The notes: a model not told the origin generated them from the letters alone. A stretch of 64,000 bases of DNA from a virus (IMGVR_UViG_2974727065_000001:11088-75087); one strand, 5' to 3'. Shown: positions 1 through 64,000, counted from the first letter of the stretch. Translations and numbers: made by a program.

Positions 1-1
1 T

Positions 2-3000
2 TGGACTAACCCTGCTGATATGGGTTATGTTGCTGGTTTCCGTGTGAAGATCACTGATGTGAATGCTGGTGAGACTCGTATCTTTGATGCTCCTGCTTCT
101 CCCTTTGAGCGTGACTATCCTCGCGGAGTCTTGCTAGAGGCTACCGTAGAGAGCTACAACGGGGCTGCTAAAGGGGGTGGGTATCTAACTCCTCAACAGC
201 ACACCACAGCGGCAGACTCTGTACCTCCTGCGGTACCTCAGAACCTCAGTGGTACTGGTGGTTTCAATACCGTCTGGTTGGAGTGGAGTAAAGTTGGTGA
301 CACTGACCTCGCTTACTATGAGGTTGTTAAACGGACTGTGGGCGCTTCTGCTCCGGGTGTAAATCCGTCAAACGTCAAACAAGCAACTGACAACAGCTAT
401 GCTTATCTTGGGCTTCCTGATAATCACAACCGTGACTACTACGTCCGTGCTGTGGACACTTCGGGTAACAAGTCTGCATGGTCTACTAAAGTGAACGTCG
501 TAACTAAAGATCCTGCTCTGACGGGTGTTACAAGTGACGATATCGCTGGGATCGTTCGTGAGGACTCTTTTGTTCTCGGCCTCGAACCGATCAAGACTGT
601 GAATACACTTCCTGACCCTAATGGTTATACGGGTTCTAGTGTTGTCCTTCTGACGACTGATGGCAAGACTTATAGGTATCACAATGGCGCTTGGACTGCT
701 GAAGTCCCTGCTGTAGATATCTCCGGTCAGATCCAGAATAATCAGATCAATACTGTGAATGCTGCCAAACTGACGGGAACGATCAATGAAGCTCGTATCG
801 CTGGTCTCGCTGCAAGCAAGATTACGGGTGAACTCACAAGTGACCAGATTGCTGACTTGGATGCTGCAAAGATCGCTGGACAACTCACGGATTCTCAACT
901 TGCTGGTATTAGTGCTGGTAAACTTGTTGGCAATATCGTATCTAGCCAGATTGCTTCTATTGATTCAGCTAAACTGACGGGAACGATCAATGAAGCTCGT
1001 ATTGCTGGCCTCGCTGCAAGCAAGATCACTGGCCAACTGACTGACGGTCAAATCGCCAGCGTAGCCACGGCTAAACTTACCGGGGAAATTGTAGCAAATC
1101 AGCTTGCTCAAGGTGCGACTCTGAAGGACCAACCTGTATTCACTATGGATCAGGACTCTCCTTATACGATCACACCAGCAAATGGTTCGGTTAGCTATGA
1201 CTCGACGGATAAGTACTCTGGTACTCATGCTGCACTGATCACCTTCACGGATGCGTCAAACCCCAGTGGGGGTGGCAATACAGGAGCACCCTTTATCACG
1301 ATCCCCGATCTGGTTGCTCTTCGCTTCGGCGGTAAGAGGATCCGTATTAGTGGTTATGCGAAAGCTCCTTCCACGAATGCAGCTTCTGAATTTGGTGTAG
1401 CGTACTCTACCTCTGACAATGGTAACTCTGGTTTCCAGAAGTTCACACCAACATCGTCTTGGAAGGAATTCTCTTTCACTTACGATGTACCAACCCCTGT
1501 TGCGGGCGGTAGTGACTACCTCGGGTTCTGGGCTGACACATCAAACTCTGGTAAAGGTACTCTGTTCGACCAGTGGTCTATTGAGATTATTGAGGATCTC
1601 GGCTTGGCGTCAGGTCAGATCACTGAGACTCAGATCTCGGATGATGCCATTTCTACACCTAAACTGAAGGCAAATGCAGTAACAGCGAGTATCATCGCTG
1701 CGAATGCTGTGGTCGCTGATAAGATCGCTGCGAATGCTGTGGTCGCTGATAAGATTGCTGCGAATGCAATTACTGCTGGTAAGATTGCTGCTAATGCGGT
1801 AACTGCAAGTGAGATTGCCGCTGGAGCCGTGACAGCTAGTGAGATTGCCGCTGGAGCTGTGGTTGCTGACAAGATCGCATCTAATGCTATTACAGCAGAG
1901 AAGATCGAAGCAGGAGCTATCACGGCGGCTAAGATTGCGGCTAACACAATCGGTGCAGGTCAGATTGCAGCTAATGCTATCACTGCAAGTGAGCTTGCAT
2001 CAAACTCGATCCAGTCGGGGCACATCACCTCAAATGCTATCGTTGCAGCGAAGATTGCATCTAATGCTATCACATCTGTGAAGATCAATGCTGGTGCTGT
2101 AAATGCCGATAAGCTTGCTGCTAATGCTGTGACTGCTGGTAAGATCGATGCAGGAGCGGTAACTGCTGGGAAGATTGCATCCAACGCTGTAACTGCCAAC
2201 AAGATCGCAGCTAACGCTATCACTGCTGGTAAGATCGATGCAGGAGCAGTAACGACTGCCAAACTTGCTGCGGGTTCTGTTGAAGCCTCGAAGATTGCTT
2301 CTGGTGCTGTGACTACTGCTAAATTGGCAGTGGGTAACGGCGGGAACATGATTGAGAACTCTAACTGGACTGCTGGTCTTTCTACCGTAGCCAACTATTC
2401 AAATGATAGTACGACCTTCAAGAATCAACACTCTTGGCGGATCCGTCCGGGTTCTGAAGGGTGGTCTGGGGGACATGGTGTTCTTGAGATTAGACAGGGA
2501 GGTACTGCTTCAGGGACTATGAACACTTACCTTCATAGGATGGGTGGAAGTAGCACCTACGGTTGGCCTTGTAAACCGGGTGCGAAGTACTCGGCCTCTG
2601 TGCAGATGTCTGTTCACCGTTGTACTGCGAGAGCGGTTGTTGTATTCCGTCGAGCTGATAACTCTTGGATCGATGCCTATGACATTGGGAGTAATAATGG
2701 TGCTCAAGGGAGTTCGGAGGTTATCGATGACTGGCCTATGGTTTCAAACATCGTAACAGCCCCTACTGCTGCACGTTACGCCCAGCTTATCATCTACAAG
2801 ACTGGTACAAACAGTGGTTCGGATAGTTATGTGTTTGTTCACAAACCTATGCTTGCGGAAACCCATGCAGAAGCTACTGAAGCGACTCCTTATAGCCCTT
2901 CTGGTGCAACTCTGATCTCTGGTAATGAAATCATGACCGGAGCCATTACTGCTGAAAAGATTGCTGCGAACTCTATCTCGGCAGTCCAAATTGCAGCTAA

Positions 3001-5287
3001 TACGATTGGTGTTTCTGAACTTTCTGCTAACGCGGTGACTTCGGATAAGATTGCGGCGAATGCTGTGTCTGCTGGTAAGATTGCCACTAATGCGATCTCG
3101 GCAGGGAAGATCCAAGCGGGTGCTGTGAGTGCTGACAAACTGGCTGCGAAATCGATTACGGCTTCAAAGCTTGCTGTTGGTGACTTCACTAACTTGAACC
3201 CTGATATGGACTTCGCTGACCCTGATGGGTGGACGGGTATCACTCGTCGTATCCCTACAGGTGTTGATTGGGGTGGTACAACCGGGGTTGAACTTGATGG
3301 TGCTTCTAACACACACAAAGTAGCGACTTCCAAGCATATCATTAACTTCGACCCTCTTGGTGAGAAGCTTCGGTTCGAGTACCGTGCAAGGAACCGCTTG
3401 GGGAATGCTGGTTATGTGTATGCAGATATCCAGATTTCTAAGAATCCTACGTTCACTGGCACTAACGGGACTGATTATACGTTCCGTAGTGTGGGTAACA
3501 CTGGCAACAACTATAATGCTGTGGACTTCGCTGGGGATATTGACATCCCTGCTGGATTTATCTATGGTCGAATTCGTTTGATCAAAGGTAACAACGGTTC
3601 TACTCGTGCTCAGTTCGGTGTTCCTCGTCTCTACCGTAAGAACGCTGGTAAGTTGATCGTTGATGGCTCTATCAAAGCAAACCATGTTGGTGCCAACGAG
3701 ATTATCGCTAATACGGCGAATATCAAGAATGGTGTCATCACGAATGCTAAGATTGCCAATGCGACTATCGAGAACGTTAAGATCAAAGATGGTACGATCG
3801 AGAATGTCAAGATCAAGAACTCAACTATTACGGGTTCCAAGATTGCTGGCTCTACGATTGCAGCGTCTAACATCAAGAACTCGACCATCACTGGTGGCAA
3901 GATCGCAAACGCAACGATCACGGGCGGGAATATCTCGACCAATACAATCGAAGCAACGCACATCAAAGCTAACACCATCACAGGTGACAAGATCAAAGCT
4001 AACACTATTTCGGCTGACAGGCTGAAGATTGGTGTTGGTGGCGGTAACTTGCTCCTGAACACGGACTTTAGCCAAGATGTTGTACACTGGTATCTAAACA
4101 AGTCTGGTAACATTGGTTCTAGTGGTCGTTACCATATCCGGCCTCCGGGTTCTTGGTCTGGTCGTGACTTCCCTGTTCTGGAAGTAGCTTCGAGCCGTGA
4201 TACAACTTCGAGTGGTTATGTTGAGGCACAGCTGCGGGTTCAGAACCCTGATGGAAGCTGGCGTCGTGGTGTCCCTGTAACTGGTGGTAAGTGGTATCAA
4301 GCTTCGGCTCGTATCAACGCACTCCGGTCTAAACTCTTGATGGAAGTACGATGGTATGATGACTCTGGTAATCAGATTGATCAGGACTCTGTGTCTGATA
4401 CGAACCCCTTCTCCTCTTCGAGTGCGGATCCGGGTTCTTGGCGCTTGTACAGCAAGAACTGGCAAGCTCCTTCTGGTGCTGAGTCTGCGGTCATCTGTTT
4501 CCGTTTGACTGAGACCACAAGTAACTCTGATGGTTACATCTTCGTCCACAATCCCCAACTAGTTGAAGTGGATGGCTCTGCGGTTCAGTATGTTCCGTAT
4601 GGACCGGGTGGCACTACTACTATCAACGGTGGTTCTATCCGTACAGGGTCGATTACTGCTGGTGTGGGTATCTTCCAAAATGGTCTGAAGTCGAGCAACT
4701 TTAACGGTGCTATGACGTCCAGTGATATCACTAACTATGGTACTGCTGGTTGGGCTATTGCGAGTAATGGTGATGCAGTATTCAATAACCTTGTTGCCCG
4801 TTCGTGGGTTCAGGTTGGTGCTGTGTCGAAAGGTGCTTCTTACAGTGGTTACTCAAGTGCAGGTAAAGTTGATGGTGACGTTGTTACTCGTACAACTGGA
4901 CCCTTCTCGCTTGGGGAATTCTGGCAGATTGCGGCTAGGATCGAGTATCGTACTCGTAAACGTACCTCGATCTACTATCAGGGCAAAGGTGGTTCCAGCT
5001 ACAGTAGGTATCGTCACAGGACTCGTCCTTACCTCGAATATCGAGAGAAGAACGGTGGGACTTGGAGCGGCTGGACTGTACTTCACCAGTTCCCAGATAG
5101 CCCTACTAACGATTCTTGGACGACACAGGAAGTTGTGAAGTCTAAGATGGACAGTAACCAAGATACTCAGATTCGTATCCGTGTCCATGTCTACGCCCAA
5201 AATGCGGGGGATAGTAGCAATGGCTGGAACGACGATTGGAAGAACGTCCGTAACGTAACACTCTATTCGCGAGCACTTGTTCGCTAA
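2..5287 (+). CDS. Large tail fibre / host-specificity protein (5'-truncated by window edge)
   Basis: The frame is open from base 2 (WTNPADM...). It contains an FN3-like domain (PPAVPQNLS...WSKVGDTDLAYYEV...YYVRAVDTSGNKSAWS), long 10-aa repeat tracts (ANAITAGKIA-type) and interspersed beta-sandwich/CBM-like domains. It lies upstream of the lysis genes. Confidence 0.85.
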   Translation, partial: WTNPADMGYVAGFRVKITDVNAGETRIFDAPASPFERDYPRGVLLEATVESYNGAAKGGGYLTPQQHTTAADSVPPAVPQNLSGTGGFNTVWLEWSKVGDTDLAYYEVVKRTVGASAPGVNPSNVKQATDNSYAYLGLPDNHNRDYYVRAVDTSGNKSAWSTKVNVVTKDPALTGVTSDDIAGIVREDSFVLGLEPIKTVNTLPDPNGYTGSSVVLLTTDGKTYRYHNGAWTAEVPAVDISGQIQNNQINTVNAAKLTGTINEARIAGLAASKITGELTSDQIADLDAAKIAGQLTDSQLAGISAGKLVGNIVSSQIASIDSAKLTGTINEARIAGLAASKITGQLTDGQIASVATAKLTGEIVANQLAQGATLKDQPVFTMDQDSPYTITPANGSVSYDSTDKYSGTHAALITFTDASNPSGGGNTGAPFITIPDLVALRFGGKRIRISGYAKAPSTNAASEFGVAYSTSDNGNSGFQKFTPTSSWKEFSFTYDVPTPVAGGSDYLGFWADTSNSGKGTLFDQWSIEIIEDLGLASGQITETQISDDAISTPKLKANAVTASIIAANAVVADKIAANAVVADKIAANAITAGKIAANAVTASEIAAGAVTASEIAAGAVVADKIASNAITAEKIEAGAITAAKIAANTIGAGQIAANAITASELASNSIQSGHITSNAIVAAKIASNAITSVKINAGAVNADKLAANAVTAGKIDAGAVTAGKIASNAVTANKIAANAITAGKIDAGAVTTAKLAAGSVEASKIASGAVTTAKLAVGNGGNMIENSNWTAGLSTVANYSNDSTTFKNQHSWRIRPGSEGWSGGHGVLEIRQGGTASGTMNTYLHRMGGSSTYGWPCKPGAKYSASVQMSVHRCTARAVVVFRRADNSWIDAYDIGSNNGAQGSSEVIDDWPMVSNIVTAPTAARYAQLIIYKTGTNSGSDSYVFVHKPMLAETHAEATEATPYSPSGATLISGNEIMTGAITAEKIAANSISAVQIAANTIGVSELSANAVTSDKIAANAVSAGKIATNAISAGKIQAGAVSADKLAAKSITASKLAVGDFTNLNPDMDFADPDGWTGITRRIPTGVDWGGTTGVELDGASNTHKVATSKHIINFDPLGEKLRFEYRARNRLGNAGYVYADIQISKNPTFTGTNGTDYTFRSVGNTGNNYNAVDFAGDIDIPAGFIYGRIRLIKGNNGSTRAQFGVPRLYRKNAGKLIVDGSIKANHVGANEIIANTANIKNGVITNAKIANATIENVKIKDGTIENVKIKNSTITGSKIAGSTIAASNIKNSTITGGKIANATITGGNISTNTIEATHIKANTITGDKIKANTISADRLKIGVGGGNLLLNTDFSQDVVHWYLNKSGNIGSSGRYHIRPPGSWSGRDFPVLEVASSRDTTSSGYVEAQLRVQNPDGSWRRGVPVTGGKWYQASARINALRSKLLMEVRWYDDSGNQIDQDSVSDTNPFSSSSADPGSWRLYSKNWQAPSGAESAVICFRLTETTSNSDGYIFVHNPQLVEVDGSAVQYVPYGPGGTTTINGGSIRTGSITAGVGIFQNGLKSSNFNGAMTSSDITNYGTAGWAIASNGDAVFNNLVARSWVQVGAVSKGASYSGYSSAGKVDGDVVTRTTGPFSLGEFWQIAARIEYRTRKRTSIYYQGKGGSSYSRYRHRTRPYLEYREKNGGTWSGWTVLHQFPDSPTNDSWTTQEVVKSKMDSNQDTQIRIRVHVYAQNAGDSSNGWNDDWKNVRNVTLYSRALVR

Positions 5288-5305
5288 CAAAGGAGAAACT
5301 AAACA

Positions 5306-5713
5306 ATGCAAGTCAAATACCTTCAGCTTGATGCTCAAGGTTTTCTGGTGACGGGAGTGGGCTTCGGCCCCTCCCTACCGGAGAATGCTATCATGGTAAT
5401 TGAAGGTGTAAACCTCGAAGACATCCCAGAAAACTACTACTTTCAGGATGGTATGCTTCACAAGGCACCTCTCTCACCTTCCCCTGAAGAGACCGAAGAT
5501 GGTTATATCATCCGTGGACTTATCGCAGGGACATCTATCAACGTAATCGATAACGCAGACGGTTCATCGATTGTCTCCGTAACTACAACCGAAGAGCAGA
5601 CAGAACTTGAGTTCGCTCTCGAAGACGAAGGATCTTATACCGTGGAGGTGGATCTTCCTGAACCGTCTCGTATGTCCTCCACTGTAATTGAGGTCTCAAA
5701 TGCTGAGGATTAA
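5306..5713 (+). CDS. Hypothetical tail-associated protein
   Basis: Strong RBS (AAGGAG); directly follows the tail fibre; acidic, 135 aa. Confidence 0.6.
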   Translation: MQVKYLQLDAQGFLVTGVGFGPSLPENAIMVIEGVNLEDIPENYYFQDGMLHKAPLSPSPEETEDGYIIRGLIAGTSINVIDNADGSSIVSVTTTEEQTELEFALEDEGSYTVEVDLPEPSRMSSTVIEVSNAED

Positions 5714-6125
5714 ACGTACTGAGGAAGCTAAACAGGCTCCTCTCAAGAAAGTCAAAACAGAAGCTGTTTGTCGTGTGAACTGTGTAGCTGACGAAGTTCG
5801 TCGTCTCTATATTACTCCGATCGCAGGGCAAGAGCTTATTTACATGAAGAAAGAGGAAGAAGCTAAAGCGTTCCTCGCTATAGAAACTGAACCTGAAGAT
5901 CTTTCTGAATTCCCTTTCATTGGAAGCGAGATTGGTTCTACTGGAATGTCTCCGAGAGAAGTTGCAGAGGTATTCTATGAGCGTTCCCAAGCTTGGAAGT
6001 ATATCGGGGTTATGATCGAGAGGTTGCGGGTTAATGCCCTTTCTGGGATTAAAACTGCTTCCTCGGAAGAAGAAGTGAATCAGCTTGTTGAATTCTATGA
6101 AGAAGATATGGAGGAACTGCGATGA
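5700..6125 (+). CDS. Hypothetical tail-fibre-associated protein
   Basis: ATG at 5700 after GAGG; helical protein with the GQELIY..K..EA pattern typical of proteins following tail fibres. Confidence 0.55.
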   Translation: MLRIKRTEEAKQAPLKKVKTEAVCRVNCVADEVRRLYITPIAGQELIYMKKEEEAKAFLAIETEPEDLSEFPFIGSEIGSTGMSPREVAEVFYERSQAWKYIGVMIERLRVNALSGIKTASSEEEVNQLVEFYEEDMEELR

Positions 6126-6628
6126 AATTCAGTTACCACCCTCTCAAAGATCTCCGTCATCGTTTCCGAGAATTGATAGAAATCACTGGTGGTCGTGATC
6201 CTGTTGAATACCGTACAAGACTCCGTCAGATGATGCAGATGGGTCTACACCTGTGGATCGCTGAAGACAATTACCGAATTGTTGGATCTATCGGTTTCAT
6301 GACTGAACCCGGTGAAACAGGCTGGACCAAGAGTGAAGCAATGAAAGAGGCCGCAATCGAGAAAGGTATCGACCCTGATACTGTTCAGGTACGCTCCTTG
6401 ATTTATGTACATCCTGACTACCGTGGGAAAGGTCTGGCAGATGAACTTGAGAAACGAGCAAACCGTACATCCTTGGAACTAGGTTTCAAATACCGGGCTG
6501 CTTTTGCTTACGATAATGAAGAGATTTATAAATGGATTCACCGTCACGGGAATGCTATTGATCTTCTTCCTGAAGAACCAACAGGTACGGGTTTTCCGGC
6601 CACTCTTGTCCCTTTGGATAACGTATGA
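6122..6628 (+). CDS. GNAT-family acetyltransferase
   Basis: Acetyl-CoA binding motif A: YVHPDYRGKGLA. Confidence 0.75.
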   Translation: MKFSYHPLKDLRHRFRELIEITGGRDPVEYRTRLRQMMQMGLHLWIAEDNYRIVGSIGFMTEPGETGWTKSEAMKEAAIEKGIDPDTVQVRSLIYVHPDYRGKGLADELEKRANRTSLELGFKYRAAFAYDNEEIYKWIHRHGNAIDLLPEEPTGTGFPATLVPLDNV

Positions 6629-6638
6629 GGTAATGTCA

Positions 6639-6992
6639 ATGTCTCACTTTACAGAACTAAAACACTGGTACTGGCAAGGTCGTAACAAACAGTATATCAC
6701 AACAAAAGAAGTGAAGTGGGAAATAGGTGTAGAAGGTTCTAGCCTATGGGTGACAGTACCGAAGGGTTTCAACTTCGATGTATCTGTCCCAAAAGCTCTC
6801 ACTTGGCTGGTAGATCCTCACAACCCGAAGTATTTCAAAGCAGCCTGTCTACACGACTATGCACTACATGAATTGAATTGGGATAGAGTTTCGGCTGCTG
6901 CACTCTTCTCAGAGGCTCTTAGAGCAGAAAAACTTAACTCGGTTCTCCGATTACTGATGGTTTACGCAGTGATTGGATGGAACTGGAAATAG
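6639..6992 (+). CDS. DUF1353-like protein
   Basis: VPKGFNFDVSVP...AACLHD..L pattern; ATG after GAGGT. Confidence 0.65.
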   Translation: MSHFTELKHWYWQGRNKQYITTKEVKWEIGVEGSSLWVTVPKGFNFDVSVPKALTWLVDPHNPKYFKAACLHDYALHELNWDRVSAAALFSEALRAEKLNSVLRLLMVYAVIGWNWK

Positions 6993-7007
6993 CGAAAGGA
7001 GGCCATT

Positions 7008-7532
7008 ATGGCTGCTAAACGTAAAACTAAATCGAAATCGAAACTTGAGAGCCATGATACGGGCTTTCGTTTGGGTAACCGTTCAGTTCGTAACCTGAAA
7101 GGTGTCCACCCTGATCTGATCAAGGTCGTTGAGCTGGCCCTGACCCGTTACACTAAGGAAGACTTCACTGTGATCTGTGGTATGCGTACCCGGAAAGAGC
7201 AGCGTCGTCTGGTGGCCAAAGGTGCTTCTAAAACTATGAACAGTCGTCACCTCCCGAATAGCCAAGGTTACAGCCGCGCTGTTGATCTCGGTTGGTGGAA
7301 GAACGGCGGAGTCTCTTGGAAGACCGACAATGTGAAAGCCTTCTATGATATGGACCACTCTGCGGACTATGAAGGTTATCAGGCTATCGGTGTTGCTATG
7401 AAGGCTGCTGCTGAAGAACTGAACATTCCTCTTCGTTGGGGTGCCGACTGGGATGGTGACGGTCAACATACTGACCATACCTTCCTTGACTGGGTTCACT
7501 TTGAACTCCCAAGAGGTCATGGTTATGACTGA
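7008..7532 (+). CDS. Endolysin, M15 (L-Ala-D-Glu) peptidase
   Basis: LKGVHPDL, GMRT..EQ, SRH, AVD and D.VHFE zinc-peptidase motifs as in T5-type endolysins. Confidence 0.88.
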   Translation: MAAKRKTKSKSKLESHDTGFRLGNRSVRNLKGVHPDLIKVVELALTRYTKEDFTVICGMRTRKEQRRLVAKGASKTMNSRHLPNSQGYSRAVDLGWWKNGGVSWKTDNVKAFYDMDHSADYEGYQAIGVAMKAAAEELNIPLRWGADWDGDGQHTDHTFLDWVHFELPRGHGYD

Positions 7533-7719
7533 GAACAAGAAACCTCGCACCAAGACCTATAAACGGGAGTTTGCAGTAAGCACCTTCCTTGGTTGTCTCG
7601 GTTGGGGTATGTTCTCTGGCGATGCAACCTTCCTTGAAACGACTTTTATGCCGACCCTGTTTAACGCAGGAGTAGCTTTGGGTCTTCACGAATACTCGGA
7701 GAATATGGCAAACAGATGA
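7525..7719 (+). CDS. Putative holin
   Basis: 64 aa, basic N-terminus followed by hydrophobic segments; sits between endolysin and spanin. Confidence 0.5.
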   Translation: MTENKKPRTKTYKREFAVSTFLGCLGWGMFSGDATFLETTFMPTLFNAGVALGLHEYSENMANR

Positions 7720-8099
7720 AGAACATTATTTTCCTAGTTCTTGTCGGGACAATCCTTGTGGGTTGTTCCGGCATGGACATCGCTAAGTTTGCTTTAGGCG
7801 GCGGCGCAGATATCATCCCTGACGTAGCTCAGGTTGGTAAAACAAACACACAAACCCTTGGTACAAATGAAATCACCGAGGTTGTAATCAAAGACGTTAC
7901 AGGTGGTCAGATCCGTCCGGTCGTTCGACCTGAAGGTATCACTACAACAGCACCAGTAGAGAACGTCACCCAGACTAACTACAACGTTCCTCCGATCTGG
8001 ATCATTGCTTTGGTGGTGTGGAGTATCTTCCTCTGGCAGCTTCCGAGTCCAAGTGAGCTAAGTCGGAAGTTCTGGTCGTTCTTTGGAAAACGTAAGTAA
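7716..8099 (+). CDS. Putative unimolecular spanin (lipoprotein)
   Basis: N-terminal lipobox LVG-C plus a C-terminal transmembrane helix (PPIWIIALVVWSIFLW); same architecture as T1 gp11. Confidence 0.7.
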   Translation: MKNIIFLVLVGTILVGCSGMDIAKFALGGGADIIPDVAQVGKTNTQTLGTNEITEVVIKDVTGGQIRPVVRPEGITTTAPVENVTQTNYNVPPIWIIALVVWSIFLWQLPSPSELSRKFWSFFGKRK

Positions 8100-8114
8100 A
8101 ACAAGCACATATAG

Positions 8115-8260
8115 ATAGGGTGCGTTAAATAAGGGAACCCCCTTGAATAATAGGGTGCGTTAAAGAAGGGAACCCTCCCTTTCCCGAAATTCCACCCTTT
8201 CTATGCTCATCTTTCTTGATGAAAAAGAACAGAAAACAATAGGTGACGTTAAAGAGGGGG
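8115..8260 (+). promoter_or_regulatory. Cluster of three class II phage promoter-like motifs upstream of the portal
   Basis: ATAGGGTGCGTTAAA at 8115 and 8150; ATAGGTGACGTTAAAGAGGGGG at 8239. The same motif recurs across the window. Confidence 0.75.
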
Positions 8261-8294
8261 CTGACTCGTAACCCTCTATCAGAAGGAGAAATCG

Positions 8295-9908
8295 ATGTCA
8301 GAACAGAATATTTCCGTAGCTGCTGTAAAGAAAAGTGTAGCTACTCCTTCTCATGAGTATGAATCCATGAGAGACGTTTGGGCGAAGTGTCGAGCGATCA
8401 TTCGAGGTCAAGAGTCTGTTAAAGCTCATGATGCGATAGTGAATGATTATGATGAGAACGGTAACAACCGTAATCTACTGCTCCCCTTCAGTCCTTCCAT
8501 GACTCAAGCTCAGTATGACTTCTATAAGGATGAAGCTGAACTTCCCGGTATTACTTCTCAGTATGCTAAATCAATGATTGGTGCTCTTCTCCGTAAGGAC
8601 GCTGATATTGAGCTTCCTGAAGAACTTCCTGAAACACAACGAGAGGAAATCACTGAATGGCTTCGATCGAAGTTCACTTCAGATAACCGTTCTCTCTTCC
8701 ACTTCCTAGACAATGCTCTTTGGGAGGAAATGCAAACCTCTTCTGCGTGGGTTTATGTTGATGTACCTGATGTCGATGAAGATATCATTGATCAGCTAAC
8801 ACCAGAACAGAAAGAGCTTATCAAACCCTATCCTACCTTGCTTAGTGGTGAGAGTGTGATTAACGTGATTCACGGTATTCATCCTGTAACGAAGGTTCCT
8901 TCTATGGTTCGTTTCGTAACACGGCAACTCAAACCTCACTTCACAAGTGATAACCCTTGGCATCCTAAACTGGTAGACACTGTACGTGATCACTATTTGG
9001 ATGAAACAGGATTGCTTGTCGTTGACGAGTGGGTATTGGATAACAGCGGAACTCAAGCTTCTTCCGAAAACGGTAAGATCCGTCATGGTGAACTTGAACC
9101 TGAAGCCGCTGGTAAGGATGCACCTCAGTTTGAGAAGAAACAGTCTTACTTCCCGGAGAAATTCGGCAAACGACTTACACAAATCCCTGCTTGGCCTCTT
9201 GATGGAGAATCTTTCATTGAGGAGCCTATCTTGCTTACCTTCGTCAATCGCGAGGTTGGCCTTTACAATAAGGTATCTCGTCGTAACCACTTGATGTATG
9301 GTGCTGCAACCTACACACCTATCATCATTGGTGATACTGATGAAGAAGCTCAAGCAAAGATCCTTTCCTCTGGTCTTGGTTCTATCTGGTTCCTTGAAGC
9401 TAACACTACTGTTGATACTCTGGCTCCGCCTACTGAATCCCTTACAGACATGCAGAATGCTATCTCCGCTACAATGGATGAACTTGCACGTATGGGTATT
9501 CGTATGCTGGCCCCGGATACCGCAGAATCAGGTGTTGCTCTTGAACTTCGTAATGCTGGTCAGACTGCCTCTCTAGGTACTCTGAACCAGAAGATTTCAA
9601 CCACAATGCGACAAGTGTTCGCCTTCATGATCAACTGGCGTTATGATATGGAACTCACAAGTGAAGATATCAAATTCACTATGTCGAGTGACTTTAGCCC
9701 ACAAGCTCAAGGTGAAGCGGGTATGCGTCTTGTTGGGGAGTGGTATCAGATGGGTCTTATCCCTCGTTCTGTCTTCCTTGACATGGCGAAGAAGAATGAC
9801 TATATCCCGTCTGAGTATGATGATAATGAAGGTCAAGAAGAAATGGAGAAAGATCCAGTTCAGATGGCTAATGCTCAAGCAGAGCAGGATGTGACAATCC
9901 AAGAATAA
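8295..9908 (+). CDS. Portal protein (DUF4055-like)
   Basis: 537 aa, first gene of the head module; LLPFSPSM...Y.FY..AELP, ESG.AL and C-terminal W...GLI.R motifs typical of siphovirus portals. Confidence 0.82.
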   Translation: MSEQNISVAAVKKSVATPSHEYESMRDVWAKCRAIIRGQESVKAHDAIVNDYDENGNNRNLLLPFSPSMTQAQYDFYKDEAELPGITSQYAKSMIGALLRKDADIELPEELPETQREEITEWLRSKFTSDNRSLFHFLDNALWEEMQTSSAWVYVDVPDVDEDIIDQLTPEQKELIKPYPTLLSGESVINVIHGIHPVTKVPSMVRFVTRQLKPHFTSDNPWHPKLVDTVRDHYLDETGLLVVDEWVLDNSGTQASSENGKIRHGELEPEAAGKDAPQFEKKQSYFPEKFGKRLTQIPAWPLDGESFIEEPILLTFVNREVGLYNKVSRRNHLMYGAATYTPIIIGDTDEEAQAKILSSGLGSIWFLEANTTVDTLAPPTESLTDMQNAISATMDELARMGIRMLAPDTAESGVALELRNAGQTASLGTLNQKISTTMRQVFAFMINWRYDMELTSEDIKFTMSSDFSPQAQGEAGMRLVGEWYQMGLIPRSVFLDMAKKNDYIPSEYDDNEGQEEMEKDPVQMANAQAEQDVTIQE

Positions 9909-9975
9909 ACCTACCGGCGTCTAGGTAAAGCCCCGTAAAACGACCTCAAGATGAGGTTGGGGCAGACGCCTCTTT

Positions 9976-10051
9976 TCCCCTGTAGTTCAGTTGGTAGAAC
10001 ACCGGACTGTTAATCCGTATGTCGCTGGTTCGAGTCCAGCCGGGGGAGCCA
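9976..10051 (+). tRNA. tRNA-Asn (GTT)
   Basis: Cloverleaf with acceptor TCCCCTG/CGGGGGA, anticodon loop CTGTTAA, T-loop TTCGAGT and an encoded CCA. Confidence 0.95.
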
Positions 10052-10055
10052 ACTA

Positions 10056-10129
10056 TGCGCGGTAGTGTCAAGTAACACGGTAGGTTCATTACCTACAACT
10101 GGTGGTGTCAAGTCCACCCGGCGCAACCA
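10056..10129 (+). tRNA. tRNA with CAT anticodon (Met or Ile2), atypical
   Basis: D-stem GTGT/ACAC, anticodon stem GTAGG/CCTAC with loop TTCATTA, T-stem GGTGG/CCACC and ACCA end. The T-loop is non-canonical and there is one acceptor mismatch. Confidence 0.75.
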
Positions 10130-10154
10130 ACTAACCAATCAGGAGATTGCTAGA

Positions 10155-13100
10155 ATGGACATCAATCAGAAGATTTTTGATCAGATCGTTGATCATATGG
10201 GTGATGTACGTCTCTTTGAGGAGAGCGTTCAAATCGGCAATCGCCGTATCATCCGTCGCCATAGAGAGCGCCTACGAGACCTTCTCCGTAGAGACCTCAA
10301 AGAACGAACACGTTCTAATGAACCTCTGCGTCGAGAACAATCACGTTTCGCTACAGAGCTTTTCTCATGGCAGAAAACAAACCTTATGGAATTGAGCACC
10401 GCTGAAATTGACTTTATCAGTGATGCGATCTATAAGCAAACAAGAGATTTTTACCGTACACGGAAGCCTTCCACAAGGGAACTCCTTGCTGAGATTACAG
10501 GTCCGGGTATGGTGGGTGAGAAATCACTCAAAGGGAACATCAGAAACATTTCTTCTGGTGAACTCATACGTATTCAAACAAAGGTAAAGGCAGGTCTCGC
10601 TGCTGGTGCTAAGCCTGATCAGATCATTCAGGAAGTCATGAAGACTACCAAGATCACTCAGCATCAAGCAGCCACACTCACGAGAACTTCAATCACCAGC
10701 ACCCAAAGGGAAGCTGTAATGTCGGTCATGGAGAACAATGATTCTCTGATCAAAGGTTACATGTTCTCCGCTATCCTTGATAGCCGGACTTCTGGTATTT
10801 GCCGTTATCACAATGGTAAGATGTATCCTATCTCCGAGAAACGCTACAGGCCACCACTCCACTTCAACTGTCGTTCTACGATGGTTCCTGTTCTCAAAAG
10901 CAAGTCTGAATTGGCTGCTTCTAAGTCTACTCGGATCAACAAAGATGCTCTTGCAAAGAAACAACCCCAAAGCCTTTCCGGTAAAGCTCCACCTAAAGAA
11001 TCCTTTGGTGAATGGCTGAAGCGTCAAGTTTTTGATGTCCAAGTGAAGATGCTTGGAAGTGAAACTAAAGCGAACCTCTTCCGAGAAGGTAAGTTGAAGG
11101 CTGAACAGTTCATCAATGCTGCAGGGGATGCACTATCGATTACTGCTCTCCGCCGTAGGGCTGCCCTCGCTACAGAGGTATTCACGCCACGTCAGAAGAT
11201 GCGTTCTGTTGATGTTGATATCCGGGTGTCTCGTCCGAGTACTCTGGTCAACAATCCTAAGTTCCGCACTGAGGTAAGAAACCTGTATGTACTCGACTCT
11301 GATGACTGGAACAAGACTTTCGCTCTGACTGACTTCAAAGGTACAACCCTTCAAGGTAAGCAAACGGCTCGTCGGCGTGTTGGTAATCAATTCGATGAGA
11401 GTAACCACAGCTTTGATCCCTTGACTGGTGAAGCGAAGAATAACAACCTCTATGATCCCAACTTCCAGTTGTATCAGGAGCGTCTTGACTTCATGCGTAA
11501 CTCCAAGATCCTTCGTCCAGAGCACAAAGGTTTCATCCAAAGCGTATCAGATAGTCTTGAAGATAAGGTGTCGGTGAACCAACAGACAGTTGTCGTTGAG
11601 AACCTCCGTGTTGTCCTTGAACGTGCTATCAAAGATGGTAAGCCTTGGGAAGACTTTGCTTCTGTACTCCGGGCTGAGAACCGTTTTGCAGTTCAGAACG
11701 TCTCACGTCTTCTGGACACTCGCCAAAGGAAACGTAACAATCTGTTCGCTCGTTTCTTCGGTTCTAAGGACAAACCTGAGATCCAGATCATGGGTAAGTA
11801 CTACACCTTGGACCAGTTGAACGCTGATATCTTGAAAGACCAGAGAGAGATTGACTCTTTCCGTCGCAAGTATGGAACCAAACTCGCGGCTGATCTTTAC
11901 CTCAAAGGTAAGGCTCCTGCTCGTGCCTACTTCCACGGTCTTGCAGGGAAGTTCCCAACCAAGAAGAAGATCAAGAAACGTCTTCTGGAAATGGTTCCTT
12001 TCAAGAAAGAGTATGACGCTTACGTCAAGAAACGTGGTGAACCTAAAGATGAATGGTGGATCCGTCAAGCTGCTAAGTTCAATGAAGCCTATCGAAATAT
12101 CATTGATGCTGAGTGGGCAACTCTGAGTAAGAAACCTTCAACAGCACTGCTGGATGATAAGGTGATCAACTCTCTGTCTAAGTCTGTCAAGCTTGTGGCT
12201 TCTGGTCAGATGACTGACTATGATGGTCTCGCTATTGCTATCGGTAAACAGATGGCGAAAGACTTCGAAGACATCCTTCCTTTCACAAAGCATACGCTTC
12301 AGAGCTACCACAAAGAAGGCTCTCGTATCCTTGATTACATGGTAAAGCGACGTCTGATCCGAACTAATTTCCGTGGTAAAACCCGCCGTGGTGTCTATGA
12401 TGTGGACACTGGTAGAGCCTCTGGCTCGTGGGGTGATACTGTATCCCGTGAGGTTGAGATTCTTGATAAAGACATGTTGAAGCTACAAGAAGCAGAACGC
12501 CGTGTGACTATCGCTCGTCGTCTCGGTGTAGTGAATCCTCGTGATCGTCTTTACGTCCGTGCTAACAAGAAAACCTACGTTGACTCTCGTGGTAACGACA
12601 CTGGTATTCCGATTATCTCCCGTAGTAAAGCCGCGAGCTATGATCCGAAACAGATCGACCATGAAATAGCTAACATGATGAACCATGCAATGAACGTCGA
12701 GTATGAGGTTGATAATCAGTTTGTTGACTTCATGGATAGTGTTGTTCGCTTCCGTGACCCTCGTGGTAATGCGAAGTACTATGACTCTATCAACGAGTTC
12801 CGTCATGACATCCTGAAACGTGGTGATGCTGGTTATGGTCTTATGACTACAGCTAAGTGGCACGCTCAAAGAGGTAAGCCCTTCAAGACCTATGTGTACA
12901 TTGACTCTCGTGGTCGTGTATATCATCGTGGTTACTTGACACCTACTGGTGGTGAAATGGTCCGTCCTTTCTTGAACGACTCGAAAGCTACTCCTATGAA
13001 TTTCCGCGCTCTGGAAGAGTTGAGACTTCAAACAGGTGCCTTGATCGGTCCCGGTACAGAGGCTCTGACTCACCAAGGTCGTATGGAGATCTTCAAAAGG

Positions 13101-14546
13101 CATAAGAAACAAATACTTGAACTCGGTGAAATCCTACTGCAAACTACTCAGAGAGATCGTCGCATCCGTGAGTTCCTTGAGCATCCGCTAATCCGTAGTA
13201 CGGAGGGTGTAGAGGTTCCTAAGATGGCCCGTCTCGCTATGGAGTATGCGCGTATTCATCGACACACAAAAGGTGACATCAACAATGATCGTCTCCTGAA
13301 AACTTACAAAACCAAACTGATGGTAGAGAACGATGCTTCGGCATCTGGTGCTCAGATTATCGGACTCTCAACAAGGGACCGTGATATCTCCTTCGCATCC
13401 AATGTTGTTCCTACCCCTCAGAAGAACCGTCTGTATGACCTCGTTGCTATGGACACTATTGATGACCCTGAGTTTAGAAAGATCCCGGCTCTTCGTGATG
13501 CTGGATTGACTTGGGAAGACCTTGCTAAAGGCGCTAAGGCGGCTAACATGGTTACATTCTATGGTGCTGGTGCTGCAACTCAGGCTGCAAACGTAACAAA
13601 CAAAATGGTGAAAGTCCTTCAAGGAAAGGGATTTATCACTGTGACCAAAGATGAGCTTACGAACCAACTTCGTATCATCGACGGTAAAATCAAGGTGGCT
13701 GATCGTATCGGTGCCTCGGTGACTGTTGATGAGCTACGAGCATTCCGTTCAGAACTCATTGATATGGTCAATAACCAACAAAGCACTGGAATCAAACTCC
13801 TGAAAGAAGCTGAAGACATTCACCCTGATACTGCTGAATTCGTTAGAAAACTAACTGATCGCCGTAAGGGTCTTGTCGGGCCGAAGGACTTTGAACGAGT
13901 TGCTGAGATTATGGCTAAGAACCTGAATGCCCGTGCTCCTGTTACGGGAAAGTTCATTCAGTTCTGGAAGAAGGTCGCGAAAACGTATGTGAATGACTCT
14001 CAAAGCGTAGATATCCCGTGGGTAACGTTTGATGGGAAAACCATGATGCAGCGTTATCGTCCTCAACTCCAACAGAGGATCGATTTTACTGATCCTGTTT
14101 CTGGCCGAAAGATTATGAACATTTATCAAGCGGAAGCCGAAGACGGTAAACTACTTGGTAAGGGTTCGGTTGCAGACGCCTCGATTGGTCTTGGTGTTAA
14201 CGGCAACCACTCCAACGATGCCGTGATCGTTCGAAGGTTCCACTTGTGGGGCCGGAAGGAAGGTATCTCTACTGGAACCATCCACGATGCTTTCTTTACA
14301 AACGTCGCGGAAGCTGATCGTGCTGTTTATAAACTGCGAGAGATTTACGCAGATGCTATGGAGAGCAACACGATTGCAAATACCCTGAAGGCTATGCGTA
14401 AGCATGGTATGTCAGAAAAGAACTACAGAGCATTGCTCCGTGAGGCGAAGGAACTCGGTCTGATCAACCCTGCTAATCCTGTGCGCCGTGAGGAAGTGCT
14501 CGCCCCGATCCCGGAAGGTCAAACCTACTATGGGATTGGTCCGTAA
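10155..14546 (+). CDS. MuF (SPP1 gp7-like) head protein fused to a single-subunit T7-type RNA polymerase; putative virion RNAP
   Basis: MuF motifs: LDSRTS.IC, PPLHFNCRS, ESFGEWLKRQ. RNAP motifs: DSRGRVY, A (NDASASGAQ), B (AKAANMVTFYG), NHSNDA and C (IHDAF). ATG 10155 follows AGGAG; the ORF-track start at 10065 lies inside the tRNA. Confidence 0.88.
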   Translation: MDINQKIFDQIVDHMGDVRLFEESVQIGNRRIIRRHRERLRDLLRRDLKERTRSNEPLRREQSRFATELFSWQKTNLMELSTAEIDFISDAIYKQTRDFYRTRKPSTRELLAEITGPGMVGEKSLKGNIRNISSGELIRIQTKVKAGLAAGAKPDQIIQEVMKTTKITQHQAATLTRTSITSTQREAVMSVMENNDSLIKGYMFSAILDSRTSGICRYHNGKMYPISEKRYRPPLHFNCRSTMVPVLKSKSELAASKSTRINKDALAKKQPQSLSGKAPPKESFGEWLKRQVFDVQVKMLGSETKANLFREGKLKAEQFINAAGDALSITALRRRAALATEVFTPRQKMRSVDVDIRVSRPSTLVNNPKFRTEVRNLYVLDSDDWNKTFALTDFKGTTLQGKQTARRRVGNQFDESNHSFDPLTGEAKNNNLYDPNFQLYQERLDFMRNSKILRPEHKGFIQSVSDSLEDKVSVNQQTVVVENLRVVLERAIKDGKPWEDFASVLRAENRFAVQNVSRLLDTRQRKRNNLFARFFGSKDKPEIQIMGKYYTLDQLNADILKDQREIDSFRRKYGTKLAADLYLKGKAPARAYFHGLAGKFPTKKKIKKRLLEMVPFKKEYDAYVKKRGEPKDEWWIRQAAKFNEAYRNIIDAEWATLSKKPSTALLDDKVINSLSKSVKLVASGQMTDYDGLAIAIGKQMAKDFEDILPFTKHTLQSYHKEGSRILDYMVKRRLIRTNFRGKTRRGVYDVDTGRASGSWGDTVSREVEILDKDMLKLQEAERRVTIARRLGVVNPRDRLYVRANKKTYVDSRGNDTGIPIISRSKAASYDPKQIDHEIANMMNHAMNVEYEVDNQFVDFMDSVVRFRDPRGNAKYYDSINEFRHDILKRGDAGYGLMTTAKWHAQRGKPFKTYVYIDSRGRVYHRGYLTPTGGEMVRPFLNDSKATPMNFRALEELRLQTGALIGPGTEALTHQGRMEIFKRHKKQILELGEILLQTTQRDRRIREFLEHPLIRSTEGVEVPKMARLAMEYARIHRHTKGDINNDRLLKTYKTKLMVENDASASGAQIIGLSTRDRDISFASNVVPTPQKNRLYDLVAMDTIDDPEFRKIPALRDAGLTWEDLAKGAKAANMVTFYGAGAATQAANVTNKMVKVLQGKGFITVTKDELTNQLRIIDGKIKVADRIGASVTVDELRAFRSELIDMVNNQQSTGIKLLKEAEDIHPDTAEFVRKLTDRRKGLVGPKDFERVAEIMAKNLNARAPVTGKFIQFWKKVAKTYVNDSQSVDIPWVTFDGKTMMQRYRPQLQQRIDFTDPVSGRKIMNIYQAEAEDGKLLGKGSVADASIGLGVNGNHSNDAVIVRRFHLWGRKEGISTGTIHDAFFTNVAEADRAVYKLREIYADAMESNTIANTLKAMRKHGMSEKNYRALLREAKELGLINPANPVRREEVLAPIPEGQTYYGIGP

Positions 14547-14623
14547 TAACCTGAAGCTGGCTGTCTGTGATGGTCATGCAATTTAAACTTTCGTAAGTTG
14601 TACTTACAAGGAGAAACTATACA

Positions 14624-15370
14624 ATGGCAAAAACTGCTGAAGAACTCGAAGCTGAACTGGAACGTCTGCGCAAGCAACTCGCTGGAGAGGAGTCCAATGA
14701 AAACGGTGAAACAAGCGAAGAAGAAACCAATGAGGACGAAACCGAAAACGAAGACAACGGTGAAGCCAACGAGGAAACCAACGAAGAGACCGAAAACAAG
14801 CAACTGACCGAAGAAGAAATCAAGGTCGCTGCTCTGAAAGAGTCCCTGAACAAACTGGACAAGAAACTCAAGGAAGAAGCCAAAGCTCGCGCTGCTGCTG
14901 AGAAGAAACTCAAAGATGCTGAGATTGAGCGTCTGCGTAGCGAAGGTAAAGAGGCGGAAGCTCTCAAAGCTCAAATGGAGCAGCTGGAAGCTGAGCTTGC
15001 TGTATTCCGTGATGAAAACACTGCTCTGAAACGTGACCGCGTTCTGGACGATGCTTTGTCTGGTGTTGAATTCCGTAATGACCGTAGCCGTGCTATGGCT
15101 CGTCGGGAGATCGTTGAAAATCTCACTCAAGATGAGAATGGTAGCTGGGTATCGAAAGATGGATCCTCGATCGATGACTATGTTACCGCCTATACTGAGT
15201 TGGAAGATAATAGCTTCCTGTTCAAGCAAAAGACTAACCGTGGTTCGCAATCGCAACCCGGATCAACCCCTAATACGGGTGATGAGACACCCAAATCTAT
15301 TCTTGATGTTCCGCAAGATCAATTTATGAAACAAATCGAAAAGAAACTGCGGTCTCAAGGACTCCGATAA
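14624..15370 (+). CDS. Capsid scaffolding protein
   Basis: Acidic N-terminus, long coiled coil and FLFK..RGS tail; immediately upstream of the capsid gene. Confidence 0.8.
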   Translation: MAKTAEELEAELERLRKQLAGEESNENGETSEEETNEDETENEDNGEANEETNEETENKQLTEEEIKVAALKESLNKLDKKLKEEAKARAAAEKKLKDAEIERLRSEGKEAEALKAQMEQLEAELAVFRDENTALKRDRVLDDALSGVEFRNDRSRAMARREIVENLTQDENGSWVSKDGSSIDDYVTAYTELEDNSFLFKQKTNRGSQSQPGSTPNTGDETPKSILDVPQDQFMKQIEKKLRSQGLR

Positions 15371-15385
15371 GAAGGAAAATAAACA

Positions 15386-16507
15386 ATGACTATCTCTACT
15401 TCCCAATTTCAGGTAATCGAAGAAGTCGTGCGCCAGTACGCGCATGAAGCCTACACCAACTCGAAGAAACTGGTCGGCACTGGTATCGTGGGTCAGCGTT
15501 CCGACGTTGATGGCGATGTTGAATCGTACATCGGTCAGTTCCGCTGGTACAAACCCCTGAACCCGACCGTTAACGTTGCCTCGGCTACCGATGCGACTGA
15601 CGGTACCCTGACCGACATCAGCACCGACAAAGCCAAGTACGTGAAGACTGTCCGTACCTTCGGTGGTGAACAGGTGAACGTTGCTGAAGTGATCACCAAA
15701 GAAGATGGCCTGAAGAAACTGGCTCGCGATCTGGCCCAAGTCCAAATGGACGACCAAGGCGAAGCTCTGATGGCTGTTCTGAAGGGTGTCGCTGCTACCG
15801 AAGTTGAAGCAGGTAATGCTGCTGGCGGTGGTAACGGTGGTATCGTTGACTTCGACACTGACGCTGATGCTGCTAACACTGGTATGTTCGTTGACATCAA
15901 CGCTGACTCGCCCGTGTTCGGTTCCGCTGCAACTGGTGCTAACGACGCCCGTAAACTGTTCGACTCGAACGGTATCGGTGCTGCTCGTGGTGAGCGTCTG
16001 TTCCAAGCTCTGGGTATGGGCTTCAAGGACCATGAACCGAACTTCATGTATATGGCTGCTTCTCCGCAGACTATTGCTGAACTCCGTGCTGCTAACCTCG
16101 TGGACGAAACGAAGGTGACTGACGGTGAACTCGAATTCACCACTGTCTTTGATGGTAAGTTCCGTCTCCTGCCGACCCGTCAAGGTCAGATGGCTGGTGG
16201 TCTCACCGCTGGCAACCTGAACGCTCAGTCCACCAAATGTACCTTCATTATGAAGCCGAATGCTGTGTCGTTTGCTCCGGTTCAGGCTCCGATGCCTGTT
16301 GAACTGGATCGGAATGCTGCTGCTTACCGTGGTTCGGGTAAAACCCAACTGTGGTACCGCTGGGGCTTCGTGTTCCACCCCGAAGGTTACACTTGGGCAG
16401 GTAGCGAGAACGAGTTCGCAACCAACGCTGCTTATGGTGCTGCTGCTTCGTGGACCCGTAAAGTGTCGGCTCTGAACCTGCCGATCCTGCCGATCTTCCA
16501 CGCGTAA
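15386..16507 (+). CDS. Major capsid protein
   Basis: 373 aa, strong codon bias, follows the scaffold; C-terminal W.R.GFVFHPEGY.W pattern. Confidence 0.85.
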   Translation: MTISTSQFQVIEEVVRQYAHEAYTNSKKLVGTGIVGQRSDVDGDVESYIGQFRWYKPLNPTVNVASATDATDGTLTDISTDKAKYVKTVRTFGGEQVNVAEVITKEDGLKKLARDLAQVQMDDQGEALMAVLKGVAATEVEAGNAAGGGNGGIVDFDTDADAANTGMFVDINADSPVFGSAATGANDARKLFDSNGIGAARGERLFQALGMGFKDHEPNFMYMAASPQTIAELRAANLVDETKVTDGELEFTTVFDGKFRLLPTRQGQMAGGLTAGNLNAQSTKCTFIMKPNAVSFAPVQAPMPVELDRNAAAYRGSGKTQLWYRWGFVFHPEGYTWAGSENEFATNAAYGAAASWTRKVSALNLPILPIFHA

Positions 16508-16525
16508 TAGAAGGAGAAAGAGCTA

Positions 16526-17035
16526 ATGGCACTAACTGTAGGAACAAACAGCTATGTAACCGTCGCTGAGGCAGATGCCTACTTCGGTGATCGGCTCAAT
16601 GCCGACAGCTGGACTTCTGCAAGTGTCGCTATCAAAGAACAAGCACTGGTTACGGCCACTCGCTTCGTTGATGAGCGGTCTTGGATTGGTCAGGCTGTTA
16701 GCTCTTCCCAGAAACTAGGGTGGCCCCGCAATGGGGCTACCTACCTCGACCCTAAACTTGGGGTTCAAATTTCCGTACCTAATGATGAAGTCCCTGAAAG
16801 GGTCAAATCTGCTGTGTTCGAGCAGGCACTCCATTTCATCAATAATGGTGCAGTTCTCGGTAGTTCATCGAATGTCTATGAGTCTATTACGGTAGGCTCT
16901 ATCTCTCTAACTGATGCAAACTCAAAGTCTAAAGTTTCCAAAACAGCTTCCTCAGTTATTTCCTTGGTCGGTCCTCTGGTCCGCTTTGGTTCTAACGGCT
17001 CTGGTGGGGGTAACACTTGGTGGAGGGCTTGGTAA
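16526..17035 (+). CDS. Head-tail adaptor (DnaT-like family)
   Basis: NSYVTVAEADAYF..R...W, Q.LGWPR and VP..VK.A..E motifs. Confidence 0.75.
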   Translation: MALTVGTNSYVTVAEADAYFGDRLNADSWTSASVAIKEQALVTATRFVDERSWIGQAVSSSQKLGWPRNGATYLDPKLGVQISVPNDEVPERVKSAVFEQALHFINNGAVLGSSSNVYESITVGSISLTDANSKSKVSKTASSVISLVGPLVRFGSNGSGGGNTWWRAW

Positions 17036-17374
17036 ATGAGTTTGAGGAAAACACTGAACGACGCTGTAGATCAAGCTTTCCTAGCTTGTGGTGATCTTGT
17101 CCGAAGTGTGACTCTCAATGCTGAAGATGTAACTGGTTTTGATAATGCAACACAAACCGTTATCAGTACACCACAAACTGTTACAGCAGATGCTATCCTT
17201 CTGAAACGCTTCATTAATGGAGAAGGTCAGATTGAGGCGCATTTTATCTTTAAAGCAAGAGAAGTTCCCCTGAACAAGTACATCGATCTCGTTGTTGGTT
17301 CTGAGACCTTCCGCATCGTCAGCTTTGACTCGAATGAGTTCTCGGTTGATGTTATCGCTAAGAAGGAGAACTGA
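17036..17374 (+). CDS. Putative head-closure protein
   Basis: Size and position in the neck module. Confidence 0.55.
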   Translation: MSLRKTLNDAVDQAFLACGDLVRSVTLNAEDVTGFDNATQTVISTPQTVTADAILLKRFINGEGQIEAHFIFKAREVPLNKYIDLVVGSETFRIVSFDSNEFSVDVIAKKEN

Positions 17375-17376
17375 TA

Positions 17377-17772
17377 GTGGCAAACAAGTTTGAGAAAGTA
17401 GTCTCTGATATTGGTGAAGTCCTTGGTGGCATTGCTAGTGTAGAGATCTATCCTGATGACTATCAAGGTAACATTCAAAATGAGACCCGCTTTGTTCGGT
17501 ACTCTATTCTTTTCGGTGTCTCAGATGATCTGGATCATCAACGAGCGACAGAGCTTTCTGGCTATCTCGTGATGCGAATTTTCTCTGAGAAGGGCTACGC
17601 AGGAAAGACAGGGTACAGTATCGCAGGTGATCTTGATGACGCACTTGAAGGTAAGAAACTCCAAAGAGGTACAACTCTGGGAAAATCCACTCTAACACAA
17701 CCTATGGAAGATGAAGGTAATAGCACTTTGATTATGATGCAGTACCTCCTTCCTTTCACGCTATTTACGTAG
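17377..17772 (+). CDS. Putative tail terminator/completion protein
   Basis: 131 aa, immediately before the tail tube. Confidence 0.55.
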   Translation: MANKFEKVVSDIGEVLGGIASVEIYPDDYQGNIQNETRFVRYSILFGVSDDLDHQRATELSGYLVMRIFSEKGYAGKTGYSIAGDLDDALEGKKLQRGTTLGKSTLTQPMEDEGNSTLIMMQYLLPFTLFT

Positions 17773-17784
17773 GAGAATCACACA

Positions 17785-18309
17785 ATGGCACATATTTCCA
17801 CTCTCGACTCTGGGGTATTCTCGTACCTCGACATCTTTAAAGGCAACATTTCCGCACTCCCTGCTGCTCCGGCTGCTGGTGACTTTGCGGCTCTGTTCAA
17901 CGGTGGCGCGGCTGATACAGTCCGTATGCCTTCGGTTCGGGAATTCCCCGCAATCGGTAACGCTGCTAACATCACCAACGTTCCTGTCTTCGGTCAGAAA
18001 CAGAGTTCTCAGGTGTCCGGTCAGGCTGATGCCCCGACTATGGACGTTACTGTCAACTACGTTCCTTCCGAAATGGAAGAGATCGAAAACCTGAAGAAGC
18101 AACGTGTGGCATTCCGCTTCATGATGGCTCGTGAAGAGGTCACTGTTGCCGAAGGTGCTGGTGCAACTCTGTCCAAAGAGAACACCGAGTTCTACTTTGT
18201 TGGTGTTATCGAAGCTGTTCAGGTTACTCCGTCGCTGACGGATGCTAACACTGCGGTGGTTAACATCTCGATCAAGGGTGACTTTGTTGGCCCTGCAACT
18301 ATCGCCTAA
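17785..18309 (+). CDS. Major tail tube protein
   Basis: VREFP.IG..ANI.NVP.FGQ..S.QVSGQADAPT pattern; upstream of the chaperones and tape measure. Confidence 0.78.
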   Translation: MAHISTLDSGVFSYLDIFKGNISALPAAPAAGDFAALFNGGAADTVRMPSVREFPAIGNAANITNVPVFGQKQSSQVSGQADAPTMDVTVNYVPSEMEEIENLKKQRVAFRFMMAREEVTVAEGAGATLSKENTEFYFVGVIEAVQVTPSLTDANTAVVNISIKGDFVGPATIA

Positions 18310-18352
18310 TAGGTTACGTTAAAGAGGGGGAGTCCTTCGGGGTTCCTCCTCC
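18309..18352 (+). promoter_or_regulatory. Class II promoter-like motif followed by a UUCG hairpin
   Basis: ATAGGTTACGTTAAAGAGGGGG then AGTCC-TTCG-GGGTTCCTCCTC. Confidence 0.7.
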
Positions 18353-18365
18353 CTATGAGGTATAC

Positions 18366-18596
18366 ATGAAAAAGAACATGAAATTCAGTAAGGCATTCGT
18401 GATGGATGCTACCTTGACCCACTCTCTCCGAGCGATTGAGATTAGCCGTAAGAAGGTTTATGCTCGTCTGAGTGAGCTTGAAGGGTCAAATGATCCTGCA
18501 ACCGCAGGTGAAGTATTAGAAACACTTTCTATCCTTGAGGGATGGAAGCGAACACTTGAGAAATGGCGCGATGATAATCCGCAGCTGTTCAAATAA
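18366..18596 (+). CDS. Hypothetical protein
   Basis: RBS GAGGT; 76 aa. Confidence 0.6.
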   Translation: MKKNMKFSKAFVMDATLTHSLRAIEISRKKVYARLSELEGSNDPATAGEVLETLSILEGWKRTLEKWRDDNPQLFK

Positions 18597-18608
18597 GGAG
18601 AAATAAGA

Positions 18609-18932
18609 ATGAAAAATCTGGTTGGTAAGCGAGTCGAGAAATCGGTAGACTTCGTTGGTGATCAAGTTGTGATCCGTAAGCTTTCGGTATCGGAAGTAAT
18701 GGAAGTCCAGAAACTCGTTGCTGAACACGGTGGTGTCAAAGAAGGTGATGATCCTTCGAACCCGATGGCACTGGTCCGTGGCGTTATCCGCCTTGGTGTC
18801 AATGGTGCTGATGAACTCACTGATGAGGACTTCGACACATTCCCGATTGACGAACTGAACACTCTCGTTTCTGCTGTTCTTGCCTTCTCCGGTATTGGAG
18901 AGGAAGCAGCAAAGGAAGCTGAGGGAAACTAA
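18609..18932 (+). CDS. Tail assembly chaperone (gpG-like)
   Basis: Between tail tube and tape measure; ends in the slippery heptamer G GGA AAC. Confidence 0.8.
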   Translation: MKNLVGKRVEKSVDFVGDQVVIRKLSVSEVMEVQKLVAEHGGVKEGDDPSNPMALVRGVIRLGVNGADELTDEDFDTFPIDELNTLVSAVLAFSGIGEEAAKEAEGN

Positions 18933-19315
18933 CCGACGATGAGTTAGCTATCTACGATCTGGCTATGATGCTAGGGATTCCTGTTTACCAGATCGTAGAT
19001 GAAATGCCCTATTCAGAACTGCAAGGATGGTTCAAGTATTTGAAAGTACGTCCTTACGGCTGGAGAGAAGACTACCGAGCGTGGTCCATCATGTCCAGTG
19101 TTAGTATGAATGGTGGTAAGCAGAAACCCGAAGAAGTATTTGATAGCTTGAAAGCTGTCTTCAATCACCAACGTTCTAAGAAACTTAAACTCGCTGAAGG
19201 TGCAGTCCCGCAAGGGGTATTCCTTCAGAAGATCCTCACCGCGAAGGGTGGTGATGGTCATGACTTCGCAAAAGTTATGTCTGATGCCATAGGAGGTGAA
19301 AAGAAAGATGTTTAA
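18923..19315 (+). CDS. Tail assembly chaperone -1 frameshift extension (gpGT-like)
   Basis: The -1 frame at GGGAAAC reads GKLTDDELAIYDLAMMLG... and continues into ORF 18965-19315. Confidence 0.75.
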   Translation, partial: GKLTDDELAIYDLAMMLGIPVYQIVDEMPYSELQGWFKYLKVRPYGWREDYRAWSIMSSVSMNGGKQKPEEVFDSLKAVFNHQRSKKLKLAEGAVPQGVFLQKILTAKGGDGHDFAKVMSDAIGGEKKDV

Positions 19316-19616
19316 CGTAAGTTTGGATGTTGTTGACTTCCACAAGGAAATCAGGGCTGCTGCTGAAGAAGCCGAACTCATCGCTGAAGAAGATGTACAA
19401 GGTCGTATTGATCTTGCTGTAGATCTCTTGAGAAAAGTTACACCTGTTGATACAGGTTACGCACGTAGTCGTTGGAAAGTGAAACGATATCTGCTCGTTC
19501 CCGGAGGAGAGATCACCAACGATGCTGACTATATCTTGAGACTAAACCAAGGGCATAGCCAACAGGCTCCTAAGTTCTTCATTGAACAGGCGCTTATTGC
19601 TGCTCGAATAATCTGA
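19308..19616 (+). CDS. HK97 gp10-like tail completion protein
   Basis: TPVDTG.ARS.W and L..GHS.QAP.F motifs. Confidence 0.75.
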   Translation: MFNVSLDVVDFHKEIRAAAEEAELIAEEDVQGRIDLAVDLLRKVTPVDTGYARSRWKVKRYLLVPGGEITNDADYILRLNQGHSQQAPKFFIEQALIAARII

Positions 19617-19620
19617 ATCC

Positions 19621-19664
19621 GCCCAAGATGGCCCCACTAACCGGGACTGTCTTGGGCATTTTTT
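19621..19664 (+). terminator. Intrinsic terminator upstream of the tape measure gene
   Basis: GCCCAAGATGG...CTGTCTTGGGC stem followed by ATTTTTT. Confidence 0.65.
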
Positions 19665-19680
19665 ATAAAGGAGAAACCGT

Positions 19681-22600
19681 ATGGTTGATACACCGAACCG
19701 TAAAGGTGTTCGCATCAAGGTTACTGCGGATACCGCAAAGGCCCGTGCTGACATCAACAAACTTAACGGCACGTTTCGGACGGTAGAAACGGGTGCTGCC
19801 CGTGCTGCTAATAACATCAAACGAATTGCGGTCTCTCTTGGTGCTGCTTTTGCTGGCGGCGCTGCTGTACGTGGGATTAACCGCGCTACTGACAGCTTCG
19901 TTGATATGGAGAACCAAGTCGCTCTCGTTGTAGGGCGTACTGACCAACTCCAAAAGCAAATGGATGAGATTTACAAGATCTCTTTGAAGACCAAAGCTCC
20001 GGTATCTGCTACGGCAGAATCCTTCTCGCGTATGGGCCGTGCTCTCGCTGACTCTGGTGCCTCGATTGAGGACATCAACAAAGCGGTTGTCACCCTGAAC
20101 AAAGCCTCGACTATCTCTGGTGGTTCTGTAGAATCCCAGAAAGCAGCTATCTTCCAGCTGGGTCAGGGTCTTGCTTCGGGTACTGTTCGTGGTCAGGAAC
20201 TTAACTCGGTGATGGAACAGCTTCCTCGTGTCGCTAAAGCTATCGCTGATGAGTTGGGTGTCGGTCTTGGTGGACTCCGCGCTCTCGCTGAAGAGGGTGA
20301 GGTGACTACTGAGGTTGTCTTCAAAGCTATGTTGAATCAGGCTGAGAAAGTGAACGCTGAATTCGGAAACATTCAGTTGACTTCCTCGAAAGCAATGGTT
20401 CTTCTGATCGATCAGGTCAAACGACTGACTGCTGACATTAGTAAAGCTACTGGCTTCACTGATGCCTTCACTCAACGGATTGTCAAGCTGACTGACTATC
20501 TGGCTGGGAACCGGGAAAGTATTGTTTCTGGTGTGGTCGAAACCCGTGACAAAATCAAAGAGCTTATCGGAAGCTTCAAAGAACTAGCTACCCTTGATGT
20601 TGCCCGTTCTTTTGCTGTTGATACGTTCTCGTCCGTGCGTAGTCTCGCACAACAGTACCTTGGAGACGCTGAAGACTATATCCGTGGTTGGTCTCAACGG
20701 ATTACTAACTACTTCTTTGAAATCTATGATGAAGTGATTGGTAACTCGTGGTGGACTGATACAGTAATCGAAACCTATGAACTCGCCCAGACGTACTTGT
20801 CCAAAGCTGATGGTGTTGTCGGAAAGTTCCGTGACTCTGTAATCAGTAAGTTTGAGGACATCTATTCTAGTTCCTCTCGTGGGTTCAACTTTAACGTATC
20901 AGCTACGATCGAATCGGCTGGTAGCTTGCAAAACAAGATCATTGAGGTAGTTGCAGAAGGTATCCGACGTGGTGCTGCTGCAATCTCAAGTATCGCTCCT
21001 ACTATTCGGAAGTCTATGGAAGTGGCCCTCGCTGGTGCTTTCGTTGCTGTGTTCTCTACTGGGAGTATCACAAAGAGCCTTTCGAAACTCGCTAACAAAC
21101 TCTCCCCTCTGTTGTTCCTCGGTCTGGCTGCAAAGTTGGTAGAAGCAGTTGGTTCACCTTCTGTGTTCGCTGCCTTTGGCTTCCTTGCGGGTGAATTCAC
21201 AGGTCAGGTTGTAAACACCTTTATCTCCGCAATCCCTGAGATTGTCACAGGTCTGGTGTCCGGTCTGGCAGGTGGTATCTATGGTTTGGTAAGTGAAGCA
21301 GGTGTACTTGGTGGTACGGCCTTCGCTGTAACTGCTGGTCTCATTATGAGCAAATCCTTCCGTGGTCTGGCTGTTGATCTGACTAAAGCCTTCGCTGGTG
21401 GTACAGGTTTCTTCGGAAACGGTAGCAGTGCTGCGGCTCGTCTCTTTGATCCAAAGGCTCGAAAGGAAATGTTCAAAGACCTTGGTGGGGCTTTCCGTAA
21501 CCTGACCTTTAGCTCCATCCTGATTGCAGACAATGCTCTTGGTGCCTTGGCAGACACTTCTGCAAGGACTGCCCGGATCAATAATGCAACTTTGGCTCCG
21601 TCCTTCAACACGATCGGTCGCGCGGCTAACTTTGCTCGTCTCAAGACTCTTGGTCTTGCTGCGGCAATCACTCTCGCTGCTACTTCGGCTTTTGCTGGAA
21701 CTGGTGGTGAAGGTGGCGGTGGCGGTCTTACTGAAGTCGCCCTGTTGATCGGCTCTTCGCTGATCGGGCCTGAGATCGTTAACCTTGTAGGTAAAGGGTT
21801 CCGGCTCCTTGGTCGTACTGCAGCTTTCTCTTTCGTTGGTGGCCTCCTGACTTCCATCGGGACTGCTATTGCGGGGGCTGTCGCTGGGATCGTTGCTGCG
21901 ATCACTGCACCAATTACCCTTGCTATTGCAGGTATTGTGGCTGCTGGTGGTATCGCTTATGTGATGCTCTTCGGTGAAGGTGACAGCTTCATGGCGAAAG
22001 TCAAGGACGTGATCAATGATGTGAAAGCAGAGTTCAACCTCTTGAACGTCTCTACGTTTGCTGCATCGAAAGATTTCAGTTCTCGTATTGGTCGCTTGGG
22101 TAATCAGGGTCAACTCGGCTCGAACCGTTTCTTGAACAATCGGACTGAAGATCGTTTGCAGAACCTCAACTTCTTGTCTCTTGACGACTCTACCGCTCGT
22201 GAGCTTCTGGAAGCTACCTCTCGACTTGAGCAGGTGTCCCAGAAAGCAGCACAGGAGGAGGCTCGTTACAACCAGGTAAGTGAGGGTACTCGGAAGCAGA
22301 TCCTTGCTGCGCAGAGAGCACTCTTGGAGGCTACGGAAGCGGCAGAGGGCAACCAAGCAACACTTGGTCAGACCTTCTCTGATTCTCTCAGCCAAGCTAT
22401 TGCAAGTGAACAAGGTGCGCTGAACCTCACTTCGGAGGCTATCACAAGTGCTTTCCTTCCGTTCCTGCTCAACCAAGAGTCTCGAAACCGTAGGGAAATC
22501 ATGGATCTTGTACAAGGGAACAACCTTGAGACGATGGATGATATCCGGGTTCTCTTGGATAACCTTGCTGTTCAAGATCCTGCTCAACTGGCAACGATCA

Positions 22601-24648
22601 TGGGTGAGAATGTAGCGAATGCTGTTCTTCAACTCCGTGGACAGACTCTTGATAAACAGTCTCTTGATGCGTTCTCTTCGCTTGTTGCTGCCCAATCTAC
22701 GGGTGATGCAAAGCTGATCGAGCGTGCTGTTAAAGACTTTAACGATACGATGGCTGAGGCTCCTCAAAGGTTTGCTGCCGCTGTGGAGGAACGTTCGATT
22801 GATACACTGCGGAACTTCCGTGATGTGTCTAACCAAGAACTGGCTAACATCGATCGTGGTGAACTCTTCAACATCACTAAGCTGATCAACCTGTTGTCTG
22901 GTGCTGAACGCCAGCTTGAGAATGCTATCAACAACCGTACTCAGTTCTCGGACCAAGAACGGGCTGATCGTGCTCAACGGGTGCAAGCTCTGGAAGCAGA
23001 ACTCAGCCTTGCCTTTGAACGGGCTGTTCAGACCGGGATTGACTCTGCGGACTTCACTGACTTGACCAACCGTCTTCTTGATGCTGGTTTGGATGAAGGT
23101 CTTGCTAACCGTCTTTCCTTCTCTGGTCAAACAGATGAGATTGGTATCTTGTCTGGTGCTCTCCGTGAAGTTGAGAAACAGATTGAGGACATCGAGTCTG
23201 GTGCAGTAAAGTGGAACAAAGCTACTGAACAACAGTTGGCGGTTCTGAAGCTCACTCAGGCAAGCCTCCAAGACCAGTTCACAGCCATTGCCTCTATCAA
23301 GGAAATTCAAGACATCAAACCTGATGAGATTGAAGATCTCTTGGCAGAAGCTATTGCGATCTCTGGTCTGGATATCGACCTCGACCAACTGTTCAAGGTT
23401 GATCCTAACACCCGTAAAGAGATTGCTGAACTGGCTGCTAACGTTCTGGCTCTTCGTGTTGCTGCGAATGCAAACACTGAAGGTACTCTTGGCGCTGCTG
23501 GTGCTGACTCACAAGTTGATGCTGTAGCTCAAATCGAAGCTGCCTCGGCTCGGATCAAAGGTATCTTCAAGGGTCTGGGTAACTCTATCACTAAAGGTGT
23601 TGGTGGTGCAGCTAAAGCTATGACTGACTTTGAACGCCTTGTTCAAGGTACTGGTCTGGCGATCGAGTCGGCTGTACAACTTGGTGCGAAAGAGGCCTCG
23701 AACATTGTTTCCTCGCTGAAGCAAATCGAGACTGCTGAGAAAGCGATCAACAAGCTCGCCCTGAGCAACGTTGAAGCGCGTCGTCAACAGTATGCTCTGA
23801 TTGAGAAGCAACGCCAAGCTATCTCGGATATTCTTCTGAGTGGTAACGTTGGCCAAGCCCAAGCTGGTCTGTCGAGTCTGGGTCTTGATCCAGAGGTTGC
23901 CTTCAGAGGTCCAGAAGCGATCAACGAAGCACTTCGCTTGAATGAGTTGTACCGTGAACGGAATGAGCTTGATGTGAACAACGTCGAAGCAATCCGTCAG
24001 AAAACTCGTGAGATCGAACGCCAAGAAGAACTCTTGAAAGGATTGGTGGAGAACACTAACGAAATGAAAGAGAACTTCGGCCAGAGCCTTCAAGAAAGCA
24101 TTTCGAGTGTACTCAAAGGTGGAAGCCTGAAAGACGCATTCTTCAGCTTGCTTGATGGTCTCACCAATGACATCATCGATAACTTTGCTCAAGGACTTGC
24201 TGACTCCCTCATGGACTCCGACATGTTCAAGAACTTGTTTGACAGTCTCCTCAACCCGGATACCTTCAAGGGTCTTGGTGAAGGACTGATGAACATCTTC
24301 AAAGGCATCGGTGGAGGCGGTGGAGGTGGTCTCTTCAGCTTCCTTGGTAGCCTCTTCGGTGGCTTCAAGTTCTTTGATGTAGGTGGTACGGTTCCGTTCG
24401 TACCCGGTGCTCAACACGGTAAAGACTCTGTCCCTGCCATGCTGAAACCCGGTGAACGTGTTCTGTCCAAGAATGATATCAGGAATGGTCAACGTGGTGC
24501 TCGCGGTGGTTCCAACACCTCTACCTTCAACATTGAAGTTACTGGTGACATCACCCGTCAGACGCGTCGTGAGATCATGGATATGATTCCTCAGATTGCT
24601 CAAAGCGTGAATGCTGAGAACAAAGAACTCAACTACCAATATCGGTAA
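19681..24648 (+). CDS. Tail tape measure protein
   Basis: 1655 aa, Ala/Gly-rich; tape-measure domain (QLGQGLASG.VRGQELNSVMEQ.P), hydrophobic middle and C-terminal GG.V...DSVPAML.PGE.V. Confidence 0.92.
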   Translation: MVDTPNRKGVRIKVTADTAKARADINKLNGTFRTVETGAARAANNIKRIAVSLGAAFAGGAAVRGINRATDSFVDMENQVALVVGRTDQLQKQMDEIYKISLKTKAPVSATAESFSRMGRALADSGASIEDINKAVVTLNKASTISGGSVESQKAAIFQLGQGLASGTVRGQELNSVMEQLPRVAKAIADELGVGLGGLRALAEEGEVTTEVVFKAMLNQAEKVNAEFGNIQLTSSKAMVLLIDQVKRLTADISKATGFTDAFTQRIVKLTDYLAGNRESIVSGVVETRDKIKELIGSFKELATLDVARSFAVDTFSSVRSLAQQYLGDAEDYIRGWSQRITNYFFEIYDEVIGNSWWTDTVIETYELAQTYLSKADGVVGKFRDSVISKFEDIYSSSSRGFNFNVSATIESAGSLQNKIIEVVAEGIRRGAAAISSIAPTIRKSMEVALAGAFVAVFSTGSITKSLSKLANKLSPLLFLGLAAKLVEAVGSPSVFAAFGFLAGEFTGQVVNTFISAIPEIVTGLVSGLAGGIYGLVSEAGVLGGTAFAVTAGLIMSKSFRGLAVDLTKAFAGGTGFFGNGSSAAARLFDPKARKEMFKDLGGAFRNLTFSSILIADNALGALADTSARTARINNATLAPSFNTIGRAANFARLKTLGLAAAITLAATSAFAGTGGEGGGGGLTEVALLIGSSLIGPEIVNLVGKGFRLLGRTAAFSFVGGLLTSIGTAIAGAVAGIVAAITAPITLAIAGIVAAGGIAYVMLFGEGDSFMAKVKDVINDVKAEFNLLNVSTFAASKDFSSRIGRLGNQGQLGSNRFLNNRTEDRLQNLNFLSLDDSTARELLEATSRLEQVSQKAAQEEARYNQVSEGTRKQILAAQRALLEATEAAEGNQATLGQTFSDSLSQAIASEQGALNLTSEAITSAFLPFLLNQESRNRREIMDLVQGNNLETMDDIRVLLDNLAVQDPAQLATIMGENVANAVLQLRGQTLDKQSLDAFSSLVAAQSTGDAKLIERAVKDFNDTMAEAPQRFAAAVEERSIDTLRNFRDVSNQELANIDRGELFNITKLINLLSGAERQLENAINNRTQFSDQERADRAQRVQALEAELSLAFERAVQTGIDSADFTDLTNRLLDAGLDEGLANRLSFSGQTDEIGILSGALREVEKQIEDIESGAVKWNKATEQQLAVLKLTQASLQDQFTAIASIKEIQDIKPDEIEDLLAEAIAISGLDIDLDQLFKVDPNTRKEIAELAANVLALRVAANANTEGTLGAAGADSQVDAVAQIEAASARIKGIFKGLGNSITKGVGGAAKAMTDFERLVQGTGLAIESAVQLGAKEASNIVSSLKQIETAEKAINKLALSNVEARRQQYALIEKQRQAISDILLSGNVGQAQAGLSSLGLDPEVAFRGPEAINEALRLNELYRERNELDVNNVEAIRQKTREIERQEELLKGLVENTNEMKENFGQSLQESISSVLKGGSLKDAFFSLLDGLTNDIIDNFAQGLADSLMDSDMFKNLFDSLLNPDTFKGLGEGLMNIFKGIGGGGGGGLFSFLGSLFGGFKFFDVGGTVPFVPGAQHGKDSVPAMLKPGERVLSKNDIRNGQRGARGGSNTSTFNIEVTGDITRQTRREIMDMIPQIAQSVNAENKELNYQYR

Positions 24649-24657
24649 AACTATTGT

Positions 24658-24686
24658 GGTCATCCCTTCGGGGGTGGCCCTTTTTT
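24658..24686 (+). terminator. Intrinsic terminator ending the morphogenesis operon
   Basis: GGTCATCCC-TTCG-GGGGTGGCC followed by CTTTTTT. Confidence 0.85.
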
Positions 24687-24702
24687 ACCAAAAACGCACC
24701 CA

Positions 24703-24734
24703 AAAAAGTGAGAAAACTAAGGCATCTATAATGA
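24703..24734 (+). promoter_or_regulatory. Class I (early) promoter-like repeat, copy 1
   Basis: AAAAAGTGAGAAAACTAAGGCATCTATAATGA, identical to 25150-25181. Confidence 0.75.
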
Positions 24735-24741
24735 AGAAACC

Positions 24742-25158
24742 ATGAAAGGAAGTAATATGAACTTCGCAATTCGTCACCCTCAAATCCAGAACCTCATTGA
24801 CCTTGCAATGGCTTACGGTGCCGGAGACAAGAAGATCCTCGAACTCCAACTGGACATTGTTCGTCGATCTTGTATGATGGAGTGTGAACCCCATGCAAAC
24901 CTGATTGTACTTCCGGGCTGTGAACTCGGTTACATGGAAGGTATTCCGGGCGTCCTTCAGAAGTATCGGGAGAACATCCGGTATGCTGATGCAGTTGTTC
25001 TGGACCAAGGGGATCTGTGGTACGTCATCAAAGATCGTTTTGCTGGACGCCACGGGCCTATCTCGGACGACTACTTCCGTCGTCTTTTTGTACGAGAGTG
25101 TAACAACGCTCTGCGCCAACGTCAAGAACTTTGGAGGGAAAAGACCCAGAAAAAGTGA
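24742..25158 (+). CDS. Hypothetical early protein
   Basis: ORF between the two class I repeats; the likely start is the second Met, after AAGGA. Confidence 0.6.
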   Translation: MKGSNMNFAIRHPQIQNLIDLAMAYGAGDKKILELQLDIVRRSCMMECEPHANLIVLPGCELGYMEGIPGVLQKYRENIRYADAVVLDQGDLWYVIKDRFAGRHGPISDDYFRRLFVRECNNALRQRQELWREKTQKK

Positions 25159-25181
25159 GAAAACTAAGGCATCTATAATGA
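25150..25181 (+). promoter_or_regulatory. Class I (early) promoter-like repeat, copy 2
   Basis: Exact 32-bp copy of 24703-24734. Confidence 0.75.
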
Positions 25182-25287
25182 TAGAATGAAATCTATCAGC
25201 AACAAAACCTGATCACAAGAGCACAGAACAAGAATCTACAAAAAGAAGTTGTGCCAAGTGGATCTATCAAACCAAAGGAACTCGAAA

Positions 25288-25589
25288 TGAAAAAGATCCT
25301 CGCAGTCGTGAAAGCGACAGTCACCACCCTCAAGAAGAAGCTCCATGCGGTTCTGATGAAGATCCGCGCCGTGAAGGACCGTGTATTGGACCGTCGCGCT
25401 GGAGTTACCGTCGCTGTAACTCAGTACACCGATGCTCACAAGACACTTCAGGTTCTCGTTGAAGAGCGTAACGCCCGTAACAAGGCTGAGTCTGAAGAAC
25501 TGAACTGGGCCATGCATCACAGCAAGCCTCGTAAACCCCGGAAGACCAAACCTCTTCGTCGTAAACTCAACAAAGGAAAAGCACAATGA
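25288..25589 (+). CDS. Hypothetical basic protein
   Basis: ATG after AAGGA; Lys/Arg-rich. Confidence 0.55.
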
Positions 25590-26026
25590 TCCGTGTAATC
25601 AAAGCAATCGCTCGTGGAATTCGCAAAGTCGGTTCTGCAATCCGTAACAACCGTGTTTCGAAGTTCGTTCGTAGCAAGGTTCGTAACTACCCTGTGATTC
25701 GGACAGTTCTCATTCTGGCCGCAATCATCGCACCTGTTCTGGGTGGCGTTGCTCTGACCCCTATGATGTTCGATGCAATGCTGAAGTCCTTGCCTTTGGT
25801 CGGTATCCTGATCTCGGCAACCCTGACCTTCTGCATCATCGAAGCAGTTGTGTTTTTCAAGGCTGGTAACATCCGTCTGTGGTGGCTGTATGTCACTGGT
25901 TTTGTTCGTCACGTCCTGACACTCTCAGTGACGCTGATGATCGTAACTCACCTGATGGTTCCCTTCCTGATGATCTTCGGGATGGTAACTCTCGCCTTTT
26001 ACTTCCTCAACGGATTGGTGATCTAA
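25586..26026 (+). CDS. Hypothetical membrane protein
   Basis: About four hydrophobic segments. Confidence 0.6.
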   Translation: MIRVIKAIARGIRKVGSAIRNNRVSKFVRSKVRNYPVIRTVLILAAIIAPVLGGVALTPMMFDAMLKSLPLVGILISATLTFCIIEAVVFFKAGNIRLWWLYVTGFVRHVLTLSVTLMIVTHLMVPFLMIFGMVTLAFYFLNGLVI

Positions 26027-26539
26027 ATGTGGAAAATAACGAAATGTATCTTGCTTACGATCTTCATGTTAGGTTGTTTGACAGTTCTTGGCCTCGCTAA
26101 GATGTTGGACATCCTCTTGGGGGTCTTGAGCTGGTGCAATCAAAGAAGGAGACTTTCTATGATTCATCGAAAAGATACCGGAGCGGGGCAATACTGAATT
26201 GCTTACTCTGGTTGTTGGATCTCTAATAAAACTCGTCATGGGCGTTCTTGTCAATCTTTTAGCTGAACGTATCATGAAGTTCATCTCACCTATGCTTGAA
26301 GCTCTGATCAAGAGAAGTCTCTGGTGGGCAATGAGAAACGTATCCGCAACCTTTGTTTGAATGTCGCTGTAGTGCCTATGTGCAGAGCGTAGGATCGGGC
26401 ATTCTCAAAGATGATGGCGCAGGTTCCCTTAGTTGGGTGCCTTAAACTCTATAACACCAAGTGGTAAACGCCAAGCTGGCAACCGTCAAACGACACACCG
26501 TAATGGAATCGCCCTAAGTGGCACTGAAAGGAACTAACT

Positions 26540-26866
26540 ATGACTTACCGTTTTTACCGTGGCTGCAGCATGACTGAAGCAAAAGAACTGGTCGGTGGGA
26601 TCCAAACTAAGGACTTCACCCACTGGACTGACAGCGGAGAAAAGGCTGCGATGTATGCACGTCGCTACAAGGATGGGGCGATCGTCTGCTTTGAAGTTGA
26701 TGAACTCCCTGTTCACTGGAATACTCGTAAGAGTGTTGCCGAAGGTGATGCTGTTCACGGGAACATCCCGGAATGGCGTATCCCTCGTCAATATTTCAAT
26801 CAGGACCGGGGTCTTTGGTGCATGACCGAAGAAGCTCGTATCTTCCTGCCGACCGACTTCCAGTAA
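26540..26866 (+). CDS. Small ADP-ribosyltransferase-like protein
   Basis: YRG near the N-terminus, HWTDS..KA.MYA and a downstream E-W; spacing resembles the ART fold. Confidence 0.4.
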   Translation: MTYRFYRGCSMTEAKELVGGIQTKDFTHWTDSGEKAAMYARRYKDGAIVCFEVDELPVHWNTRKSVAEGDAVHGNIPEWRIPRQYFNQDRGLWCMTEEARIFLPTDFQ

Positions 26867-26899
26867 GACCCAAACCCAAACCCTAGTAGGAGACAAACA

Positions 26900-27214
26900 A
26901 TGTACAACTTCTTCAACATCATTCGTGCCGAAAACGCAGCCCTGAATCGTGGTCAGTTCCTCGTTGGGATGCTCTATGTCTTCGGTATGATGCTTCTGTT
27001 CTTGCTTGCAGAGTCCGAAGCTTCGGCAATCTCGATCATCGCTGTGCTGGCGGCAATCTATGTCCGCACAGTGATTAGCTTCAAACGACTCAATGATCTC
27101 GGACATCATTGGGCCTTCCTGATTCTCGGCTTCATCCCGATTGTCGAAACTATCTTCCTCGTTTATCTGGCAGCAATGCCCGGTAAAGAAAACAACCGTA
27201 GTGTCTTGAGCTAA
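26900..27214 (+). CDS. DUF805-like membrane protein
   Basis: KRLNDLG..W....IP....PG pattern. Confidence 0.7.
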   Translation: MYNFFNIIRAENAALNRGQFLVGMLYVFGMMLLFLLAESEASAISIIAVLAAIYVRTVISFKRLNDLGHHWAFLILGFIPIVETIFLVYLAAMPGKENNRSVLS

Positions 27215-27226
27215 GGAGAAACACCA

Positions 27227-27622
27227 ATGACACCTACAATGTGCCTTGCAATGGCCCTTTACTTTGAGGTACGTGGCGAAATGAAACATGACCCGGATGC
27301 GGGTTATGCAGTCGCCGAAGTGATCATGAACAGGGTCGAAGATCGTCGTTGGCCTGATAACGTCTGTGCTGTCATCCAGCAGGACAAAGGACCGAAGCCT
27401 CACGACTGTCAGTTCTCATTTTACTGTGATGGGAAGTCTGACAAAATGGGTGACGTTAAAGCCCGTGAGCAGTCGATCGCTATTGCCAAGGATGTCCTTG
27501 CAGGTGAACGACCACTCGGAATCACTTCCAACCACTACCACACCGACAAGGTGAACCCTTCGTGGAACAAGCGAATGGAGTTTGACGGCCTGATTGGTGG
27601 TCATCTCTTCTTCACATATTAA
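27227..27622 (+). CDS. sleB: SleB-like cell wall hydrolase (Hydrolase_2)
   Basis: CLA.A.YFE.RGE, AVAEVIMNRV...P..VC.V, CQFS.YCDG, HYH...V.P.W and IG.H.F motifs. Confidence 0.85.
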   Translation: MTPTMCLAMALYFEVRGEMKHDPDAGYAVAEVIMNRVEDRRWPDNVCAVIQQDKGPKPHDCQFSFYCDGKSDKMGDVKAREQSIAIAKDVLAGERPLGITSNHYHTDKVNPSWNKRMEFDGLIGGHLFFTY

Positions 27623-27647
27623 TGTAACAACTACAGGATAAAGCGAA

Positions 27648-28361
27648 ATGGACTTCCTGAAGAACCTCAACCCCGTCTGGAATGTTTTCATCAATGTTGC
27701 TGTGGATGCAGCAGACCCCTTCCCGGACTTCTTCCAAGAACCCCGTGAGGCTATCGAAGAGTGGAGCAATTCCCTTGGTTGTGGTATGTACTCAGAGGTT
27801 TACCCCTCTACCAAAGAAGACTTCGTCATCAAGATCGGTAACGATATTCACGATGATGGTTGGCTTCACTATGCACTCCGGTGCATTGAAACTAACTCGA
27901 AGTACTCCTTCATGCCGACGATCAAGAAACTCTTGGTGGACTTCAACAGCAAAGAGTTCTTTGGAGTCATCGAACGGTTGGAGCCTTTGAAGGGTGACTA
28001 CGAAGAGAAACCAGACATCTGGATTCAGTATGATATGGGTGATCGGTCGGTCCTCCAATCCAAACTGTACAGTTCAGAACTTCCGAAAGATGTTATGGAT
28101 GAAATGGTTGAGTTTCTTGATGGAGAGTCAGAAGCAACCAAACACCATGACCCCTTCCGTTTGGATGCTCACCATGACAACTGGATGACCCGTGAAGATG
28201 GGTCGTTCGTCCTGACAGATCCGTTCTCTCGAACCTCTGTCGGAGAATACACCAAGAAGCTTCTTCGCCAGTTGGCGGAGTCGCACCCTAACCAAGTCCG
28301 TGTGATCGAAGAAGACCACGGTTACTATCCCCCAGAGATCGCTATCGCAGCAGCACAATAA
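27648..28361 (+). CDS. T7 gp0.7-like Ser/Thr protein kinase
   Basis: LG.G.YS.VY glycine loop, VIKIG, D.H..N.M catalytic loop and VLTDP. Confidence 0.75.
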   Translation: MDFLKNLNPVWNVFINVAVDAADPFPDFFQEPREAIEEWSNSLGCGMYSEVYPSTKEDFVIKIGNDIHDDGWLHYALRCIETNSKYSFMPTIKKLLVDFNSKEFFGVIERLEPLKGDYEEKPDIWIQYDMGDRSVLQSKLYSSELPKDVMDEMVEFLDGESEATKHHDPFRLDAHHDNWMTREDGSFVLTDPFSRTSVGEYTKKLLRQLAESHPNQVRVIEEDHGYYPPEIAIAAAQ

Positions 28362-28982
28362 GGAACTACACTATGAACACCCAAACTCAGATCTTCACCG
28401 CAGACGAAGCCCGTAAAGTTGAGCGCAAAGCAATCCAGTGGATCTTCAAGAACATCACCTGTTCGAAGACTCCGGTTCAGGATTTCTCGGTTCGGGCCAA
28501 CTTCAAAGGCGCTACGAAAACCATCACTGTCAACTTCAGCAAGTAAGGAATCTTATGTTGAACAAAATCAAACAAACCGCGAAGGCTGTGAACAACAAAC
28601 TTGATGCTTGGTGTGAGCGTTCTCCGAGGCTGGCACTCTCGATCATCGGGCTTGTGATATTCTCATTCCTTGGATTCCTCCTTGGAGTATTTGTGATCGG
28701 GTTCCTCTCATTCCTTCTTTGGGAATTGCCGGTTTCGTCTCCTCTTCTTCTTTTCCGAGGAACTACGGCGCTCGGCTTCATTGTCGGAGTGATCTTCATC
28801 CTTGATAAGGATGGTGCAAATGTCCTTGACCGATAAACTAGAAGCTCGCGTTATCGCACCCTATGAAGAACTGGAGTTCTGCCCTGTGCTGGACTTCAAA
28901 GATGGTGTTTATATCGTCCTGAAAGACCCTGACGGTATCAACCGTTTCATCGACCTGAAAACAACACAAGTGGAAATCCAAA

Positions 28983-29537
28983 ATGTGCAATGAGAAAATC
29001 GCTCTCGGCTACGAACTCTACACCTCTGGTTACGTGAACCGTTACCACTCGCATCCTCACCCTCATCTGCGGAATGCACAAGACCTGACGGACGCTCACA
29101 GCAACCGTATGGTGAAGCTTCTGTATCTGTTCTTCCCCGAACTTGCTCATCGGGGGACTCTGGTGGCTTACATCGTCATGCACGATGCAGGAGAATCGGC
29201 TTCCGGTGACAGCCCGTTCACTGCGAAGATCGCCAATCCGAAGTTGAAGGAAGCTCTGGATGAGGTTGAAGGTCAACGTCTGGCACAGTTCTATGGGCTG
29301 TTTCAGAATGATCTTCGTATCGACCTGACCCAGAAAGAAGAGAACGTGGTCAAGCTGCTGGATCTTCTCGAAAGCTTCTTGTTCCAAGCGATCCACGCAC
29401 CGGGGCGTATGGACGAAGAGCATCACCTCTTTCAGAACATCGAGAAGCGTGCTCGTGAACTGGAAGTCTACCCTGAAGTTCGCTGTATGATGATGCACGC
29501 ACTTCACCGCAACAATGCCGCAACGAAAGGCTACTAA
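28983..29537 (+). CDS. HD-domain phosphohydrolase (YfbR/DatZ-like)
   Basis: V.RYH, HS, HD..E...GD.P and VK..D.LE motifs. Confidence 0.75.
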   Translation: MCNEKIALGYELYTSGYVNRYHSHPHPHLRNAQDLTDAHSNRMVKLLYLFFPELAHRGTLVAYIVMHDAGESASGDSPFTAKIANPKLKEALDEVEGQRLAQFYGLFQNDLRIDLTQKEENVVKLLDLLESFLFQAIHAPGRMDEEHHLFQNIEKRARELEVYPEVRCMMMHALHRNNAATKGY

Positions 29538-29633
29538 CTATGGAAGAAATGATCATTGAAGGTCTGCAATCACCTTGGTTGATTGTTGTTCCTGTTGTCG
29601 CTCTGATTTTGGTATGGGTCTTGAAAGGAGATC

Positions 29634-29879
29634 TTGATGAGTAACTTTCTTGTGAAAGCTCTCTCGGAAGCTGATGCAGAAGGCTTCCAAACCTTTGAGG
29701 TTCAACGCCGCTCTCCGTTCAGTGGCAAGATGAACACAATGACTCTGCGTTTCGACGCGGGGTCTCTTGAAGCTTGGCTTCGTGGAGAAATGCTGATTCA
29801 AGATGCCTTCCCTCACCTGAATGCTGATGAACGCGAATTCATCAAGACAGGTATCACCGCCGAAGAGTGGCCTTCATAG
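29634..29879 (+). CDS. Conserved hypothetical phage protein
   Basis: W..G..IQDAFP.L.ADEREFI.TG pattern. Confidence 0.6.
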   Translation: MMSNFLVKALSEADAEGFQTFEVQRRSPFSGKMNTMTLRFDAGSLEAWLRGEMLIQDAFPHLNADEREFIKTGITAEEWPS

Positions 29880-29888
29880 GAGACTACA

Positions 29889-30417
29889 ATGAAAGACGTT
29901 CGTATTGACGTTTTCAAAGCTGAGTTCAATGAAGAGATTCGTGGAGTGAAAGCTTTCGTGGAGGGAGGGATTGAGGTCTCTCTCAACACCTACGAGAACT
30001 CTATCGCTATTTTCGACGATAGCGACGATATCGGCTCAGTGATTGATGTGATCAATGGAGCATCCTACGATGACTTCATCAACAAAGTCGAAGAATACAG
30101 AAACCAGTAGCCAAGGAGCTAACATGACTGACCTCGTAACCCACGCAGTAACCTTTGACAACGGTTCCGATATGTATCTGACGGAGAAACAACTCAAGAA
30201 GATGAAAGAAACGATCGGTACCAAAGGGTACTTTGTAGAGGGGATTGAACCCCGTGAACCCTCGAAAGAGCTCAAACGGCACAACCTTGCGTTCTCCTCT
30301 CTGGTGGGGGCGATGAATGCCAAACAAATGGGTGAAGACGCGATCTCTGTTTCGTCTTCTCTTGAAGAAAGCATCATGGAAGATCTTTACGAAGGTCTCA
30401 TGGAAATCCTCGACTAA
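29889..30417 (+). CDS. Two small hypothetical proteins (29889-30110; about 30124-30417)
   Basis: Both have AGGAG RBS sites. Confidence 0.5.
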
Positions 30418-30446
30418 ACAACTCTCTGATAGAAGGAAAAGAGAAC

Positions 30447-31256
30447 ATGGAAAATAACTTCAAAGCTGGTGATCTGGTTCGTCTCGTTTGGAATGGTATT
30501 CTGGACAAGAAGTCTGATGAGATTTTGGTGGTCGCTGAAGGTGATACCTTCGTAGTGAACCTGAATGGTCGCGGTGGTCGTATACTCTATGGTATGGATC
30601 ACAAGTTTGAACTCATTACCAAAGCTGGTGAGTGGGGAGTCCTGAAAGACCTCAACCTGAAAGAAGGTGATGAGGTTGCGATGGTCTGCAAGCAAGGTCC
30701 GAATGTTTGGTGTTTTCTCCAAGACAAGGTCTCTGTGGTTGGTGTTGACCCTGAATACGGGCTTTCGGTAGATTGTGTTCCGATCAACGGAATTACCACA
30801 TACGAGCCACCTAACCAGATCTTCCGGGTAGTTTCCCGTAAGAAAGTTGAACAACCGAAGAAACAGAAACAGGAGAAGACAATGGACCGTTCTGACAACG
30901 GAATGCCGAACTACAATGTCACGGGATGGGGTAACACCCTGAATGCGATCCCGCTGGCTGAACAACCTGAAGTAAAGAGCCTCGCAGAACGCCGTAGCTA
31001 TGATGCTCTGGGTCGTGAATTTGGTATCGCTGCTTCGACTGCTTGGCGTATTGTCAAGCTGCACACCCAAGGTGATGATCAGATCATTGCACCGCAAGGT
31101 GACTACGACAAGAACTTCCGTATGCGGGCTTGCATCCTTGCAAATCGCCACGGTGCTCGTCAAGCTGCAGCCATGATGGGTTGTAGCGTTGGTTCAGTTT
31201 ACAACTGGATCAAAGCCTATGACATGGCAAACACCTACTTCAACCCCAAACAGTAA
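30447..31256 (+). CDS. Hypothetical protein with C-terminal double HTH
   Basis: LGREFGIAASTAWRIVK and ARQAAAMMGCSVGSVYNWIK helix-turn-helix-like segments. Confidence 0.6.
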   Translation: MENNFKAGDLVRLVWNGILDKKSDEILVVAEGDTFVVNLNGRGGRILYGMDHKFELITKAGEWGVLKDLNLKEGDEVAMVCKQGPNVWCFLQDKVSVVGVDPEYGLSVDCVPINGITTYEPPNQIFRVVSRKKVEQPKKQKQEKTMDRSDNGMPNYNVTGWGNTLNAIPLAEQPEVKSLAERRSYDALGREFGIAASTAWRIVKLHTQGDDQIIAPQGDYDKNFRMRACILANRHGARQAAAMMGCSVGSVYNWIKAYDMANTYFNPKQ

Positions 31257-31268
31257 GACCTCACCCTT

Positions 31269-31328
31269 GCCCCCTCTGGCTGTCCTTTATGGATGGTTGG
31301 AGGGGGCTTCCTAACCCTTAATTTTTTT
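31269..31328 (+). terminator. Long GU-rich hairpin (terminator or processing site) upstream of the RNAP gene
   Basis: 17-bp stem at 31269-31307 with several G-U pairs; T7 run at 31322-31328. Confidence 0.6.
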
Positions 31329-31348
31329 CGAAATGATGAGGAGAAAGA

Positions 31349-33547
31349 ATGGACGCTGAGAAAGTCCTAAGTGAATTGACAGTAGACCTGACTTACCGAA
31401 TGGATAAGTTGGATGCACGAGGGGGTGCCTACTGGATCAAACAAGCGGAACTCGATCCGAGATTCCTTATCGAATTCTCCTACTCTCATGTTCTGAGAGC
31501 CTTGGAAAGAAGGGGTACACTTGTTGAGGTATCTTCCAGTATCGGAAGGCGTCTGAGACAAAAGCTGAAGCTCAAGCAGAACAGTGTTGAGGAAATTCAT
31601 GGTGGTTGGTTCATCCTGATTTCCTTTGTGGACATGGGCCTGATCAGTTATACCAAGGAGAAAACAAAGAAGAACGACACAAGGACTTCGAAACACCGTT
31701 CCTTTGTGTTGTTTGCTCAAGATTGGGATCGCCTAAAGATCCTGATGGACACTATCGACAACGATCACTGTGATATGTTCCCTGTGAAGGTCCGTCCAGC
31801 ACAATGGGAACCGGGATACCCTTACCACTCGACAACAGGGACACCGATCGTGAAGAAGGGGTCCAAGATGCAGTTGGATCCTTTCAAAGAACCTGTTCCA
31901 GAAATGAACATCTTGTTTGACACCCTGAACAAGTTGTCCTCAACGGGTTGGCGAATCAACCGTCCTGTATTTGAAGCCTACAAGTTCTTTCAGGATAACC
32001 TCGACAAGTTCGACAAGTCACCCTTCAAACTGAAGAAGGAACAGGACCAGAAGAAGAAGAAGTCAATGGTGGTTGAAATGGAGGCCATCCGGAGACTTGC
32101 TGATAAGAATCTGGACCATGCTTTCTATCACCTGTACAACTTCGATTTCCGGGGTCGTATCTACCCTAACACAGCCTTCCTCCATGAACAGTCTTCTGAT
32201 AACGCTAAGGGTATCCTGACGTTGGATGAGAAGGTTCCTTTGGGAAAGGATGGAATGAAGTGGCTGTACTTCCATGCCACAAACTCTTGGGGTGAAGATA
32301 AACTTGAGCTTCCTGACCGTGTTCAGTGGGCGAAGGATCACCTCTCTATGATCTGGGCTTGCGCTGAAGACCCTTACAGCAATCAGGAATGGCTCGAAGC
32401 AGAAAAAGCCTTCAGCTTCCTTGCTTGTTGTATCGAGATCAAGGCTGCCCTTGAGTTCGCTCAAGACCATCCTGTATCAGAGTTTGAGTCAGGGCTTCCA
32501 ATCTACATCGACGGGACAAACAACGGGGTCCAACACCTTGCTGCTATGTCTCAGGATGAGGAAGTTGCCCCTCTCGTAAACCTTGTACCTCAGAAGAAGC
32601 CCGGTGATGTTTATATGTTCATCGCTGACAAGGCTTGGGGTCGTATCGAAGGTATGTGCTCGGAGCTTCCTCAGAAGATCTTGAAGAAGTTCGAAGAGAC
32701 CTTTGAAGAGGGGAAACGGCTACAGCAAATCTACGCTGATGCCCCACCAAAGAGTGAACGGAAGGCTCTTGCTTATGCTGACCTGAAACACTGGAAACAC
32801 ACCAAGAGGAAACTCCGGGAACAACTCTTTCCTGTCTATTGGGCAGGAGTGACAGACCCGAAGATCCGAAGAAAGACCGTTAAAAGGAACACTATGACTC
32901 TGGGTTATGGTGGGACAGAATACGGTATGGGCCAACAGGTGATCGAAGATACTCGCCAGCTTTCTGATTACCTCCGGGATAAAGACTATCTTTGGGGGAT
33001 CATGATGGGAGAACTGGTCTACAACACCTGTTATGCAGAACTTAAAGGTCCAGCGGCTATGTTGCGTATGTTTGAGGCTCTTGCTGACCGTTCCAATGGG
33101 AAGAGTGAACCTCTCGCTTGGCGTTCCCCTTTGACCCGCTTCCCTGTGGTTCAGGACTACCGGAAAGCTAAGAGTGTTCGTCTCAAGCTCAAGCACAATG
33201 ATCGTACTCTCTGGACCCAGATTCAGGTCTGGGAAGAGGCAACTCTGAATGAGAGTAAACAAAGAACGGGTGCAGCGCCTAATATCGTGCATAGTCTCGA
33301 TGCGGTTCACCTCACTATCACTGTCTACTATGCTGACTACCCTATGGTAGTTGTTCACGACTCCTTTGGTTGCCATGCAGGTAACATGGAGAAACTGTTC
33401 CGCCATGTAAGACAAACCTTCGTGGATCTCTATGCAGCGAACCCGCTCGAAGATATCCTCGGACAACTCGACTCTGAAGATCTAATGCCAGAAAAAGGAA
33501 ACCTTGATGTCTCTGAAATCCTCTCCTCAGACTTTGCATTCTCTTGA
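31349..33547 (+). CDS. T7-type single-subunit DNA-directed RNA polymerase (732 aa)
   Basis: DFRGRIY, motif A (DGTNNGVQH), motif B (RKTVKRNTMTLGYG), PNIVHSLDA, motif C (VHDSFG) and C-terminal DFAFS (T7 has DFAFA). Confidence 0.95.
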   Translation: MDAEKVLSELTVDLTYRMDKLDARGGAYWIKQAELDPRFLIEFSYSHVLRALERRGTLVEVSSSIGRRLRQKLKLKQNSVEEIHGGWFILISFVDMGLISYTKEKTKKNDTRTSKHRSFVLFAQDWDRLKILMDTIDNDHCDMFPVKVRPAQWEPGYPYHSTTGTPIVKKGSKMQLDPFKEPVPEMNILFDTLNKLSSTGWRINRPVFEAYKFFQDNLDKFDKSPFKLKKEQDQKKKKSMVVEMEAIRRLADKNLDHAFYHLYNFDFRGRIYPNTAFLHEQSSDNAKGILTLDEKVPLGKDGMKWLYFHATNSWGEDKLELPDRVQWAKDHLSMIWACAEDPYSNQEWLEAEKAFSFLACCIEIKAALEFAQDHPVSEFESGLPIYIDGTNNGVQHLAAMSQDEEVAPLVNLVPQKKPGDVYMFIADKAWGRIEGMCSELPQKILKKFEETFEEGKRLQQIYADAPPKSERKALAYADLKHWKHTKRKLREQLFPVYWAGVTDPKIRRKTVKRNTMTLGYGGTEYGMGQQVIEDTRQLSDYLRDKDYLWGIMMGELVYNTCYAELKGPAAMLRMFEALADRSNGKSEPLAWRSPLTRFPVVQDYRKAKSVRLKLKHNDRTLWTQIQVWEEATLNESKQRTGAAPNIVHSLDAVHLTITVYYADYPMVVVHDSFGCHAGNMEKLFRHVRQTFVDLYAANPLEDILGQLDSEDLMPEKGNLDVSEILSSDFAFS

Positions 33548-34830
33548 AGTAGGTGATACTGTTTTCATCTTGAACAATGTTGATGACGGTGCGTTCGTTC
33601 AATCAACTCTCGTCATTGACTCGATTTTCGATGGGGGTTGGGTAGGAGGTCAAGCCTCTTACCTTTATACCAATGAAGAGACGGGAGAAATCGAAGAGTC
33701 TGGCCCTGAACATGCTGAGTGGTGTGCAACGGACAACGACTACGACTACTTCCGTGTTTACATGGTTGTGACCAAAGACCAACAAGTGCTTTGCGTTGAA
33801 CCGGGAAAATCAATCTACTGTGGAGTGAAGGAAGAAAATGCAACAGAATAAGATGACCTTCGAAGAGATCATGCCTCAGATCGAAGTTGGGAAGCGTTAT
33901 AAGATCCTGACCGAAGATTGGGAGACAGATCCTCATACCACTCTCATTGCAGAATGTGTTGAGAAGTGGGAAGATGCAGTCGGCTTCATGATCATTGATC
34001 GTGAGGACATGCCAAACTACTACGCTGAGATTTATGAGGGGGAGTTGGAGGAGGTATACCGTGGTCCAGCACCCGAATTCCTCTAAGGATGACCCCCATG
34101 ACAACTGTGAACACTGGATAATCTGGATACAAAATGAGCTACGAGAAAAAGCGCGAATCGAAAGGGATCGGGCCGGGAGGTCTTAACTGTGTGTGTTGTG
34201 GCCCAGCACCCGGTCCTGAACGTACCAAGTGGAAACGCCAACAGAAACGTGCTCGGAAGCATGAAGAGAAAATGAAACTCCGGGAACAACTCGCCAACAT
34301 GGAAAGGGATGACGACTAATGCAACTTGCACATCTGAACCGTATCGAATCTGAAGCTGAACGTTTCCTTGAGAGGATCCAACGTTACAAGGATCGTTTGG
34401 CAAGGGATCAGTACTTCGCTCGTTATCATGACATCAACGGCAGTCCCGAATCTGGGGCTGTCCGAAGGTCCAGTTTGGATCTTTCCCGTGAACTGACTCA
34501 ATTCCGTAATGGTTACAGGAGCTACTAAGCATGAAACTTGAACGAATCCCTGAGAGCCACCTCGAACTCCCTCACCTGTTTGCTTACTACGATCGTGAGA
34601 AAGAAGAGGTGAATTGGGTTCTCGACTCTGCCCAGATCTGGGACATGCCCTGTATGGGTGATGGAACCAACATGTATCAGGTAAGCCGTAACGGAAATGC
34701 CTTGATCGTCAGTGCCACTTGCTGGTATCACTGCAAAGGTGAGTTCTCTGTCAAGGTTACTGATCTGGAACCTGATGAGGCAGTGAAGAAGGTGGATGAA
34801 GCGGCCGAACTCTTTGCCCTTGAATTCTAA
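33504..34830 (+). CDS. Run of small hypothetical proteins (33504-33851, 33838-34086, 34134-34319, 34319-34528, 34531-34830)
   Basis: Tightly packed or overlapping + strand ORFs. Confidence 0.5.
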
Positions 34831-35144
34831 TGGGAAAAATAGGGTGCGTTAAAGAGGGGGACCCTATCTGGGGTTCTCCTGTGGAGATAGAAAGAAGGAA
34901 CCGTATCCGTCTCTCTGTTGCTGCTTATGCTTATGAATACAAAGATGACTCGATCATGTCTGATGCTGAGTTTGATGCTCTCTCCTACAAGATTGATGTT
35001 TCTGTAAGTACAAAGAACAGAAAGATGGACAACTTCTTCAAGAAGAATTTCGAACCCTGTACAGGTATGTGGATCAGAAAGCATCCTGACAAACGTGGTT
35101 TGGAAAACATCTATCACCGATACTTCAAGAAGGATGAAGCATGA
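34830..35144 (+). CDS. Stand-alone NAD-dependent DNA ligase domain Ia-like protein
   Basis: AYAYEYKDDSIMSDAEFDAL resembles the LigA Ia motif Y.YY..D.P.ISD.EYD.L. Confidence 0.6.
   Translation: MGKIGCVKEGDPIWGSPVEIERRNRIRLSVAAYAYEYKDDSIMSDAEFDALSYKIDVSVSTKNRKMDNFFKKNFEPCTGMWIRKHPDKRGLENIYHRYFKKDEA
34839..34860 (+). promoter_or_regulatory. Class II promoter-like motif
   Basis: ATAGGGTGCGTTAAAGAGGGGG. Confidence 0.7.
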
Positions 35145-35467
35145 GTGACTTCATAAACAAGACCAATCAAGGTCGTGTTAAAAAGATGGTTGAACTTGTT
35201 GGTTACATGGAGAAATCAGCAGCAAACAACGATGCTACTCCAGAGGACTGGCAAGAACTACTTGAACCAATCCTTGCTCTGTTGAAAACTAAGGTACCCG
35301 AAGAAATAGGGTGCGTTAAAGATGAACCACCTAAGAAACCCCGCTATGGAACAGCTTCTTGGGCAACCATCCGAGAGATTGCAGAAGATGCTCCTCTCAA
35401 AGACCTGACTGTCGCTATGGCAGTCTACCTCAATCGCATAGATGAGGAACTGCACTCTAAACGATAG
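35141..35467 (+). CDS. Hypothetical protein
   Basis: 108 aa; contains a class II motif at 35306. Confidence 0.55.
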   Translation: MSDFINKTNQGRVKKMVELVGYMEKSAANNDATPEDWQELLEPILALLKTKVPEEIGCVKDEPPKKPRYGTASWATIREIAEDAPLKDLTVAMAVYLNRIDEELHSKR

Positions 35468-35481
35468 GGTGCGTTAAAGAG
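35306..35481 (+). promoter_or_regulatory. Two class II promoter-like motifs upstream of SSB
   Basis: ATAGGGTGCGTTAAAG at 35306 and 35464. Confidence 0.7.
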
Positions 35482-35531
35482 AAAACCCTCATAACTACAC
35501 CATAACGGTATACCAAAAAGGAAAACAGCAA

Positions 35532-36161
35532 ATGGCTATCATCAAGAACGTAGAACTGCACTGGACCAAACTCGACCCGAAACGCCCGACCGTCATCAAT
35601 GAAAAAGACGATGGTGAGAAAGTTACTGGTTGGGAAGTTGAATGTCGGACCACCGAGAAAGCTCAAGCTCAGGCTTGGAAGAAACTCGTTGGAGCAAAGT
35701 CTGTTCGCGCTATTCGTGAAGACAAAGATGACGAGGAAAGCCCGATCTTGTACTGGCGTATGAAGCTTCGTAAGAAGCAATTCAATGCTGCTGGTGACGA
35801 AAAGGATGCACCTGAAGTAGTGCGCGGCGATACCCTCGAAGCAATGGATCCGAACATCATCGGGAATGAGTCTATCGCAGACCTGCGTATCTTCCAGTAT
35901 GATTACTCCTTCAAGCAAGGTGGTCAACTGGTCGAAGGCGTGGCTTCCGTCCTGATGGGCGTGAAAGTTAAGCGTCTGGTCAAGTACGTCCCGCAAGCTC
36001 GTGAAGAGTGGGATGAAGACGATAACGAATTCGAAGTTGTAGGCGGTGAAGACGCCGAGAAGGAATGGGACAACAAGGAAGACGAGCAACCGAAAGGTAA
36101 ATCGAAGTCCAAAGCAAAACGTCCGTCGAATGACATCGATGACGATGAAATCCCGTTCTAA
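35532..36161 (+). CDS. Single-stranded DNA-binding protein (T7 gp2.5-like)
   Basis: IGN.S motif and an acidic tail ending DDDEIPF. Confidence 0.75.
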   Translation: MAIIKNVELHWTKLDPKRPTVINEKDDGEKVTGWEVECRTTEKAQAQAWKKLVGAKSVRAIREDKDDEESPILYWRMKLRKKQFNAAGDEKDAPEVVRGDTLEAMDPNIIGNESIADLRIFQYDYSFKQGGQLVEGVASVLMGVKVKRLVKYVPQAREEWDEDDNEFEVVGGEDAEKEWDNKEDEQPKGKSKSKAKRPSNDIDDDEIPF

Positions 36162-36179
36162 ATCCAAGTATTGAAAATC

Positions 36180-36211
36180 TTAGGGGAGACTGTAATGGTC
36201 TCTCCTTAATT
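36180..36211 (+). terminator. Hairpin after SSB
   Basis: TTAGGGGAGAC...GTCTCTCCTTAA inverted repeat. Confidence 0.5.
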
Positions 36212-36217
36212 ACCAAT

Positions 36218-36514
36218 TTGGAGACTATCTTGTCCTGTAACCTCTTCTACATCAAAAGGAATGATGCTTTGCCTCACAACTACCAACCCGCCGCTACCCG
36301 TGAAGATCTTGAAGAAATGCAGTACTGTTACGATGAACGTGCTGGGATCATCGAATTCGATGGTGGTTCCCCTCGTGAAGAAGCTGAACAACTAGCAGCA
36401 GAGTTCATGGGCTTTCTGAACAAAGATGCTTTCGACTATTTCATCCGGGTTCGCCTCGAAGAGATCGAGTTCAAAGAAGCCACGGGTAAGGATCTTCAAG
36501 AGACCTTCCTGTGA
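36218..36514 (+). CDS. Hypothetical protein
   Basis: ERAGIIEFDGG.PR.EAE pattern seen in phage proteins. Confidence 0.5.
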   Translation: METILSCNLFYIKRNDALPHNYQPAATREDLEEMQYCYDERAGIIEFDGGSPREEAEQLAAEFMGFLNKDAFDYFIRVRLEEIEFKEATGKDLQETFL

Positions 36515-37002
36515 ACAGAGTACAGAAACGACTGATAAAGGAATTGATGATGCACTCTTGGGACAAACGCTTTATGGAAATGGCTGAGCTTGTCGCTAGC
36601 TGGTCCAAAGATCCCCGTACCAAGGTTGGCTGTGTATTGGCTGACTCAAAGCACCGCGTATTGGGTGTTGGTTATAACGGCTTCCCTCGTGGAGTCAATG
36701 ATCGGGATGATCGGTATGCGAACCGAGAAGTCAAACTGGCGATGGTAAAACACGCCGAAGAGAATGCTGTGTTCAATGCAGCGAAACATGATCTGAGTGA
36801 TGCAGTAGCTTATGTTACTCTCGCTCCCTGCTCGTCTTGTGCAGGTACACTAATCCAAGCTGGGGTTCGTCGGGTGGTATTCCCTGAACCGGACCCTGAG
36901 CACATGACCCGTCACTACGGGAACTACGAACTGATGCTTCAGATGTTGTCCGAGGCACGAGTTCTGAAATCTGTAATCACCAAAGAAGGAGTTATCAAAT
37001 GA
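36511..37002 (+). CDS. dCMP deaminase
   Basis: SKDP.TKVG, GYNGFPRG, HAEENA and PC..C motifs. Confidence 0.9.
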   Translation: MNRVQKRLIKELMMHSWDKRFMEMAELVASWSKDPRTKVGCVLADSKHRVLGVGYNGFPRGVNDRDDRYANREVKLAMVKHAEENAVFNAAKHDLSDAVAYVTLAPCSSCAGTLIQAGVRRVVFPEPDPEHMTRHYGNYELMLQMLSEARVLKSVITKEGVIK

Positions 37003-37424
37003 GCAACACTGTAGATCGCAACAAACTGAACACCGTCCAAGCAAAACATCACCAACTGGTTCCCGGTGAGGAACTGGAACGGGCGCTGGCTGAAGGTCGT
37101 GACATCGGCTTCAATGATCTGGCTGCTCACATCGGTGCAAAGTGTCACCCCTACCTCGGCCCTACTCTGTCTCATGCTCTGAAGTATCAGACACGGTTTG
37201 GACGTAAGGACGATGAACGTCAAGAAGTCGAGAAGGCTATCTGGTACCTGATGGATCTTCACAACCGAATTGCTGACCTGAATGGTGAGAAGCGTGACTT
37301 CGCTCCTTGGCGTCACATGGGTAAGCTGTCTCAACTGGATGAGATCAAACGTCAGATGTTTGAAGACTCAAAGTCAGGTGTTGACATTTTCCATGAGTTC
37401 TACAAAGACGAGAAAGGTCAATAA
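36999..37424 (+). CDS. DUF3310-like protein
   Basis: ALKY..R.G.K....EVEKA.WYL. Confidence 0.65.
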   Translation: MSNTVDRNKLNTVQAKHHQLVPGEELERALAEGRDIGFNDLAAHIGAKCHPYLGPTLSHALKYQTRFGRKDDERQEVEKAIWYLMDLHNRIADLNGEKRDFAPWRHMGKLSQLDEIKRQMFEDSKSGVDIFHEFYKDEKGQ

Positions 37425-37425
37425 C

Positions 37426-39411
37426 TTGACGAAAAAACGCTGTGTATTCGATACTGAATTCGATGGTTTTCTTCGATACCTGACTCAGTTCCACTGCGCC
37501 GGGATTATCGATGCAGACACCGAAGAGGAGTTCTGGTTCTTGCCTTGGCAGTTCCAAGAGTTCCTTGACAAGTTGGAAGAATACGATATCAGGGCCGCTC
37601 ACAACGGCTCTGGTTACGACGAGAAAGCGATCGAGATTTACGCGAAGATGCAAGGGATTGACTGGAAAGCTGATCCTGACAAATTCGTTGACACCTTGAT
37701 CATGTCTCAGGTTCTCAACTACAAACGCTTCAATAACCTTGATGCAAACTATAAGGAGTACATGCGTTACCGCGAAGGTAAGAAAAACCGTGGAGAGAAT
37801 CCCGGTAAACTGATTATGGCAGAGGGCCACTCTCTGGGTCGTTGGGGTATCTTCTTCAAAGACTTCAAAGGTGAGTTCACTGACTTCTCAGTCTTCACAC
37901 CAGAAATGTTTGACTACATGAAGCAGGACGTCCGTCTTGGACTCCGCATCTACCTTCACTTGATCGATGAACTCAAGGAGTGGATCCGTAAAGCAGGTGA
38001 CAATCAGATCATTAGAGCGATCCAGATTGAGACCGACATGAACCGGGTCACCACTGAGCAGCACATCAATGGTTGGCGTCTCGACAAAGAGAAGTTGCCA
38101 GAGGTTGTTTCGAAGATTGAAGCTCGGATGCAAGAGATTGCTGATGATATTAATCCTCGTCTTGGGAAGCTTGTCAGGAAGAAGTCTGGTGACAAGAAAG
38201 GTTACGACAAGAAAGGTGAGTACGCTAAACAGGTCAAGTTCACCAAGTCGGGACAGATGGACCACCATACCCGGAAGTGGTTTGACCTTCCTGATGATGC
38301 TACAGTGAAGAACAACTATGGTGTTGTTGGTGACTATTGTCGTGTTGAGTTCGAAGATGCTGACCTTGGTAATACCGAGGCAGTGAAATCCTACCTCTAC
38401 AAACTTGGATGGGTTCCCGATGAATACAATGGAAAATGGGATGAAGATGAAGACGGAAAGCGGTTCTGGCGGAAAACCTCCGCTAAGATTACCGAGAGTT
38501 CCCTCGAACATCTTGAAGGTGCTGGAGCTATCAACGAGTTCTACACCCTCCGCTCTCGTAAGAGTATCATTGAAGGGTGGTCAGAATATATTGACGACGA
38601 GGGACGTCTACATGGCGACGCTTTCAATATTGGAACACCCACCTTCCGACAAACACACTCTATCATCGTTAACCTTCCGTCTGGCAAGGCAACTCTTGGC
38701 CCAGAAATCCGAGGGTTGTTCGTCGCATCGGAGGGCTGGCAAATCGTTTCTGCCGATAGCGCAGCTTGTCAGCTTCGCCTACTCTCCCACTACATGAAGG
38801 ATGATGACTTTCTGAAAGAGCTTCTTGATGGTGACATGCACCAGAAGAACGCAGACATCTTGACTGCTGCTGCTCGGAAAGTCCTCAAAGATCAGGGTAT
38901 CACAATCCCACGCCCTGACGCTAAACCCTTCATCTTCGCCTTCCTGTATGGTGCAGGTGGACCTAAACTGTCTCGTATTCTGGGTCTTCCAGAGCACGTT
39001 GGTAACAAGCTGAAGGATCAATTTCAGGCTGGCTACCCTAGGCTGGACAAGTTGATCAAGCGTGTTAAGTCGATCGTAAAGAACCAAGGTTTTATCATTG
39101 GACTTGATTCTCGACCGATCTACTGTGAGTCTCAACACAAGGCACTCAACTACTTGATCCAAGGGGCTGAAGCTGTTGTGATGAAGGCGACTGTGGCGAT
39201 GCTTTGGCGTCGTCTCAAGGAAGAGAACATCCCTCACCGGATGTTGCTGTTCTATCACGATGAAATGAACTTTGAAGTACCACAGGAGTACGTTGAACGA
39301 GCAAGAGAAATCACAATGGAGTGCTTCGCCGAAGCTCCTAAAGAATTCGGTGTAGATATCATGGTCTGCGGTGACTGTATCGCAGGGAACGACTACTACG
39401 AGGTACACTAA
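37426..39411 (+). CDS. polA: Family A DNA polymerase (T7 gp5-like)
   Basis: Exonuclease motifs FDTE, HN..GYD and Y..QDV; polymerase motifs SAD...QLR, R..AK.F.FAFLYG and HDE. Probable TTG start at 37426. Confidence 0.93.
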   Translation: MTKKRCVFDTEFDGFLRYLTQFHCAGIIDADTEEEFWFLPWQFQEFLDKLEEYDIRAAHNGSGYDEKAIEIYAKMQGIDWKADPDKFVDTLIMSQVLNYKRFNNLDANYKEYMRYREGKKNRGENPGKLIMAEGHSLGRWGIFFKDFKGEFTDFSVFTPEMFDYMKQDVRLGLRIYLHLIDELKEWIRKAGDNQIIRAIQIETDMNRVTTEQHINGWRLDKEKLPEVVSKIEARMQEIADDINPRLGKLVRKKSGDKKGYDKKGEYAKQVKFTKSGQMDHHTRKWFDLPDDATVKNNYGVVGDYCRVEFEDADLGNTEAVKSYLYKLGWVPDEYNGKWDEDEDGKRFWRKTSAKITESSLEHLEGAGAINEFYTLRSRKSIIEGWSEYIDDEGRLHGDAFNIGTPTFRQTHSIIVNLPSGKATLGPEIRGLFVASEGWQIVSADSAACQLRLLSHYMKDDDFLKELLDGDMHQKNADILTAAARKVLKDQGITIPRPDAKPFIFAFLYGAGGPKLSRILGLPEHVGNKLKDQFQAGYPRLDKLIKRVKSIVKNQGFIIGLDSRPIYCESQHKALNYLIQGAEAVVMKATVAMLWRRLKEENIPHRMLLFYHDEMNFEVPQEYVERAREITMECFAEAPKEFGVDIMVCGDCIAGNDYYEVH

Positions 39412-40146
39412 TGTCTGAACAACAACTTGAACTTCCGCTTGAGGGTCCGCGTCATGAACATGATTGTCGTGGCACTGACTGTTGCCAATACCTTCACACC
39501 TACTTCTGTGTGAGTCGGCAAGTCTGGATGGACGTCTACTTCTCGAAGCACGAAGAGATTTTGATCTATCGCTACAGCAGCGATGGTCCTGATTATATCA
39601 CTCGTAACGTGAGGTATCTCCTGTGAGCGGACCTGATGTTGTAATCTCAAGAGAACGAAAGGAGGCCCGGATGACTGTCCGGGTTCTCCAAACCAAAGAA
39701 GGTAATCCTCTCAGGGTTACTGTAGACGAGCGGAACCGTATGATCCAGTTCGTCCAATTCAATGATGAGGTCTTCGACGAAGTCCACATGCACATCACAA
39801 CCTTCGCTGCAATCTGCAAAGCTTTCAATGTAGATGAAGCTGAACTCGACAAACTTTACACACTTGAGCCTGTATGGCCTGAAGGAGAACTCTAATGTCC
39901 AACCACAAAACCAAAGAATATCGTCTCGAAATCGAAGCACTGCCGCGTCTGGACAGCATCGTAAAGGATGTCATCGATAGTGTTCAGGACGGAAAAGAGG
40001 GTCAGATCGTGATCACTCGTCGTTCAGAAGTACACGATGTCGAATTCGAGCGTGATGCCTACGAGGCGTTTATCGGACACGTCTGCCAACAGGTTGTTTC
40101 TCAAATGAAATTCAACTTGAAAGAGGTACGCTCGTATGACAGCTGA
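39411..40146 (+). CDS. Three small hypothetical proteins (39411-39626, 39623-39895, 39895-40146)
   Basis: Translationally coupled + strand ORFs. Confidence 0.5.
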
Positions 40147-41062
40147 ACCAGAAATCATTGAGTTTGATGAAGCTCCTGAGAAACGTCTCCTGATTGATGG
40201 GGACGTTCTTATCCACATGGCTTGTTGGCAAAAACCTATCAGCAAGAAGAAACAAGAGGAAATGAAAGAAGAGATCGAAGAGATCAGGGAATTCCAAGGT
40301 GACAACGAGTTGATCGCTCGTCTTGAGAAGAAACTTGAAGACTCGATCCTGACCTACCAGCCGACAATCGAGAAGGCTCAGTCCCGTTTCCGTCACTTCA
40401 TGCGGCAATCACTGGAAAGGTCTCACTGTGAAGAATACTCAATGGCGATTGGTGACAGTAAAGATAACTGGCGGCTCGACATCCATCCTGAGTACAAGCT
40501 GCACAAAGGACGGGCTGGTAACAACAAGAAACGAGCACCTTACATTCAAGACCTCCGTATGTGGGCGGTTAAAGAATACGGTGCGCACTACTGTCAAGGT
40601 TATGAAGCAGATGATGCCATTCGAACTTGGGCTACAAGGTTGGGTATTGGTAATTACGTTGTTTGTTCTGTTGATAAAGACCTCAACCTGATCCCCGGAG
40701 ATCACTTCGATCCCAAGACAGATGACAAAGATAAACGGTTCTGGTATATGGAACCTGAAGAGTCGGCGATGTTCTTCTGGGAGCAAATGCTCACAGGTGA
40801 CTCGATCGATAACATACCCGGTATCAGAGGTATCGGCCCTAAGAAGGCAGCGAAACTACTTGAGCCTTGCGAGAATGAGCAGGACTGTAAGGAAGTTGTC
40901 GTACAACAATATGACCTCAAATACGGGGAAGAAGGCTACAAAGAACTCCTGTTCAATGGGCAGCTTCTCCACATTTGGCGAAGCAAAGGAGATAATTGGA
41001 GCTTTGACCCGAAAGAATACGAAGAAATCACTGGAACCAAGCCCGTTGTTGGGCGCGAATGA
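40136..41062 (+). CDS. 5'-3' exonuclease / RNase H (T7 gp6-like)
   Basis: LIDGD, YK..R, EADD, SVDKD and GD..DNIPGI.GIG.K motifs. Confidence 0.9.
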   Translation: MTAEPEIIEFDEAPEKRLLIDGDVLIHMACWQKPISKKKQEEMKEEIEEIREFQGDNELIARLEKKLEDSILTYQPTIEKAQSRFRHFMRQSLERSHCEEYSMAIGDSKDNWRLDIHPEYKLHKGRAGNNKKRAPYIQDLRMWAVKEYGAHYCQGYEADDAIRTWATRLGIGNYVVCSVDKDLNLIPGDHFDPKTDDKDKRFWYMEPEESAMFFWEQMLTGDSIDNIPGIRGIGPKKAAKLLEPCENEQDCKEVVVQQYDLKYGEEGYKELLFNGQLLHIWRSKGDNWSFDPKEYEEITGTKPVVGRE

Positions 41063-41528
41063 AATAGGCCATTGGGAGTTCACGAAGAAGTTTCGTGTCT
41101 CTGAGTGGTTCGGCTTTATCTACTGCATCACTCGTAAGTCTGATGGAAAGTTTTACTTCGGTAAGAAACAACTCAGAGTGATGGGAAAGAAACGTAGTGC
41201 GAATTATGGGAAGGAGCATAGCTGGCGCACCTACACAGGTTCATCAGATGTGTTGAACAAGGACATCAAGGCTCTTGGTAAGGATGCTTTCGACTTTGAG
41301 ATCGTTGATCTTTACAAGACAAAAGGTGGTCTGTACTACGCAGAAGCTTATCTGCAAATGGTTAGCAACTCTCTACCTCTGCGCTTGCCCTCTGATCCTG
41401 AAAAGTTCGCTTCTTACAACGCAACAATCGCGGCTGTTCGCTTCATCCCGAAGGAAGAGCCTACCTACAGAACAAAGACTTTCGTATCGAAGGTCAACAA
41501 ACGTCTAAAGGAAAGATCACCAAAGTGA
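41049..41528 (+). CDS. GIY-YIG-family endonuclease (start approximate)
   Basis: GFIY.IT....K.Y.GKK and W..Y.GSS motifs. Confidence 0.7.
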   Translation: MGANEIGHWEFTKKFRVSEWFGFIYCITRKSDGKFYFGKKQLRVMGKKRSANYGKEHSWRTYTGSSDVLNKDIKALGKDAFDFEIVDLYKTKGGLYYAEAYLQMVSNSLPLRLPSDPEKFASYNATIAAVRFIPKEEPTYRTKTFVSKVNKRLKERSPK

Positions 41529-41686
41529 AATACATCGTTGCTGCTGTAGCATTCTTATCTCTAATCCTTGTTGGGGTCGGCATCTTTGCTGGCTCCAACG
41601 ACCTCATCCTGAAAGGGCTTGTGACTGGCTACCTGAATACGTGGCTTGCCGCAGTCTTTAAACAAATCAAGAAGTAAGGAATCCTA

Positions 41687-43594
41687 ATGCCAAGCAAGAT
41701 CGTTCTCCCAAAACAACCCTGTCCAGTTCACGGTGGATCGGACTCTGTAGCGGTCTACGATGATGGGTCTGCACATTGCTTCAATGGTGAGTGTAACCAT
41801 CACTGGCGACCGGGATCGTATGACTTCGACACTGACACTTTTATTGACCCCAAGAAAAGGAAACATGATGACGGGCTTTCTGACGACGATGAAGATGATG
41901 ATGTTGACATGTCTCAATTCATTGAAGAAGACGAGGACGAAGCACCTCGACGGAAAACCACAACAAAGCGAACCACATCAAGACGTGGAAAAGCAGTTGA
42001 ACCTAATCCCCAAGAAGTCGTCAACAAAATCTTCGACGGTTACGAAGCCGACAAATACAAATATCGCGGCGTTTCGGAGGCGGTTGTTGACTTCTACCGC
42101 TGTCGTATCTCCTACAACAATGATGGTACCCAGAAGGCGATCTACTACGCTTACAACCTCGACGAAAACCTCCACCCACAAGGATACAAGAAAAGGATCC
42201 TACCGAAAGACTTCTCTGAAGGGTCGGTCGGGAAGGTCTCTGGTACTTTTGGACGAGGCTTGTTCAGTGGCGGAAAGCGGCTCATTCTCACAGAGGGAGA
42301 AGATGATACCTTTGTCATCCAAGAGGCTTACTACCGAAAGTATGGGCGTATGTACCCCGTCCAGTCGCTACGTTCCTCCACTGGGGTCAAAGATCTCGTA
42401 GAAGAACGGGAGGAAATGAGGAAGTTCAAAGAAATCATCCTCTGGCTCGACAACGACTCTGCTGGTGAGAAGGCACTCAAAGAGGCTGCTAAGATCCTTG
42501 GCTATGATAAGGTCAAGGTCGTAAAGTGTGGCTACAAGGATGCTGGTGATGTCGCCCGTGAAGAGGGTATCGAAAGAGTCCTTGGCTACATCTATGATGC
42601 CACTGAGTACTCCCCTGCTGCTATCCTCAACGGCAAAGATCTCTGGGAACGTGTCGTCAACTACAACGAGAAACCAAGTATCAGTTACCCCGCCTTCATG
42701 GCAGGTCTGAATGAGAAACTTGGTGGTATGCGTTTCGGAGAGATCACTCTGTGGACTTCTGGTACTGGTTCTGGGAAGTCAACACTGATGAGGGAGATCA
42801 TGTATCACCTCAGTCAGATTGCTAAGTTGATCACGGCTGGTGAAGAGTTCTTCGAAACAGAGAACTACAAGAAGTTGATCGAACTTTGTCCAAGTATGGA
42901 GAACTATGAGTGGGAACAAACACCAAGGATCGGCGTTGTCACCCTTGAAGAAAGTCCAGAAGAGACTGCCCGTAAGTTGGCAGGTATGGCAATCAATCGC
43001 AACCCCGCTGCTGAAGATATCGACATCGATGACCTGAAACCGGGCTTTGATGATGTGTTTGGTGATGGGAATGTTCTCGTTCTTGACCACCAAGGCTCTA
43101 TCGATGATGGTTCTATCATGGACCACCTTGAATACATGTGCCTCAAAGGTTGTAAGTGGATCTTTGTTGACCACATCACCATTCTGGTATCTGAAGGTAT
43201 GGATGGACTCTCAGGAAACGAGGCGATTGACAAGATCATGAACGACCTGCTGAAGCTGGTCAAGAAGTATGACGTATGGATCGGCTTGATTAGTCACCTG
43301 CGTAAAACACCTAACGATAAGGTATCGTTCGAGGAAGGCAAGATCCCTTCTCTGGATGATATCAAAGGCTCAGGCTCTATCAAACAGATTGCATTTGACG
43401 TGATCGGGTTCGCCCGTAATCAAGCCTCAAATGATGAAGATGAGCGAAACACAGTGAATACAAAGGTTCTGAAATGCCGCTACACAGGTAAAACAGGACC
43501 ATCCGGTGCCTTCCTCTACGACTTCATGACAGGTCGTATGCAGAAAGGTGACGACTCTTTCATGACTGAAAAAGGAGCTTTCGAAGTTGTCTGA
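41687..43594 (+). CDS. Primase-helicase (T7 gp4-like)
   Basis: Zinc finger CP.H..SD...HCF..C, TOPRIM (EGE.D; D.D.AG), Walker A (SGTGSGKS), DHI, SHL and D.KGSGSI.Q. Confidence 0.93.
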   Translation: MPSKIVLPKQPCPVHGGSDSVAVYDDGSAHCFNGECNHHWRPGSYDFDTDTFIDPKKRKHDDGLSDDDEDDDVDMSQFIEEDEDEAPRRKTTTKRTTSRRGKAVEPNPQEVVNKIFDGYEADKYKYRGVSEAVVDFYRCRISYNNDGTQKAIYYAYNLDENLHPQGYKKRILPKDFSEGSVGKVSGTFGRGLFSGGKRLILTEGEDDTFVIQEAYYRKYGRMYPVQSLRSSTGVKDLVEEREEMRKFKEIILWLDNDSAGEKALKEAAKILGYDKVKVVKCGYKDAGDVAREEGIERVLGYIYDATEYSPAAILNGKDLWERVVNYNEKPSISYPAFMAGLNEKLGGMRFGEITLWTSGTGSGKSTLMREIMYHLSQIAKLITAGEEFFETENYKKLIELCPSMENYEWEQTPRIGVVTLEESPEETARKLAGMAINRNPAAEDIDIDDLKPGFDDVFGDGNVLVLDHQGSIDDGSIMDHLEYMCLKGCKWIFVDHITILVSEGMDGLSGNEAIDKIMNDLLKLVKKYDVWIGLISHLRKTPNDKVSFEEGKIPSLDDIKGSGSIKQIAFDVIGFARNQASNDEDERNTVNTKVLKCRYTGKTGPSGAFLYDFMTGRMQKGDDSFMTEKGAFEVV

Positions 43595-44076
43595 CTTCCG
43601 CTTTAACTCTGTAGATATGTTGCTCATGGACCCCTTCTTCGTGAAGGGCGTCCTGATGGTGATGTACAACCACACGAACCCAGAAACAATCAAAGAAGAG
43701 GAACCTGAGTTGTTCTCACTGATTACACAGATCTTCGACGAAGAAGCCGTTGAAGTTGAGGAGTCATGGGTGATTCCACACGCGAGCTTTGATTATGCTC
43801 AGTCCTTGATGGACGAAACCAAAATACCAAAGGAAAGGATAAACTAACATGAGTTATACACCGAAAGACTATGCGGAATTTCTGAAGACCGCTTACCGAA
43901 ACAACAAAGATGACATGGTGGATCACCTTGATAAAGAAGACATCAAGGCTCACTACCCTGAACACTTCCTAGAAGAGACCCGGAAAATCATTACACCTGA
44001 TCGAGTTACGATAGGTGACGTTAAAGCGGGAGCCTCAATCTCTGTCGCTAAACCGAAATCAAAGAAACTGAAATAA
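43587..44076 (+). CDS. Two small hypothetical proteins (43587-43847, 43849-44076)
   Basis: + strand ORFs filling the gap. Confidence 0.5.
44011..44030 (+). promoter_or_regulatory. Class II promoter-like motif upstream of RNR
   Basis: ATAGGTGACGTTAAAGCGGG. Confidence 0.65.
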
Positions 44077-44088
44077 GGAGAATCACCC

Positions 44089-45060
44089 ATGATGTTCGAA
44101 GAGCAGATCGCTCGTAAACCTAACCTCTACCCGTGGACGCAAGAATTCATTGATGCGATCTGGTCTACTCACTGGACTCCTAATGAGTTCAACTTTCTTT
44201 CTGACAAGAAGCAATTCCATCAAGACCTGACTGATGAGCAGCGTGCGGTTATCACTCGTACACTCTCTGCTATCGGCCAGATTGAGATTGCTGTGAAGAC
44301 CTTCTGGGCGAACCTTGGTGACAACCTCCCTCACCCCGGATTGAAAGATCTCGGTTATGTGATGGCAAACAATGAGGTGATCCATAACCAAGCCTATGAG
44401 AAGCTTCTTGATGTCCTCCGTCTAACTGACGCCTTCGAGGCAAATCTGAAAGAAGATGTGGTAGCTGGTCGTGTTAACTATCTTCGCAAATACAACAAAC
44501 GAACCTATGAGGATGACCGGAAACAATACATCTATGCAATCACACTGTTCACGCTGTTCGTCGAGAACGTGTCCCTGTTCAGCCAATTCTTGATCGTCAA
44601 CCACTTCAACCGTTTCCATAACGTGTTGAAAGATACTGCACAACAGGTAGAGTACACTCGTGTTGAAGAACAGCTTCACGCGAATGTTGGCATCCGTATC
44701 ATCAACACTCTTCGGCAAGAGTACCCAGAACTGTTCGATGATGAGCTTGTTGCCCGTGTGAAACATGAAGCTCAAGAAGCTCTGATTGCTGAGTCGAATG
44801 TTATCCGCTGGATCATGGGTGGTTACTCGGAAAAAGGTCTGAGTGATGACATCCTGATTGCTTACATCACCAATCGGATCAATGTGTCGATGCAGGACAT
44901 TGGCTTCGATGTAAAACTCCCTCTGGACCGTGGTCTATTGGAGTATACCTACTGGATGGATGAAGAATCTACTGGTACAGGTAACTATGACTTCTTCCAT
45001 AAGCGAGACATTGCTTACGGTAAATCCACTCAATCTTTCGCTGACGACGACTTGTTCTAA
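44089..45060 (+). CDS. nrdB: Ribonucleotide reductase class I beta subunit
   Basis: W...E, E.IH..AY, E..SLFS.F and EE.LH metal ligands; DFF.K tail. Confidence 0.92.
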   Translation: MMFEEQIARKPNLYPWTQEFIDAIWSTHWTPNEFNFLSDKKQFHQDLTDEQRAVITRTLSAIGQIEIAVKTFWANLGDNLPHPGLKDLGYVMANNEVIHNQAYEKLLDVLRLTDAFEANLKEDVVAGRVNYLRKYNKRTYEDDRKQYIYAITLFTLFVENVSLFSQFLIVNHFNRFHNVLKDTAQQVEYTRVEEQLHANVGIRIINTLRQEYPELFDDELVARVKHEAQEALIAESNVIRWIMGGYSEKGLSDDILIAYITNRINVSMQDIGFDVKLPLDRGLLEYTYWMDEESTGTGNYDFFHKRDIAYGKSTQSFADDDLF

Positions 45061-45074
45061 GAGGACCAATAATA

Positions 45075-46772
45075 ATGACAAACGAAACTTTCTACTGGAA
45101 TAACGAAGACACGAAACGTTTTACTGGCGGTGATTACCTGCGCCACGGTGAAACTCTCGAACAACGAGCACGAGCGATTGCTGATCGCTTGGAAGAAATC
45201 ACAGGTATCCCCGGTATCGGTGATCAATTCTATGCTATGTTGGCAAAGAACTGGTTCTCCCTCTCAAGCCCTGTTTGGGCTAACTTTGGTCGTTCTGGTC
45301 TGCCAATCAGTTGCAACAACAGCTACATACCGGATGACATCGCTGGTATGGCGTCCAAGCTTGCAGAAGTCTGGATGATGACCAAACATGGCGCTGGTAC
45401 TTCTGGCTACTTCGGAGACATCCGACCTTCGGGTTCTCCAATCGGAGACGATGAAGGAAAAGCGGATGGTCCAGTCCACTTCATGCGACCCTTTGACAAC
45501 GCTATCGATGTTGTATCTCAAGGTCAGGTTCGCCGTGGTAACTTCGCTGCTTACCTTCCTCTGAATCATCCTGACATTGATGACTTCCTTGAAGCACGAG
45601 AGGAAGGTCATCCTGTCCAACTCCTGTCCTTGGGTGTTACCGTCACTGACGAGTGGCTTGAGGAAATGGTTGCGGGTGACACTCGTAAACGAAAGATCTG
45701 GGCAAGGGTTCTTCGGAAACGCTTTGAGTCCGGCTTCCCTTACATCGTGTTCCACGACAACATGAACAATGCTGCACCTGAAGTCTACAAGCTGAAAGGT
45801 ATGGTGATCAATGGATCGAACCTTTGTTCTGAGATTGCTCTGGCTTCGTCCATGAGGGAAAGCTTTGTATGTGACCTTGGCTCGATGAACCTTGAGAAGT
45901 ACGATGAGTGGAAAGATACCAGCGCAGTCTACCTGTACACCATCTTCCTTGATGCCGTGATGAGCGAATACATCGAAAAGGTAAAAGACATTCCTCACAT
46001 GGAAGCTGCCTACAACTTCGCTAAGAACCAACGTGCTCTTGGTGTTGGTGTTCTTGGTTATCACTCCTACCTTCAGAAGAACATGATCCCGTTCGAATCT
46101 GAAGAGGCCCGTGCTATCAATATTGAAATGCACAAACACATCTGGGAAGAGACACAGCGAGCAAGCCGTGATATGGCAAAGCTCTGGGGTGAACCTGAAC
46201 TGATGAAAGGTACAGGTCTCCGTAACGTGACTACGATGGCTATCGCTCCTACCAAGAGTTCCAGCTTCATTCATGGTCAGGTTTCTCCTTCGATCGAACC
46301 TTGGCACAGCAACTACTTCACTCAGGTCTCGGCTAAAGGGAAGTTCACTGTCAAGAACAAGTGGCTAGAGGCTCTGATCGATAAGAAGGTTCAGTTGGAA
46401 GCTGGTTGTGTTGATGACTACGAATACCAAGAAACCATCCGTGGTATCTGGGAGCGTATCCTGAAAGATAACGGTTCGGTTCAGAACCTTGAATTCCTTT
46501 CGGATCACGAGAAGGCTGTCTTCAAGACCTTTGGGGAACTGTCTCAACGTGAGATTATCGATCAAGCTGCTGATCGTCAACCTTACATCGACCAAGCCCA
46601 ATCCCTGAACGTGATGATCCATCCAAAGACTCCTGTGAAGGATGTCAATGCGTTGTATCTTCATGCTTGGAAGCGAGGCATCAAGTCGCTCTACTACCAG
46701 AAGGGTCAGAACATGGCCCAAGAGGCTGTTCGTAATATTATGCAAGTTGATTGCGCGGCTTGCGAAGCCTAA
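45075..46772 (+). CDS. nrdA: Ribonucleotide reductase class I alpha subunit
   Basis: SNLCSEI, AIAPT.SSS, IDQAQS.N, KSLYY and C-terminal C..C. Confidence 0.95.
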   Translation: MTNETFYWNNEDTKRFTGGDYLRHGETLEQRARAIADRLEEITGIPGIGDQFYAMLAKNWFSLSSPVWANFGRSGLPISCNNSYIPDDIAGMASKLAEVWMMTKHGAGTSGYFGDIRPSGSPIGDDEGKADGPVHFMRPFDNAIDVVSQGQVRRGNFAAYLPLNHPDIDDFLEAREEGHPVQLLSLGVTVTDEWLEEMVAGDTRKRKIWARVLRKRFESGFPYIVFHDNMNNAAPEVYKLKGMVINGSNLCSEIALASSMRESFVCDLGSMNLEKYDEWKDTSAVYLYTIFLDAVMSEYIEKVKDIPHMEAAYNFAKNQRALGVGVLGYHSYLQKNMIPFESEEARAINIEMHKHIWEETQRASRDMAKLWGEPELMKGTGLRNVTTMAIAPTKSSSFIHGQVSPSIEPWHSNYFTQVSAKGKFTVKNKWLEALIDKKVQLEAGCVDDYEYQETIRGIWERILKDNGSVQNLEFLSDHEKAVFKTFGELSQREIIDQAADRQPYIDQAQSLNVMIHPKTPVKDVNALYLHAWKRGIKSLYYQKGQNMAQEAVRNIMQVDCAACEA

Positions 46773-46837
46773 GAGAATTCTGCTCACCCTGTGATGGGGT
46801 GGGCAACCTTACCAAACATGTAACCAAAGGAAAACAC

Positions 46838-47407
46838 ATGTACGCTACTCACGTCCCTATCATTGCAATGAATGCAAAAGATGACTCTGACTACTTTCTG
46901 TCAGTTATCGAGTTTGTGATGGCAACGATCCGACGACCGTTCTATCTTGTGAAACCCGGTGTGAAATTCTCAAAGGTGCAAGAGAACGGCTTGAATCACG
47001 CCTGTGACTACCTCGACATGTTCCACACCTGTACCTTCGATGACAGACTCTCTTTGGAAGACAAGATCAAGATCCTGATGCAGATCGATGGTCTGAACAT
47101 CCCCAAAGCTTCCTTCGTGTTGCAGTTGACAGGCCATGAGATCGGCTGTATCGATACTCACAATGCTACTATCATGGGTGTAGACTCTGATGCGCTGGTT
47201 ATGAGGAAGACCGCTAAGAAGTACAACCCAGAAAAGATCTGGCGTTACATCGGCATGTGTCAGTCAACTCAGATGGGCGGCTCACAGAAGATGTGGGACT
47301 CGTGGTGTGATTTTATACACCAGAAATACCCAAAACGTTTCGATAGCGGGCATACTGTATCGCGCTATCACGTTGAAGCAATCAACGCTTTCTTTGAAAG
47401 GAAATGA
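46838..47407 (+). CDS. HhH DNA-glycosylase-like protein
   Basis: IDGL..PKASF.LQL.G..IGCID.H resembles the Ogg2-type helix-hairpin-helix motif. Confidence 0.5.
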   Translation: MYATHVPIIAMNAKDDSDYFLSVIEFVMATIRRPFYLVKPGVKFSKVQENGLNHACDYLDMFHTCTFDDRLSLEDKIKILMQIDGLNIPKASFVLQLTGHEIGCIDTHNATIMGVDSDALVMRKTAKKYNPEKIWRYIGMCQSTQMGGSQKMWDSWCDFIHQKYPKRFDSGHTVSRYHVEAINAFFERK

Positions 47408-48834
47408 GAATGAACAAGAAACTAAAAAAGTACCTACCCATGTTCCTCTGGAACTTCTATGTGTGCATGGTGATCAAAGAGCTACGTGGGCCAAGTATGA
47501 AGTTTTACGCTGCCGCTTGGACCTACTATCTGAGTATCGTAGTAAGCTTCCCTCTCTGGATCTGGGGTGTGCTGTTCTCTTTGATCCACATCATATCAGA
47601 GGCTATCATGGACGCTTACGAGAAGTACGTTCTCGGCTATCCCATGCGACCTGTGATCCTACTGAGAAAACGTGCAGAAAGACTTAGAGCGAAATCTTTC
47701 CGTGTTCTGAAACCTGAAGAAATCCGTAAACGTTTGGAGCTTGAATAACATGCAAATCGTAGCAGATAACACCTACCGCCCTACTACTTCCTATGTCAAG
47801 TGCATTGGCGCGGAGACTCAGTTCTACAAGACCGGACAACGCTACAAGGTCTTCAAAAAGGAAGGTGATGAAAAAGGTCGATACGTCCAAGGTTCTGACG
47901 GGATCTTCGATCGGATCGGTATGACTGTTTCCAAATTCAAAGCAGAGGAGAAGTGAGAGTGCATATCGTTATGAACAACTGTGATGTAGTGATGCGTTAT
48001 GAAACCAAAGGTGACGAGGGTGAAATCGTCGCTCGTCGTATCGACGTGGGAGACCCTGAACCAGATCAAGAACTGATACAGATTACTGAGTCAGCTTACG
48101 AACTCTGGATAGGGTGCGTTAAAGCGGGGGAAACCATTCTGGGCCTCGCTGACTGGTACAACGAAAACAAAGAAACATTGGAGTAAAGAAAGAATGGCTG
48201 CACCTAAGAAAGCAACCGCAACCCCTGCCAAACGGCGTAAGAAAGTCCTGAAACGGGTTCCTGAAGAGATCGTGAAAGATGCTGCGGTCAGTCTGGGACG
48301 CCGGAATGTGAGCATTCTGGTTTTCGGTCTGGATGAGTTCAATGAAATGTTCCTTCATCAGTTCATGAAGAACTTGAACAACCGTCTTCGGTTCAGTGCC
48401 TTCGATAATAACGTTGCAAGTCGGATGACGGCAACTATCGGACGTTACCAACACTCCCTTGGTCGAGCAGAGTTCATCAACCCTCAATCAGTGTTCCAAG
48501 CAGGTTGGGCTGACGTGATTGTCTTTGGCACCGAGGAAAGCTTCGAGCTGTATTCAGAAGGCAAGAAACTACAAGATCTCTACAAAGAGATTGTCGTGTT
48601 GGAGAAGTTCTGATGCAAGACGGTTATGATGAGGTATTCCACCTACAAGGAAATACTGAAGGTGAGTACCTTATGATCAAGGTGACAGGAACAGAAATGT
48701 CTCCGGAGAATGACTTGTTCTTCTCAGACATCATGCACGTTGAATACAAAGGTCAACCCTACACGATCCATTGGGATGACTATGATGCTTGTTATGCAGG
48801 AAGGGTAGATGGGAAATATGGATACGTATACTGA
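47404..48834 (+). CDS. Run of hypothetical proteins (47404-47748, 47741-47956, 47953-48186, 48194-48613, 48613-48834)
   Basis: Coupled + strand ORFs. Confidence 0.5.
48109..48130 (+). promoter_or_regulatory. Class II promoter-like motif
   Basis: ATAGGGTGCGTTAAAGCGGGGG. Confidence 0.7.
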
Positions 48835-49108
48835 CGGACTTGTGATGATCTCTCGCCGGGAAGGTTGCCCTCACTGTGAGAGTATGAAGATTCATCTTGA
48901 GAATGCGGGGTTGAAACCCCAAGTGGTGTTCTCAGACAACATTCGTGAGCTTTTCGTCGCGAAACATCAAACAGTACCTCAACTGTACTTCCGAGGTGAA
49001 CTTGTTGGAGACGCAGCAGCGATCCGGTTGGCACATCAGCTTGGAGGTGATGACGGGGTTCGTCGTAAAGCACTGAAGGAAGATAAGGATGAGTATGGTC
49101 TTTTCTGA
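48818..49108 (+). CDS. Glutaredoxin
   Basis: CPHC active site, TVPQ and .G..VG motifs. Confidence 0.85.
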   Translation: MDTYTDGLVMISRREGCPHCESMKIHLENAGLKPQVVFSDNIRELFVAKHQTVPQLYFRGELVGDAAAIRLAHQLGGDDGVRRKALKEDKDEYGLF

Positions 49109-51100
49109 GATCGGTTGGGATTCTGTTGACTTCAAGAATTGGGAGGCTCTTTATAAGGGTCTCCTTTTTAACATCAAAGAGGATTGGGTCTACGGATACT
49201 ACTCCCTTTACATCAACGAAGAGTTCTACGGTGACTTCACCGATATGAACCAAGCAAAAGAACACGCACGTATTTATGCAGAGGAGCATGGCGCAAATGA
49301 AGACTGAACAACAACCGATCATCATCACCATTGACGAAGAACTGGTGGAAACCTACAACCGCACCTTCCAGTATGAGGAGATTGAACCTTACAAGAACCT
49401 TGCTGGTGTCAACTTCGCCTTCGAACACGAGAAGGGTCTGAACCTGAGTGGTGTCGGCTACATTCGTTTCTCGGATGGTACAGTGAGCGTCCGCAATCCT
49501 AACACAGACGAGCACACCCGTGTCCCTATGTCTGAATGCACGATCATGCCTCGTGATAAGAAATCTCGTCGTCACATGGCCGCTGCTGACTTCTGGAAAG
49601 AAAACCTGACTGTCGGCTCTATCATCAAAGAATGGGGTAAGTCTGAGTTCCATGCGATGGTTATGGGGATCGACGGTAACAACTTCCACTGGATTGAAGT
49701 GAACTCGAAGGCGCTCAAAGAAGGTCAAATCTCCTTCCACGGTTCTGCCTCGATTTCTGGTATCGGGAAGATCGAAACGGCTCTGATCGGAGAACTCTCT
49801 TGGGGTGCTCGTATGCAGAACACTGTTTCAGACATTCCGGTGGTCTACGAAGAGGATGGTGTTATCACTGATGAAGATGGAAATGAAATCATTGAAGGAG
49901 AAGTCGAATGAAGGCTGTAGGAACTCTGGCGTCGTTCAACGCTCAAGTTGGTGAGATCTTTGACTACTACGGAGAAACCCGTTGGGAAGTACTTGAGGTG
50001 AATCCAGAAGGGAAGCTTGGTTATAAGATCAAGTGTCTCGATACCGGATTCATCAACCCATGCTACGCTGCTGATGGTGTCTTCTCTCGTGTTGAGAAGA
50101 AGGCTGAGAAGGTTATGATCGGATATATCGGTGTGGATGCGAAGGGTGATCCTGTACGGCCTGTTAAATCAGGTGGTTATATCGGACGCCCTGCAATGAA
50201 ACTCCCACCACGCATCTACACAACAAAGTCGAAAGCGATGCAGTACCACGGTGCTGTTTCTGTGAAACCTGTTTACATGGAGTGGCTATGAAAGAAACAC
50301 CGAAAGGCTTCAAGAGACTCAGTGATGGTGTTCTTCACTGGAATCCCGGCTGGGATCGTGTTAGCTACGATGATCCCGGTGAAGCTATCAAACAACATTG
50401 GGCAGGTGAGCTTCGGTTCGCCTGTAATGAACGAAACTTCAGTAACTATCGCTCTCATCCTTGTGGGAACACAGCAAAGTATGACCCTGATGAGAATGGG
50501 AATCTGACAAAGTGCGGCCATCATAGTGCTGCTGCTAAGGCTCGTAAGAAGAAGAAGCAAGAAGAACGGGATGCCGCTCGGAATGCTAAGTGGGACTACG
50601 CTCGTTCAGTCCGAGAACATCAACATCAACTAGAAGCGATTGTTCGTGAGATTGCTCTTGGTCACAATGACCCTCGAACTCTGTGTTCGGATTGGGTAAA
50701 ACGTAAAGAAGAACTCAAAGAGGAGAACCCTGAGAAATGATGTATGCTGTAGGAATGGTTATCGGATTCATGTTTTGGATGGTGTGGTCTTTCATTGGAC
50801 TCATCGCCTTGTTGAGCTACCTTGATGACTTCAAGAAAATGGAAGGTTGGGATCATATCTCCTTCTGGTTGTTTATGGTCCTTGGTGCTGGCTATACTGA
50901 CTGGTACTTCGGATGGGGGTCTTGAACTGATGTGGGTAGAGAGTTTTATCCAGCACGTTGAGGATCTGGCCAAAGATAAGTCCAATGTGGTCCTATTAAA
51001 GTTCTACGCATGTGGACAAGAACAAACGATCGCACTTCAACCTGATATGGTTGAGCGCACTGAAGAGGGTGATGTGATCATCCTCGCTGACTTTAACTGA
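49089..51100 (+). CDS. Run of hypothetical proteins (49089-49307, ~49297-49911, 49908-50291, 50288-50740, 50737-50925, ~50930-51100)
   Basis: Coupled + strand ORFs with RBSs. Confidence 0.5.
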
Positions 51101-51115
51101 ACAAAAGGAAAGAAA

Positions 51116-51604
51116 ATGTCTGTAGCAAACCAGTGGGATAGCACAACTCGTGGACCTCAGATGGCGGCTCCTGAAGGGATGACCATCTTCAAGTATCGTC
51201 TTGATACACAGCAGCCTGTGTTGAACCTCCCTCGTTATGCGAAGATCATTCGTTGTGAGAAGGATGAAACAGGAGATTGGATCTGGGCTATCGTAGATAT
51301 TCGTGAGACCCAGACAGAGGCGCGGTACTTCGAGCGTCATCGTATCCCTGCTCTCGAAGACTTCAAGGTCTTCATGAACGGTGACTACGACAAGATTCTG
51401 AGCATCCAGCACTACGAAGGGTTCACCTACATGTGGATCGAAACGGATGAGTCGGTTGAGAACCGTGGGTTCATTCCTTTCAAGGCTTTCAAGACAGGTG
51501 CTCAAATGCCGGACAACATCTTGGATGAGTATGAGTATGTCGGGTTCTACCCTATCTTCATTCAGATGGAACTCGGTCTGTATGTTTTCAAGGGGTACGA
51601 ATGA
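51116..51604 (+). CDS. Hypothetical protein with an internally duplicated small domain
   Basis: Two copies of KI.......(I/M)W...D.....E.R.F. Confidence 0.55.
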   Translation: MSVANQWDSTTRGPQMAAPEGMTIFKYRLDTQQPVLNLPRYAKIIRCEKDETGDWIWAIVDIRETQTEARYFERHRIPALEDFKVFMNGDYDKILSIQHYEGFTYMWIETDESVENRGFIPFKAFKTGAQMPDNILDEYEYVGFYPIFIQMELGLYVFKGYE

Positions 51605-51949
51605 TGTCGGAGAAGCTTTATCATAGCTCAAACAAAGACATCTTGGTCTTGATCCAAAAGACTGCGGTCTCAATGAAGGAACAAGACTTACGAGAGATTG
51701 AACTGTCTGTAACAGATACAGGTGGCTCCTACACCAACTTCAAACTCGAACTGAGGATCAAACGCTAATGAACAAGACCTACCTGATTTACGAAATGGGT
51801 CAAGAAGACCCCATCGCAGTCTGTGCAACAAAGATGCTCGCTCACGAGTTCATCGATGAGTACAACAAAGACGGTGACAAAGATGTCTGGTATGACACGG
51901 TCTCCGTCATCCAATACAAAGACGATGCAGTTTGGAAGGAAGCCCTGTA

Positions 51950-52342
51950 ATGCAAATCTACATCAACAGCCTGTTCCAACGTTTCACCTACACCCGTGAC
52001 GTGAAGCACCTTATCGACAACTGGAAGTACCCGAAGAAGGGATTCGATCGGGTCTTTGGTGACTGTGAGGACTTCTCACTTCAACTGTTGTATGACCTCG
52101 CTGGTCAAAGCAACTGGCGTTTCTGGTGGTACCTGATCAGTTTCCAAGCAGTGATCTGGCATGTGACGTCCTACAACGGGAATGGTCATGCAGTTCTCTG
52201 GTTCCGTGGTAAGTGGGCTGACAACATGGAACGCACTTGGTACACTACCGATATAATGCGGCATACGCGCAGGTTCCCTTACCTGTTCCCTCTGGTCGCT
52301 CTGAAACTCATTATGGCAAGGATTGTACATGGGAAGTCGTAA
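51950..52342 (+). CDS. Transglutaminase-like cysteine peptidase
   Basis: GDCEDF...GHAVL...DN Cys-His-Asp pattern. Confidence 0.65.
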   Translation: MQIYINSLFQRFTYTRDVKHLIDNWKYPKKGFDRVFGDCEDFSLQLLYDLAGQSNWRFWWYLISFQAVIWHVTSYNGNGHAVLWFRGKWADNMERTWYTTDIMRHTRRFPYLFPLVALKLIMARIVHGKS

Positions 52343-52889
52343 CTATTGGGTGATCTCAGACACCCACTTTGGTCATGAAAACATCTTGACCTTCAAAGAC
52401 TCTGTTGGGAAACCCCAACGTCCATTCAAAACTGTGGAGGAAATGAATGAATACATGGTTGATCGCTGGAACTCAGTTGTGGCTCCGGGAGATTATGTTT
52501 ACCACCTTGGTGACGTCTTCTTTGGTCCAAAGGAAGATTTCTCGCTGGTATGGTCTCGACTGAAAGGCAAGAAGAGGCTGATCGTAGGGAACCACGATGA
52601 CATCCCTTGGTTGGTCACTAACCGAGACAAGAACAATACGAAGTTCTTCCAGAAAATCGCTCTGTGGAGAATGTTGAAAGATTTCAATGCTCTCCTGACT
52701 CACGTTCCGGTTGACCCTTCAACTGTTCGAGAGAAACGCTTCGAAGGTGTCCGTATGCTTAATGTACACGGGCATATTCATTCAAATCCGTCACCTACTT
52801 GGGACCACTACTGCGTATCGGTTGAGCAGATCAACTACACACCGATGAACCTCGAAGACATCCGCGATATTGCAAAGTACAGGAGCTAA
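52329..52889 (+). CDS. Calcineurin-like metallophosphoesterase
   Basis: SDTHFGH, LGD, GNHD and HGHIH motifs. Confidence 0.9.
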   Translation: MGSRNYWVISDTHFGHENILTFKDSVGKPQRPFKTVEEMNEYMVDRWNSVVAPGDYVYHLGDVFFGPKEDFSLVWSRLKGKKRLIVGNHDDIPWLVTNRDKNNTKFFQKIALWRMLKDFNALLTHVPVDPSTVREKRFEGVRMLNVHGHIHSNPSPTWDHYCVSVEQINYTPMNLEDIRDIAKYRS

Positions 52890-52893
52890 CGCT

Positions 52894-53874
52894 ATGACCA
52901 CCATCACCAACGAATTCCGTAAGTTCACTTCCATCAACAAGTTCTCCGATGCGATGCACCAGATGTATCGTCAAGACGTGGACACTCTCCGTTACCGTCA
53001 AAAGATCAAGCTTCATGGTACGAATGCGGCTGTTCGTGTTATCGGCAACGATGTGTCCTTCCAGAAGCGTCGTTCTGATGTTTCTATCGGGGCCGACAAT
53101 GCAGGTTTCGCCTTCTGGGCTTCTCACATCGACTGGATCACAAGCACAAGCTCCGAAGATGAAGCCTACATCATTGATGGAGAGTGGGCTGGTCCGGGGG
53201 TTCAGAAGAGTGATGCTGTAACTCTGACTGACAAGAAACGCTTCTACGTGTTCGGAGTACGGGAACTGGAATCAGGGATCACTGTCTACGATCCTGACTT
53301 GATCCGAAACTATGTGCCGGAACATGAAGACATTGTGATCCTGCCGTATCACGGTGGTTACTTCGATGTGTTCAACGATAACCACGAGTCCAAGAAGTTC
53401 TATGCAGAAAGCATGAACCGGATGGTGGATCAGATTGGAGAGTGTGACCCCTTCATCAAGGAAATGTTTGGGGTGGAAGGAGCAGGTGAAGGTCTTGTCG
53501 GTTTCCCGATCACCGATGAAGGCTTCATCCCGACTGACACCTACAACACATTTGTTTTCAAGGCCAAGTCGGAAGCTCACCGGGTTCAGAAGACCAAGGT
53601 AGCTGCGAAGGTAGCGGTGGACATCCCTGATTGTGCTTTCGAGTTTGTTGACTCGTTTGTCACTGAGAACCGGATGAACCAGATGGTCGAGGAGTTTTGT
53701 GGCGGTGAGTTCACTTCCCAGAACATCGGTCCTTTCTTGAAGGCTCTTTCCCAAGATGTCATGAAGGAGTCCACCAATGAACTTGCTGCAGCGGGTCTTG
53801 AATGGAAACAGGTAAACAAACTGATCAACAAGAAAGGTGTTGATTGGTTCAAAGCGAAACAGGAGACTGTTTGA
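52894..53874 (+). CDS. RNA ligase (Rnl2-like)
   Basis: K.HGTN (motif I), GEW.G (III), F..F (IIIa), EGLV (IV) and FK.K (V). Confidence 0.8.
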   Translation: MTTITNEFRKFTSINKFSDAMHQMYRQDVDTLRYRQKIKLHGTNAAVRVIGNDVSFQKRRSDVSIGADNAGFAFWASHIDWITSTSSEDEAYIIDGEWAGPGVQKSDAVTLTDKKRFYVFGVRELESGITVYDPDLIRNYVPEHEDIVILPYHGGYFDVFNDNHESKKFYAESMNRMVDQIGECDPFIKEMFGVEGAGEGLVGFPITDEGFIPTDTYNTFVFKAKSEAHRVQKTKVAAKVAVDIPDCAFEFVDSFVTENRMNQMVEEFCGGEFTSQNIGPFLKALSQDVMKESTNELAAAGLEWKQVNKLINKKGVDWFKAKQETV

Positions 53875-54125
53875 TGACCAAAATCATCCATGTGAACCGT
53901 CAGCATATCGGAATGAATGCTAAGGACGGTGGCAATCGCCCTGTCTACACTATCAAAGATAATGGTGTAACTCGGTATGCAAGAGAGGTGGTCATCAATG
54001 GCCCCTCTCGAATGGTCTATAACGGAGACCAACTAAGATGCGGTGCAAGAGCGTGGATCGAAACAGAAGCGCCCCTCACCTTGATCGATGAAATGACGTT
54101 CAAAGAAGCACGTCACGCGGTCTAA
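53874..54125 (+). CDS. Conserved hypothetical phage protein
   Basis: IHVN...I..N.K...V.I.GPS...Y....L.CGAR.WIET pattern. Confidence 0.6.
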   Translation: MTKIIHVNRQHIGMNAKDGGNRPVYTIKDNGVTRYAREVVINGPSRMVYNGDQLRCGARAWIETEAPLTLIDEMTFKEARHAV

Positions 54126-54162
54126 ACCATAACCCTACTAACGTATCACAGAGGAAACCATA

Positions 54163-54819
54163 ATGGAAACTATTCTCGGCGGAACCATGCCGGAACCGAT
54201 CTCTCACTTGGAGGTCTCCAACAAAGAGTTCATGCTGTGGCAGTATGTCCCTATCAAACTTGCAGGGGATAATTATGAGGTGATCCCTCCAAACCTGAAG
54301 TGGGCAGAGCCTATAATCGAACGAGCAATTCAGGATTACGAAGGAACCCAACGAGGTACTTTCGACCACTACATCTATGTCACTGCCAAGAGTATGTGGG
54401 TTGGTGCCGACAATCCGGGAAACCGTCCGGGATGGCACATCGATGGTTTCATGACAGATGACACGAACTATGTCTGGTCGGATACCAATCCTACAGAGTT
54501 CTGGTGGGATCCTGATGAAGTTGGGGAACTTCCTATCTACGCTGATCATATCAAAAGCATGACCCAGATGGAGGTTCTTGCTGACTCGTACCCTTACTGG
54601 ATTACTCACTTCGAAGAGAAGACACTGGTACGTCTCGACTCAGGATGTGTTCACCGGGTTGCTCCGGGCGCTCCTGCTGGCTTCCGTAACTTTGTAAAGA
54701 TCTCCTTCTCTCGTGAGAAGTACCTTGCTGAAGGCAACTCCATCAATCACCAACTGAACTACGACTGGTCAAACGAACTGACCCCTCGCAAAGAAACCCG
54801 TAACTGCCCTCAAGGATAA
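54163..54819 (+). CDS. 2OG-Fe(II) oxygenase-like protein
   Basis: GWHIDG (HxD), distal H-R and R.F motifs of the double-stranded beta-helix fold. Confidence 0.55.
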   Translation: METILGGTMPEPISHLEVSNKEFMLWQYVPIKLAGDNYEVIPPNLKWAEPIIERAIQDYEGTQRGTFDHYIYVTAKSMWVGADNPGNRPGWHIDGFMTDDTNYVWSDTNPTEFWWDPDEVGELPIYADHIKSMTQMEVLADSYPYWITHFEEKTLVRLDSGCVHRVAPGAPAGFRNFVKISFSREKYLAEGNSINHQLNYDWSNELTPRKETRNCPQG

Positions 54820-55049
54820 CATCATGTTGAAGAACCCAACTGTCAATCTTCGGATTGAAGGCTTGCAACTCGTCTCCTACGTTGATACAGACTTCGGTGG
54901 ACCCGCAAGAAACGTCATTGCTGTCGATGATGACCCAGCCAACTTACAACGCAAAGGTGAGCTTGTTAGAGCGATGACACCTTCTGAGCAGCGTTGCATT
55001 TGGTACGACGAAAGAGAAGACGTATTTGGACTGAACAAGGAGAACGACC

Positions 55050-55955
55050 ATGCGTAACACACCAATGCTTATCGGCTCTCGTGCTATGGACTACTGGAAA
55101 GAAGGTCGGACAATCTTCGATCGGAAGACTGATTGGGACTTCATCTGTTCAAAGGTGATGTTCGACCTGATGAAAGAGAAAGTTAAGGATCGTCCTTTCG
55201 CTCACATGACTGATGAGCCTCGTTTGGAATGGCATGATCCAGATCACCTGAACAACGGCGAACTCTATGACAACTTCAAGGGTCGTTGTGGCGTTGAGGT
55301 TGTTGGTCTTTGGGGTGCAGTCCTGATTGCTCCTCCGAAACTTCTCTACATCCTGAAGCGTTCTCATGCGTGGCGGGATCGTAACCATGAGAAGACTCTC
55401 ACTCATCTTTGGAGGGAAGAACTCTACAAACACAAACCCTCACCAAACTCCTTCGATGAAGATCTGTTGAAGGAACGGATCAAACTCACCAAGAAGGCTT
55501 ACCCGCAAGGGAATCCTAACTTGAATCAGTCTGTCGAGGACTTCTTTGATGATCCTGTCAAGAAGGTTTTTGAACATGATTGGCTCCATGAGCTTTACGC
55601 TTATGACGGTGTACCGATGTATACTAAGCTCCAACCGGACCCTTCGAAGGCTTGGTGTGCCAAGGATAAGTGGGATCAACTGGCTCATTATGAGAAGTTG
55701 TATTGTGTTGCTGAAGAGACCTATGTGATCGCTACAGAGCGGTTCATGGTTCCTCGTGGTTGGAAGTACCCTGCACCACTCGCCTACTACAAAGCCTTGA
55801 ACAAGGTTTGCACAACTCTCTGCTCCGGTTGGTTCCGGGATTTTGCTATCGACAACTATGGACCTATCATGGATCTTATGGAGAAGAAACGCTTCGAAGA
55901 GATCCGCCGTAAGATAGGTGACGCTAAAGACAAAGGGGAAGCTCGTTATGCCTGA
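55050..55955 (+). CDS. Nucleotidyltransferase-like protein
   Basis: LIGSRA...DWD pol-beta-type signature at the N-terminus. Confidence 0.55.
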   Translation: MRNTPMLIGSRAMDYWKEGRTIFDRKTDWDFICSKVMFDLMKEKVKDRPFAHMTDEPRLEWHDPDHLNNGELYDNFKGRCGVEVVGLWGAVLIAPPKLLYILKRSHAWRDRNHEKTLTHLWREELYKHKPSPNSFDEDLLKERIKLTKKAYPQGNPNLNQSVEDFFDDPVKKVFEHDWLHELYAYDGVPMYTKLQPDPSKAWCAKDKWDQLAHYEKLYCVAEETYVIATERFMVPRGWKYPAPLAYYKALNKVCTTLCSGWFRDFAIDNYGPIMDLMEKKRFEEIRRKIGDAKDKGEARYA

Positions 55956-56676
55956 GTACCATGTTTATATGACTGTTAAGAACCAAGAGTGCTATGTCGT
56001 GGAGGCTGACTGTGAGAAGGAAGCTATCGAAATTGTTGAGAATGGTGATGGTACCTACAACTGGACTGAGCACGCTATCGAAGCTGAAGTGACTCACGCT
56101 GAGGAAGTGAAGGAAGAAGAAGATGTTGTTTGAGGACTGGTGGGAAACCGTAAAGGAAGAAATCAAAGACAACTGCGATAATCGTATGGATGAGTACGAT
56201 GCAGAATATTGGCTTCAGAAAGCTTTTGAAGCTGGTGAGAAGAACGCTAAACAAAACAACCGCTGATAGGAGACTACACAATGACCAACGTTAACTACAA
56301 AGACCTGCTGATCGCCACCCTGAAATCCAACCGTCAACTGTGCGAGTCTCTGATGGACTCTGAACCGGGCTACAATGTGCTTCACTATAGCCACGACATT
56401 CTTCAGAGCTTCTGCGATGGTGCTGAAGTACTGGATAACTACGGTGGTGAGAACCAAGGATCGACTTACTATTCTGTTGTTCGCTTTGAACTGAAAGATG
56501 GGCAGGGCTATGCCACCCTAAAATTCGAAGGTTGGTACGCGTCTTATAACGGTGCTGACTTTGAACGCTTCTTTGAAGTGTATGGTGTTGAAGTCACCAA
56601 GACCGAGTGGCGTCAAGGCTCTTCTGAGGAATACGAGCCGGGTTCCTATGAGGACTACAGCACAAGCTCCTACTAA
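55948..56676 (+). CDS. Small hypothetical proteins (55948-56133, 56281-56676)
   Basis: + strand ORFs with RBSs. Confidence 0.5.
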
Positions 56677-56681
56677 GAATT

Positions 56682-56702
56682 AGGGCCAAAACGGCCCTTT
56701 TT
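56682..56702 (+). terminator. Intrinsic terminator
   Basis: AGGGCC-AAAAC-GGCCCT followed by TTTT. Confidence 0.7.
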
Positions 56703-56705
56703 CAC

Positions 56706-56718
56706 GCATCTATAATGA
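56706..56718 (+). promoter_or_regulatory. Class I promoter core, copy 3
   Basis: GCATCTATAATGA, identical to the 3' 13 bp of the 24703/25150 repeats; again directly after a terminator. Confidence 0.65.
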
Positions 56719-56747
56719 ACCAAACACAATCCAAGAGGATATACCCT

Positions 56748-58730
56748 ATGTCTAACTTCAAAGCTTTCGCCCGTGCAATCGAAACTCAGTATGAAGAATT
56801 CGTCAAAGGCGAACTGTATGTTGTTGATATCAGCGACGAAGTGATCAAAGATGTTTACCTGAACTCCTTCCCAGAAGGAACCAACCCGGTCTACCTGACC
56901 AACACCGAGCATGACTGCTCCTGCTGTAAGCAATTCATCCGTAACATCGGGAAACTGGTTGCACTTGAGAACGGTCGCCGTATGACTGTTTGGGGTGTTG
57001 AAGGTCTTCCTTACCCTTATGATGTGGTTTCCGCCGCAATGGATGAACTTGTGATGAGTGCTCCGATCAAGACCGTGTTCCGTACCTCTGAGCGTCAGTT
57101 CGGTAAAGGTGAGACCCGTCAGGTTCTCGACAATGGTCAAGTCAAGACGTGGGATCACTTTGAGGGTCGTGTGGGTAACAAACACTACTGCTCTGATCCT
57201 GCTGCTCGTAGGTCTTCGATTGAGTCTGCTATGCAGGTCTTCCGTCGTGGTATGGAAGAACTGTCTCTGTCTGCTGTTGAGTCCGTCTTGGATCTCATCA
57301 AGGACAACAACCTGTATCGTGGTGAAGAGCACAAAACCGCTCTCACTGGCTTCCGTAAACTGAAGAAGGCTTATGAGAAGGCCAAAGACAAAGATGTGTT
57401 CCTTTGGGAGAACATCAACGATCGTTCTGCTCGCTTCCGTAACACTGTGATCGGCTCTCTCGTGATTGACCTCTCTAAAGGTGAGTCGCTGGACAAGGCT
57501 GTTCGTATGTTCGAAAGCAAAGTGGCACCTCATAACTATAAACGCCCGAAGGCTCTGATCACTCCCAAGATGATCGAAGCTGCGATGGACACTCTCCGTG
57601 AACTGGATCTGGGATCTTCTGTTGAGCGTCGCTTCGCAAAGATCGACGATGTGAGCGTCAATGACGTTCTGTTCGTGGACAACTCTGTTCAGGGTCAAAT
57701 GAAAGGTGGTCTTGAATCGCTTCTGATGGAGGAAGTCAAACCGAAGAAACCCAACTTCAAGAAAGCAACCAAAGTCTCGATTGAGGACTTCATGTCTTCT
57801 GTTGTTCCGAATGCAAAGTCGATCCATGTCTCCTTGGAGAACAAACACATGGGTAACTTTGTTAGCCTGACTGCACCTCAACACGAGGATAGTGGTCGCC
57901 TGTTTAAGTGGGGTAATGATTTCGCTTGGGCCTACGATGGTAACATCACAGACTCTATTCAAGAGCGAGTGAAGGCGGCTGGTGGTAAAGTGGATGGGGC
58001 TGCTCTCCGCTTCTCCCTTAGCTGGTTCAACTATGATGACCTCGACATCCATGTTCTGCCGCCGAATGGTCGTGAGATCTACTTCGGTAACAAACGAGAA
58101 GCTGGTGGTGAACTCGATGTTGACATGAACATTGGTGCAAGTACCCGTGAGGCTGTTGAGAACGTTCGCTGGATGACACGTCCGGCTGACGGTACTTACC
58201 GTGTGAAGATCCACAACTACACCAAACGTGAGTCGATTGATGTCGGGTTTGACCTGCAAGTTGCTGACTCGGTTGCTGTTCACAACTTCTCTTACCGGAA
58301 GCCTGTGTCTGGCAATAAACTGGCTGTTGATGTGGTGATTAAAGGTGGACTGATCCATTCGATCAAACCCGCTAAAGATGTCACGGGTGATACTCAACCT
58401 GTTGACAAGTGGGGAGTGAAGACCAATGCTCTCGTCAAGGTCCAGACCATGATGTTCTCTCCGAACTTCTGGGGTGACAATGAAGAGGGTAACAAACACT
58501 GGTTCTTCATTTTGGAAGGCTGTAAGAACGAGGAACCCGTACGCGGCTTCTTCAATGAATACCTGAACGGGAACCTCACCAAACATCGTAAGGTGTTCGA
58601 GGTTCTTGCTGACAAAACCAAGTGTGAGGTGACTGACAACCAACTGTCTGGTGTAGGCTTCTCGTCTACCAAGAAAGAGACTCTGAATGTGACCGTGGAC
58701 AACAAACCCTTCGAGATCACCTTCGGTTAA
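56748..58730 (+). CDS. Large conserved phage protein with a YfaP/DUF2135-like domain
   Basis: H.C.CC N-terminal motif; W...DDLD.HV..P.G..IYF...G.LDVD...VEN. Confidence 0.6.
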   Translation: MSNFKAFARAIETQYEEFVKGELYVVDISDEVIKDVYLNSFPEGTNPVYLTNTEHDCSCCKQFIRNIGKLVALENGRRMTVWGVEGLPYPYDVVSAAMDELVMSAPIKTVFRTSERQFGKGETRQVLDNGQVKTWDHFEGRVGNKHYCSDPAARRSSIESAMQVFRRGMEELSLSAVESVLDLIKDNNLYRGEEHKTALTGFRKLKKAYEKAKDKDVFLWENINDRSARFRNTVIGSLVIDLSKGESLDKAVRMFESKVAPHNYKRPKALITPKMIEAAMDTLRELDLGSSVERRFAKIDDVSVNDVLFVDNSVQGQMKGGLESLLMEEVKPKKPNFKKATKVSIEDFMSSVVPNAKSIHVSLENKHMGNFVSLTAPQHEDSGRLFKWGNDFAWAYDGNITDSIQERVKAAGGKVDGAALRFSLSWFNYDDLDIHVLPPNGREIYFGNKREAGGELDVDMNIGASTREAVENVRWMTRPADGTYRVKIHNYTKRESIDVGFDLQVADSVAVHNFSYRKPVSGNKLAVDVVIKGGLIHSIKPAKDVTGDTQPVDKWGVKTNALVKVQTMMFSPNFWGDNEEGNKHWFFILEGCKNEEPVRGFFNEYLNGNLTKHRKVFEVLADKTKCEVTDNQLSGVGFSSTKKETLNVTVDNKPFEITFG

Positions 58731-58776
58731 ATAAGACCAAACTGTACCTAATTTCTACTCCTGAAAGGAACCTACT

Positions 58777-59181
58777 ATGATGAACATCTTCGAACGTGCT
58801 ATCCGTGCAAAACTCCGCTTCAACTCCCGTGTTGGTGAACTGACCACTGAACAACTGTGGGATCTACCGCTCACGGCCCGTGGTAATGGTGTGAGCCTCG
58901 ACGGTCTGGCGAAGGCTGTGAACAAAGAACTGAAGGCTTCTGAAGAGGAAAGCTTCGTGGAGACTCCTTCGAAAGCTGACTCTGAAATGCAACTCCGGTT
59001 GGACATCCTGAAACACGTTATCGCTGACAAGCTGGCTCGTAAAGAGGCTGCTGCTAAGAAAGCTGAGAAGGCAGCACAGAAAGACACTCTGCTCCGTCTC
59101 TTGGAGAAGAAACAGCAGGAAGCTCTGGAAGGGCTTTCCGCTGAAGAGATTCAGGCCAAACTGGCTGAACTTGATAACTAA
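58777..59181 (+). CDS. Conserved hypothetical coiled-coil protein
   Basis: FE.A.R.KLRF...G.L..E.LWDL.L pattern. Confidence 0.65.
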   Translation: MMNIFERAIRAKLRFNSRVGELTTEQLWDLPLTARGNGVSLDGLAKAVNKELKASEEESFVETPSKADSEMQLRLDILKHVIADKLARKEAAAKKAEKAAQKDTLLRLLEKKQQEALEGLSAEEIQAKLAELDN

Positions 59182-59184
59182 CAA

Positions 59185-59212
59185 GGAGACCCCTTCGGGG
59201 GTTCCCTTTTTT
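59185..59212 (+). terminator. Intrinsic terminator
   Basis: GGAGACCCC-TTCG-GGGGTTCC followed by CTTTTTT. Confidence 0.85.
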
Positions 59213-59248
59213 ACCTCTTTTGCTACGATCATACAAGGAAAGCACACT

Positions 59249-60775
59249 ATGGAAAACTCGAACTTCAACCTGATGTACCAAGCCGACTTCTACAAAGTTT
59301 CTCACATTGCACAGTACCCTGATAACGTCTCTCACATCCACTCTACCCTTGTTGCTCGGAAGGCTTGCTACAACGACAACATCAGTAAAGAGGAGTTCAT
59401 GTGGTTCGGTCATAGCCTCTTCTTGGAGAAACTGGAAGCGTTCGAGCAGTGGTTCTTCACCTTGACCTTCGAAGAACTCTGTGATGTTCTCAAGGAATAC
59501 AAGATCTTCTTGGACACCCGTCTGGGTGCTGACATGGATGTTGCCCACTGGAATGAACTCTGGAAGGTGCGCTTCCTCCCGATCACAATCCATGCAATGC
59601 CGGAACGCTCCATCCAAAAGTTCCAGACCCCGCTACTGACTGTTGAGAACATCGACTCTCGTTTCCCTTGGTTGGTTGGATTCATTGAGACCACAATGTT
59701 GAGTAACATCTGGCCTGTCTCTACCGCTGCTAACCGTGCATGGCATATTCGTAAGGTTATTGAAGACTCTATGAAGAACCATACCGAAGAAGAACGAGAA
59801 GCGATCGACTTCATGGCTCACGACTTCTCTTATCGTGGTATGCCCGGTGATGAAGCAGCTATGTTGACTGGTTGTGGTCACTTGGCTAACTTCAAAGGGT
59901 CTGATACTATCCCTGCGGCTCGTGCTATGGAACGGGTTTATGGTGAGACCACTGGTTTCAGTGTTGCTGCTACTGAACACTCTGTTATGTGCGCTGGTGG
60001 TCAGGAAGACGAGATCGAGACCTTCAAACGTCTCATGAAGGTGTACCCGACAGGTATTCTCTCTGTGGTCTCTGACACTTGGGATTACTTCGGGACTCTC
60101 ACTGATATCCTTCCGAAGATGAAGTCCAAGATCATGAAGCGGGATGGAAAGCTGGTGATCCGTCCTGACTCTGGCAATCCAATCGATATCATTTGTGGGA
60201 AACCCTTCATCGATGCTTCTAAAGACTTCTATGAGGGTGACTCTCTGGAAGACTACCTGAATGATACTATTTGGGAAACCAATCTCAATGAAGGCGACAA
60301 AGGTCTTGTATGGGATGGTGTTGACTGGTGGTCTTTCGATGTTGAGCTGTTCTACGACTATGAGTGTGACTTTGTGTCTGTCAAGAACATTCAACCTCAT
60401 GAACGGACCTTTGAAGATCGCGGATCTCTTGAGCTTCTTGGTGAGACTTTCGGTTACACCTATGACAGTCAAGGTCTCAAGCTTCTTGATCCTCACATCG
60501 GTCTCATCTATGGTGACGGTATGAATCAAGAGCGTATCAAAGAAATCCTTGAGCGGATGGTCGCTCTCGGCTGGTCGCCTCTGAACATGGTGTTCGGTGT
60601 CGGCGCTTACACATACCAGTTTGTCACTCGTGATGAACTCTCTTGGGCCTTCAAAGCTACCGCAATCAAGCGGGATGGTGAATGGGTCGCTATCAAGAAA
60701 GATCCTAAGACTGATCCGGGCAAGGCATCGCTCTCTGGCCGTTTCTTTGAACCTGACTTTGTAAACATCTTCTGA
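59249..60775 (+). CDS. nadV: Nicotinamide phosphoribosyltransferase-like (NAMPT / Namat)
   Basis: DFYK.SH..QYP, HDFS.RG, A.EHSVM, S.VSDT.D, RPDSG.P, IYGD, YQ..TRD and KDP.TD.GK.S motifs. Confidence 0.9.
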   Translation: MENSNFNLMYQADFYKVSHIAQYPDNVSHIHSTLVARKACYNDNISKEEFMWFGHSLFLEKLEAFEQWFFTLTFEELCDVLKEYKIFLDTRLGADMDVAHWNELWKVRFLPITIHAMPERSIQKFQTPLLTVENIDSRFPWLVGFIETTMLSNIWPVSTAANRAWHIRKVIEDSMKNHTEEEREAIDFMAHDFSYRGMPGDEAAMLTGCGHLANFKGSDTIPAARAMERVYGETTGFSVAATEHSVMCAGGQEDEIETFKRLMKVYPTGILSVVSDTWDYFGTLTDILPKMKSKIMKRDGKLVIRPDSGNPIDIICGKPFIDASKDFYEGDSLEDYLNDTIWETNLNEGDKGLVWDGVDWWSFDVELFYDYECDFVSVKNIQPHERTFEDRGSLELLGETFGYTYDSQGLKLLDPHIGLIYGDGMNQERIKEILERMVALGWSPLNMVFGVGAYTYQFVTRDELSWAFKATAIKRDGEWVAIKKDPKTDPGKASLSGRFFEPDFVNIF

Positions 60776-60785
60776 GGAAAACACT

Positions 60786-61499
60786 ATGGAAACCTTCAAG
60801 TACTACCTTCGTGGCAAAGGTGAACTCAACACAAGCAACTTCGCTGACATCGTTGAACAGGGTGTCATTGAGGTTGAGCAACTGGATGAGAAAACCTTTG
60901 TATCCCTTCTCGCTCTGAACCACTTCATTGAGAAAGAGTTTGTCCAGACCGGAGAACCCTACTCTATGAAGGTCATGGTCAAGGGCTACGTCTCGCATCT
61001 TCGTGGAGATAAAGACCTACAACCTGTTCAGGAACTCTATGAGTATCTTGATAATATCGAGATTGAATGTCTTGAGATCCAGCACGAACGGTATCCGGGT
61101 TTTGTCCATACTGAGGCGGGTTTCTCCGATATCTGTGGTGATCTTATGATCAAGGACACACCTTGGTTCACTGTCACGATCGGTTGTGACAAGTCGGTCG
61201 AGAAGTTCTTTCCGGGTGTCATGCTTCAGGCTGACAAGGTACGAGAGAACGGTAAGGTTGTCAGTATGGAACTCGGTTTCGATCCAAGCAGTTGGGAAGC
61301 TCACCGGATCATCCTCGTTGATGATCTGATCGGTGGTGGTGCAACAATCCGTATGCTCATGGACCTGATCAAAGGTAGTGGGTATGATGGTGAAGTGTAC
61401 CTCTGGACTGCCTACAATGAAGGGATCCACTCTCAGGAGCTTCTGGATCGCTTCGATGCTTATTACATCGGAACAAATATCCACGCAAAGGAGAACTGA
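60786..61499 (+). CDS. Divergent ribose-phosphate pyrophosphokinase/PRTase-like protein
   Basis: PRPP-binding loop IILVDDLIGGGATI, K.R..G flexible loop and a terminal TN. Confidence 0.7.
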   Translation: METFKYYLRGKGELNTSNFADIVEQGVIEVEQLDEKTFVSLLALNHFIEKEFVQTGEPYSMKVMVKGYVSHLRGDKDLQPVQELYEYLDNIEIECLEIQHERYPGFVHTEAGFSDICGDLMIKDTPWFTVTIGCDKSVEKFFPGVMLQADKVRENGKVVSMELGFDPSSWEAHRIILVDDLIGGGATIRMLMDLIKGSGYDGEVYLWTAYNEGIHSQELLDRFDAYYIGTNIHAKEN

Positions 61500-62485
61500 T
61501 GCTATTCCGTCTGTGGTACAAACTGATTGACAAGGTAGCTTCCCCGTCTTGGGGAACTATCAGTTGGATCTTCTTGGTCCATTTCTGGTCTACCTTTGTT
61601 CTCATGAAACTCGCTGGGGAGGGGTCCATCTGGGACTCCTTCACTTACTGGTATGTTGTCACTGCTTCTACCGTAGGTTATGGGGATCTCTCTCCTAGCT
61701 CTCAGTTAGGACAAGCGGTGGTAGCTCTCTGGACAATACCCGGTGGTGTAGCTCTCTTCGCTGCTATCATCGGTAAGGCTGTAAACGACATTGGGAGAAA
61801 GACTCGAATGAACAAGGACGGACTCGGTCAGTTTGGCCGCTTCAAAGATCACGTTATCCTCGTCTGTGATGATGATGACGCAGTACAAACACTGGATGAT
61901 GAGACAACAGCCAAGCTTGGACGTCATGAGAAAGTGGTTGTTACCACAGGAACTTCTCGTCATACCTACTGGATCAAACTTAACAGCTACATCGATAAGC
62001 TGGCTTACCTCCGGGCTAACTACTTGTTGGCTAAGAGGATTGTCGTGATGTTGGAACACGACCGGGATGCTATCTCGGCTGTCCTGACTCTCGCTTCTAT
62101 GACCAGCAAGCCAATCATCGTCCACTTCAAGGATAAGTCCAATGTGGACCTATTGAAGCCTCATGTGGGTGACAATGTTGAATTCGTGGTCAGCAATACA
62201 GTTGAGCTTATGGCTCGTGCTATGGCTGATCCCGGTATATCTTCTGTCTTTGAAGCCCTGATGTGTTCTGGCAACAAGGACACCCTCTATGCTGCTCGTT
62301 TCAGTAGCTTTACCTCAGAGTTCGAAAAGAGCATTCGCTCAATCGAATTCGAGTATAATTGTTCGGTAATCGCAGTGAGGAATGACGATACAGGTGAGAT
62401 CGTCTTCGTTAATAGTGGTGATCGTGTTGACACCATTAACTACCAAACAATGTTCTATATCGCCTCCAAAAGAATCTCTCAGTAA
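61499..62485 (+). CDS. Potassium channel (2TM pore + RCK-like domain)
   Basis: Selectivity filter T.STVGYGD.SP between two transmembrane helices; H.I.. Rossmann-like C-terminal domain. Confidence 0.88.
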   Translation: MLFRLWYKLIDKVASPSWGTISWIFLVHFWSTFVLMKLAGEGSIWDSFTYWYVVTASTVGYGDLSPSSQLGQAVVALWTIPGGVALFAAIIGKAVNDIGRKTRMNKDGLGQFGRFKDHVILVCDDDDAVQTLDDETTAKLGRHEKVVVTTGTSRHTYWIKLNSYIDKLAYLRANYLLAKRIVVMLEHDRDAISAVLTLASMTSKPIIVHFKDKSNVDLLKPHVGDNVEFVVSNTVELMARAMADPGISSVFEALMCSGNKDTLYAARFSSFTSEFEKSIRSIEFEYNCSVIAVRNDDTGEIVFVNSGDRVDTINYQTMFYIASKRISQ

Positions 62486-62497
62486 TAGGAATACGAA

Positions 62498-63658
62498 ATG
62501 CTCCGTAATGTAACCGACAAACGCCGTAACTGGACTACCCACGCTGAAGAAAATGGTTTCAAATTCCATACAATGTACGGTGAACCTTACTGGAATGAGG
62601 GTGTTCACTATGAATTCACTCTCCGGGAAATCGAAGACAAAATCGAAGACCCCTCAACAGAACTTCACCTGATGTGTCTGGACGTTGTTGATCGTATCAT
62701 CGGCTCCGGTGAAGCTATGGAACGCCTCGGTATTCCTCGTGCTTCTTGGGACTACGTCTACAACTCTTGGAAGAAGGAACGCCACAACAACTTGTATGGT
62801 CGCTTCGACCTGATCTACAATGGTATGGGTCCAGCCAAGATGATCGAATACAATGCCGACACCCCAACGAGCCTCTGGGAAGCGTCTATTTATCAACACC
62901 TTTGGTTAGGTGACGCTAAAGAGCAGGGGATCATCGATCCTCGTGCTGACCAGTTTAACCTGATCCATGAGAAGTTGATTGCTCGTATTGGCAATAACCT
63001 TCCGATCAAGGGTGACTTCTTCTTTAGCTCCTTCGGTGGAGTCGAAGAGGACTATGCCTGTGTTGAGTATCTCGGTTGGTGTGCTGTTGAAGCGGGTATC
63101 AATCCTGAACACATCAACGTTGAAGATATCAGTATCCGCGAGAACGGCCAGTTCGTTACCAAGGATAACCGTGAGATCAACTCAATCTTTATGCTGTATC
63201 CTTGGGAAGACATGCTCCGTGATGATTATGCTGAGTATCTTCCTGACTCAGATACCACATGGTTTGAGCCAGCTTGGAAAAGTTTGTTGAGTAACAAGGG
63301 CTTGCTACCTTATCTCTGGAAGTATAACAAGGGTCATCCAAACCTCCTCGAAAGCTACTTTGAGGATGAAGGTCACAGCATGGAAGCCTTTGTAAAGAAA
63401 CCAATTTTCTCACGCGAAGGATCCTCTATCGAAATGATTGATAGCGGAGTTTTGATTGAGAAAGCTGAGGATATGTCGTATGCTGATAATCCGAGTATTA
63501 TTCAGGAGTATGCCCCAATCGAGTCTTTCGATGGGAACTTCCCGGTCATCGGCGCTTGGATCGTCGGTGATGAATGTGTTGGTATGGGTCTTCGTGAGGA
63601 CCATTCCCGTATCACTCAAGACCTGTCCCGCTTCACGCCTCACACCATCGTCTACTAA
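62498..63658 (+). CDS. Glutathionylspermidine-synthase-like ATP-grasp ligase (YgiC/YjfC family)
   Basis: YGRFD, EYNADTPT.L.E, YPWE, EP.WK.LLSNK, KP.FSREG and GLRED..IT...SRF.PH motifs. Confidence 0.9.
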   Translation: MLRNVTDKRRNWTTHAEENGFKFHTMYGEPYWNEGVHYEFTLREIEDKIEDPSTELHLMCLDVVDRIIGSGEAMERLGIPRASWDYVYNSWKKERHNNLYGRFDLIYNGMGPAKMIEYNADTPTSLWEASIYQHLWLGDAKEQGIIDPRADQFNLIHEKLIARIGNNLPIKGDFFFSSFGGVEEDYACVEYLGWCAVEAGINPEHINVEDISIRENGQFVTKDNREINSIFMLYPWEDMLRDDYAEYLPDSDTTWFEPAWKSLLSNKGLLPYLWKYNKGHPNLLESYFEDEGHSMEAFVKKPIFSREGSSIEMIDSGVLIEKAEDMSYADNPSIIQEYAPIESFDGNFPVIGAWIVGDECVGMGLREDHSRITQDLSRFTPHTIVY

Positions 63659-63691
63659 TCATAAATCTCATACGAATAAGGAGAATCAAGT

Positions 63692-64000
63692 ATGAAACGT
63701 TCCACTATCCTCGCCACTACCGCAATCCTGTCCGGTGCTATCTTCCTGTCTGGTTGTGAAGACACCAAGAAGCCTGAAGCAATGAGCTTCAAGAACCTTG
63801 AGCAGTGTCTCTATCAACGACCCCTCGACCAGAATGAAATCGAATGGGAACAGATCTGTAAGAATGCTATGGAAGCTGCTGACCGTGAACACGATCGGTC
63901 TGCACCTCGCTACGCCCCTTCTGGATCTGATGGTGATGATCTCTGTGAACAAGAGCATGGTGATGATGCTTGCTATGAGCGTAAAGACTCCAGCGGTAAC
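63692..64000 (+). CDS. DUF1190 (YgiB/YjfM-like) lipoprotein, 3'-truncated
   Basis: RBS AAGGAG; lipobox LSG-C; C...C..A...A..EH...APRY...CE..HG...C pattern. It is absent from the ORF track because it runs off the window. Confidence 0.75.
   Translation, partial: MKRSTILATTAILSGAIFLSGCEDTKKPEAMSFKNLEQCLYQRPLDQNEIEWEQICKNAMEAADREHDRSAPRYAPSGSDGDDLCEQEHGDDACYERKDSSGN

Follow-up and report, generated by a model that had tools for sequence, protein, structure and literature searches.

Which enzyme transcribes the early genes of a phage that encodes two RNA polymerases (RNAPs) of its own, when most phages use the host RNAP for this step? The question is raised by the window analyzed here, a 64,000-nt stretch of DNA that represents approximately 85% of the 75-kb genome of a marine siphophage; the protein compared is 99.5% identical to that of roseophage DSS3_PM1 (Naomviridae, with dU-DNA). 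The morphology is that of a siphovirus (PMC8323127), and a tape-measure protein is encoded (profile search). According to the original prediction, an injected fusion of a head protein and a polymerase (MuF-RNAP) reads one promoter family (class I) and thereby gives rise to a free-standing polymerase (RNAP2), which reads a second family (class II) from which new MuF-RNAP is made. We regard this cascade as the best reading of the locus, with a probability of about 55%.

The two polymerase genes and the neighboring head genes are as follows:

8295–9908, + strand: portal protein gene (phrog_145 portal, E 6.8e-46; Pfam DUF4055)
9976–10051, + strand: tRNA-Asn (GTT), located between the genes for portal and MuF-RNAP (ARAGORN; Rfam tRNA, 69.3 bits)
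10155–14546, + strand: MuF-RNAP, with a MuF/SPP1-gp7 head domain (residues ~1–370), a middle region, and a T7-like RNAP module (residues ~700–1463)
31302–31319, + strand: terminator-like hairpin and T-run, directly upstream of RNAP2
31349–33547, + strand: RNAP2, free-standing T7-like RNAP of 732 aa, ending in ...SDFAFS; predicted middle/late polymerase

The head module has the order portal, tRNA, MuF-RNAP, a 248-aa ORF, and capsid protein, such that the MuF-RNAP gene occupies the portal-MuF-scaffold-capsid position, downstream of class II promoters. The MuF-RNAP ORF spans 10065/10155–14546, and its ATG form encodes 1,463 aa. Only two Pfam domains are identified: Phage_Mu_F (PF04233; E 1.8e-13, 51.6 bits, cut-off 29.6) and RNA_pol (PF00940; E 2.5e-6, 27 bits, cut-off 22); the protein also matches phrog_241 (E 1.3e-53). 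By its domain and by the location of its gene beside that of the portal it is a MuF/SPP1 gp7 minor head protein, and by its PF00940 score and catalytic residues it appears also to be a T7-like single-subunit RNAP. The catalytic set (Asp of motifs A and C, Lys and Tyr of motif B, and His of NxxHSxD; D537, D812, K631, Y639, and H784 in T7, with the T7 numbering checked against the alignments) comprises D1060, K1128, Y1136, H1352, and D1378 in MuF-RNAP (invariant in 114/114 homologues), and D388, K512, Y520, H648, and D671 in RNAP2 (117/117); because of this invariance, both enzymes look active. RNAP2 matches PF00940 at E 8.5e-83 (279 bits) and T7 RNAP at E 1.8e-58. The prediction of two divergent T7-type RNAP genes (at 10155 and 31349) is borne out by the PF00940 matches and by a mutual identity of 15% over 609 profile columns (best BLASTP E 0.013), and the two enzymes are very divergent from one another.

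T7-like RNAPs have a ...FAFA-type C-terminus that folds into the active site; MuF-RNAP ends in YYGIGP, which is not of this type and is kept in the family consensus. Weak leads on the fold are given by hhalign, which covers residues 702–1433, and by an Atlas search with residues 371–700, which retrieves RPOL_N-type clusters (score 0.76). A search at E ≤ 1e-3 yields 455 proteins of the MuF-RNAP family; of the other members listed (119), 113 have a length of 1,400–1,620 aa. The fusion is a conserved family trait. Of 15 class-I-bearing contigs that were examined, 11 encode MuF-RNAP; all three contigs rated at least 90% complete are among them, and the four contigs without it are 15–62% complete. 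A published description was not found in the literature. It is very improbable that the polymerase module has no part in gene expression and instead primes replication of the dU-DNA upon entry, or is a relic. Replication priming by T7-type RNAPs is known from other systems, and nothing specific favors either role here. The phage encodes its own primase-helicase (41687–43594; profile searches), and both the catalytic residues and the full protein length are conserved in the 114 homologues, which speaks against a relic.

For class II, the consensus is ATAGGnnnCGTTAAAG. The window was scanned on both strands for ATAGGNNNCGTTAAAG with at most two mismatches, using 100 shuffles as the control. There are 14 matches, of which 12 are on the + strand (11 with 0–1 mismatch) and two on the − strand (both with two mismatches); the shuffles have a mean of 0.71 matches and a maximum of three. 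The sites discussed here are:

8115–8130, 8150–8165, and 8239–8254, + strand: three putative tandem class II promoters, upstream of the portal/MuF-RNAP head module (motif scan)
18309–18324, + strand: putative class II promoter that precedes the tail and tape-measure genes; a 5′ stem-loop of −18.3 kcal/mol comes after it
27446–27461, + strand: class II-like site ATGGGTGACGTTAAAG, one mismatch, within an ORF of the early block; kept in DSS3_PM1
34839–35479, + strand: three putative class II promoters (34839, 35306, and 35464) opening the replication/nucleotide-metabolism block after the early operon
44011–44026, + strand: putative class II promoter preceding the genes for ribonucleotide reductase
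48109–48124, + strand: putative class II promoter
55914–55929, + strand: class II variant CGCTAAAG, one mismatch; kept in DSS3_PM1
62906: class II site with two mismatches, inside an ORF; doubtful

Class II had been predicted to precede the replication, ribonucleotide reductase, and virion genes, including that of MuF-RNAP itself, and this is where the sites are located (12 + strand copies vs. 0.7 expected). The tandem arrangement at 8115–8254 is kept in DSS3_PM1 and recurs upstream of portal/MuF-RNAP in a more distant lineage (G003); the distance from the RNAP2 gene to the first class II analogue downstream of it is 17–449 nt in five relatives. Class II differs by lineage, with six variants seen among related phages, and the sub-variants GGGTGC, GGTTAC, and GGTGAC are found in the window. 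Folding to −8 kcal/mol or lower from the final G is predicted for 8 of 16 sites, vs. 17% of random 36-mers. Promoters of the T7/T3/SP6 type are taken to have a conserved motif of approximately 17–23 nt that abuts the start site. Class II consists of coding-strand repeats before gene blocks, is lineage-specific, and is paired with hypervariable loop positions in RNAP2 (see below); it looks like a T3/SP6-type promoter with a predicted start site, with which it shares the ...TAAAG at the start, the G-rich start, and the 5′ stem-loop. RNAP2 likewise is an ordinary T7-family enzyme, such as those of T7, T3, SP6, and the siphovirus Xp10; as in that group, the promoter and the specificity loop vary between lineages. 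By analogy and comparison, the recognition of class II by RNAP2 is a well-supported prediction.

Class I is a 43-bit element of approximately 35 nt, AAAAAGTGAGAAAA-N5-GCATCTATAATGA, that is nearly invariant across relatives. The window contains three exact copies of the core GCATCTATAATGA (24722, 25169, and 56706), all on the + strand, vs. none in 100 shuffles; no more copies occur in the 11 kb of the genome beyond the window. These copies and the adjacent hairpins are:

24658–24679, + strand: terminator-like hairpin and T-run closing the late (tail) unit (nine pairs, six of them G-C, then CTTTTTT; strong), just before class I copy 1
24702–24734, + strand: class I copy 1 at the start of the early block, with the A-rich element GTGAGAAAA and GCATCTATAATGA; fits the 43-bit family profile
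25149–25198, + strand: class I copy 2, with the downstream hairpin TGATAGA-N6-TCTATCA beginning at the last T of TATAAT
56683–56718, + strand: hairpin GGGCC-N5-GGCCC and T-run (terminator-like), then class I copy 3, a 13-mer core without the upstream element

As claimed, class I opens both the early block that ends with RNAP2 and the block at 56.7 kb. Copies 1 and 2 are approximately 33 nt long, and copy 3 is the 13-mer only. The full length of the element exceeds that of T7-type promoters, which, together with the missing upstream half of copy 3, sits uneasily with the cascade. The two motifs had been described as unrelated and separately distributed: they do form separate classes, but both end in TAA(A/T)GA, and a class II-like site lies at 27446, inside the early block. 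This site might possibly provide positive feedback on RNAP2 expression, although its function is doubtful. In both classes the most likely predicted start is the G of ...TAA(A/T)G, because the 5′ stem-loops begin there.

The common ending and stem-loop would also fit a single enzyme for both classes, with class I as a variant RNAP2 promoter, or a MuF-RNAP that acts late, as free protein, on a subset of class II, consistent with the existence of class II sub-variants in the window. We consider such arrangements improbable. RNAP2 is not present before its own operon has been transcribed, and therefore something else must read class I first; additionally, the two classes show no relationship between −12 and −7, and the class II sub-variants do not separate middle from late genes in the window.

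Across 80 RNAP2-bearing related loci and this genome, the class I profile has 104 matches on the + strand and none on the − strand; as the profile was trained on the same loci, the match numbers are partly circular, but the asymmetries of strand and position are not. At least one site is present in 35 of the 41 loci that have at least 4 kb of upstream sequence. Relative to RNAP2, 102 sites are upstream (at a distance of 557–6605 nt) and none downstream. In the reverse search of IMG/VR, the motif was found in 69 stretches, and RNAP2 is encoded on the same strand in all 27 motif stretches with at least 4 kb of downstream sequence. There are no matches among 185,579 bacterial and archaeal species genomes. 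Pelagibacter phage Kolga, which has an RNAP2-type enzyme and a plain 633-aa MuF protein without RNAP, has no class I element (best score 4.7 bits).

Within class I, GCATC precedes the hexamer in 53 of 75 sites and GA follows it in 64 of 75. When only the upstream part is scored, the hexamer is TATAAT in 65 of 75 sites; TATAAC (4), TATAGT (2), TATAGC (1), and GATAAT (1) are the exceptions, and two sites without a recognizable hexamer are likely false matches. A perfect TATAAT in most sites runs counter to the cascade and raises the alternative of a T7/Xp10-type scheme, in which the host sigma-70 holoenzyme reads class I via the hexamer, perhaps together with a hypothetical factor, of host origin or injected, that binds to the GTGAGAAAA box, and RNAP2 then takes class II. 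MuF-RNAP would instead serve some other purpose, such as DNA pull-in, pre-early transcription from an undetected site, or priming. The order of early promoters, early genes, RNAP, and then phage promoters is that of T7, and in its bipartite 35-nt form the element is closer to a bacterial promoter, or to a T4 middle promoter with its activator box, than to the 23-nt promoter of T7. The extreme conservation of class I could then result from the universal −10 rule of sigma-70 combined with an unknown factor.

In T7, T3, SP6, and Xp10, early transcription relies on host sigma-70 promoters that have a −35 box, and the head contains no polymerase. By comparison, none of 79 class I sites reaches 4/6 identity to TTGACA at 16–18 nt spacing (52 are at 1/6), vs. 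107 of 676 other TATAAT occurrences. There is no TG of an extended −10, as ATC rather than TGn precedes the hexamer. Class I thus has the −10 hexamer of a sigma-70 promoter without the −35 or the extended −10; a generic sigma-70 consensus scan yields no more sites than chance and does not call the class I sites. Furthermore, phages with only 44–61% RNAP2 identity and with 36–48% G+C share fixed bases at positions outside those read by sigma-70, one lineage (G003) has TATAAC at all three of its sites, and the motif is absent from the prokaryote genomes searched. A perfect hairpin is present in 34 of 38 sites of the 'GAT' subtype and in 45 of all 81 sites (control rate 153/2000); in 30 of these 45 it starts at the last T of TATAAT, and stem-loops that begin at the hexamer end would be cut by a sigma-70 start site. 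A conserved, catalytically intact, head-fused polymerase would also be left without a role. Reading of class I by host sigma-70 appears weakened by this pattern, and we judge the T7/Xp10-type scheme less likely than the cascade, though of appreciable probability.

Co-variation of the motifs with the specificity loops of the polymerases in relatives had been proposed as a check. At the positions aligned to T7 N748, R756, and Q758, which we take to be the base-contacting residues, RNAP2 has 12, 11, and 8 residue types, respectively. The mapping of MuF-RNAP to T7 derives from weak alignments (E 0.004 and 1.5e-5); in this protein, Arg is kept at position 1318 in 113 of 114 homologues, and position 1320 is V or I only. 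R1318 is replaced by E or Q in lineages with CCCTC instead of GCATC in class I, and R1308 by S in the four genomes with GTATC. The predicted loop-residue variability of each polymerase thus seems to mirror that of its assigned promoter class. The expected pattern holds for the predicted base-reading residues but not for the MuF-RNAP loop as a whole, which is not especially conserved: the loop segment is 47–68% identical vs. 46–63% for the rest of the protein, and differs by half between genomes with identical class I. Since the segment is about as divergent as the rest, the argument for a conserved loop stands on four aligned positions, and the covariation, which involves three clades only, is confounded by descent. 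Both the unremarkable conservation of the loop and a divergent subclade (G021) that retains MuF-RNAP with no detectable class I are points in favor of host sigma-70.

In the MuF-RNAP/RNAP2 cascade that we prefer, MuF-RNAP would be made late, together with the head proteins, placed in the capsid at the portal by its MuF/SPP1-gp7-type domain, and carried into the cell along with the dU-DNA as a predicted virion-delivered early polymerase. It would then initiate at one to three class I promoters, which sit just behind the tail-operon terminator and head an early operon of small genes with RNAP2 as the last large gene. RNAP2 would recognize the T3/SP6-like class II promoters, which begin immediately after its own gene. 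From these, the genes for replication, nucleotide metabolism, lysis, and the virion would be transcribed, portal and MuF-RNAP among them, and the loop would thereby be closed. The cascade originally predicted agrees with all of the comparative tests: both polymerases co-occur in relatives, and the layout of class I and class II, the lack of a −35, and the loop variability are as expected. We infer the packaging and injection of MuF-RNAP, and its use rather than that of host RNAP at class I.

The comparison originally drawn was with N4/Schitoviridae, in which vRNAP (gp50) is followed by RNAPII and then by host RNAP, and vRNAP promoters are DNA hairpins centered at −11 (PMC4496689). As far as that account describes the N4 system, the analogy is sound in its logic: a T7-family polymerase carried in the virion (here predicted from the genes) would serve a handful of early promoters (three in N4; one to three in this phage group), and the early genes would encode another T7-like polymerase, of small size, by which the next class is transcribed. 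It does not extend to sequence or promoter. When all PDB sequences are searched with a profile of 31 MuF-RNAP homologues, the five matches at E ≤ 1 are T7 RNAP entries, and N4 vRNAP is not among them. The N4 carrier, as outlined in Iyer et al. (2017; PMC5512222), has approximately 3,500 aa and zincin-like peptidase (metallopeptidase) domains, vs. a 1,463-aa MuF fusion here. The main class I consensus has no inverted repeat upstream of the start, and its hairpins, where present, are downstream. As a candidate N4-type vRNAP, MuF-RNAP was rejected: it has no match to N4 mini-vRNAP, its size and domains are wrong, and a hairpin promoter is lacking. Unlike in N4, no host RNAP step is evident, as the second polymerase seems to transcribe late genes as well, and the virion is that of a siphovirus with a tape-measure protein.

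In Thermus phage P23-45, a virion RNAP fused to the tape-measure protein transcribes the first genes, including that of a non-virion RNAP (PMC10770324). In the features covered by that account, both phages are siphoviruses with an RNAP fused to a virion structural protein and a second RNAP encoded; the P23-45 enzymes are homologous to cellular multisubunit-type RNAPs with a tape-measure partner, whereas those here are single-subunit enzymes of the T7 type with a MuF partner. The relevant sections of Iyer et al. (2017; PMC5512222) describe the MuF/SPP1-gp7 domain as a vehicle for a C-terminal enzymatic domain, with predicted co-delivery with DNA; they confine N4-like virion RNAP modules to N4-like phages, and a MuF-RNAP fusion is not mentioned in them. 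Unlike the MuF-fused effectors ('polyvalent'/polymorphic-toxin proteins) treated there, the cargo in this case is a whole RNA polymerase.

If the cascade is correct, the phage may run its whole gene programme without host polymerase. The chances are roughly balanced that this applies to the Naomviridae together with a large number of uncultured relatives from the sea: two orthogonal single-subunit RNAPs would run the whole programme without host RNAP, and a MuF head protein would carry into the cell a complete T7-type polymerase, reading a new, bipartite promoter type of ~35 nt on uracil-containing DNA. The early promoter would have remained almost unchanged among phages with only about half of their protein sequence in common, and RNAP2 and the class II promoters would have co-diversified freely. 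The third class I copy of the window precedes a lineage-specific cargo block; the 660-aa gene behind it is missing in five relatives, and in DSS3_PM1 the 13-mer is preserved between different flanks.

MuF-RNAP, the 1,463-aa fusion of a head protein to a T7-like RNA polymerase (RNAP) encoded at 10155–14546, matches Pfam Phage_Mu_F at E = 1.8e-13 and, above the cut-off of 22 bits, RNA_pol PF00940 at 27 bits, and PHROGs assigns its N-terminal part to head morphogenesis (E = 1.3e-53) and its C-terminal part to RNA polymerase (E = 5.4e-25). Among solved structures, T7 RNAP is its sole match (E = 0.004 from the single sequence, E = 1.5e-5 from a 31-sequence profile); no match to N4 vRNAP was obtained in this search at E ≤ 1. 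The segments DSRGRVY, ENDASASG, K...FYGAG, NGNHSND, and IHDAF align opposite T7 motifs, and D1060, K1128, Y1136, H1352, and D1378 are unchanged in 114/114 homologues. RNAP2, the free 732-aa T7-like enzyme encoded at 31349–33547, is an ordinary member of the T7 family (T7 RNAP match, E = 1.8e-58; C-terminus SDFAFS), with catalytic residues unchanged in 117/117 homologues. Residues 702–1433 of MuF-RNAP and 58–709 of RNAP2 share 15% identity over 609 profile columns, indicating remote kinship only. The PF00940 domain, the T7 RNAP match, and this low mutual identity confirm that the genome encodes two divergent T7-type RNAPs, as originally predicted. For residues 371–700 of MuF-RNAP, a language-model look-up returned RPOL_N-type clusters (score 0.76), which we treat as a lead only. 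The order of the head module is portal, tRNA-Asn, MuF-RNAP, a 248-aa ORF, and capsid protein, and the MuF-RNAP gene stands where a MuF/gp7 minor head protein is normally encoded. Several MuF-RNAP homologues are ~1,590 aa long; in the related genome G016 (loci L120 and L123) the match falls into two pieces ~400 nt apart within a single 1,584-aa open frame, which suggests that extra sequence has been inserted between the polymerase and MuF parts in this relative.

The class II motif, which we liken to T3 and SP6 promoters (...TAAAG at the start site; AGGTGAC in SP6), has 12 + strand matches in the window at ≤2 mismatches, against 0.71 expected, and 16 + strand matches across the whole genome. 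Three of these sites, in tandem, precede the portal/MuF-RNAP module, three more the replication block, and others the tail genes, the RNR genes, and further blocks, which bears out the predicted repetition before replication, RNR, and virion genes, including that of MuF-RNAP itself. Starts of the AGGGGG type come after class II sites. A stem-loop of ≤ −8 kcal/mol starts at or beside the final G in 8/16 sites, compared with 17% of random 36-mers; the 5' end of T7 phi10 RNA is likewise a stem-loop. Class II equivalents vary among related phages (AATA(C/G)CTGACGTTAAAG, ACCAGGGGACGCTAAAG, AAATAGGGCGGAATAATGA, AAATACTGCCGCCTAATGA, and TAATAGAGGCCCATAATGA), and the RNAP2 positions aligned to T7 N748, R756, and Q758, presumably the base-contact residues of T7 RNAP, hold 12, 11, and 8 residue types, respectively, in 117 homologues. 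Judged from these alignments, such variability is the behaviour expected of a T7-type polymerase and its promoter, and RNAP2 very probably reads class II.

Class I is a putative early promoter with a TATAAT core and an upstream box (GTGAGAAAA), located at 24722, 25169, and 56706. Its 13-mer has three exact copies in the window and none in 100 shuffles, so the motif as first noticed stands, although it is not just a short motif: ~35 nt are common to class I sites across relatives (AAAAAGTGAGAAAA-N5-GCATCTATAATGA(A/T)). In a survey of 80 IMG/VR loci carrying RNAP2 relatives (44–61% identity), made via the RNAP2 homologue alignment, 102 copies of the core TCTATAATG were counted on the gene strand and two on the other. 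The class I profile (67 distinct sites) amounts to 43 bits and gives 104 + strand and 0 − strand matches at ≥15 bits; the number of matches is partly circular because the profile was trained on the same loci, whereas the asymmetries of strand and position are not. All 102 sites lie upstream of RNAP2 (557–6605 nt, median 2373) and none downstream, and at least one site is present in 35/41 loci having at least 4 kb upstream of RNAP2. A reverse search with the composite pattern, independent of RNAP2, identified 69 IMG/VR stretches: a same-strand RNAP2 homologue is encoded 0.8–4.2 kb away in 27/27 stretches with at least 4 kb downstream, and the 36 stretches without an RNAP2 match all have <4 kb downstream. 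The composite pattern is absent from 185,579 prokaryote species, each represented by one genome.

A perfect hairpin (stem 6–8, loop 3–6, with co-varying inner pairs) comes after the element in 34/38 sites of the "TAATGAT" subtype. Over all subtypes, 45/81 class I sites have a perfect hairpin, as do 153/2000 controls, and in 30/45 it starts at the last T of the hexamer. An N4-like hairpin promoter was rejected for class I, since 22/31 "GAA"-subtype sites lack a hairpin and all hairpins seen lie downstream; a GGGG-N7-CCCC hairpin in the CCCTC variant was also rejected, as it differs from copy to copy. Many class I leaders in loci L007–L039 (e.g., L013 at 7363 and L012 at 4346) have a conserved stretch (...CCAAGTGGAAACCAAGAGGAG...) between hairpin and start codon that goes beyond a plain ribosome-binding site.

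Five long related genomes (G001–G005; 61–80 kb) encode both polymerases and have 1–3 class I sites each, 1.7–6.6 kb upstream of RNAP2 and typically just behind a terminator-like GGCC...TTTTTT. The first class II analogue follows the end of RNAP2 by 17–449 nt in the relatives, versus 1,295 nt in the phage under study, and a further analogue lies ~1.9–2.2 kb upstream of MuF-RNAP in G000, G003, and G005. The layout is therefore conserved: terminator, class I, small early genes, RNAP2, class II, and the remaining genes, including MuF-RNAP. In Pelagibacter phage Kolga, which encodes an RNAP2-type enzyme but whose MuF is a plain 633-aa protein, class I is absent.

Because RNAP2 lies within the class I operon, only host RNAP and injected proteins are present at time zero. 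The main rival to the predicted cascade is that host RNAP reads class I, for which a perfect TATAAT hexamer in 65/75 sites can be cited. However, none of 79 sites reaches 4/6 of TTGACA at 16–18 nt spacing (52 are at 1/6), compared with 107/676 other TATAAT in the same DNA; TG is absent before the hexamer; and all three sites of the G003 lineage have TATAAC instead of TATAAT. Moreover, bases that play no part in sigma-70 recognition are fixed (GCATC in 53/75 sites, GA in 64/75) across phages of 36–48% G+C, generic sigma-70 scans of the window give no excess (10 versus 10.8 expected; 14 versus 16.9 expected), and a sigma-70 start ~7 nt further on would cut the hairpin. We consider it unlikely, though still to be reckoned with, that the host enzyme is the reader.

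Several features favor a T7-type reader, which in the predicted cascade is MuF-RNAP. The ending TAA(A/T)GA is common to class I and class II, and we count it for such a reader together with the hairpins that follow class I and the lack of class I in phage Kolga. The MuF-RNAP positions aligned to T7 R746, N748, R756, and Q758 are far less variable than those of RNAP2: among 114 homologues, position 1308 holds R 89 times and S 19 times, position 1310 holds E 87 times and D 17 times, R1318 is kept in 113, and 1320 is V or I only. The two homologue sets are equally divergent overall (mean top-residue frequency 0.68 for MuF-RNAP and 0.67 for RNAP2); in the proposed pairing, the same genomes offer a clean natural contrast between a frozen and a fast-evolving polymerase-promoter pair. 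Among 12 genomes with both loop and promoter, the five with GCATC have R1308 and R1318, the four with GTATC have S1308, and the three with CCCTC (two independent) have E or Q at 1318. The co-variation of motif and specificity loop proposed as a check is therefore seen, in that residues 1308 and 1318 track class I variants, but across three clades only and following descent. Against the cascade, conservation of the MuF-RNAP loop segment as a whole does not exceed that of the remaining protein and does not clearly tell the two enzymes apart, which the four contact-equivalent positions alone do, and the mapping of the loop to T7 comes from weak alignments. In addition, class I exceeds a T7 promoter in length, and the upstream half is missing from copy 3 in the window.

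A divergent subclade also bears on the cascade. In G006, G021, and related loci (L074, L113–L115, L194, and L231), RNAP2 is ~44% identical and the structural genes are on the opposite strand to RNAP2 and the replication genes. Neither class I nor any other repeated upstream motif was detected in this subclade; CTATAAC matches were rejected as class I, being coding sequence. MuF-RNAP was not found in five fragments (the G006 portal is at a contig edge), but one complete genome, G021, encodes it without detectable class I. The expectation that genomes lacking class I would also lack MuF-RNAP was therefore not borne out, which argues mildly against a strict link. EBPR siphovirus 1 (L005, JF412302.1) encodes a MuF-RNAP homologue of ~30% identity at 25771–31144, with an HNH endonuclease gene inserted (gp47/gp48/gp49); RNAP2 was not found in its first 50 kb, and class I was not found either, but the record is partial and hence uninformative. 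Its only strong repeat, a 15-nt tandem at 1414–1620, is coding (pentapeptide-like) and was rejected as a promoter.

On this sequence evidence, the best available explanation is the full cascade, in which injected MuF-RNAP would read class I, RNAP2 would then read class II, and new MuF-RNAP would be made and, as predicted, packaged; we give it a probability of roughly 0.55. The observation behind the original prediction is thus confirmed and considerably extended, and its cascade interpretation is supported in part, with host sigma-70 as the chief competitor.

To our knowledge, virion-carried RNAPs are limited to a few phage groups (N4-like, phiKZ/AR9-like, crAss-like, and P23-45). The proposed arrangement would be a virion-RNAP plus second-RNAP strategy in altered form, widespread in marine phages. 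Its logic matches that of N4, where, in available accounts, a virion RNAP of the T7 family transcribes from a few early promoters and a second, small T7-like RNAP is then provided by the early genes; unlike N4, there is no sign here of a late stage dependent on host RNAP, and MuF-RNAP falls outside the N4 vRNAP family in all features tested (size, peptidase fusion, sequence, and hairpin promoter). In concept, the nearest system is Thermus phage P23-45, whose tape-measure-fused virion RNAP is described as transcribing the gene of a non-virion RNAP, although the P23-45 enzymes are, in the same description, of cellular type. That MuF proteins carry enzymes for delivery is already an established prediction, and the available portion of that account does not include polymerase cargo.

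The parent record is 75,087 bp, of which the window covers 11088–75087, with ends that overlap each other by ~127 nt, and every called gene is on the + strand. Bacteriophage DSS3_PM1 (MN602267.1; Naomviridae, Noahvirus) encodes near-identical polymerases, with protein identities of 99.5% for MuF-RNAP and 99.6% for RNAP2. According to the available text of PMC8323127, DSS3_PM1 is a siphovirus infecting Ruegeria pomeroyi in whose DNA dU replaces dT, and the phage family is present in 93% of 243 Tara samples; that text reports neither genome termini nor a virion proteome. The terms "RNA polymerase" and "RNAP" do not occur in the available main text of PMC8323127 or of a 2025 paper on the dU pathway (PMC12697855), and the literature searched, including PMC12629253, yielded no description of a MuF-RNAP fusion or a Naomviridae cascade; supplements may hold gene tables or virion data. 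If the cascade is true, this fusion of MuF to a T7-type enzyme would be a further virion RNAP, compact and very widespread in the sea (hundreds of protein clusters), the MuF "effector delivery" scaffold would be able to carry a whole polymerase, the onset of gene expression in a dU-DNA phage would be explained, and two new orthogonal RNAP/promoter pairs would work on uracil-DNA.

Outside the window, the full genome has a 287-nt intergenic stretch (2823–3109) of neither promoter class, which precedes small genes ahead of terminase and may act as a signal for packaging or replication. Gaps in the terminase region are compatible with an intron reported in the available text of PMC8323127. Within the window, the giant tail-fibre/host-specificity gene (2–5287) contains long runs of a 30-nt (10-aa) tandem repeat (1664–3174).

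One block of genes lies behind class I copy 3:

56748–63658, + strand, cargo block behind class I copy 3, including a 660-aa protein with no assigned function (phrog_1735)

The block also encodes a nicotinamide phosphoribosyltransferase (PF04095, E = 2e-35), a glutathionylspermidine synthase (E = 1.5e-131), a weak phosphoribosyltransferase-like protein, and a K+-channel-like protein (Ion_trans_2); we assume that it may serve NAD+ salvage or counter-defence. No homologue of the 660-aa gene was found in five relatives. In the early block, the 179-nt gap at 26361–26539 has no ORF, promoter motif, or Rfam match. An endolysin/cell-wall-hydrolase-like protein (27227–27622; phrog_938, E = 1.7e-15) is separate from the endolysin at 7008–7532, and its ORF contains a class II-like site at 27446. 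The protein at 27648–28361 weakly matches, in PHROGs (E = 9.6e-10), the T7 gp0.7-type kinase/host-transcription shut-off family; this match, if real, would fit independence from host RNAP. Directly upstream of RNAP2, the protein encoded at 30447–31348 (269 aa) carries two helix-turn-helix motifs (HTH_23, E = 3.4e-9), and a terminator-like hairpin with a T-run (31302–31319) lies just ahead of the RNAP2 start; these may be a regulator and an attenuator, respectively, of RNAP2 expression.

Follow-up and report, generated by a model that had tools for sequence, protein, structure and literature searches.

A MuF head protein continuous with a T7-type RNA polymerase in a marine siphovirus: a candidate capsid-delivered starter of phage transcription

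Why would a tailed phage encode a complete RNA polymerase inside a head morphogenesis gene? The question is raised by a viral record (IMGVR_UViG_2974727065_000001), of which we analyzed a 64-kb window, i.e., the whole stretch of 64,000 nt to which all coordinates below refer. Positions 10155 to 14546 of its plus strand form a single frame of 1463 aa plus a stop codon, in which a MuF head module is followed by a middle domain and a T7-type RNA polymerase (Table 1). The uninterrupted open frame spans 10065–14546, and the ATG at 10155 is the likely start because an AGGAG lies just ahead of it, the annotation of DSS3_PM1 agrees, and homologues begin there. Roseophage DSS3_PM1 (Naomviridae, dU-DNA) shows 98.3% identity to the window, and its gene 00060 matches the fusion gene at 98.3% (nucleotides) and 99.5% (amino acids), although the DSS3_PM1 record labels it merely as a ‘minor head protein-like protein’. 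The phage is marine and long-tailed, and its DNA contains uracil in place of thymine. Neither virion proteome nor transcription data were found in the main text of the DSS3_VP1/PM1 papers. Codon differences between the two fusion genes comprise 68 synonymous and 7 non-synonymous changes, spread across all three parts. Given this excess of synonymous changes, together with a single frame that is likewise unbroken in the independent isolate DSS3_PM1, the continuity from MuF to polymerase put forward in the original prediction represents a real fusion under selection.

Table 1. Features of the MuF-polymerase locus and of the regions linked to it, in window coordinates.
Feature	Position	Strand	Basis or remark
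Class L promoter-like copies (three), ATAGGKKRCGTTAAAG	8115..8254	+	at 8115, 8150, 8239; head portal/MuF-RNAP/capsid block
Portal gene	8295..9908	+	directly upstream of fusion; phrog_145 portal, E 6.8e-46
tRNA-Asn (GTT)	9976..10051	+	ARAGORN; between portal and MuF-RNAP genes; annotated in DSS3_PM1 too
MuF / SPP1 gp7-type head morphogenesis module, aa 1-340	10155..11174	+	Pfam core aa 140-243 = 10572-10883
LDSRTSGIC	10776-10802	+	MuF part
PPLHFNCRS	10851-10877	+	MuF part
ESFGEWLKRQ	10998-11027	+	MuF part
Middle domain, aa 341-673	11175..12173	+	AlphaFold2; no recognised fold, mostly helical
T7-type single-subunit RNA polymerase module, complete, aa 674-1463	12174..14543	+	hhalign, Foldseek, Pfam
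DSRGRVY, aa 917-923	12903..12923	+	phmmer-aligned to T7 RNAP residues 420-426 (DWRGRVY)
Motif A NDASASG, catalytic Asp1060	13329..13349	+	Asp codon 13332-13334; aligned to T7 D537
Motif B, K1125/K1128 ... Y1136 G1137	13527..13565	+	group I intron site in relatives
HSND (aa 1352-1355) and motif C IHDAF (aa 1376-1380, catalytic Asp1378)	14208..14294	+	HSND 14208-14219, IHDAF 14280-14294; aligned to T7 HSQD, IHDSF
Scaffold gene	14624-15370	+	directly downstream of fusion; phrog_206 scaffolding, E 4.1e-7
Major capsid protein gene	15386-16507	+	phrog_247 major head protein, E 1e-26
Tape measure gene	19681-24648		
Intrinsic-terminator-like hairpin and T run	24658..24679	+	9-pair stem, 6 G-C pairs, then CTTTTTT
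Class E promoter-like element, copy 1, AGTGAGAAAA-N8-TCTATAATGA	24707..24734	+	motif search
Class E promoter-like element, copy 2	25154..25181	+	motif search; identical 28 nt
Class L-like copy	27446		one mismatch
Canonical T7-like RNA polymerase, 732 aa	31349..33547	+	Pfam RNA_pol 279.1 bits, E 8.5e-83; phrog_414 E 2.6e-132

The N-terminal module matched Phage_Mu_F (PF04233) at aa 140–243 with 51.7 bits (curated cut-off, 29.6) and the PHROGs head morphogenesis family phrog_241 at aa 3–340 (E 2.4e-53), as had been expected for residues 1–340. No other PF04233 match occurs in the genome (75,087 bp, rated 100% complete). All sequence motifs quoted in the original prediction, for the MuF part as well as for the polymerase, were found in place. 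The proposed canonical MuF slot also holds, with PHROGs matches giving the order portal, MuF, scaffold, and capsid, interrupted only by the tRNA-Asn gene, and a portal homologue lies upstream of the fusion gene on the same strand in 34/34 relatives examined.

The C-terminal module aligned by hhalign with aa 45–732 of the phage's own canonical polymerase (probability 99.9, E 2.4e-31, 620 columns), and was also detected by PHROGs (phrog_414 RNA polymerase, E 4.9e-25) and by Pfam (RNA_pol, PF00940; aa 1049–1422, 27.1 bits against a curated cut-off of 22). The T7-type fold anticipated for this part was recovered in its AlphaFold2 model (pLDDT 82.2, pTM 0.75), whose best PDB matches by Foldseek were T7 RNAP chains with a probability of 1.00 and E values of 1.7e-20 and below (alignments of 900–1030 columns, TM normalised to the target up to 0.60). 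In BFVD, T7-like enzymes (E 1e-23 to 1e-17) ranked above N4-like vRNAPs (E 1e-13 to 1e-10). The complete set of catalytic motifs is present and aligned to the T7 counterparts, and R921, D1060, K1125, K1128, Y1136, G1137, D1355, and D1378 are invariant in 35/35 homologues, down to 20% identity. Membership among the MuF polymorphic toxins or polyvalent proteins was rejected: the protein ends in a polymerase whose active site is intact, and no toxin family was detected by Pfam.

Approximately 550 unassigned residues had been described between the two modules; such a stretch exists, but it shrinks to ~330 residues (aa 341–673), since hhalign places the polymerase from aa 674. This middle domain is conserved across the fusion-protein family, and its model (aa 341–680) had a mean pLDDT of 80.7. 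It matched no Pfam family, its Foldseek search against the PDB gave no match at E ≤ 0.001 (best E 0.38), and the best score in the ESM Atlas was 0.81, below the useful range.

A search for homologues with the same architecture and synteny, proposed alongside the original prediction, covered 60 IMG/VR loci whose upstream sequence was long enough for the count; in 59 of them, MuF and polymerase occupy one unbroken frame. A group I intron splits the remaining locus, and unfused loci numbered 0/60. Among the best 120 homologue clusters, 95 contained both Pfam families and 20 more, all full-length, contained MuF only; MuF occupied aa ~140–245 in each of the six divergent or long relatives tested, and the fusion was retained down to ~20% identity. 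Judging from these sequences, the fusion appears to be ancient and effectively universal within this polymerase clade. A Dcd (cytidine-deaminase) homologue was found in just one of three complete relatives; thus, the MuF-RNAP design shows no evident link to dU-DNA. Cultured members of this siphovirus family are dU-DNA Naomviridae.

The fused enzyme is accompanied by a second, canonical T7-like polymerase, to which it is only ~20% identical, over short stretches. The same pair was found in all three complete relatives searched, one of which is ~28% identical. Two classes of promoter-like elements were also identified. Class L, a genome-specific T7-like motif, occurs in 16 copies on the plus strand of the whole genome and in 12 plus-strand copies in the window (≤2 mismatches; 0.06 expected), three of them at the head-gene block, and no convincing terminator was found between these three copies (8115–8254) and the fusion gene. 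Class E is bipartite, occurs twice in the window (0.00 expected), and recurs in DSS3_PM1 and in L012, L014, L043, G001, and G002. Both copies lie upstream of the canonical polymerase gene, an arrangement found in G000, G001, and G002, and just past the late terminator, a hairpin that starts 10 nt past the tape measure stop codon. On the basis of this layout, and of a weak three-genome comparison over 77 columns ending just past HSxD in which 38/77 were invariant in the fused and 25/77 in the canonical enzymes, class E is provisionally assigned to the fused polymerase. The class L-like copy at 27446, which lies after class E and ahead of the canonical polymerase gene, blurs a simple relay.

We consider it rather probable that the fused enzyme is delivered from the capsid and initiates a relay of polymerases resembling the N4 and P23-45 relays. 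The MuF module, the sole one of the phage, would anchor the protein to the portal within the procapsid, as suggested by SPP1 gp7 and Mu F, while the C-terminal 790 residues would supply a complete, predicted-active T7-type polymerase. From the location of the gene among the head genes, we infer that the enzyme is made late and packed into the capsid, which it would exit together with the DNA when the next cell is infected; a late-made polymerase has no obvious use within the same cycle, which favours delivery. Once inside, the enzyme would initiate at both class E elements, and the resulting transcripts may extend across the early genes as far as the gene for the canonical polymerase. This second enzyme would then read class L promoters genome-wide, including those of the head genes, and the cycle would close, presumably independently of the host polymerase.

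A different reading, which we regard as unlikely, is that host sigma-70 RNA polymerase reads class E and starts infection, the packaged fused polymerase being an accessory that provides an early boost, DNA pulling, or replication priming. T7 depends on the host polymerase to transcribe its own polymerase gene, and in this genome, as in G001, the class E hexamer matches TATAAT perfectly. The position of class E also suits a host start, being in the middle of the record, ~36 kb from its ends (which may not be physical ends), whereas the early promoters of N4 are close to the ends. However, on reading the sequence, a TTGACA-like hexamer is absent 16–18 nt ahead of TATAAT, and the sigma-70 scan did not list the class E sites, in a region that was not enriched (16 sites against 15.3 expected). 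The phage also encodes its own primase/helicase. The hexamer itself varies (TATAAC in G002 and TTATAT in G003), whereas ~28–35 nt, including the bases after TATAAT, are kept nearly letter for letter across genomes of 38–47.5% G+C. A long conserved stretch combined with a variable hexamer is better explained by a promoter for a phage polymerase than by one for the host enzyme.

Less probable still is that the fusion is not delivered and acts late at the portal or procapsid, either in transcription-coupled concatemer processing or packaging or as a tethered late-gene polymerase. The location of the gene in the head block behind class L motifs is in line with such a role, as is the described role of T7 RNA polymerase in DNA maturation and packaging. 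However, late genes would already be served by the canonical polymerase and class L, and the family-wide class E, which precedes early genes, would be left without a dedicated reader; moreover, the literature presents MuF proteins as parts of the head that carry effectors for delivery (PMC5512222, in part). We give very little credence to the polymerase module being an inactive relic, structural ballast, or a nucleic-acid-binding domain of the head protein. Its low Pfam score (27.1 bits) and the replacement of the His preceding the motif C Asp by Tyr or Phe in the five most divergent homologues would be compatible with loss of activity, but all 35 sequences retain the two catalytic Asp residues as well as the Lys, Tyr, and Gly of motif B, the module is under purifying selection (20 synonymous and 3 non-synonymous changes relative to PM1), the entire T7 fold is kept according to Foldseek and hhalign, and the homing group I introns of relatives target motif B.

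If the fused enzyme does initiate the relay from the capsid, a MuF-anchored T7-type polymerase would enter with the DNA and recognise one near-invariant, family-wide early promoter, class E, through which a second phage polymerase reading fast-evolving, genome-specific promoters would be switched on. In DSS3_VP1/PM1, adaptation of both enzymes to templates containing uracil would also be expected. On this view, MuF would serve as a capsid-loading tag of general use, whose cargo could be a nucleic-acid enzyme of 90 kDa and not just small toxins. The broader proposal that a large, globally distributed siphovirus family never needs host RNAP, with the capsid MuF-RNAP acting through class E on the second polymerase, is possible, and we advance it tentatively.

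Compared with known systems, the module shares with T7 RNA polymerase (Autographiviridae) the fold, motifs A, B, and C, and the DxRGRVY segment, and differs from it in its low identity (~14–15% in structural alignments), ~670 extra N-terminal residues, the location of its gene in a head block, and the presence of a second polymerase; T7 RNAP is a free enzyme produced early in infection and is not known to be packaged. N4 gp50 (Schitoviridae) is similar in layout: a divergent T7-family domain lies within a larger, late-made virion protein, and a second, more canonical T7-like polymerase serves the next gene class, the same pairing of divergent and canonical enzymes as here. However, N4 is a podovirus, its gp50 is far larger and is not known to contain a MuF domain, and its early promoters form hairpins, whereas the present phage is a siphovirus with a MuF head protein as the carrier and a candidate early promoter that forms no stable hairpin (MFE −0.5 to −1.9 kcal/mol, indistinguishable from shuffles). 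An N4-like vRNAP identity was thus rejected, given the BFVD ranking, the length of 1463 aa, and the MuF N-terminus, as were N4-type hairpin early promoters, the putative class E promoter folding no better than shuffles.

MuF proteins provide a precedent as carriers of delivered enzymes, with RNases, 2H phosphoesterases, RelA/SpoT domains, and PRTases as cargoes, and RNA polymerase is not mentioned in the passages of PMC5512222 on MuF cargoes. Like these polyvalent and toxin proteins, the fusion combines an N-terminal MuF beside the portal gene with a C-terminal enzyme thought to be delivered to the host (PMC5512222, in part). As to precedent for the fusion itself, the original prediction knew of none, and no published description of a MuF-RNA polymerase fusion was found; the siphovirus P23-45, however, has a virion RNAP, gp96, fused to the tape measure and belonging to an unrelated two-barrel family (PMC10770324, in part). 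The words MuF and T7-like are absent from PMC10770324. A P23-45-type fusion was ruled out here, as the polymerase is T7-type and joined to MuF, with a separate tape measure gene. In P23-45, gp96 transcribes the pre-early genes, including that of a second phage polymerase, the non-virion gp64, with two distinct promoter motifs, so that a relay between a virion and a non-virion polymerase has a siphovirus precedent (PMC10770324, in part). The present phage resembles it in being a siphovirus with a structural protein-RNAP fusion, a second phage polymerase, and two classes of promoter-like motifs, and differs in that its class E elements are far from the record ends, unlike the end-proximal early promoters of P23-45, and that both of its polymerases belong to the T7 family with MuF as the carrier, unlike the two-barrel RNAPs of P23-45, which are akin to cellular enzymes and carried by the tape measure (PMC10770324, in part).

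The gene occupies a single open frame on the + strand (10065–14546), in which the ATG at 10155 is the likely start, yielding a protein of 1463 aa; this ATG is preceded by AGGAG, is the start annotated in the near-identical cultured roseophage DSS3_PM1, and is where the homologues begin. Pfam detected Phage_Mu_F at aa 140–243 (51.7 bits, against a cut-off of 29.6) and RNA_pol at aa 1049–1422 (27.1 bits, against a cut-off of 22), and PHROGs assigned aa 3–340 to head morphogenesis (E 2.4e-53) and returned a match to the RNA polymerase family phrog_414 (E 4.9e-25). The Pfam core and the PHROGs range agree on the MuF identity expected for residues 1–340 in the original prediction, and every motif quoted there was found where it had been placed. 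The portal, scaffold, and major capsid genes, as assigned by PHROGs, flank the fusion gene, which confirms its predicted position in the canonical MuF slot. Exactly one MuF domain was found in the 75,087-bp record.

Positions of the fusion gene and associated features in the window
Feature	Position	Strand	Evidence or remark
30-nt (10-codon) repeat arrays	1664–3174		Within the 2575-aa gene
Class L copies	8115, 8150, 8239, 18309, 27446, 34839, 35306, 35464, 44011, 48109, 55914, 62906	+	ATAGGKKRCGTTAAAG
Portal gene	8295–9908		Neighbour of fusion gene; phrog_145, E 6.8e-46
tRNA-Asn	9976–10051		Just upstream of fusion gene
Fusion gene	10155–14546	+	MuF, middle domain, T7-type polymerase
Middle domain	11175–12173		aa 341–673
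Scaffold gene	14624–15370		Neighbour of fusion gene
Major capsid gene	15386–16507		Neighbour of fusion gene
Strong terminator-like hairpin	24658–24679		After tape measure stop codon
Class E copies	24707, 25154		AGTGAGAAAA-N8-TCTATAATGA
Long G+C-rich hairpin, then T run	31257–31348		GCCCCCTC...GGAGGGGGC
Canonical T7-like polymerase	31349–33547	+	Pfam 279 bits; phrog_414, E 2.6e-132
Cytidine-deaminase-type gene	36511–37002		
Partial third class E core	56703–56718		CATCTATAATGA
Terminal identity (127 bases)	63874–64000		Identical to bases 1–127 of the whole record

The polymerase module is complete and looks active. In a phmmer search of PDB sequences, the fusion protein matched T7 RNAP (E 1.9e-4), pairing DSRGRVY with DWRGRVY, Asp1060 with D537, HSND with HSQD, and IHDAF with IHDSF. 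When aa 341–1463 were aligned with 34 homologues of 87–20% identity, R921, D1060, K1125, K1128, Y1136, G1137, D1355, and D1378 were invariant, and the His preceding the motif C Asp was replaced by Tyr or Phe in the five most divergent homologues. An AlphaFold2 model of aa 341–1463 (mean pLDDT 82.2, pTM 0.75) had T7 RNAP chains as its best PDB matches (E 1.7e-20, 900–1030 aligned columns), followed by mitochondrial RNAPs, in line with the RNAP fold anticipated for the C-terminal part. BFVD matches were stronger to T7-like phage polymerases (E 1e-23 to 1e-17) than to N4-like virion polymerases (E 1e-13 to 1e-10). Profile–profile comparison against T7-like enzymes of the canonical kind aligned aa 674–1463 with aa 45–732 of the canonical polymerase, the second T7-like enzyme encoded in the genome (probability 99.9, E 2.4e-31), so that the module spans approximately 790 residues; the unassigned stretch, first put at about 550 residues, shrinks to aa 341–673. 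That an active MuF–polymerase fusion is real can be regarded as very likely.

The middle domain that remains between MuF and the polymerase is mostly helical, kept across the family, and modelled confidently (pLDDT 80.7). It matched no Pfam family, and searches of PDB via Foldseek (best E 0.38) and of the ESM Atlas (best score 0.81) gave nothing useful. Its role may be ejection or docking.

The family is common in metagenomes, with 134 confirmed IMG/VR loci and, in a word-indexed search with aa 800–1463, at least 455 clusters at 90% identity with E ≤ 0.001 among the 8000 scored. Among the best 120 of the 455 clusters, 95 contained both PF00940 and PF04233, 20 (1402–1591 aa) contained PF04233 only, and 5 (817–1180 aa), possibly gene calls cut by contig ends, contained PF00940 only; the only names given were ‘SPP1 gp7 family putative phage head morphogenesis protein’ and ‘minor capsid protein’. 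Exhaustive phmmer against 1.84 billion representatives gave 137 matches, several of them fragments, and the full-length ones measured 1400–1560 aa, with the polymerase occupying the last ~660 residues. MuF lay at aa ~140–245 in all six divergent or long members tested. The canonical polymerase as a lone query against viral contigs gave no confirmed locus, and the IMG/VR relatives were found using an alignment query in its place. We kept 80 of these loci, 78 of which contain the polymerase part and 60 of which have room for the N-terminus; MuF and polymerase shared the same stop-free frame in 59 of the 60, with one interrupted and none unfused. A portal gene lay upstream of the fusion in all 34 loci examined, taken from 42 with a complete upstream portal ORF after leaving out seven in which a contig end truncates the fusion gene (L031, L055, L056, L058, L061, L063, and L077) and one whose coordinates duplicate those of L019 (L022). 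Homologues with the predicted architecture and synteny thus exist, and the fusion, as judged from these comparisons, is old and general in the family. The polymerase part matched only five of 50,697 deposited phage records, namely DSS3_PM1, EBPR siphovirus 1, and three with canonical polymerases at ~21% identity.

The homologue in EBPR siphovirus 1 (JF412302; locus L103) is annotated in GenBank as three genes: gp47 (‘head protein’, 1052 aa), gp48 (HNH endonuclease), and gp49 (431 aa). Within motif B, at aa 1133/1134, its homology to the fusion is interrupted; loci L036 and L059 likewise show a break at aa 1133. The EBPR siphovirus 1 insert (5447–6307) matched the group I intron model RF00028 at 40.5 bits (E 1.3e-8), short of the gathering threshold of 50; the ORF within it scored above the cut-offs for HNH and NUMOD1. 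A group I intron occupies the corresponding site in locus L069 (4999–5806; RF00028, 88.2 bits, E 6.7e-23). By these matches, the inserts that split the motif B codons (aa 1133/1134 to 1138) are identified as a group I intron with an HNH/NUMOD homing endonuclease.

The fusion gene shares 98.3% DNA and 99.5% protein identity with gene 00060 of DSS3_PM1 (MN602267; Naomviridae, Noahvirus), labelled only ‘minor head protein-like protein’ in that record. The codon differences comprise 68 synonymous and 7 non-synonymous changes, distributed over the three parts of the fusion as 21/3, 27/1, and 20/3. Phages of this type are described in the text of PMC8323127 as siphoviruses of Ruegeria pomeroyi DSS-3 in whose DNA dU replaces dT. 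The terms ‘RNA polymerase’, ‘RNAP’, and ‘MuF’ are absent from the main texts of PMC8323127 and the later enzymology paper PMC12697855. A full-text search of open-access literature found no description of a MuF–RNA polymerase fusion among the matches listed; the original prediction likewise knew of no characterised example. The virus record (75,087 bp, of which the window covers bases 11088–75087) is rated 100% complete, and its identical ends are classified by IMG/VR as direct terminal repeats; alternatively, the genome may be circularly permuted, with the repeat arising from overlap in the assembly and not from physical ends. The giant 2575-aa gene is annotated in DSS3_PM1 as host specificity protein J and contains repeat families D1 and D2 in 21–26 copies. 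The cytidine-deaminase-type gene occupies the same position as the DSS3_PM1 ‘deoxycytidylate deaminase’, a putative cytosine deaminase in the text of PMC8323127, and we infer it to be the Dcd described in PMC12697855.

The genome encodes two polymerases, fused and canonical, and the same pair was found in all three complete relatives searched, which share a collinear core with it. A recent duplication was ruled out, as the two show ~20% identity over short stretches only. Using tblastn, a Dcd homologue was detected in only one of the three complete relatives with this two-polymerase design. The design therefore has no obvious tie to dU-DNA; the count itself says little on such a link, since other deaminases might fill the role. 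The long hairpin that immediately precedes the canonical polymerase gene may act as an attenuator or a terminator that governs read-through from the early genes.

Two classes of promoter-like motifs were observed. Class L, a T7-like promoter motif often with AGGGGG after it, has 12 copies on the + strand of the window (0.06 expected) and 16 on that strand in the whole genome, the other four lying in the 11 kb outside the window. Three copies stand just before the portal gene, and no convincing terminator was seen between class L copies and the fusion gene; the copy at 27446, with one mismatch, falls in the early region inside coding sequence. Relatives carry their own, differing versions, and class L probably serves the canonical polymerase as its promoter. 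Class E is bipartite, and its two identical copies (0.00 expected in the window) precede both the early genes and the canonical polymerase gene; the first stands 28 nt past the terminator-like hairpin that follows the tape measure gene. The element is common to DSS3_PM1, loci L012, L014, and L043, and the genomes G001 and G002; in these two genomes it lies 2.3–4.9 kb upstream of the canonical polymerase gene. Genome G003 has a variant. The partial third core lacks the upstream AGTGAGAAAA half and follows a hairpin with a T run (GGGCCAAAACGGCCCTTTTT). An N4-type hairpin promoter was ruled out at class E, which forms no hairpin.

For the canonical polymerase to be made, class E would need a reader present at time zero, either the delivered fusion or the host enzyme. 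The TATAAT core within class E keeps the host polymerase in play, and no TTGACA-like hexamer at sigma-70 spacing could be read in the element. The length of class E and its conservation across genomes of 38–47.5% G+C favour the fusion as its reader. Conservation within the enzymes points weakly in the same direction: across a 77-column stretch ending just past HSxD, 38 of 77 columns were invariant in the fused polymerases versus 25 of 77 in the canonical ones (three genomes).

The fused polymerase is most simply understood as an enzyme that the capsid delivers to make the first transcripts, because its gene belongs to the head block and is joined to the only MuF of the phage, and a separate canonical polymerase is present. 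Packaging of the fusion in the virion appears likely by this reasoning; the full model, comprising packaging, injection, reading of class E by the fusion, and a two-polymerase relay, we consider somewhat less so, though still moderately probable. If true, phages would have evolved yet another independent route away from host transcription, namely a T7-family enzyme tethered to MuF; it would be the first virion polymerase on the widespread, portal-associated MuF carrier and would widen the range of cargoes known for MuF. It would also bear on the source of the first transcript in a dU-for-dT genome and could yield new compact polymerase/promoter pairs for biotechnology. The window belongs to a cultured branch of the family, whose host, Ruegeria pomeroyi DSS-3, is a tractable model, so the hypothesis is directly testable.

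Virion-borne RNA polymerases are known from few phage groups, namely N4-like and crAss-like podoviruses, jumbo phages, and P23-45, and each case represents a new escape from dependence on host transcription. The N4 polymerase relay is alike in function, whereas the present fusion, by the BFVD matches, resembles T7-like polymerases more closely than N4-like ones and uses a MuF carrier. MuF proteins with delivered enzymes are known (PMC5512222), and no polymerase is named as their cargo in the passages of that paper describing them. The virion polymerase of P23-45, fused to the tape measure, transcribes pre-early genes, among them that of a second polymerase, in a relay with two promoter motifs (PMC10770324). 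That relay is again alike in function, but the enzyme in the window is T7-type rather than two-barrel and is carried on MuF; the fusion belongs to neither the N4 nor the P23-45 family.
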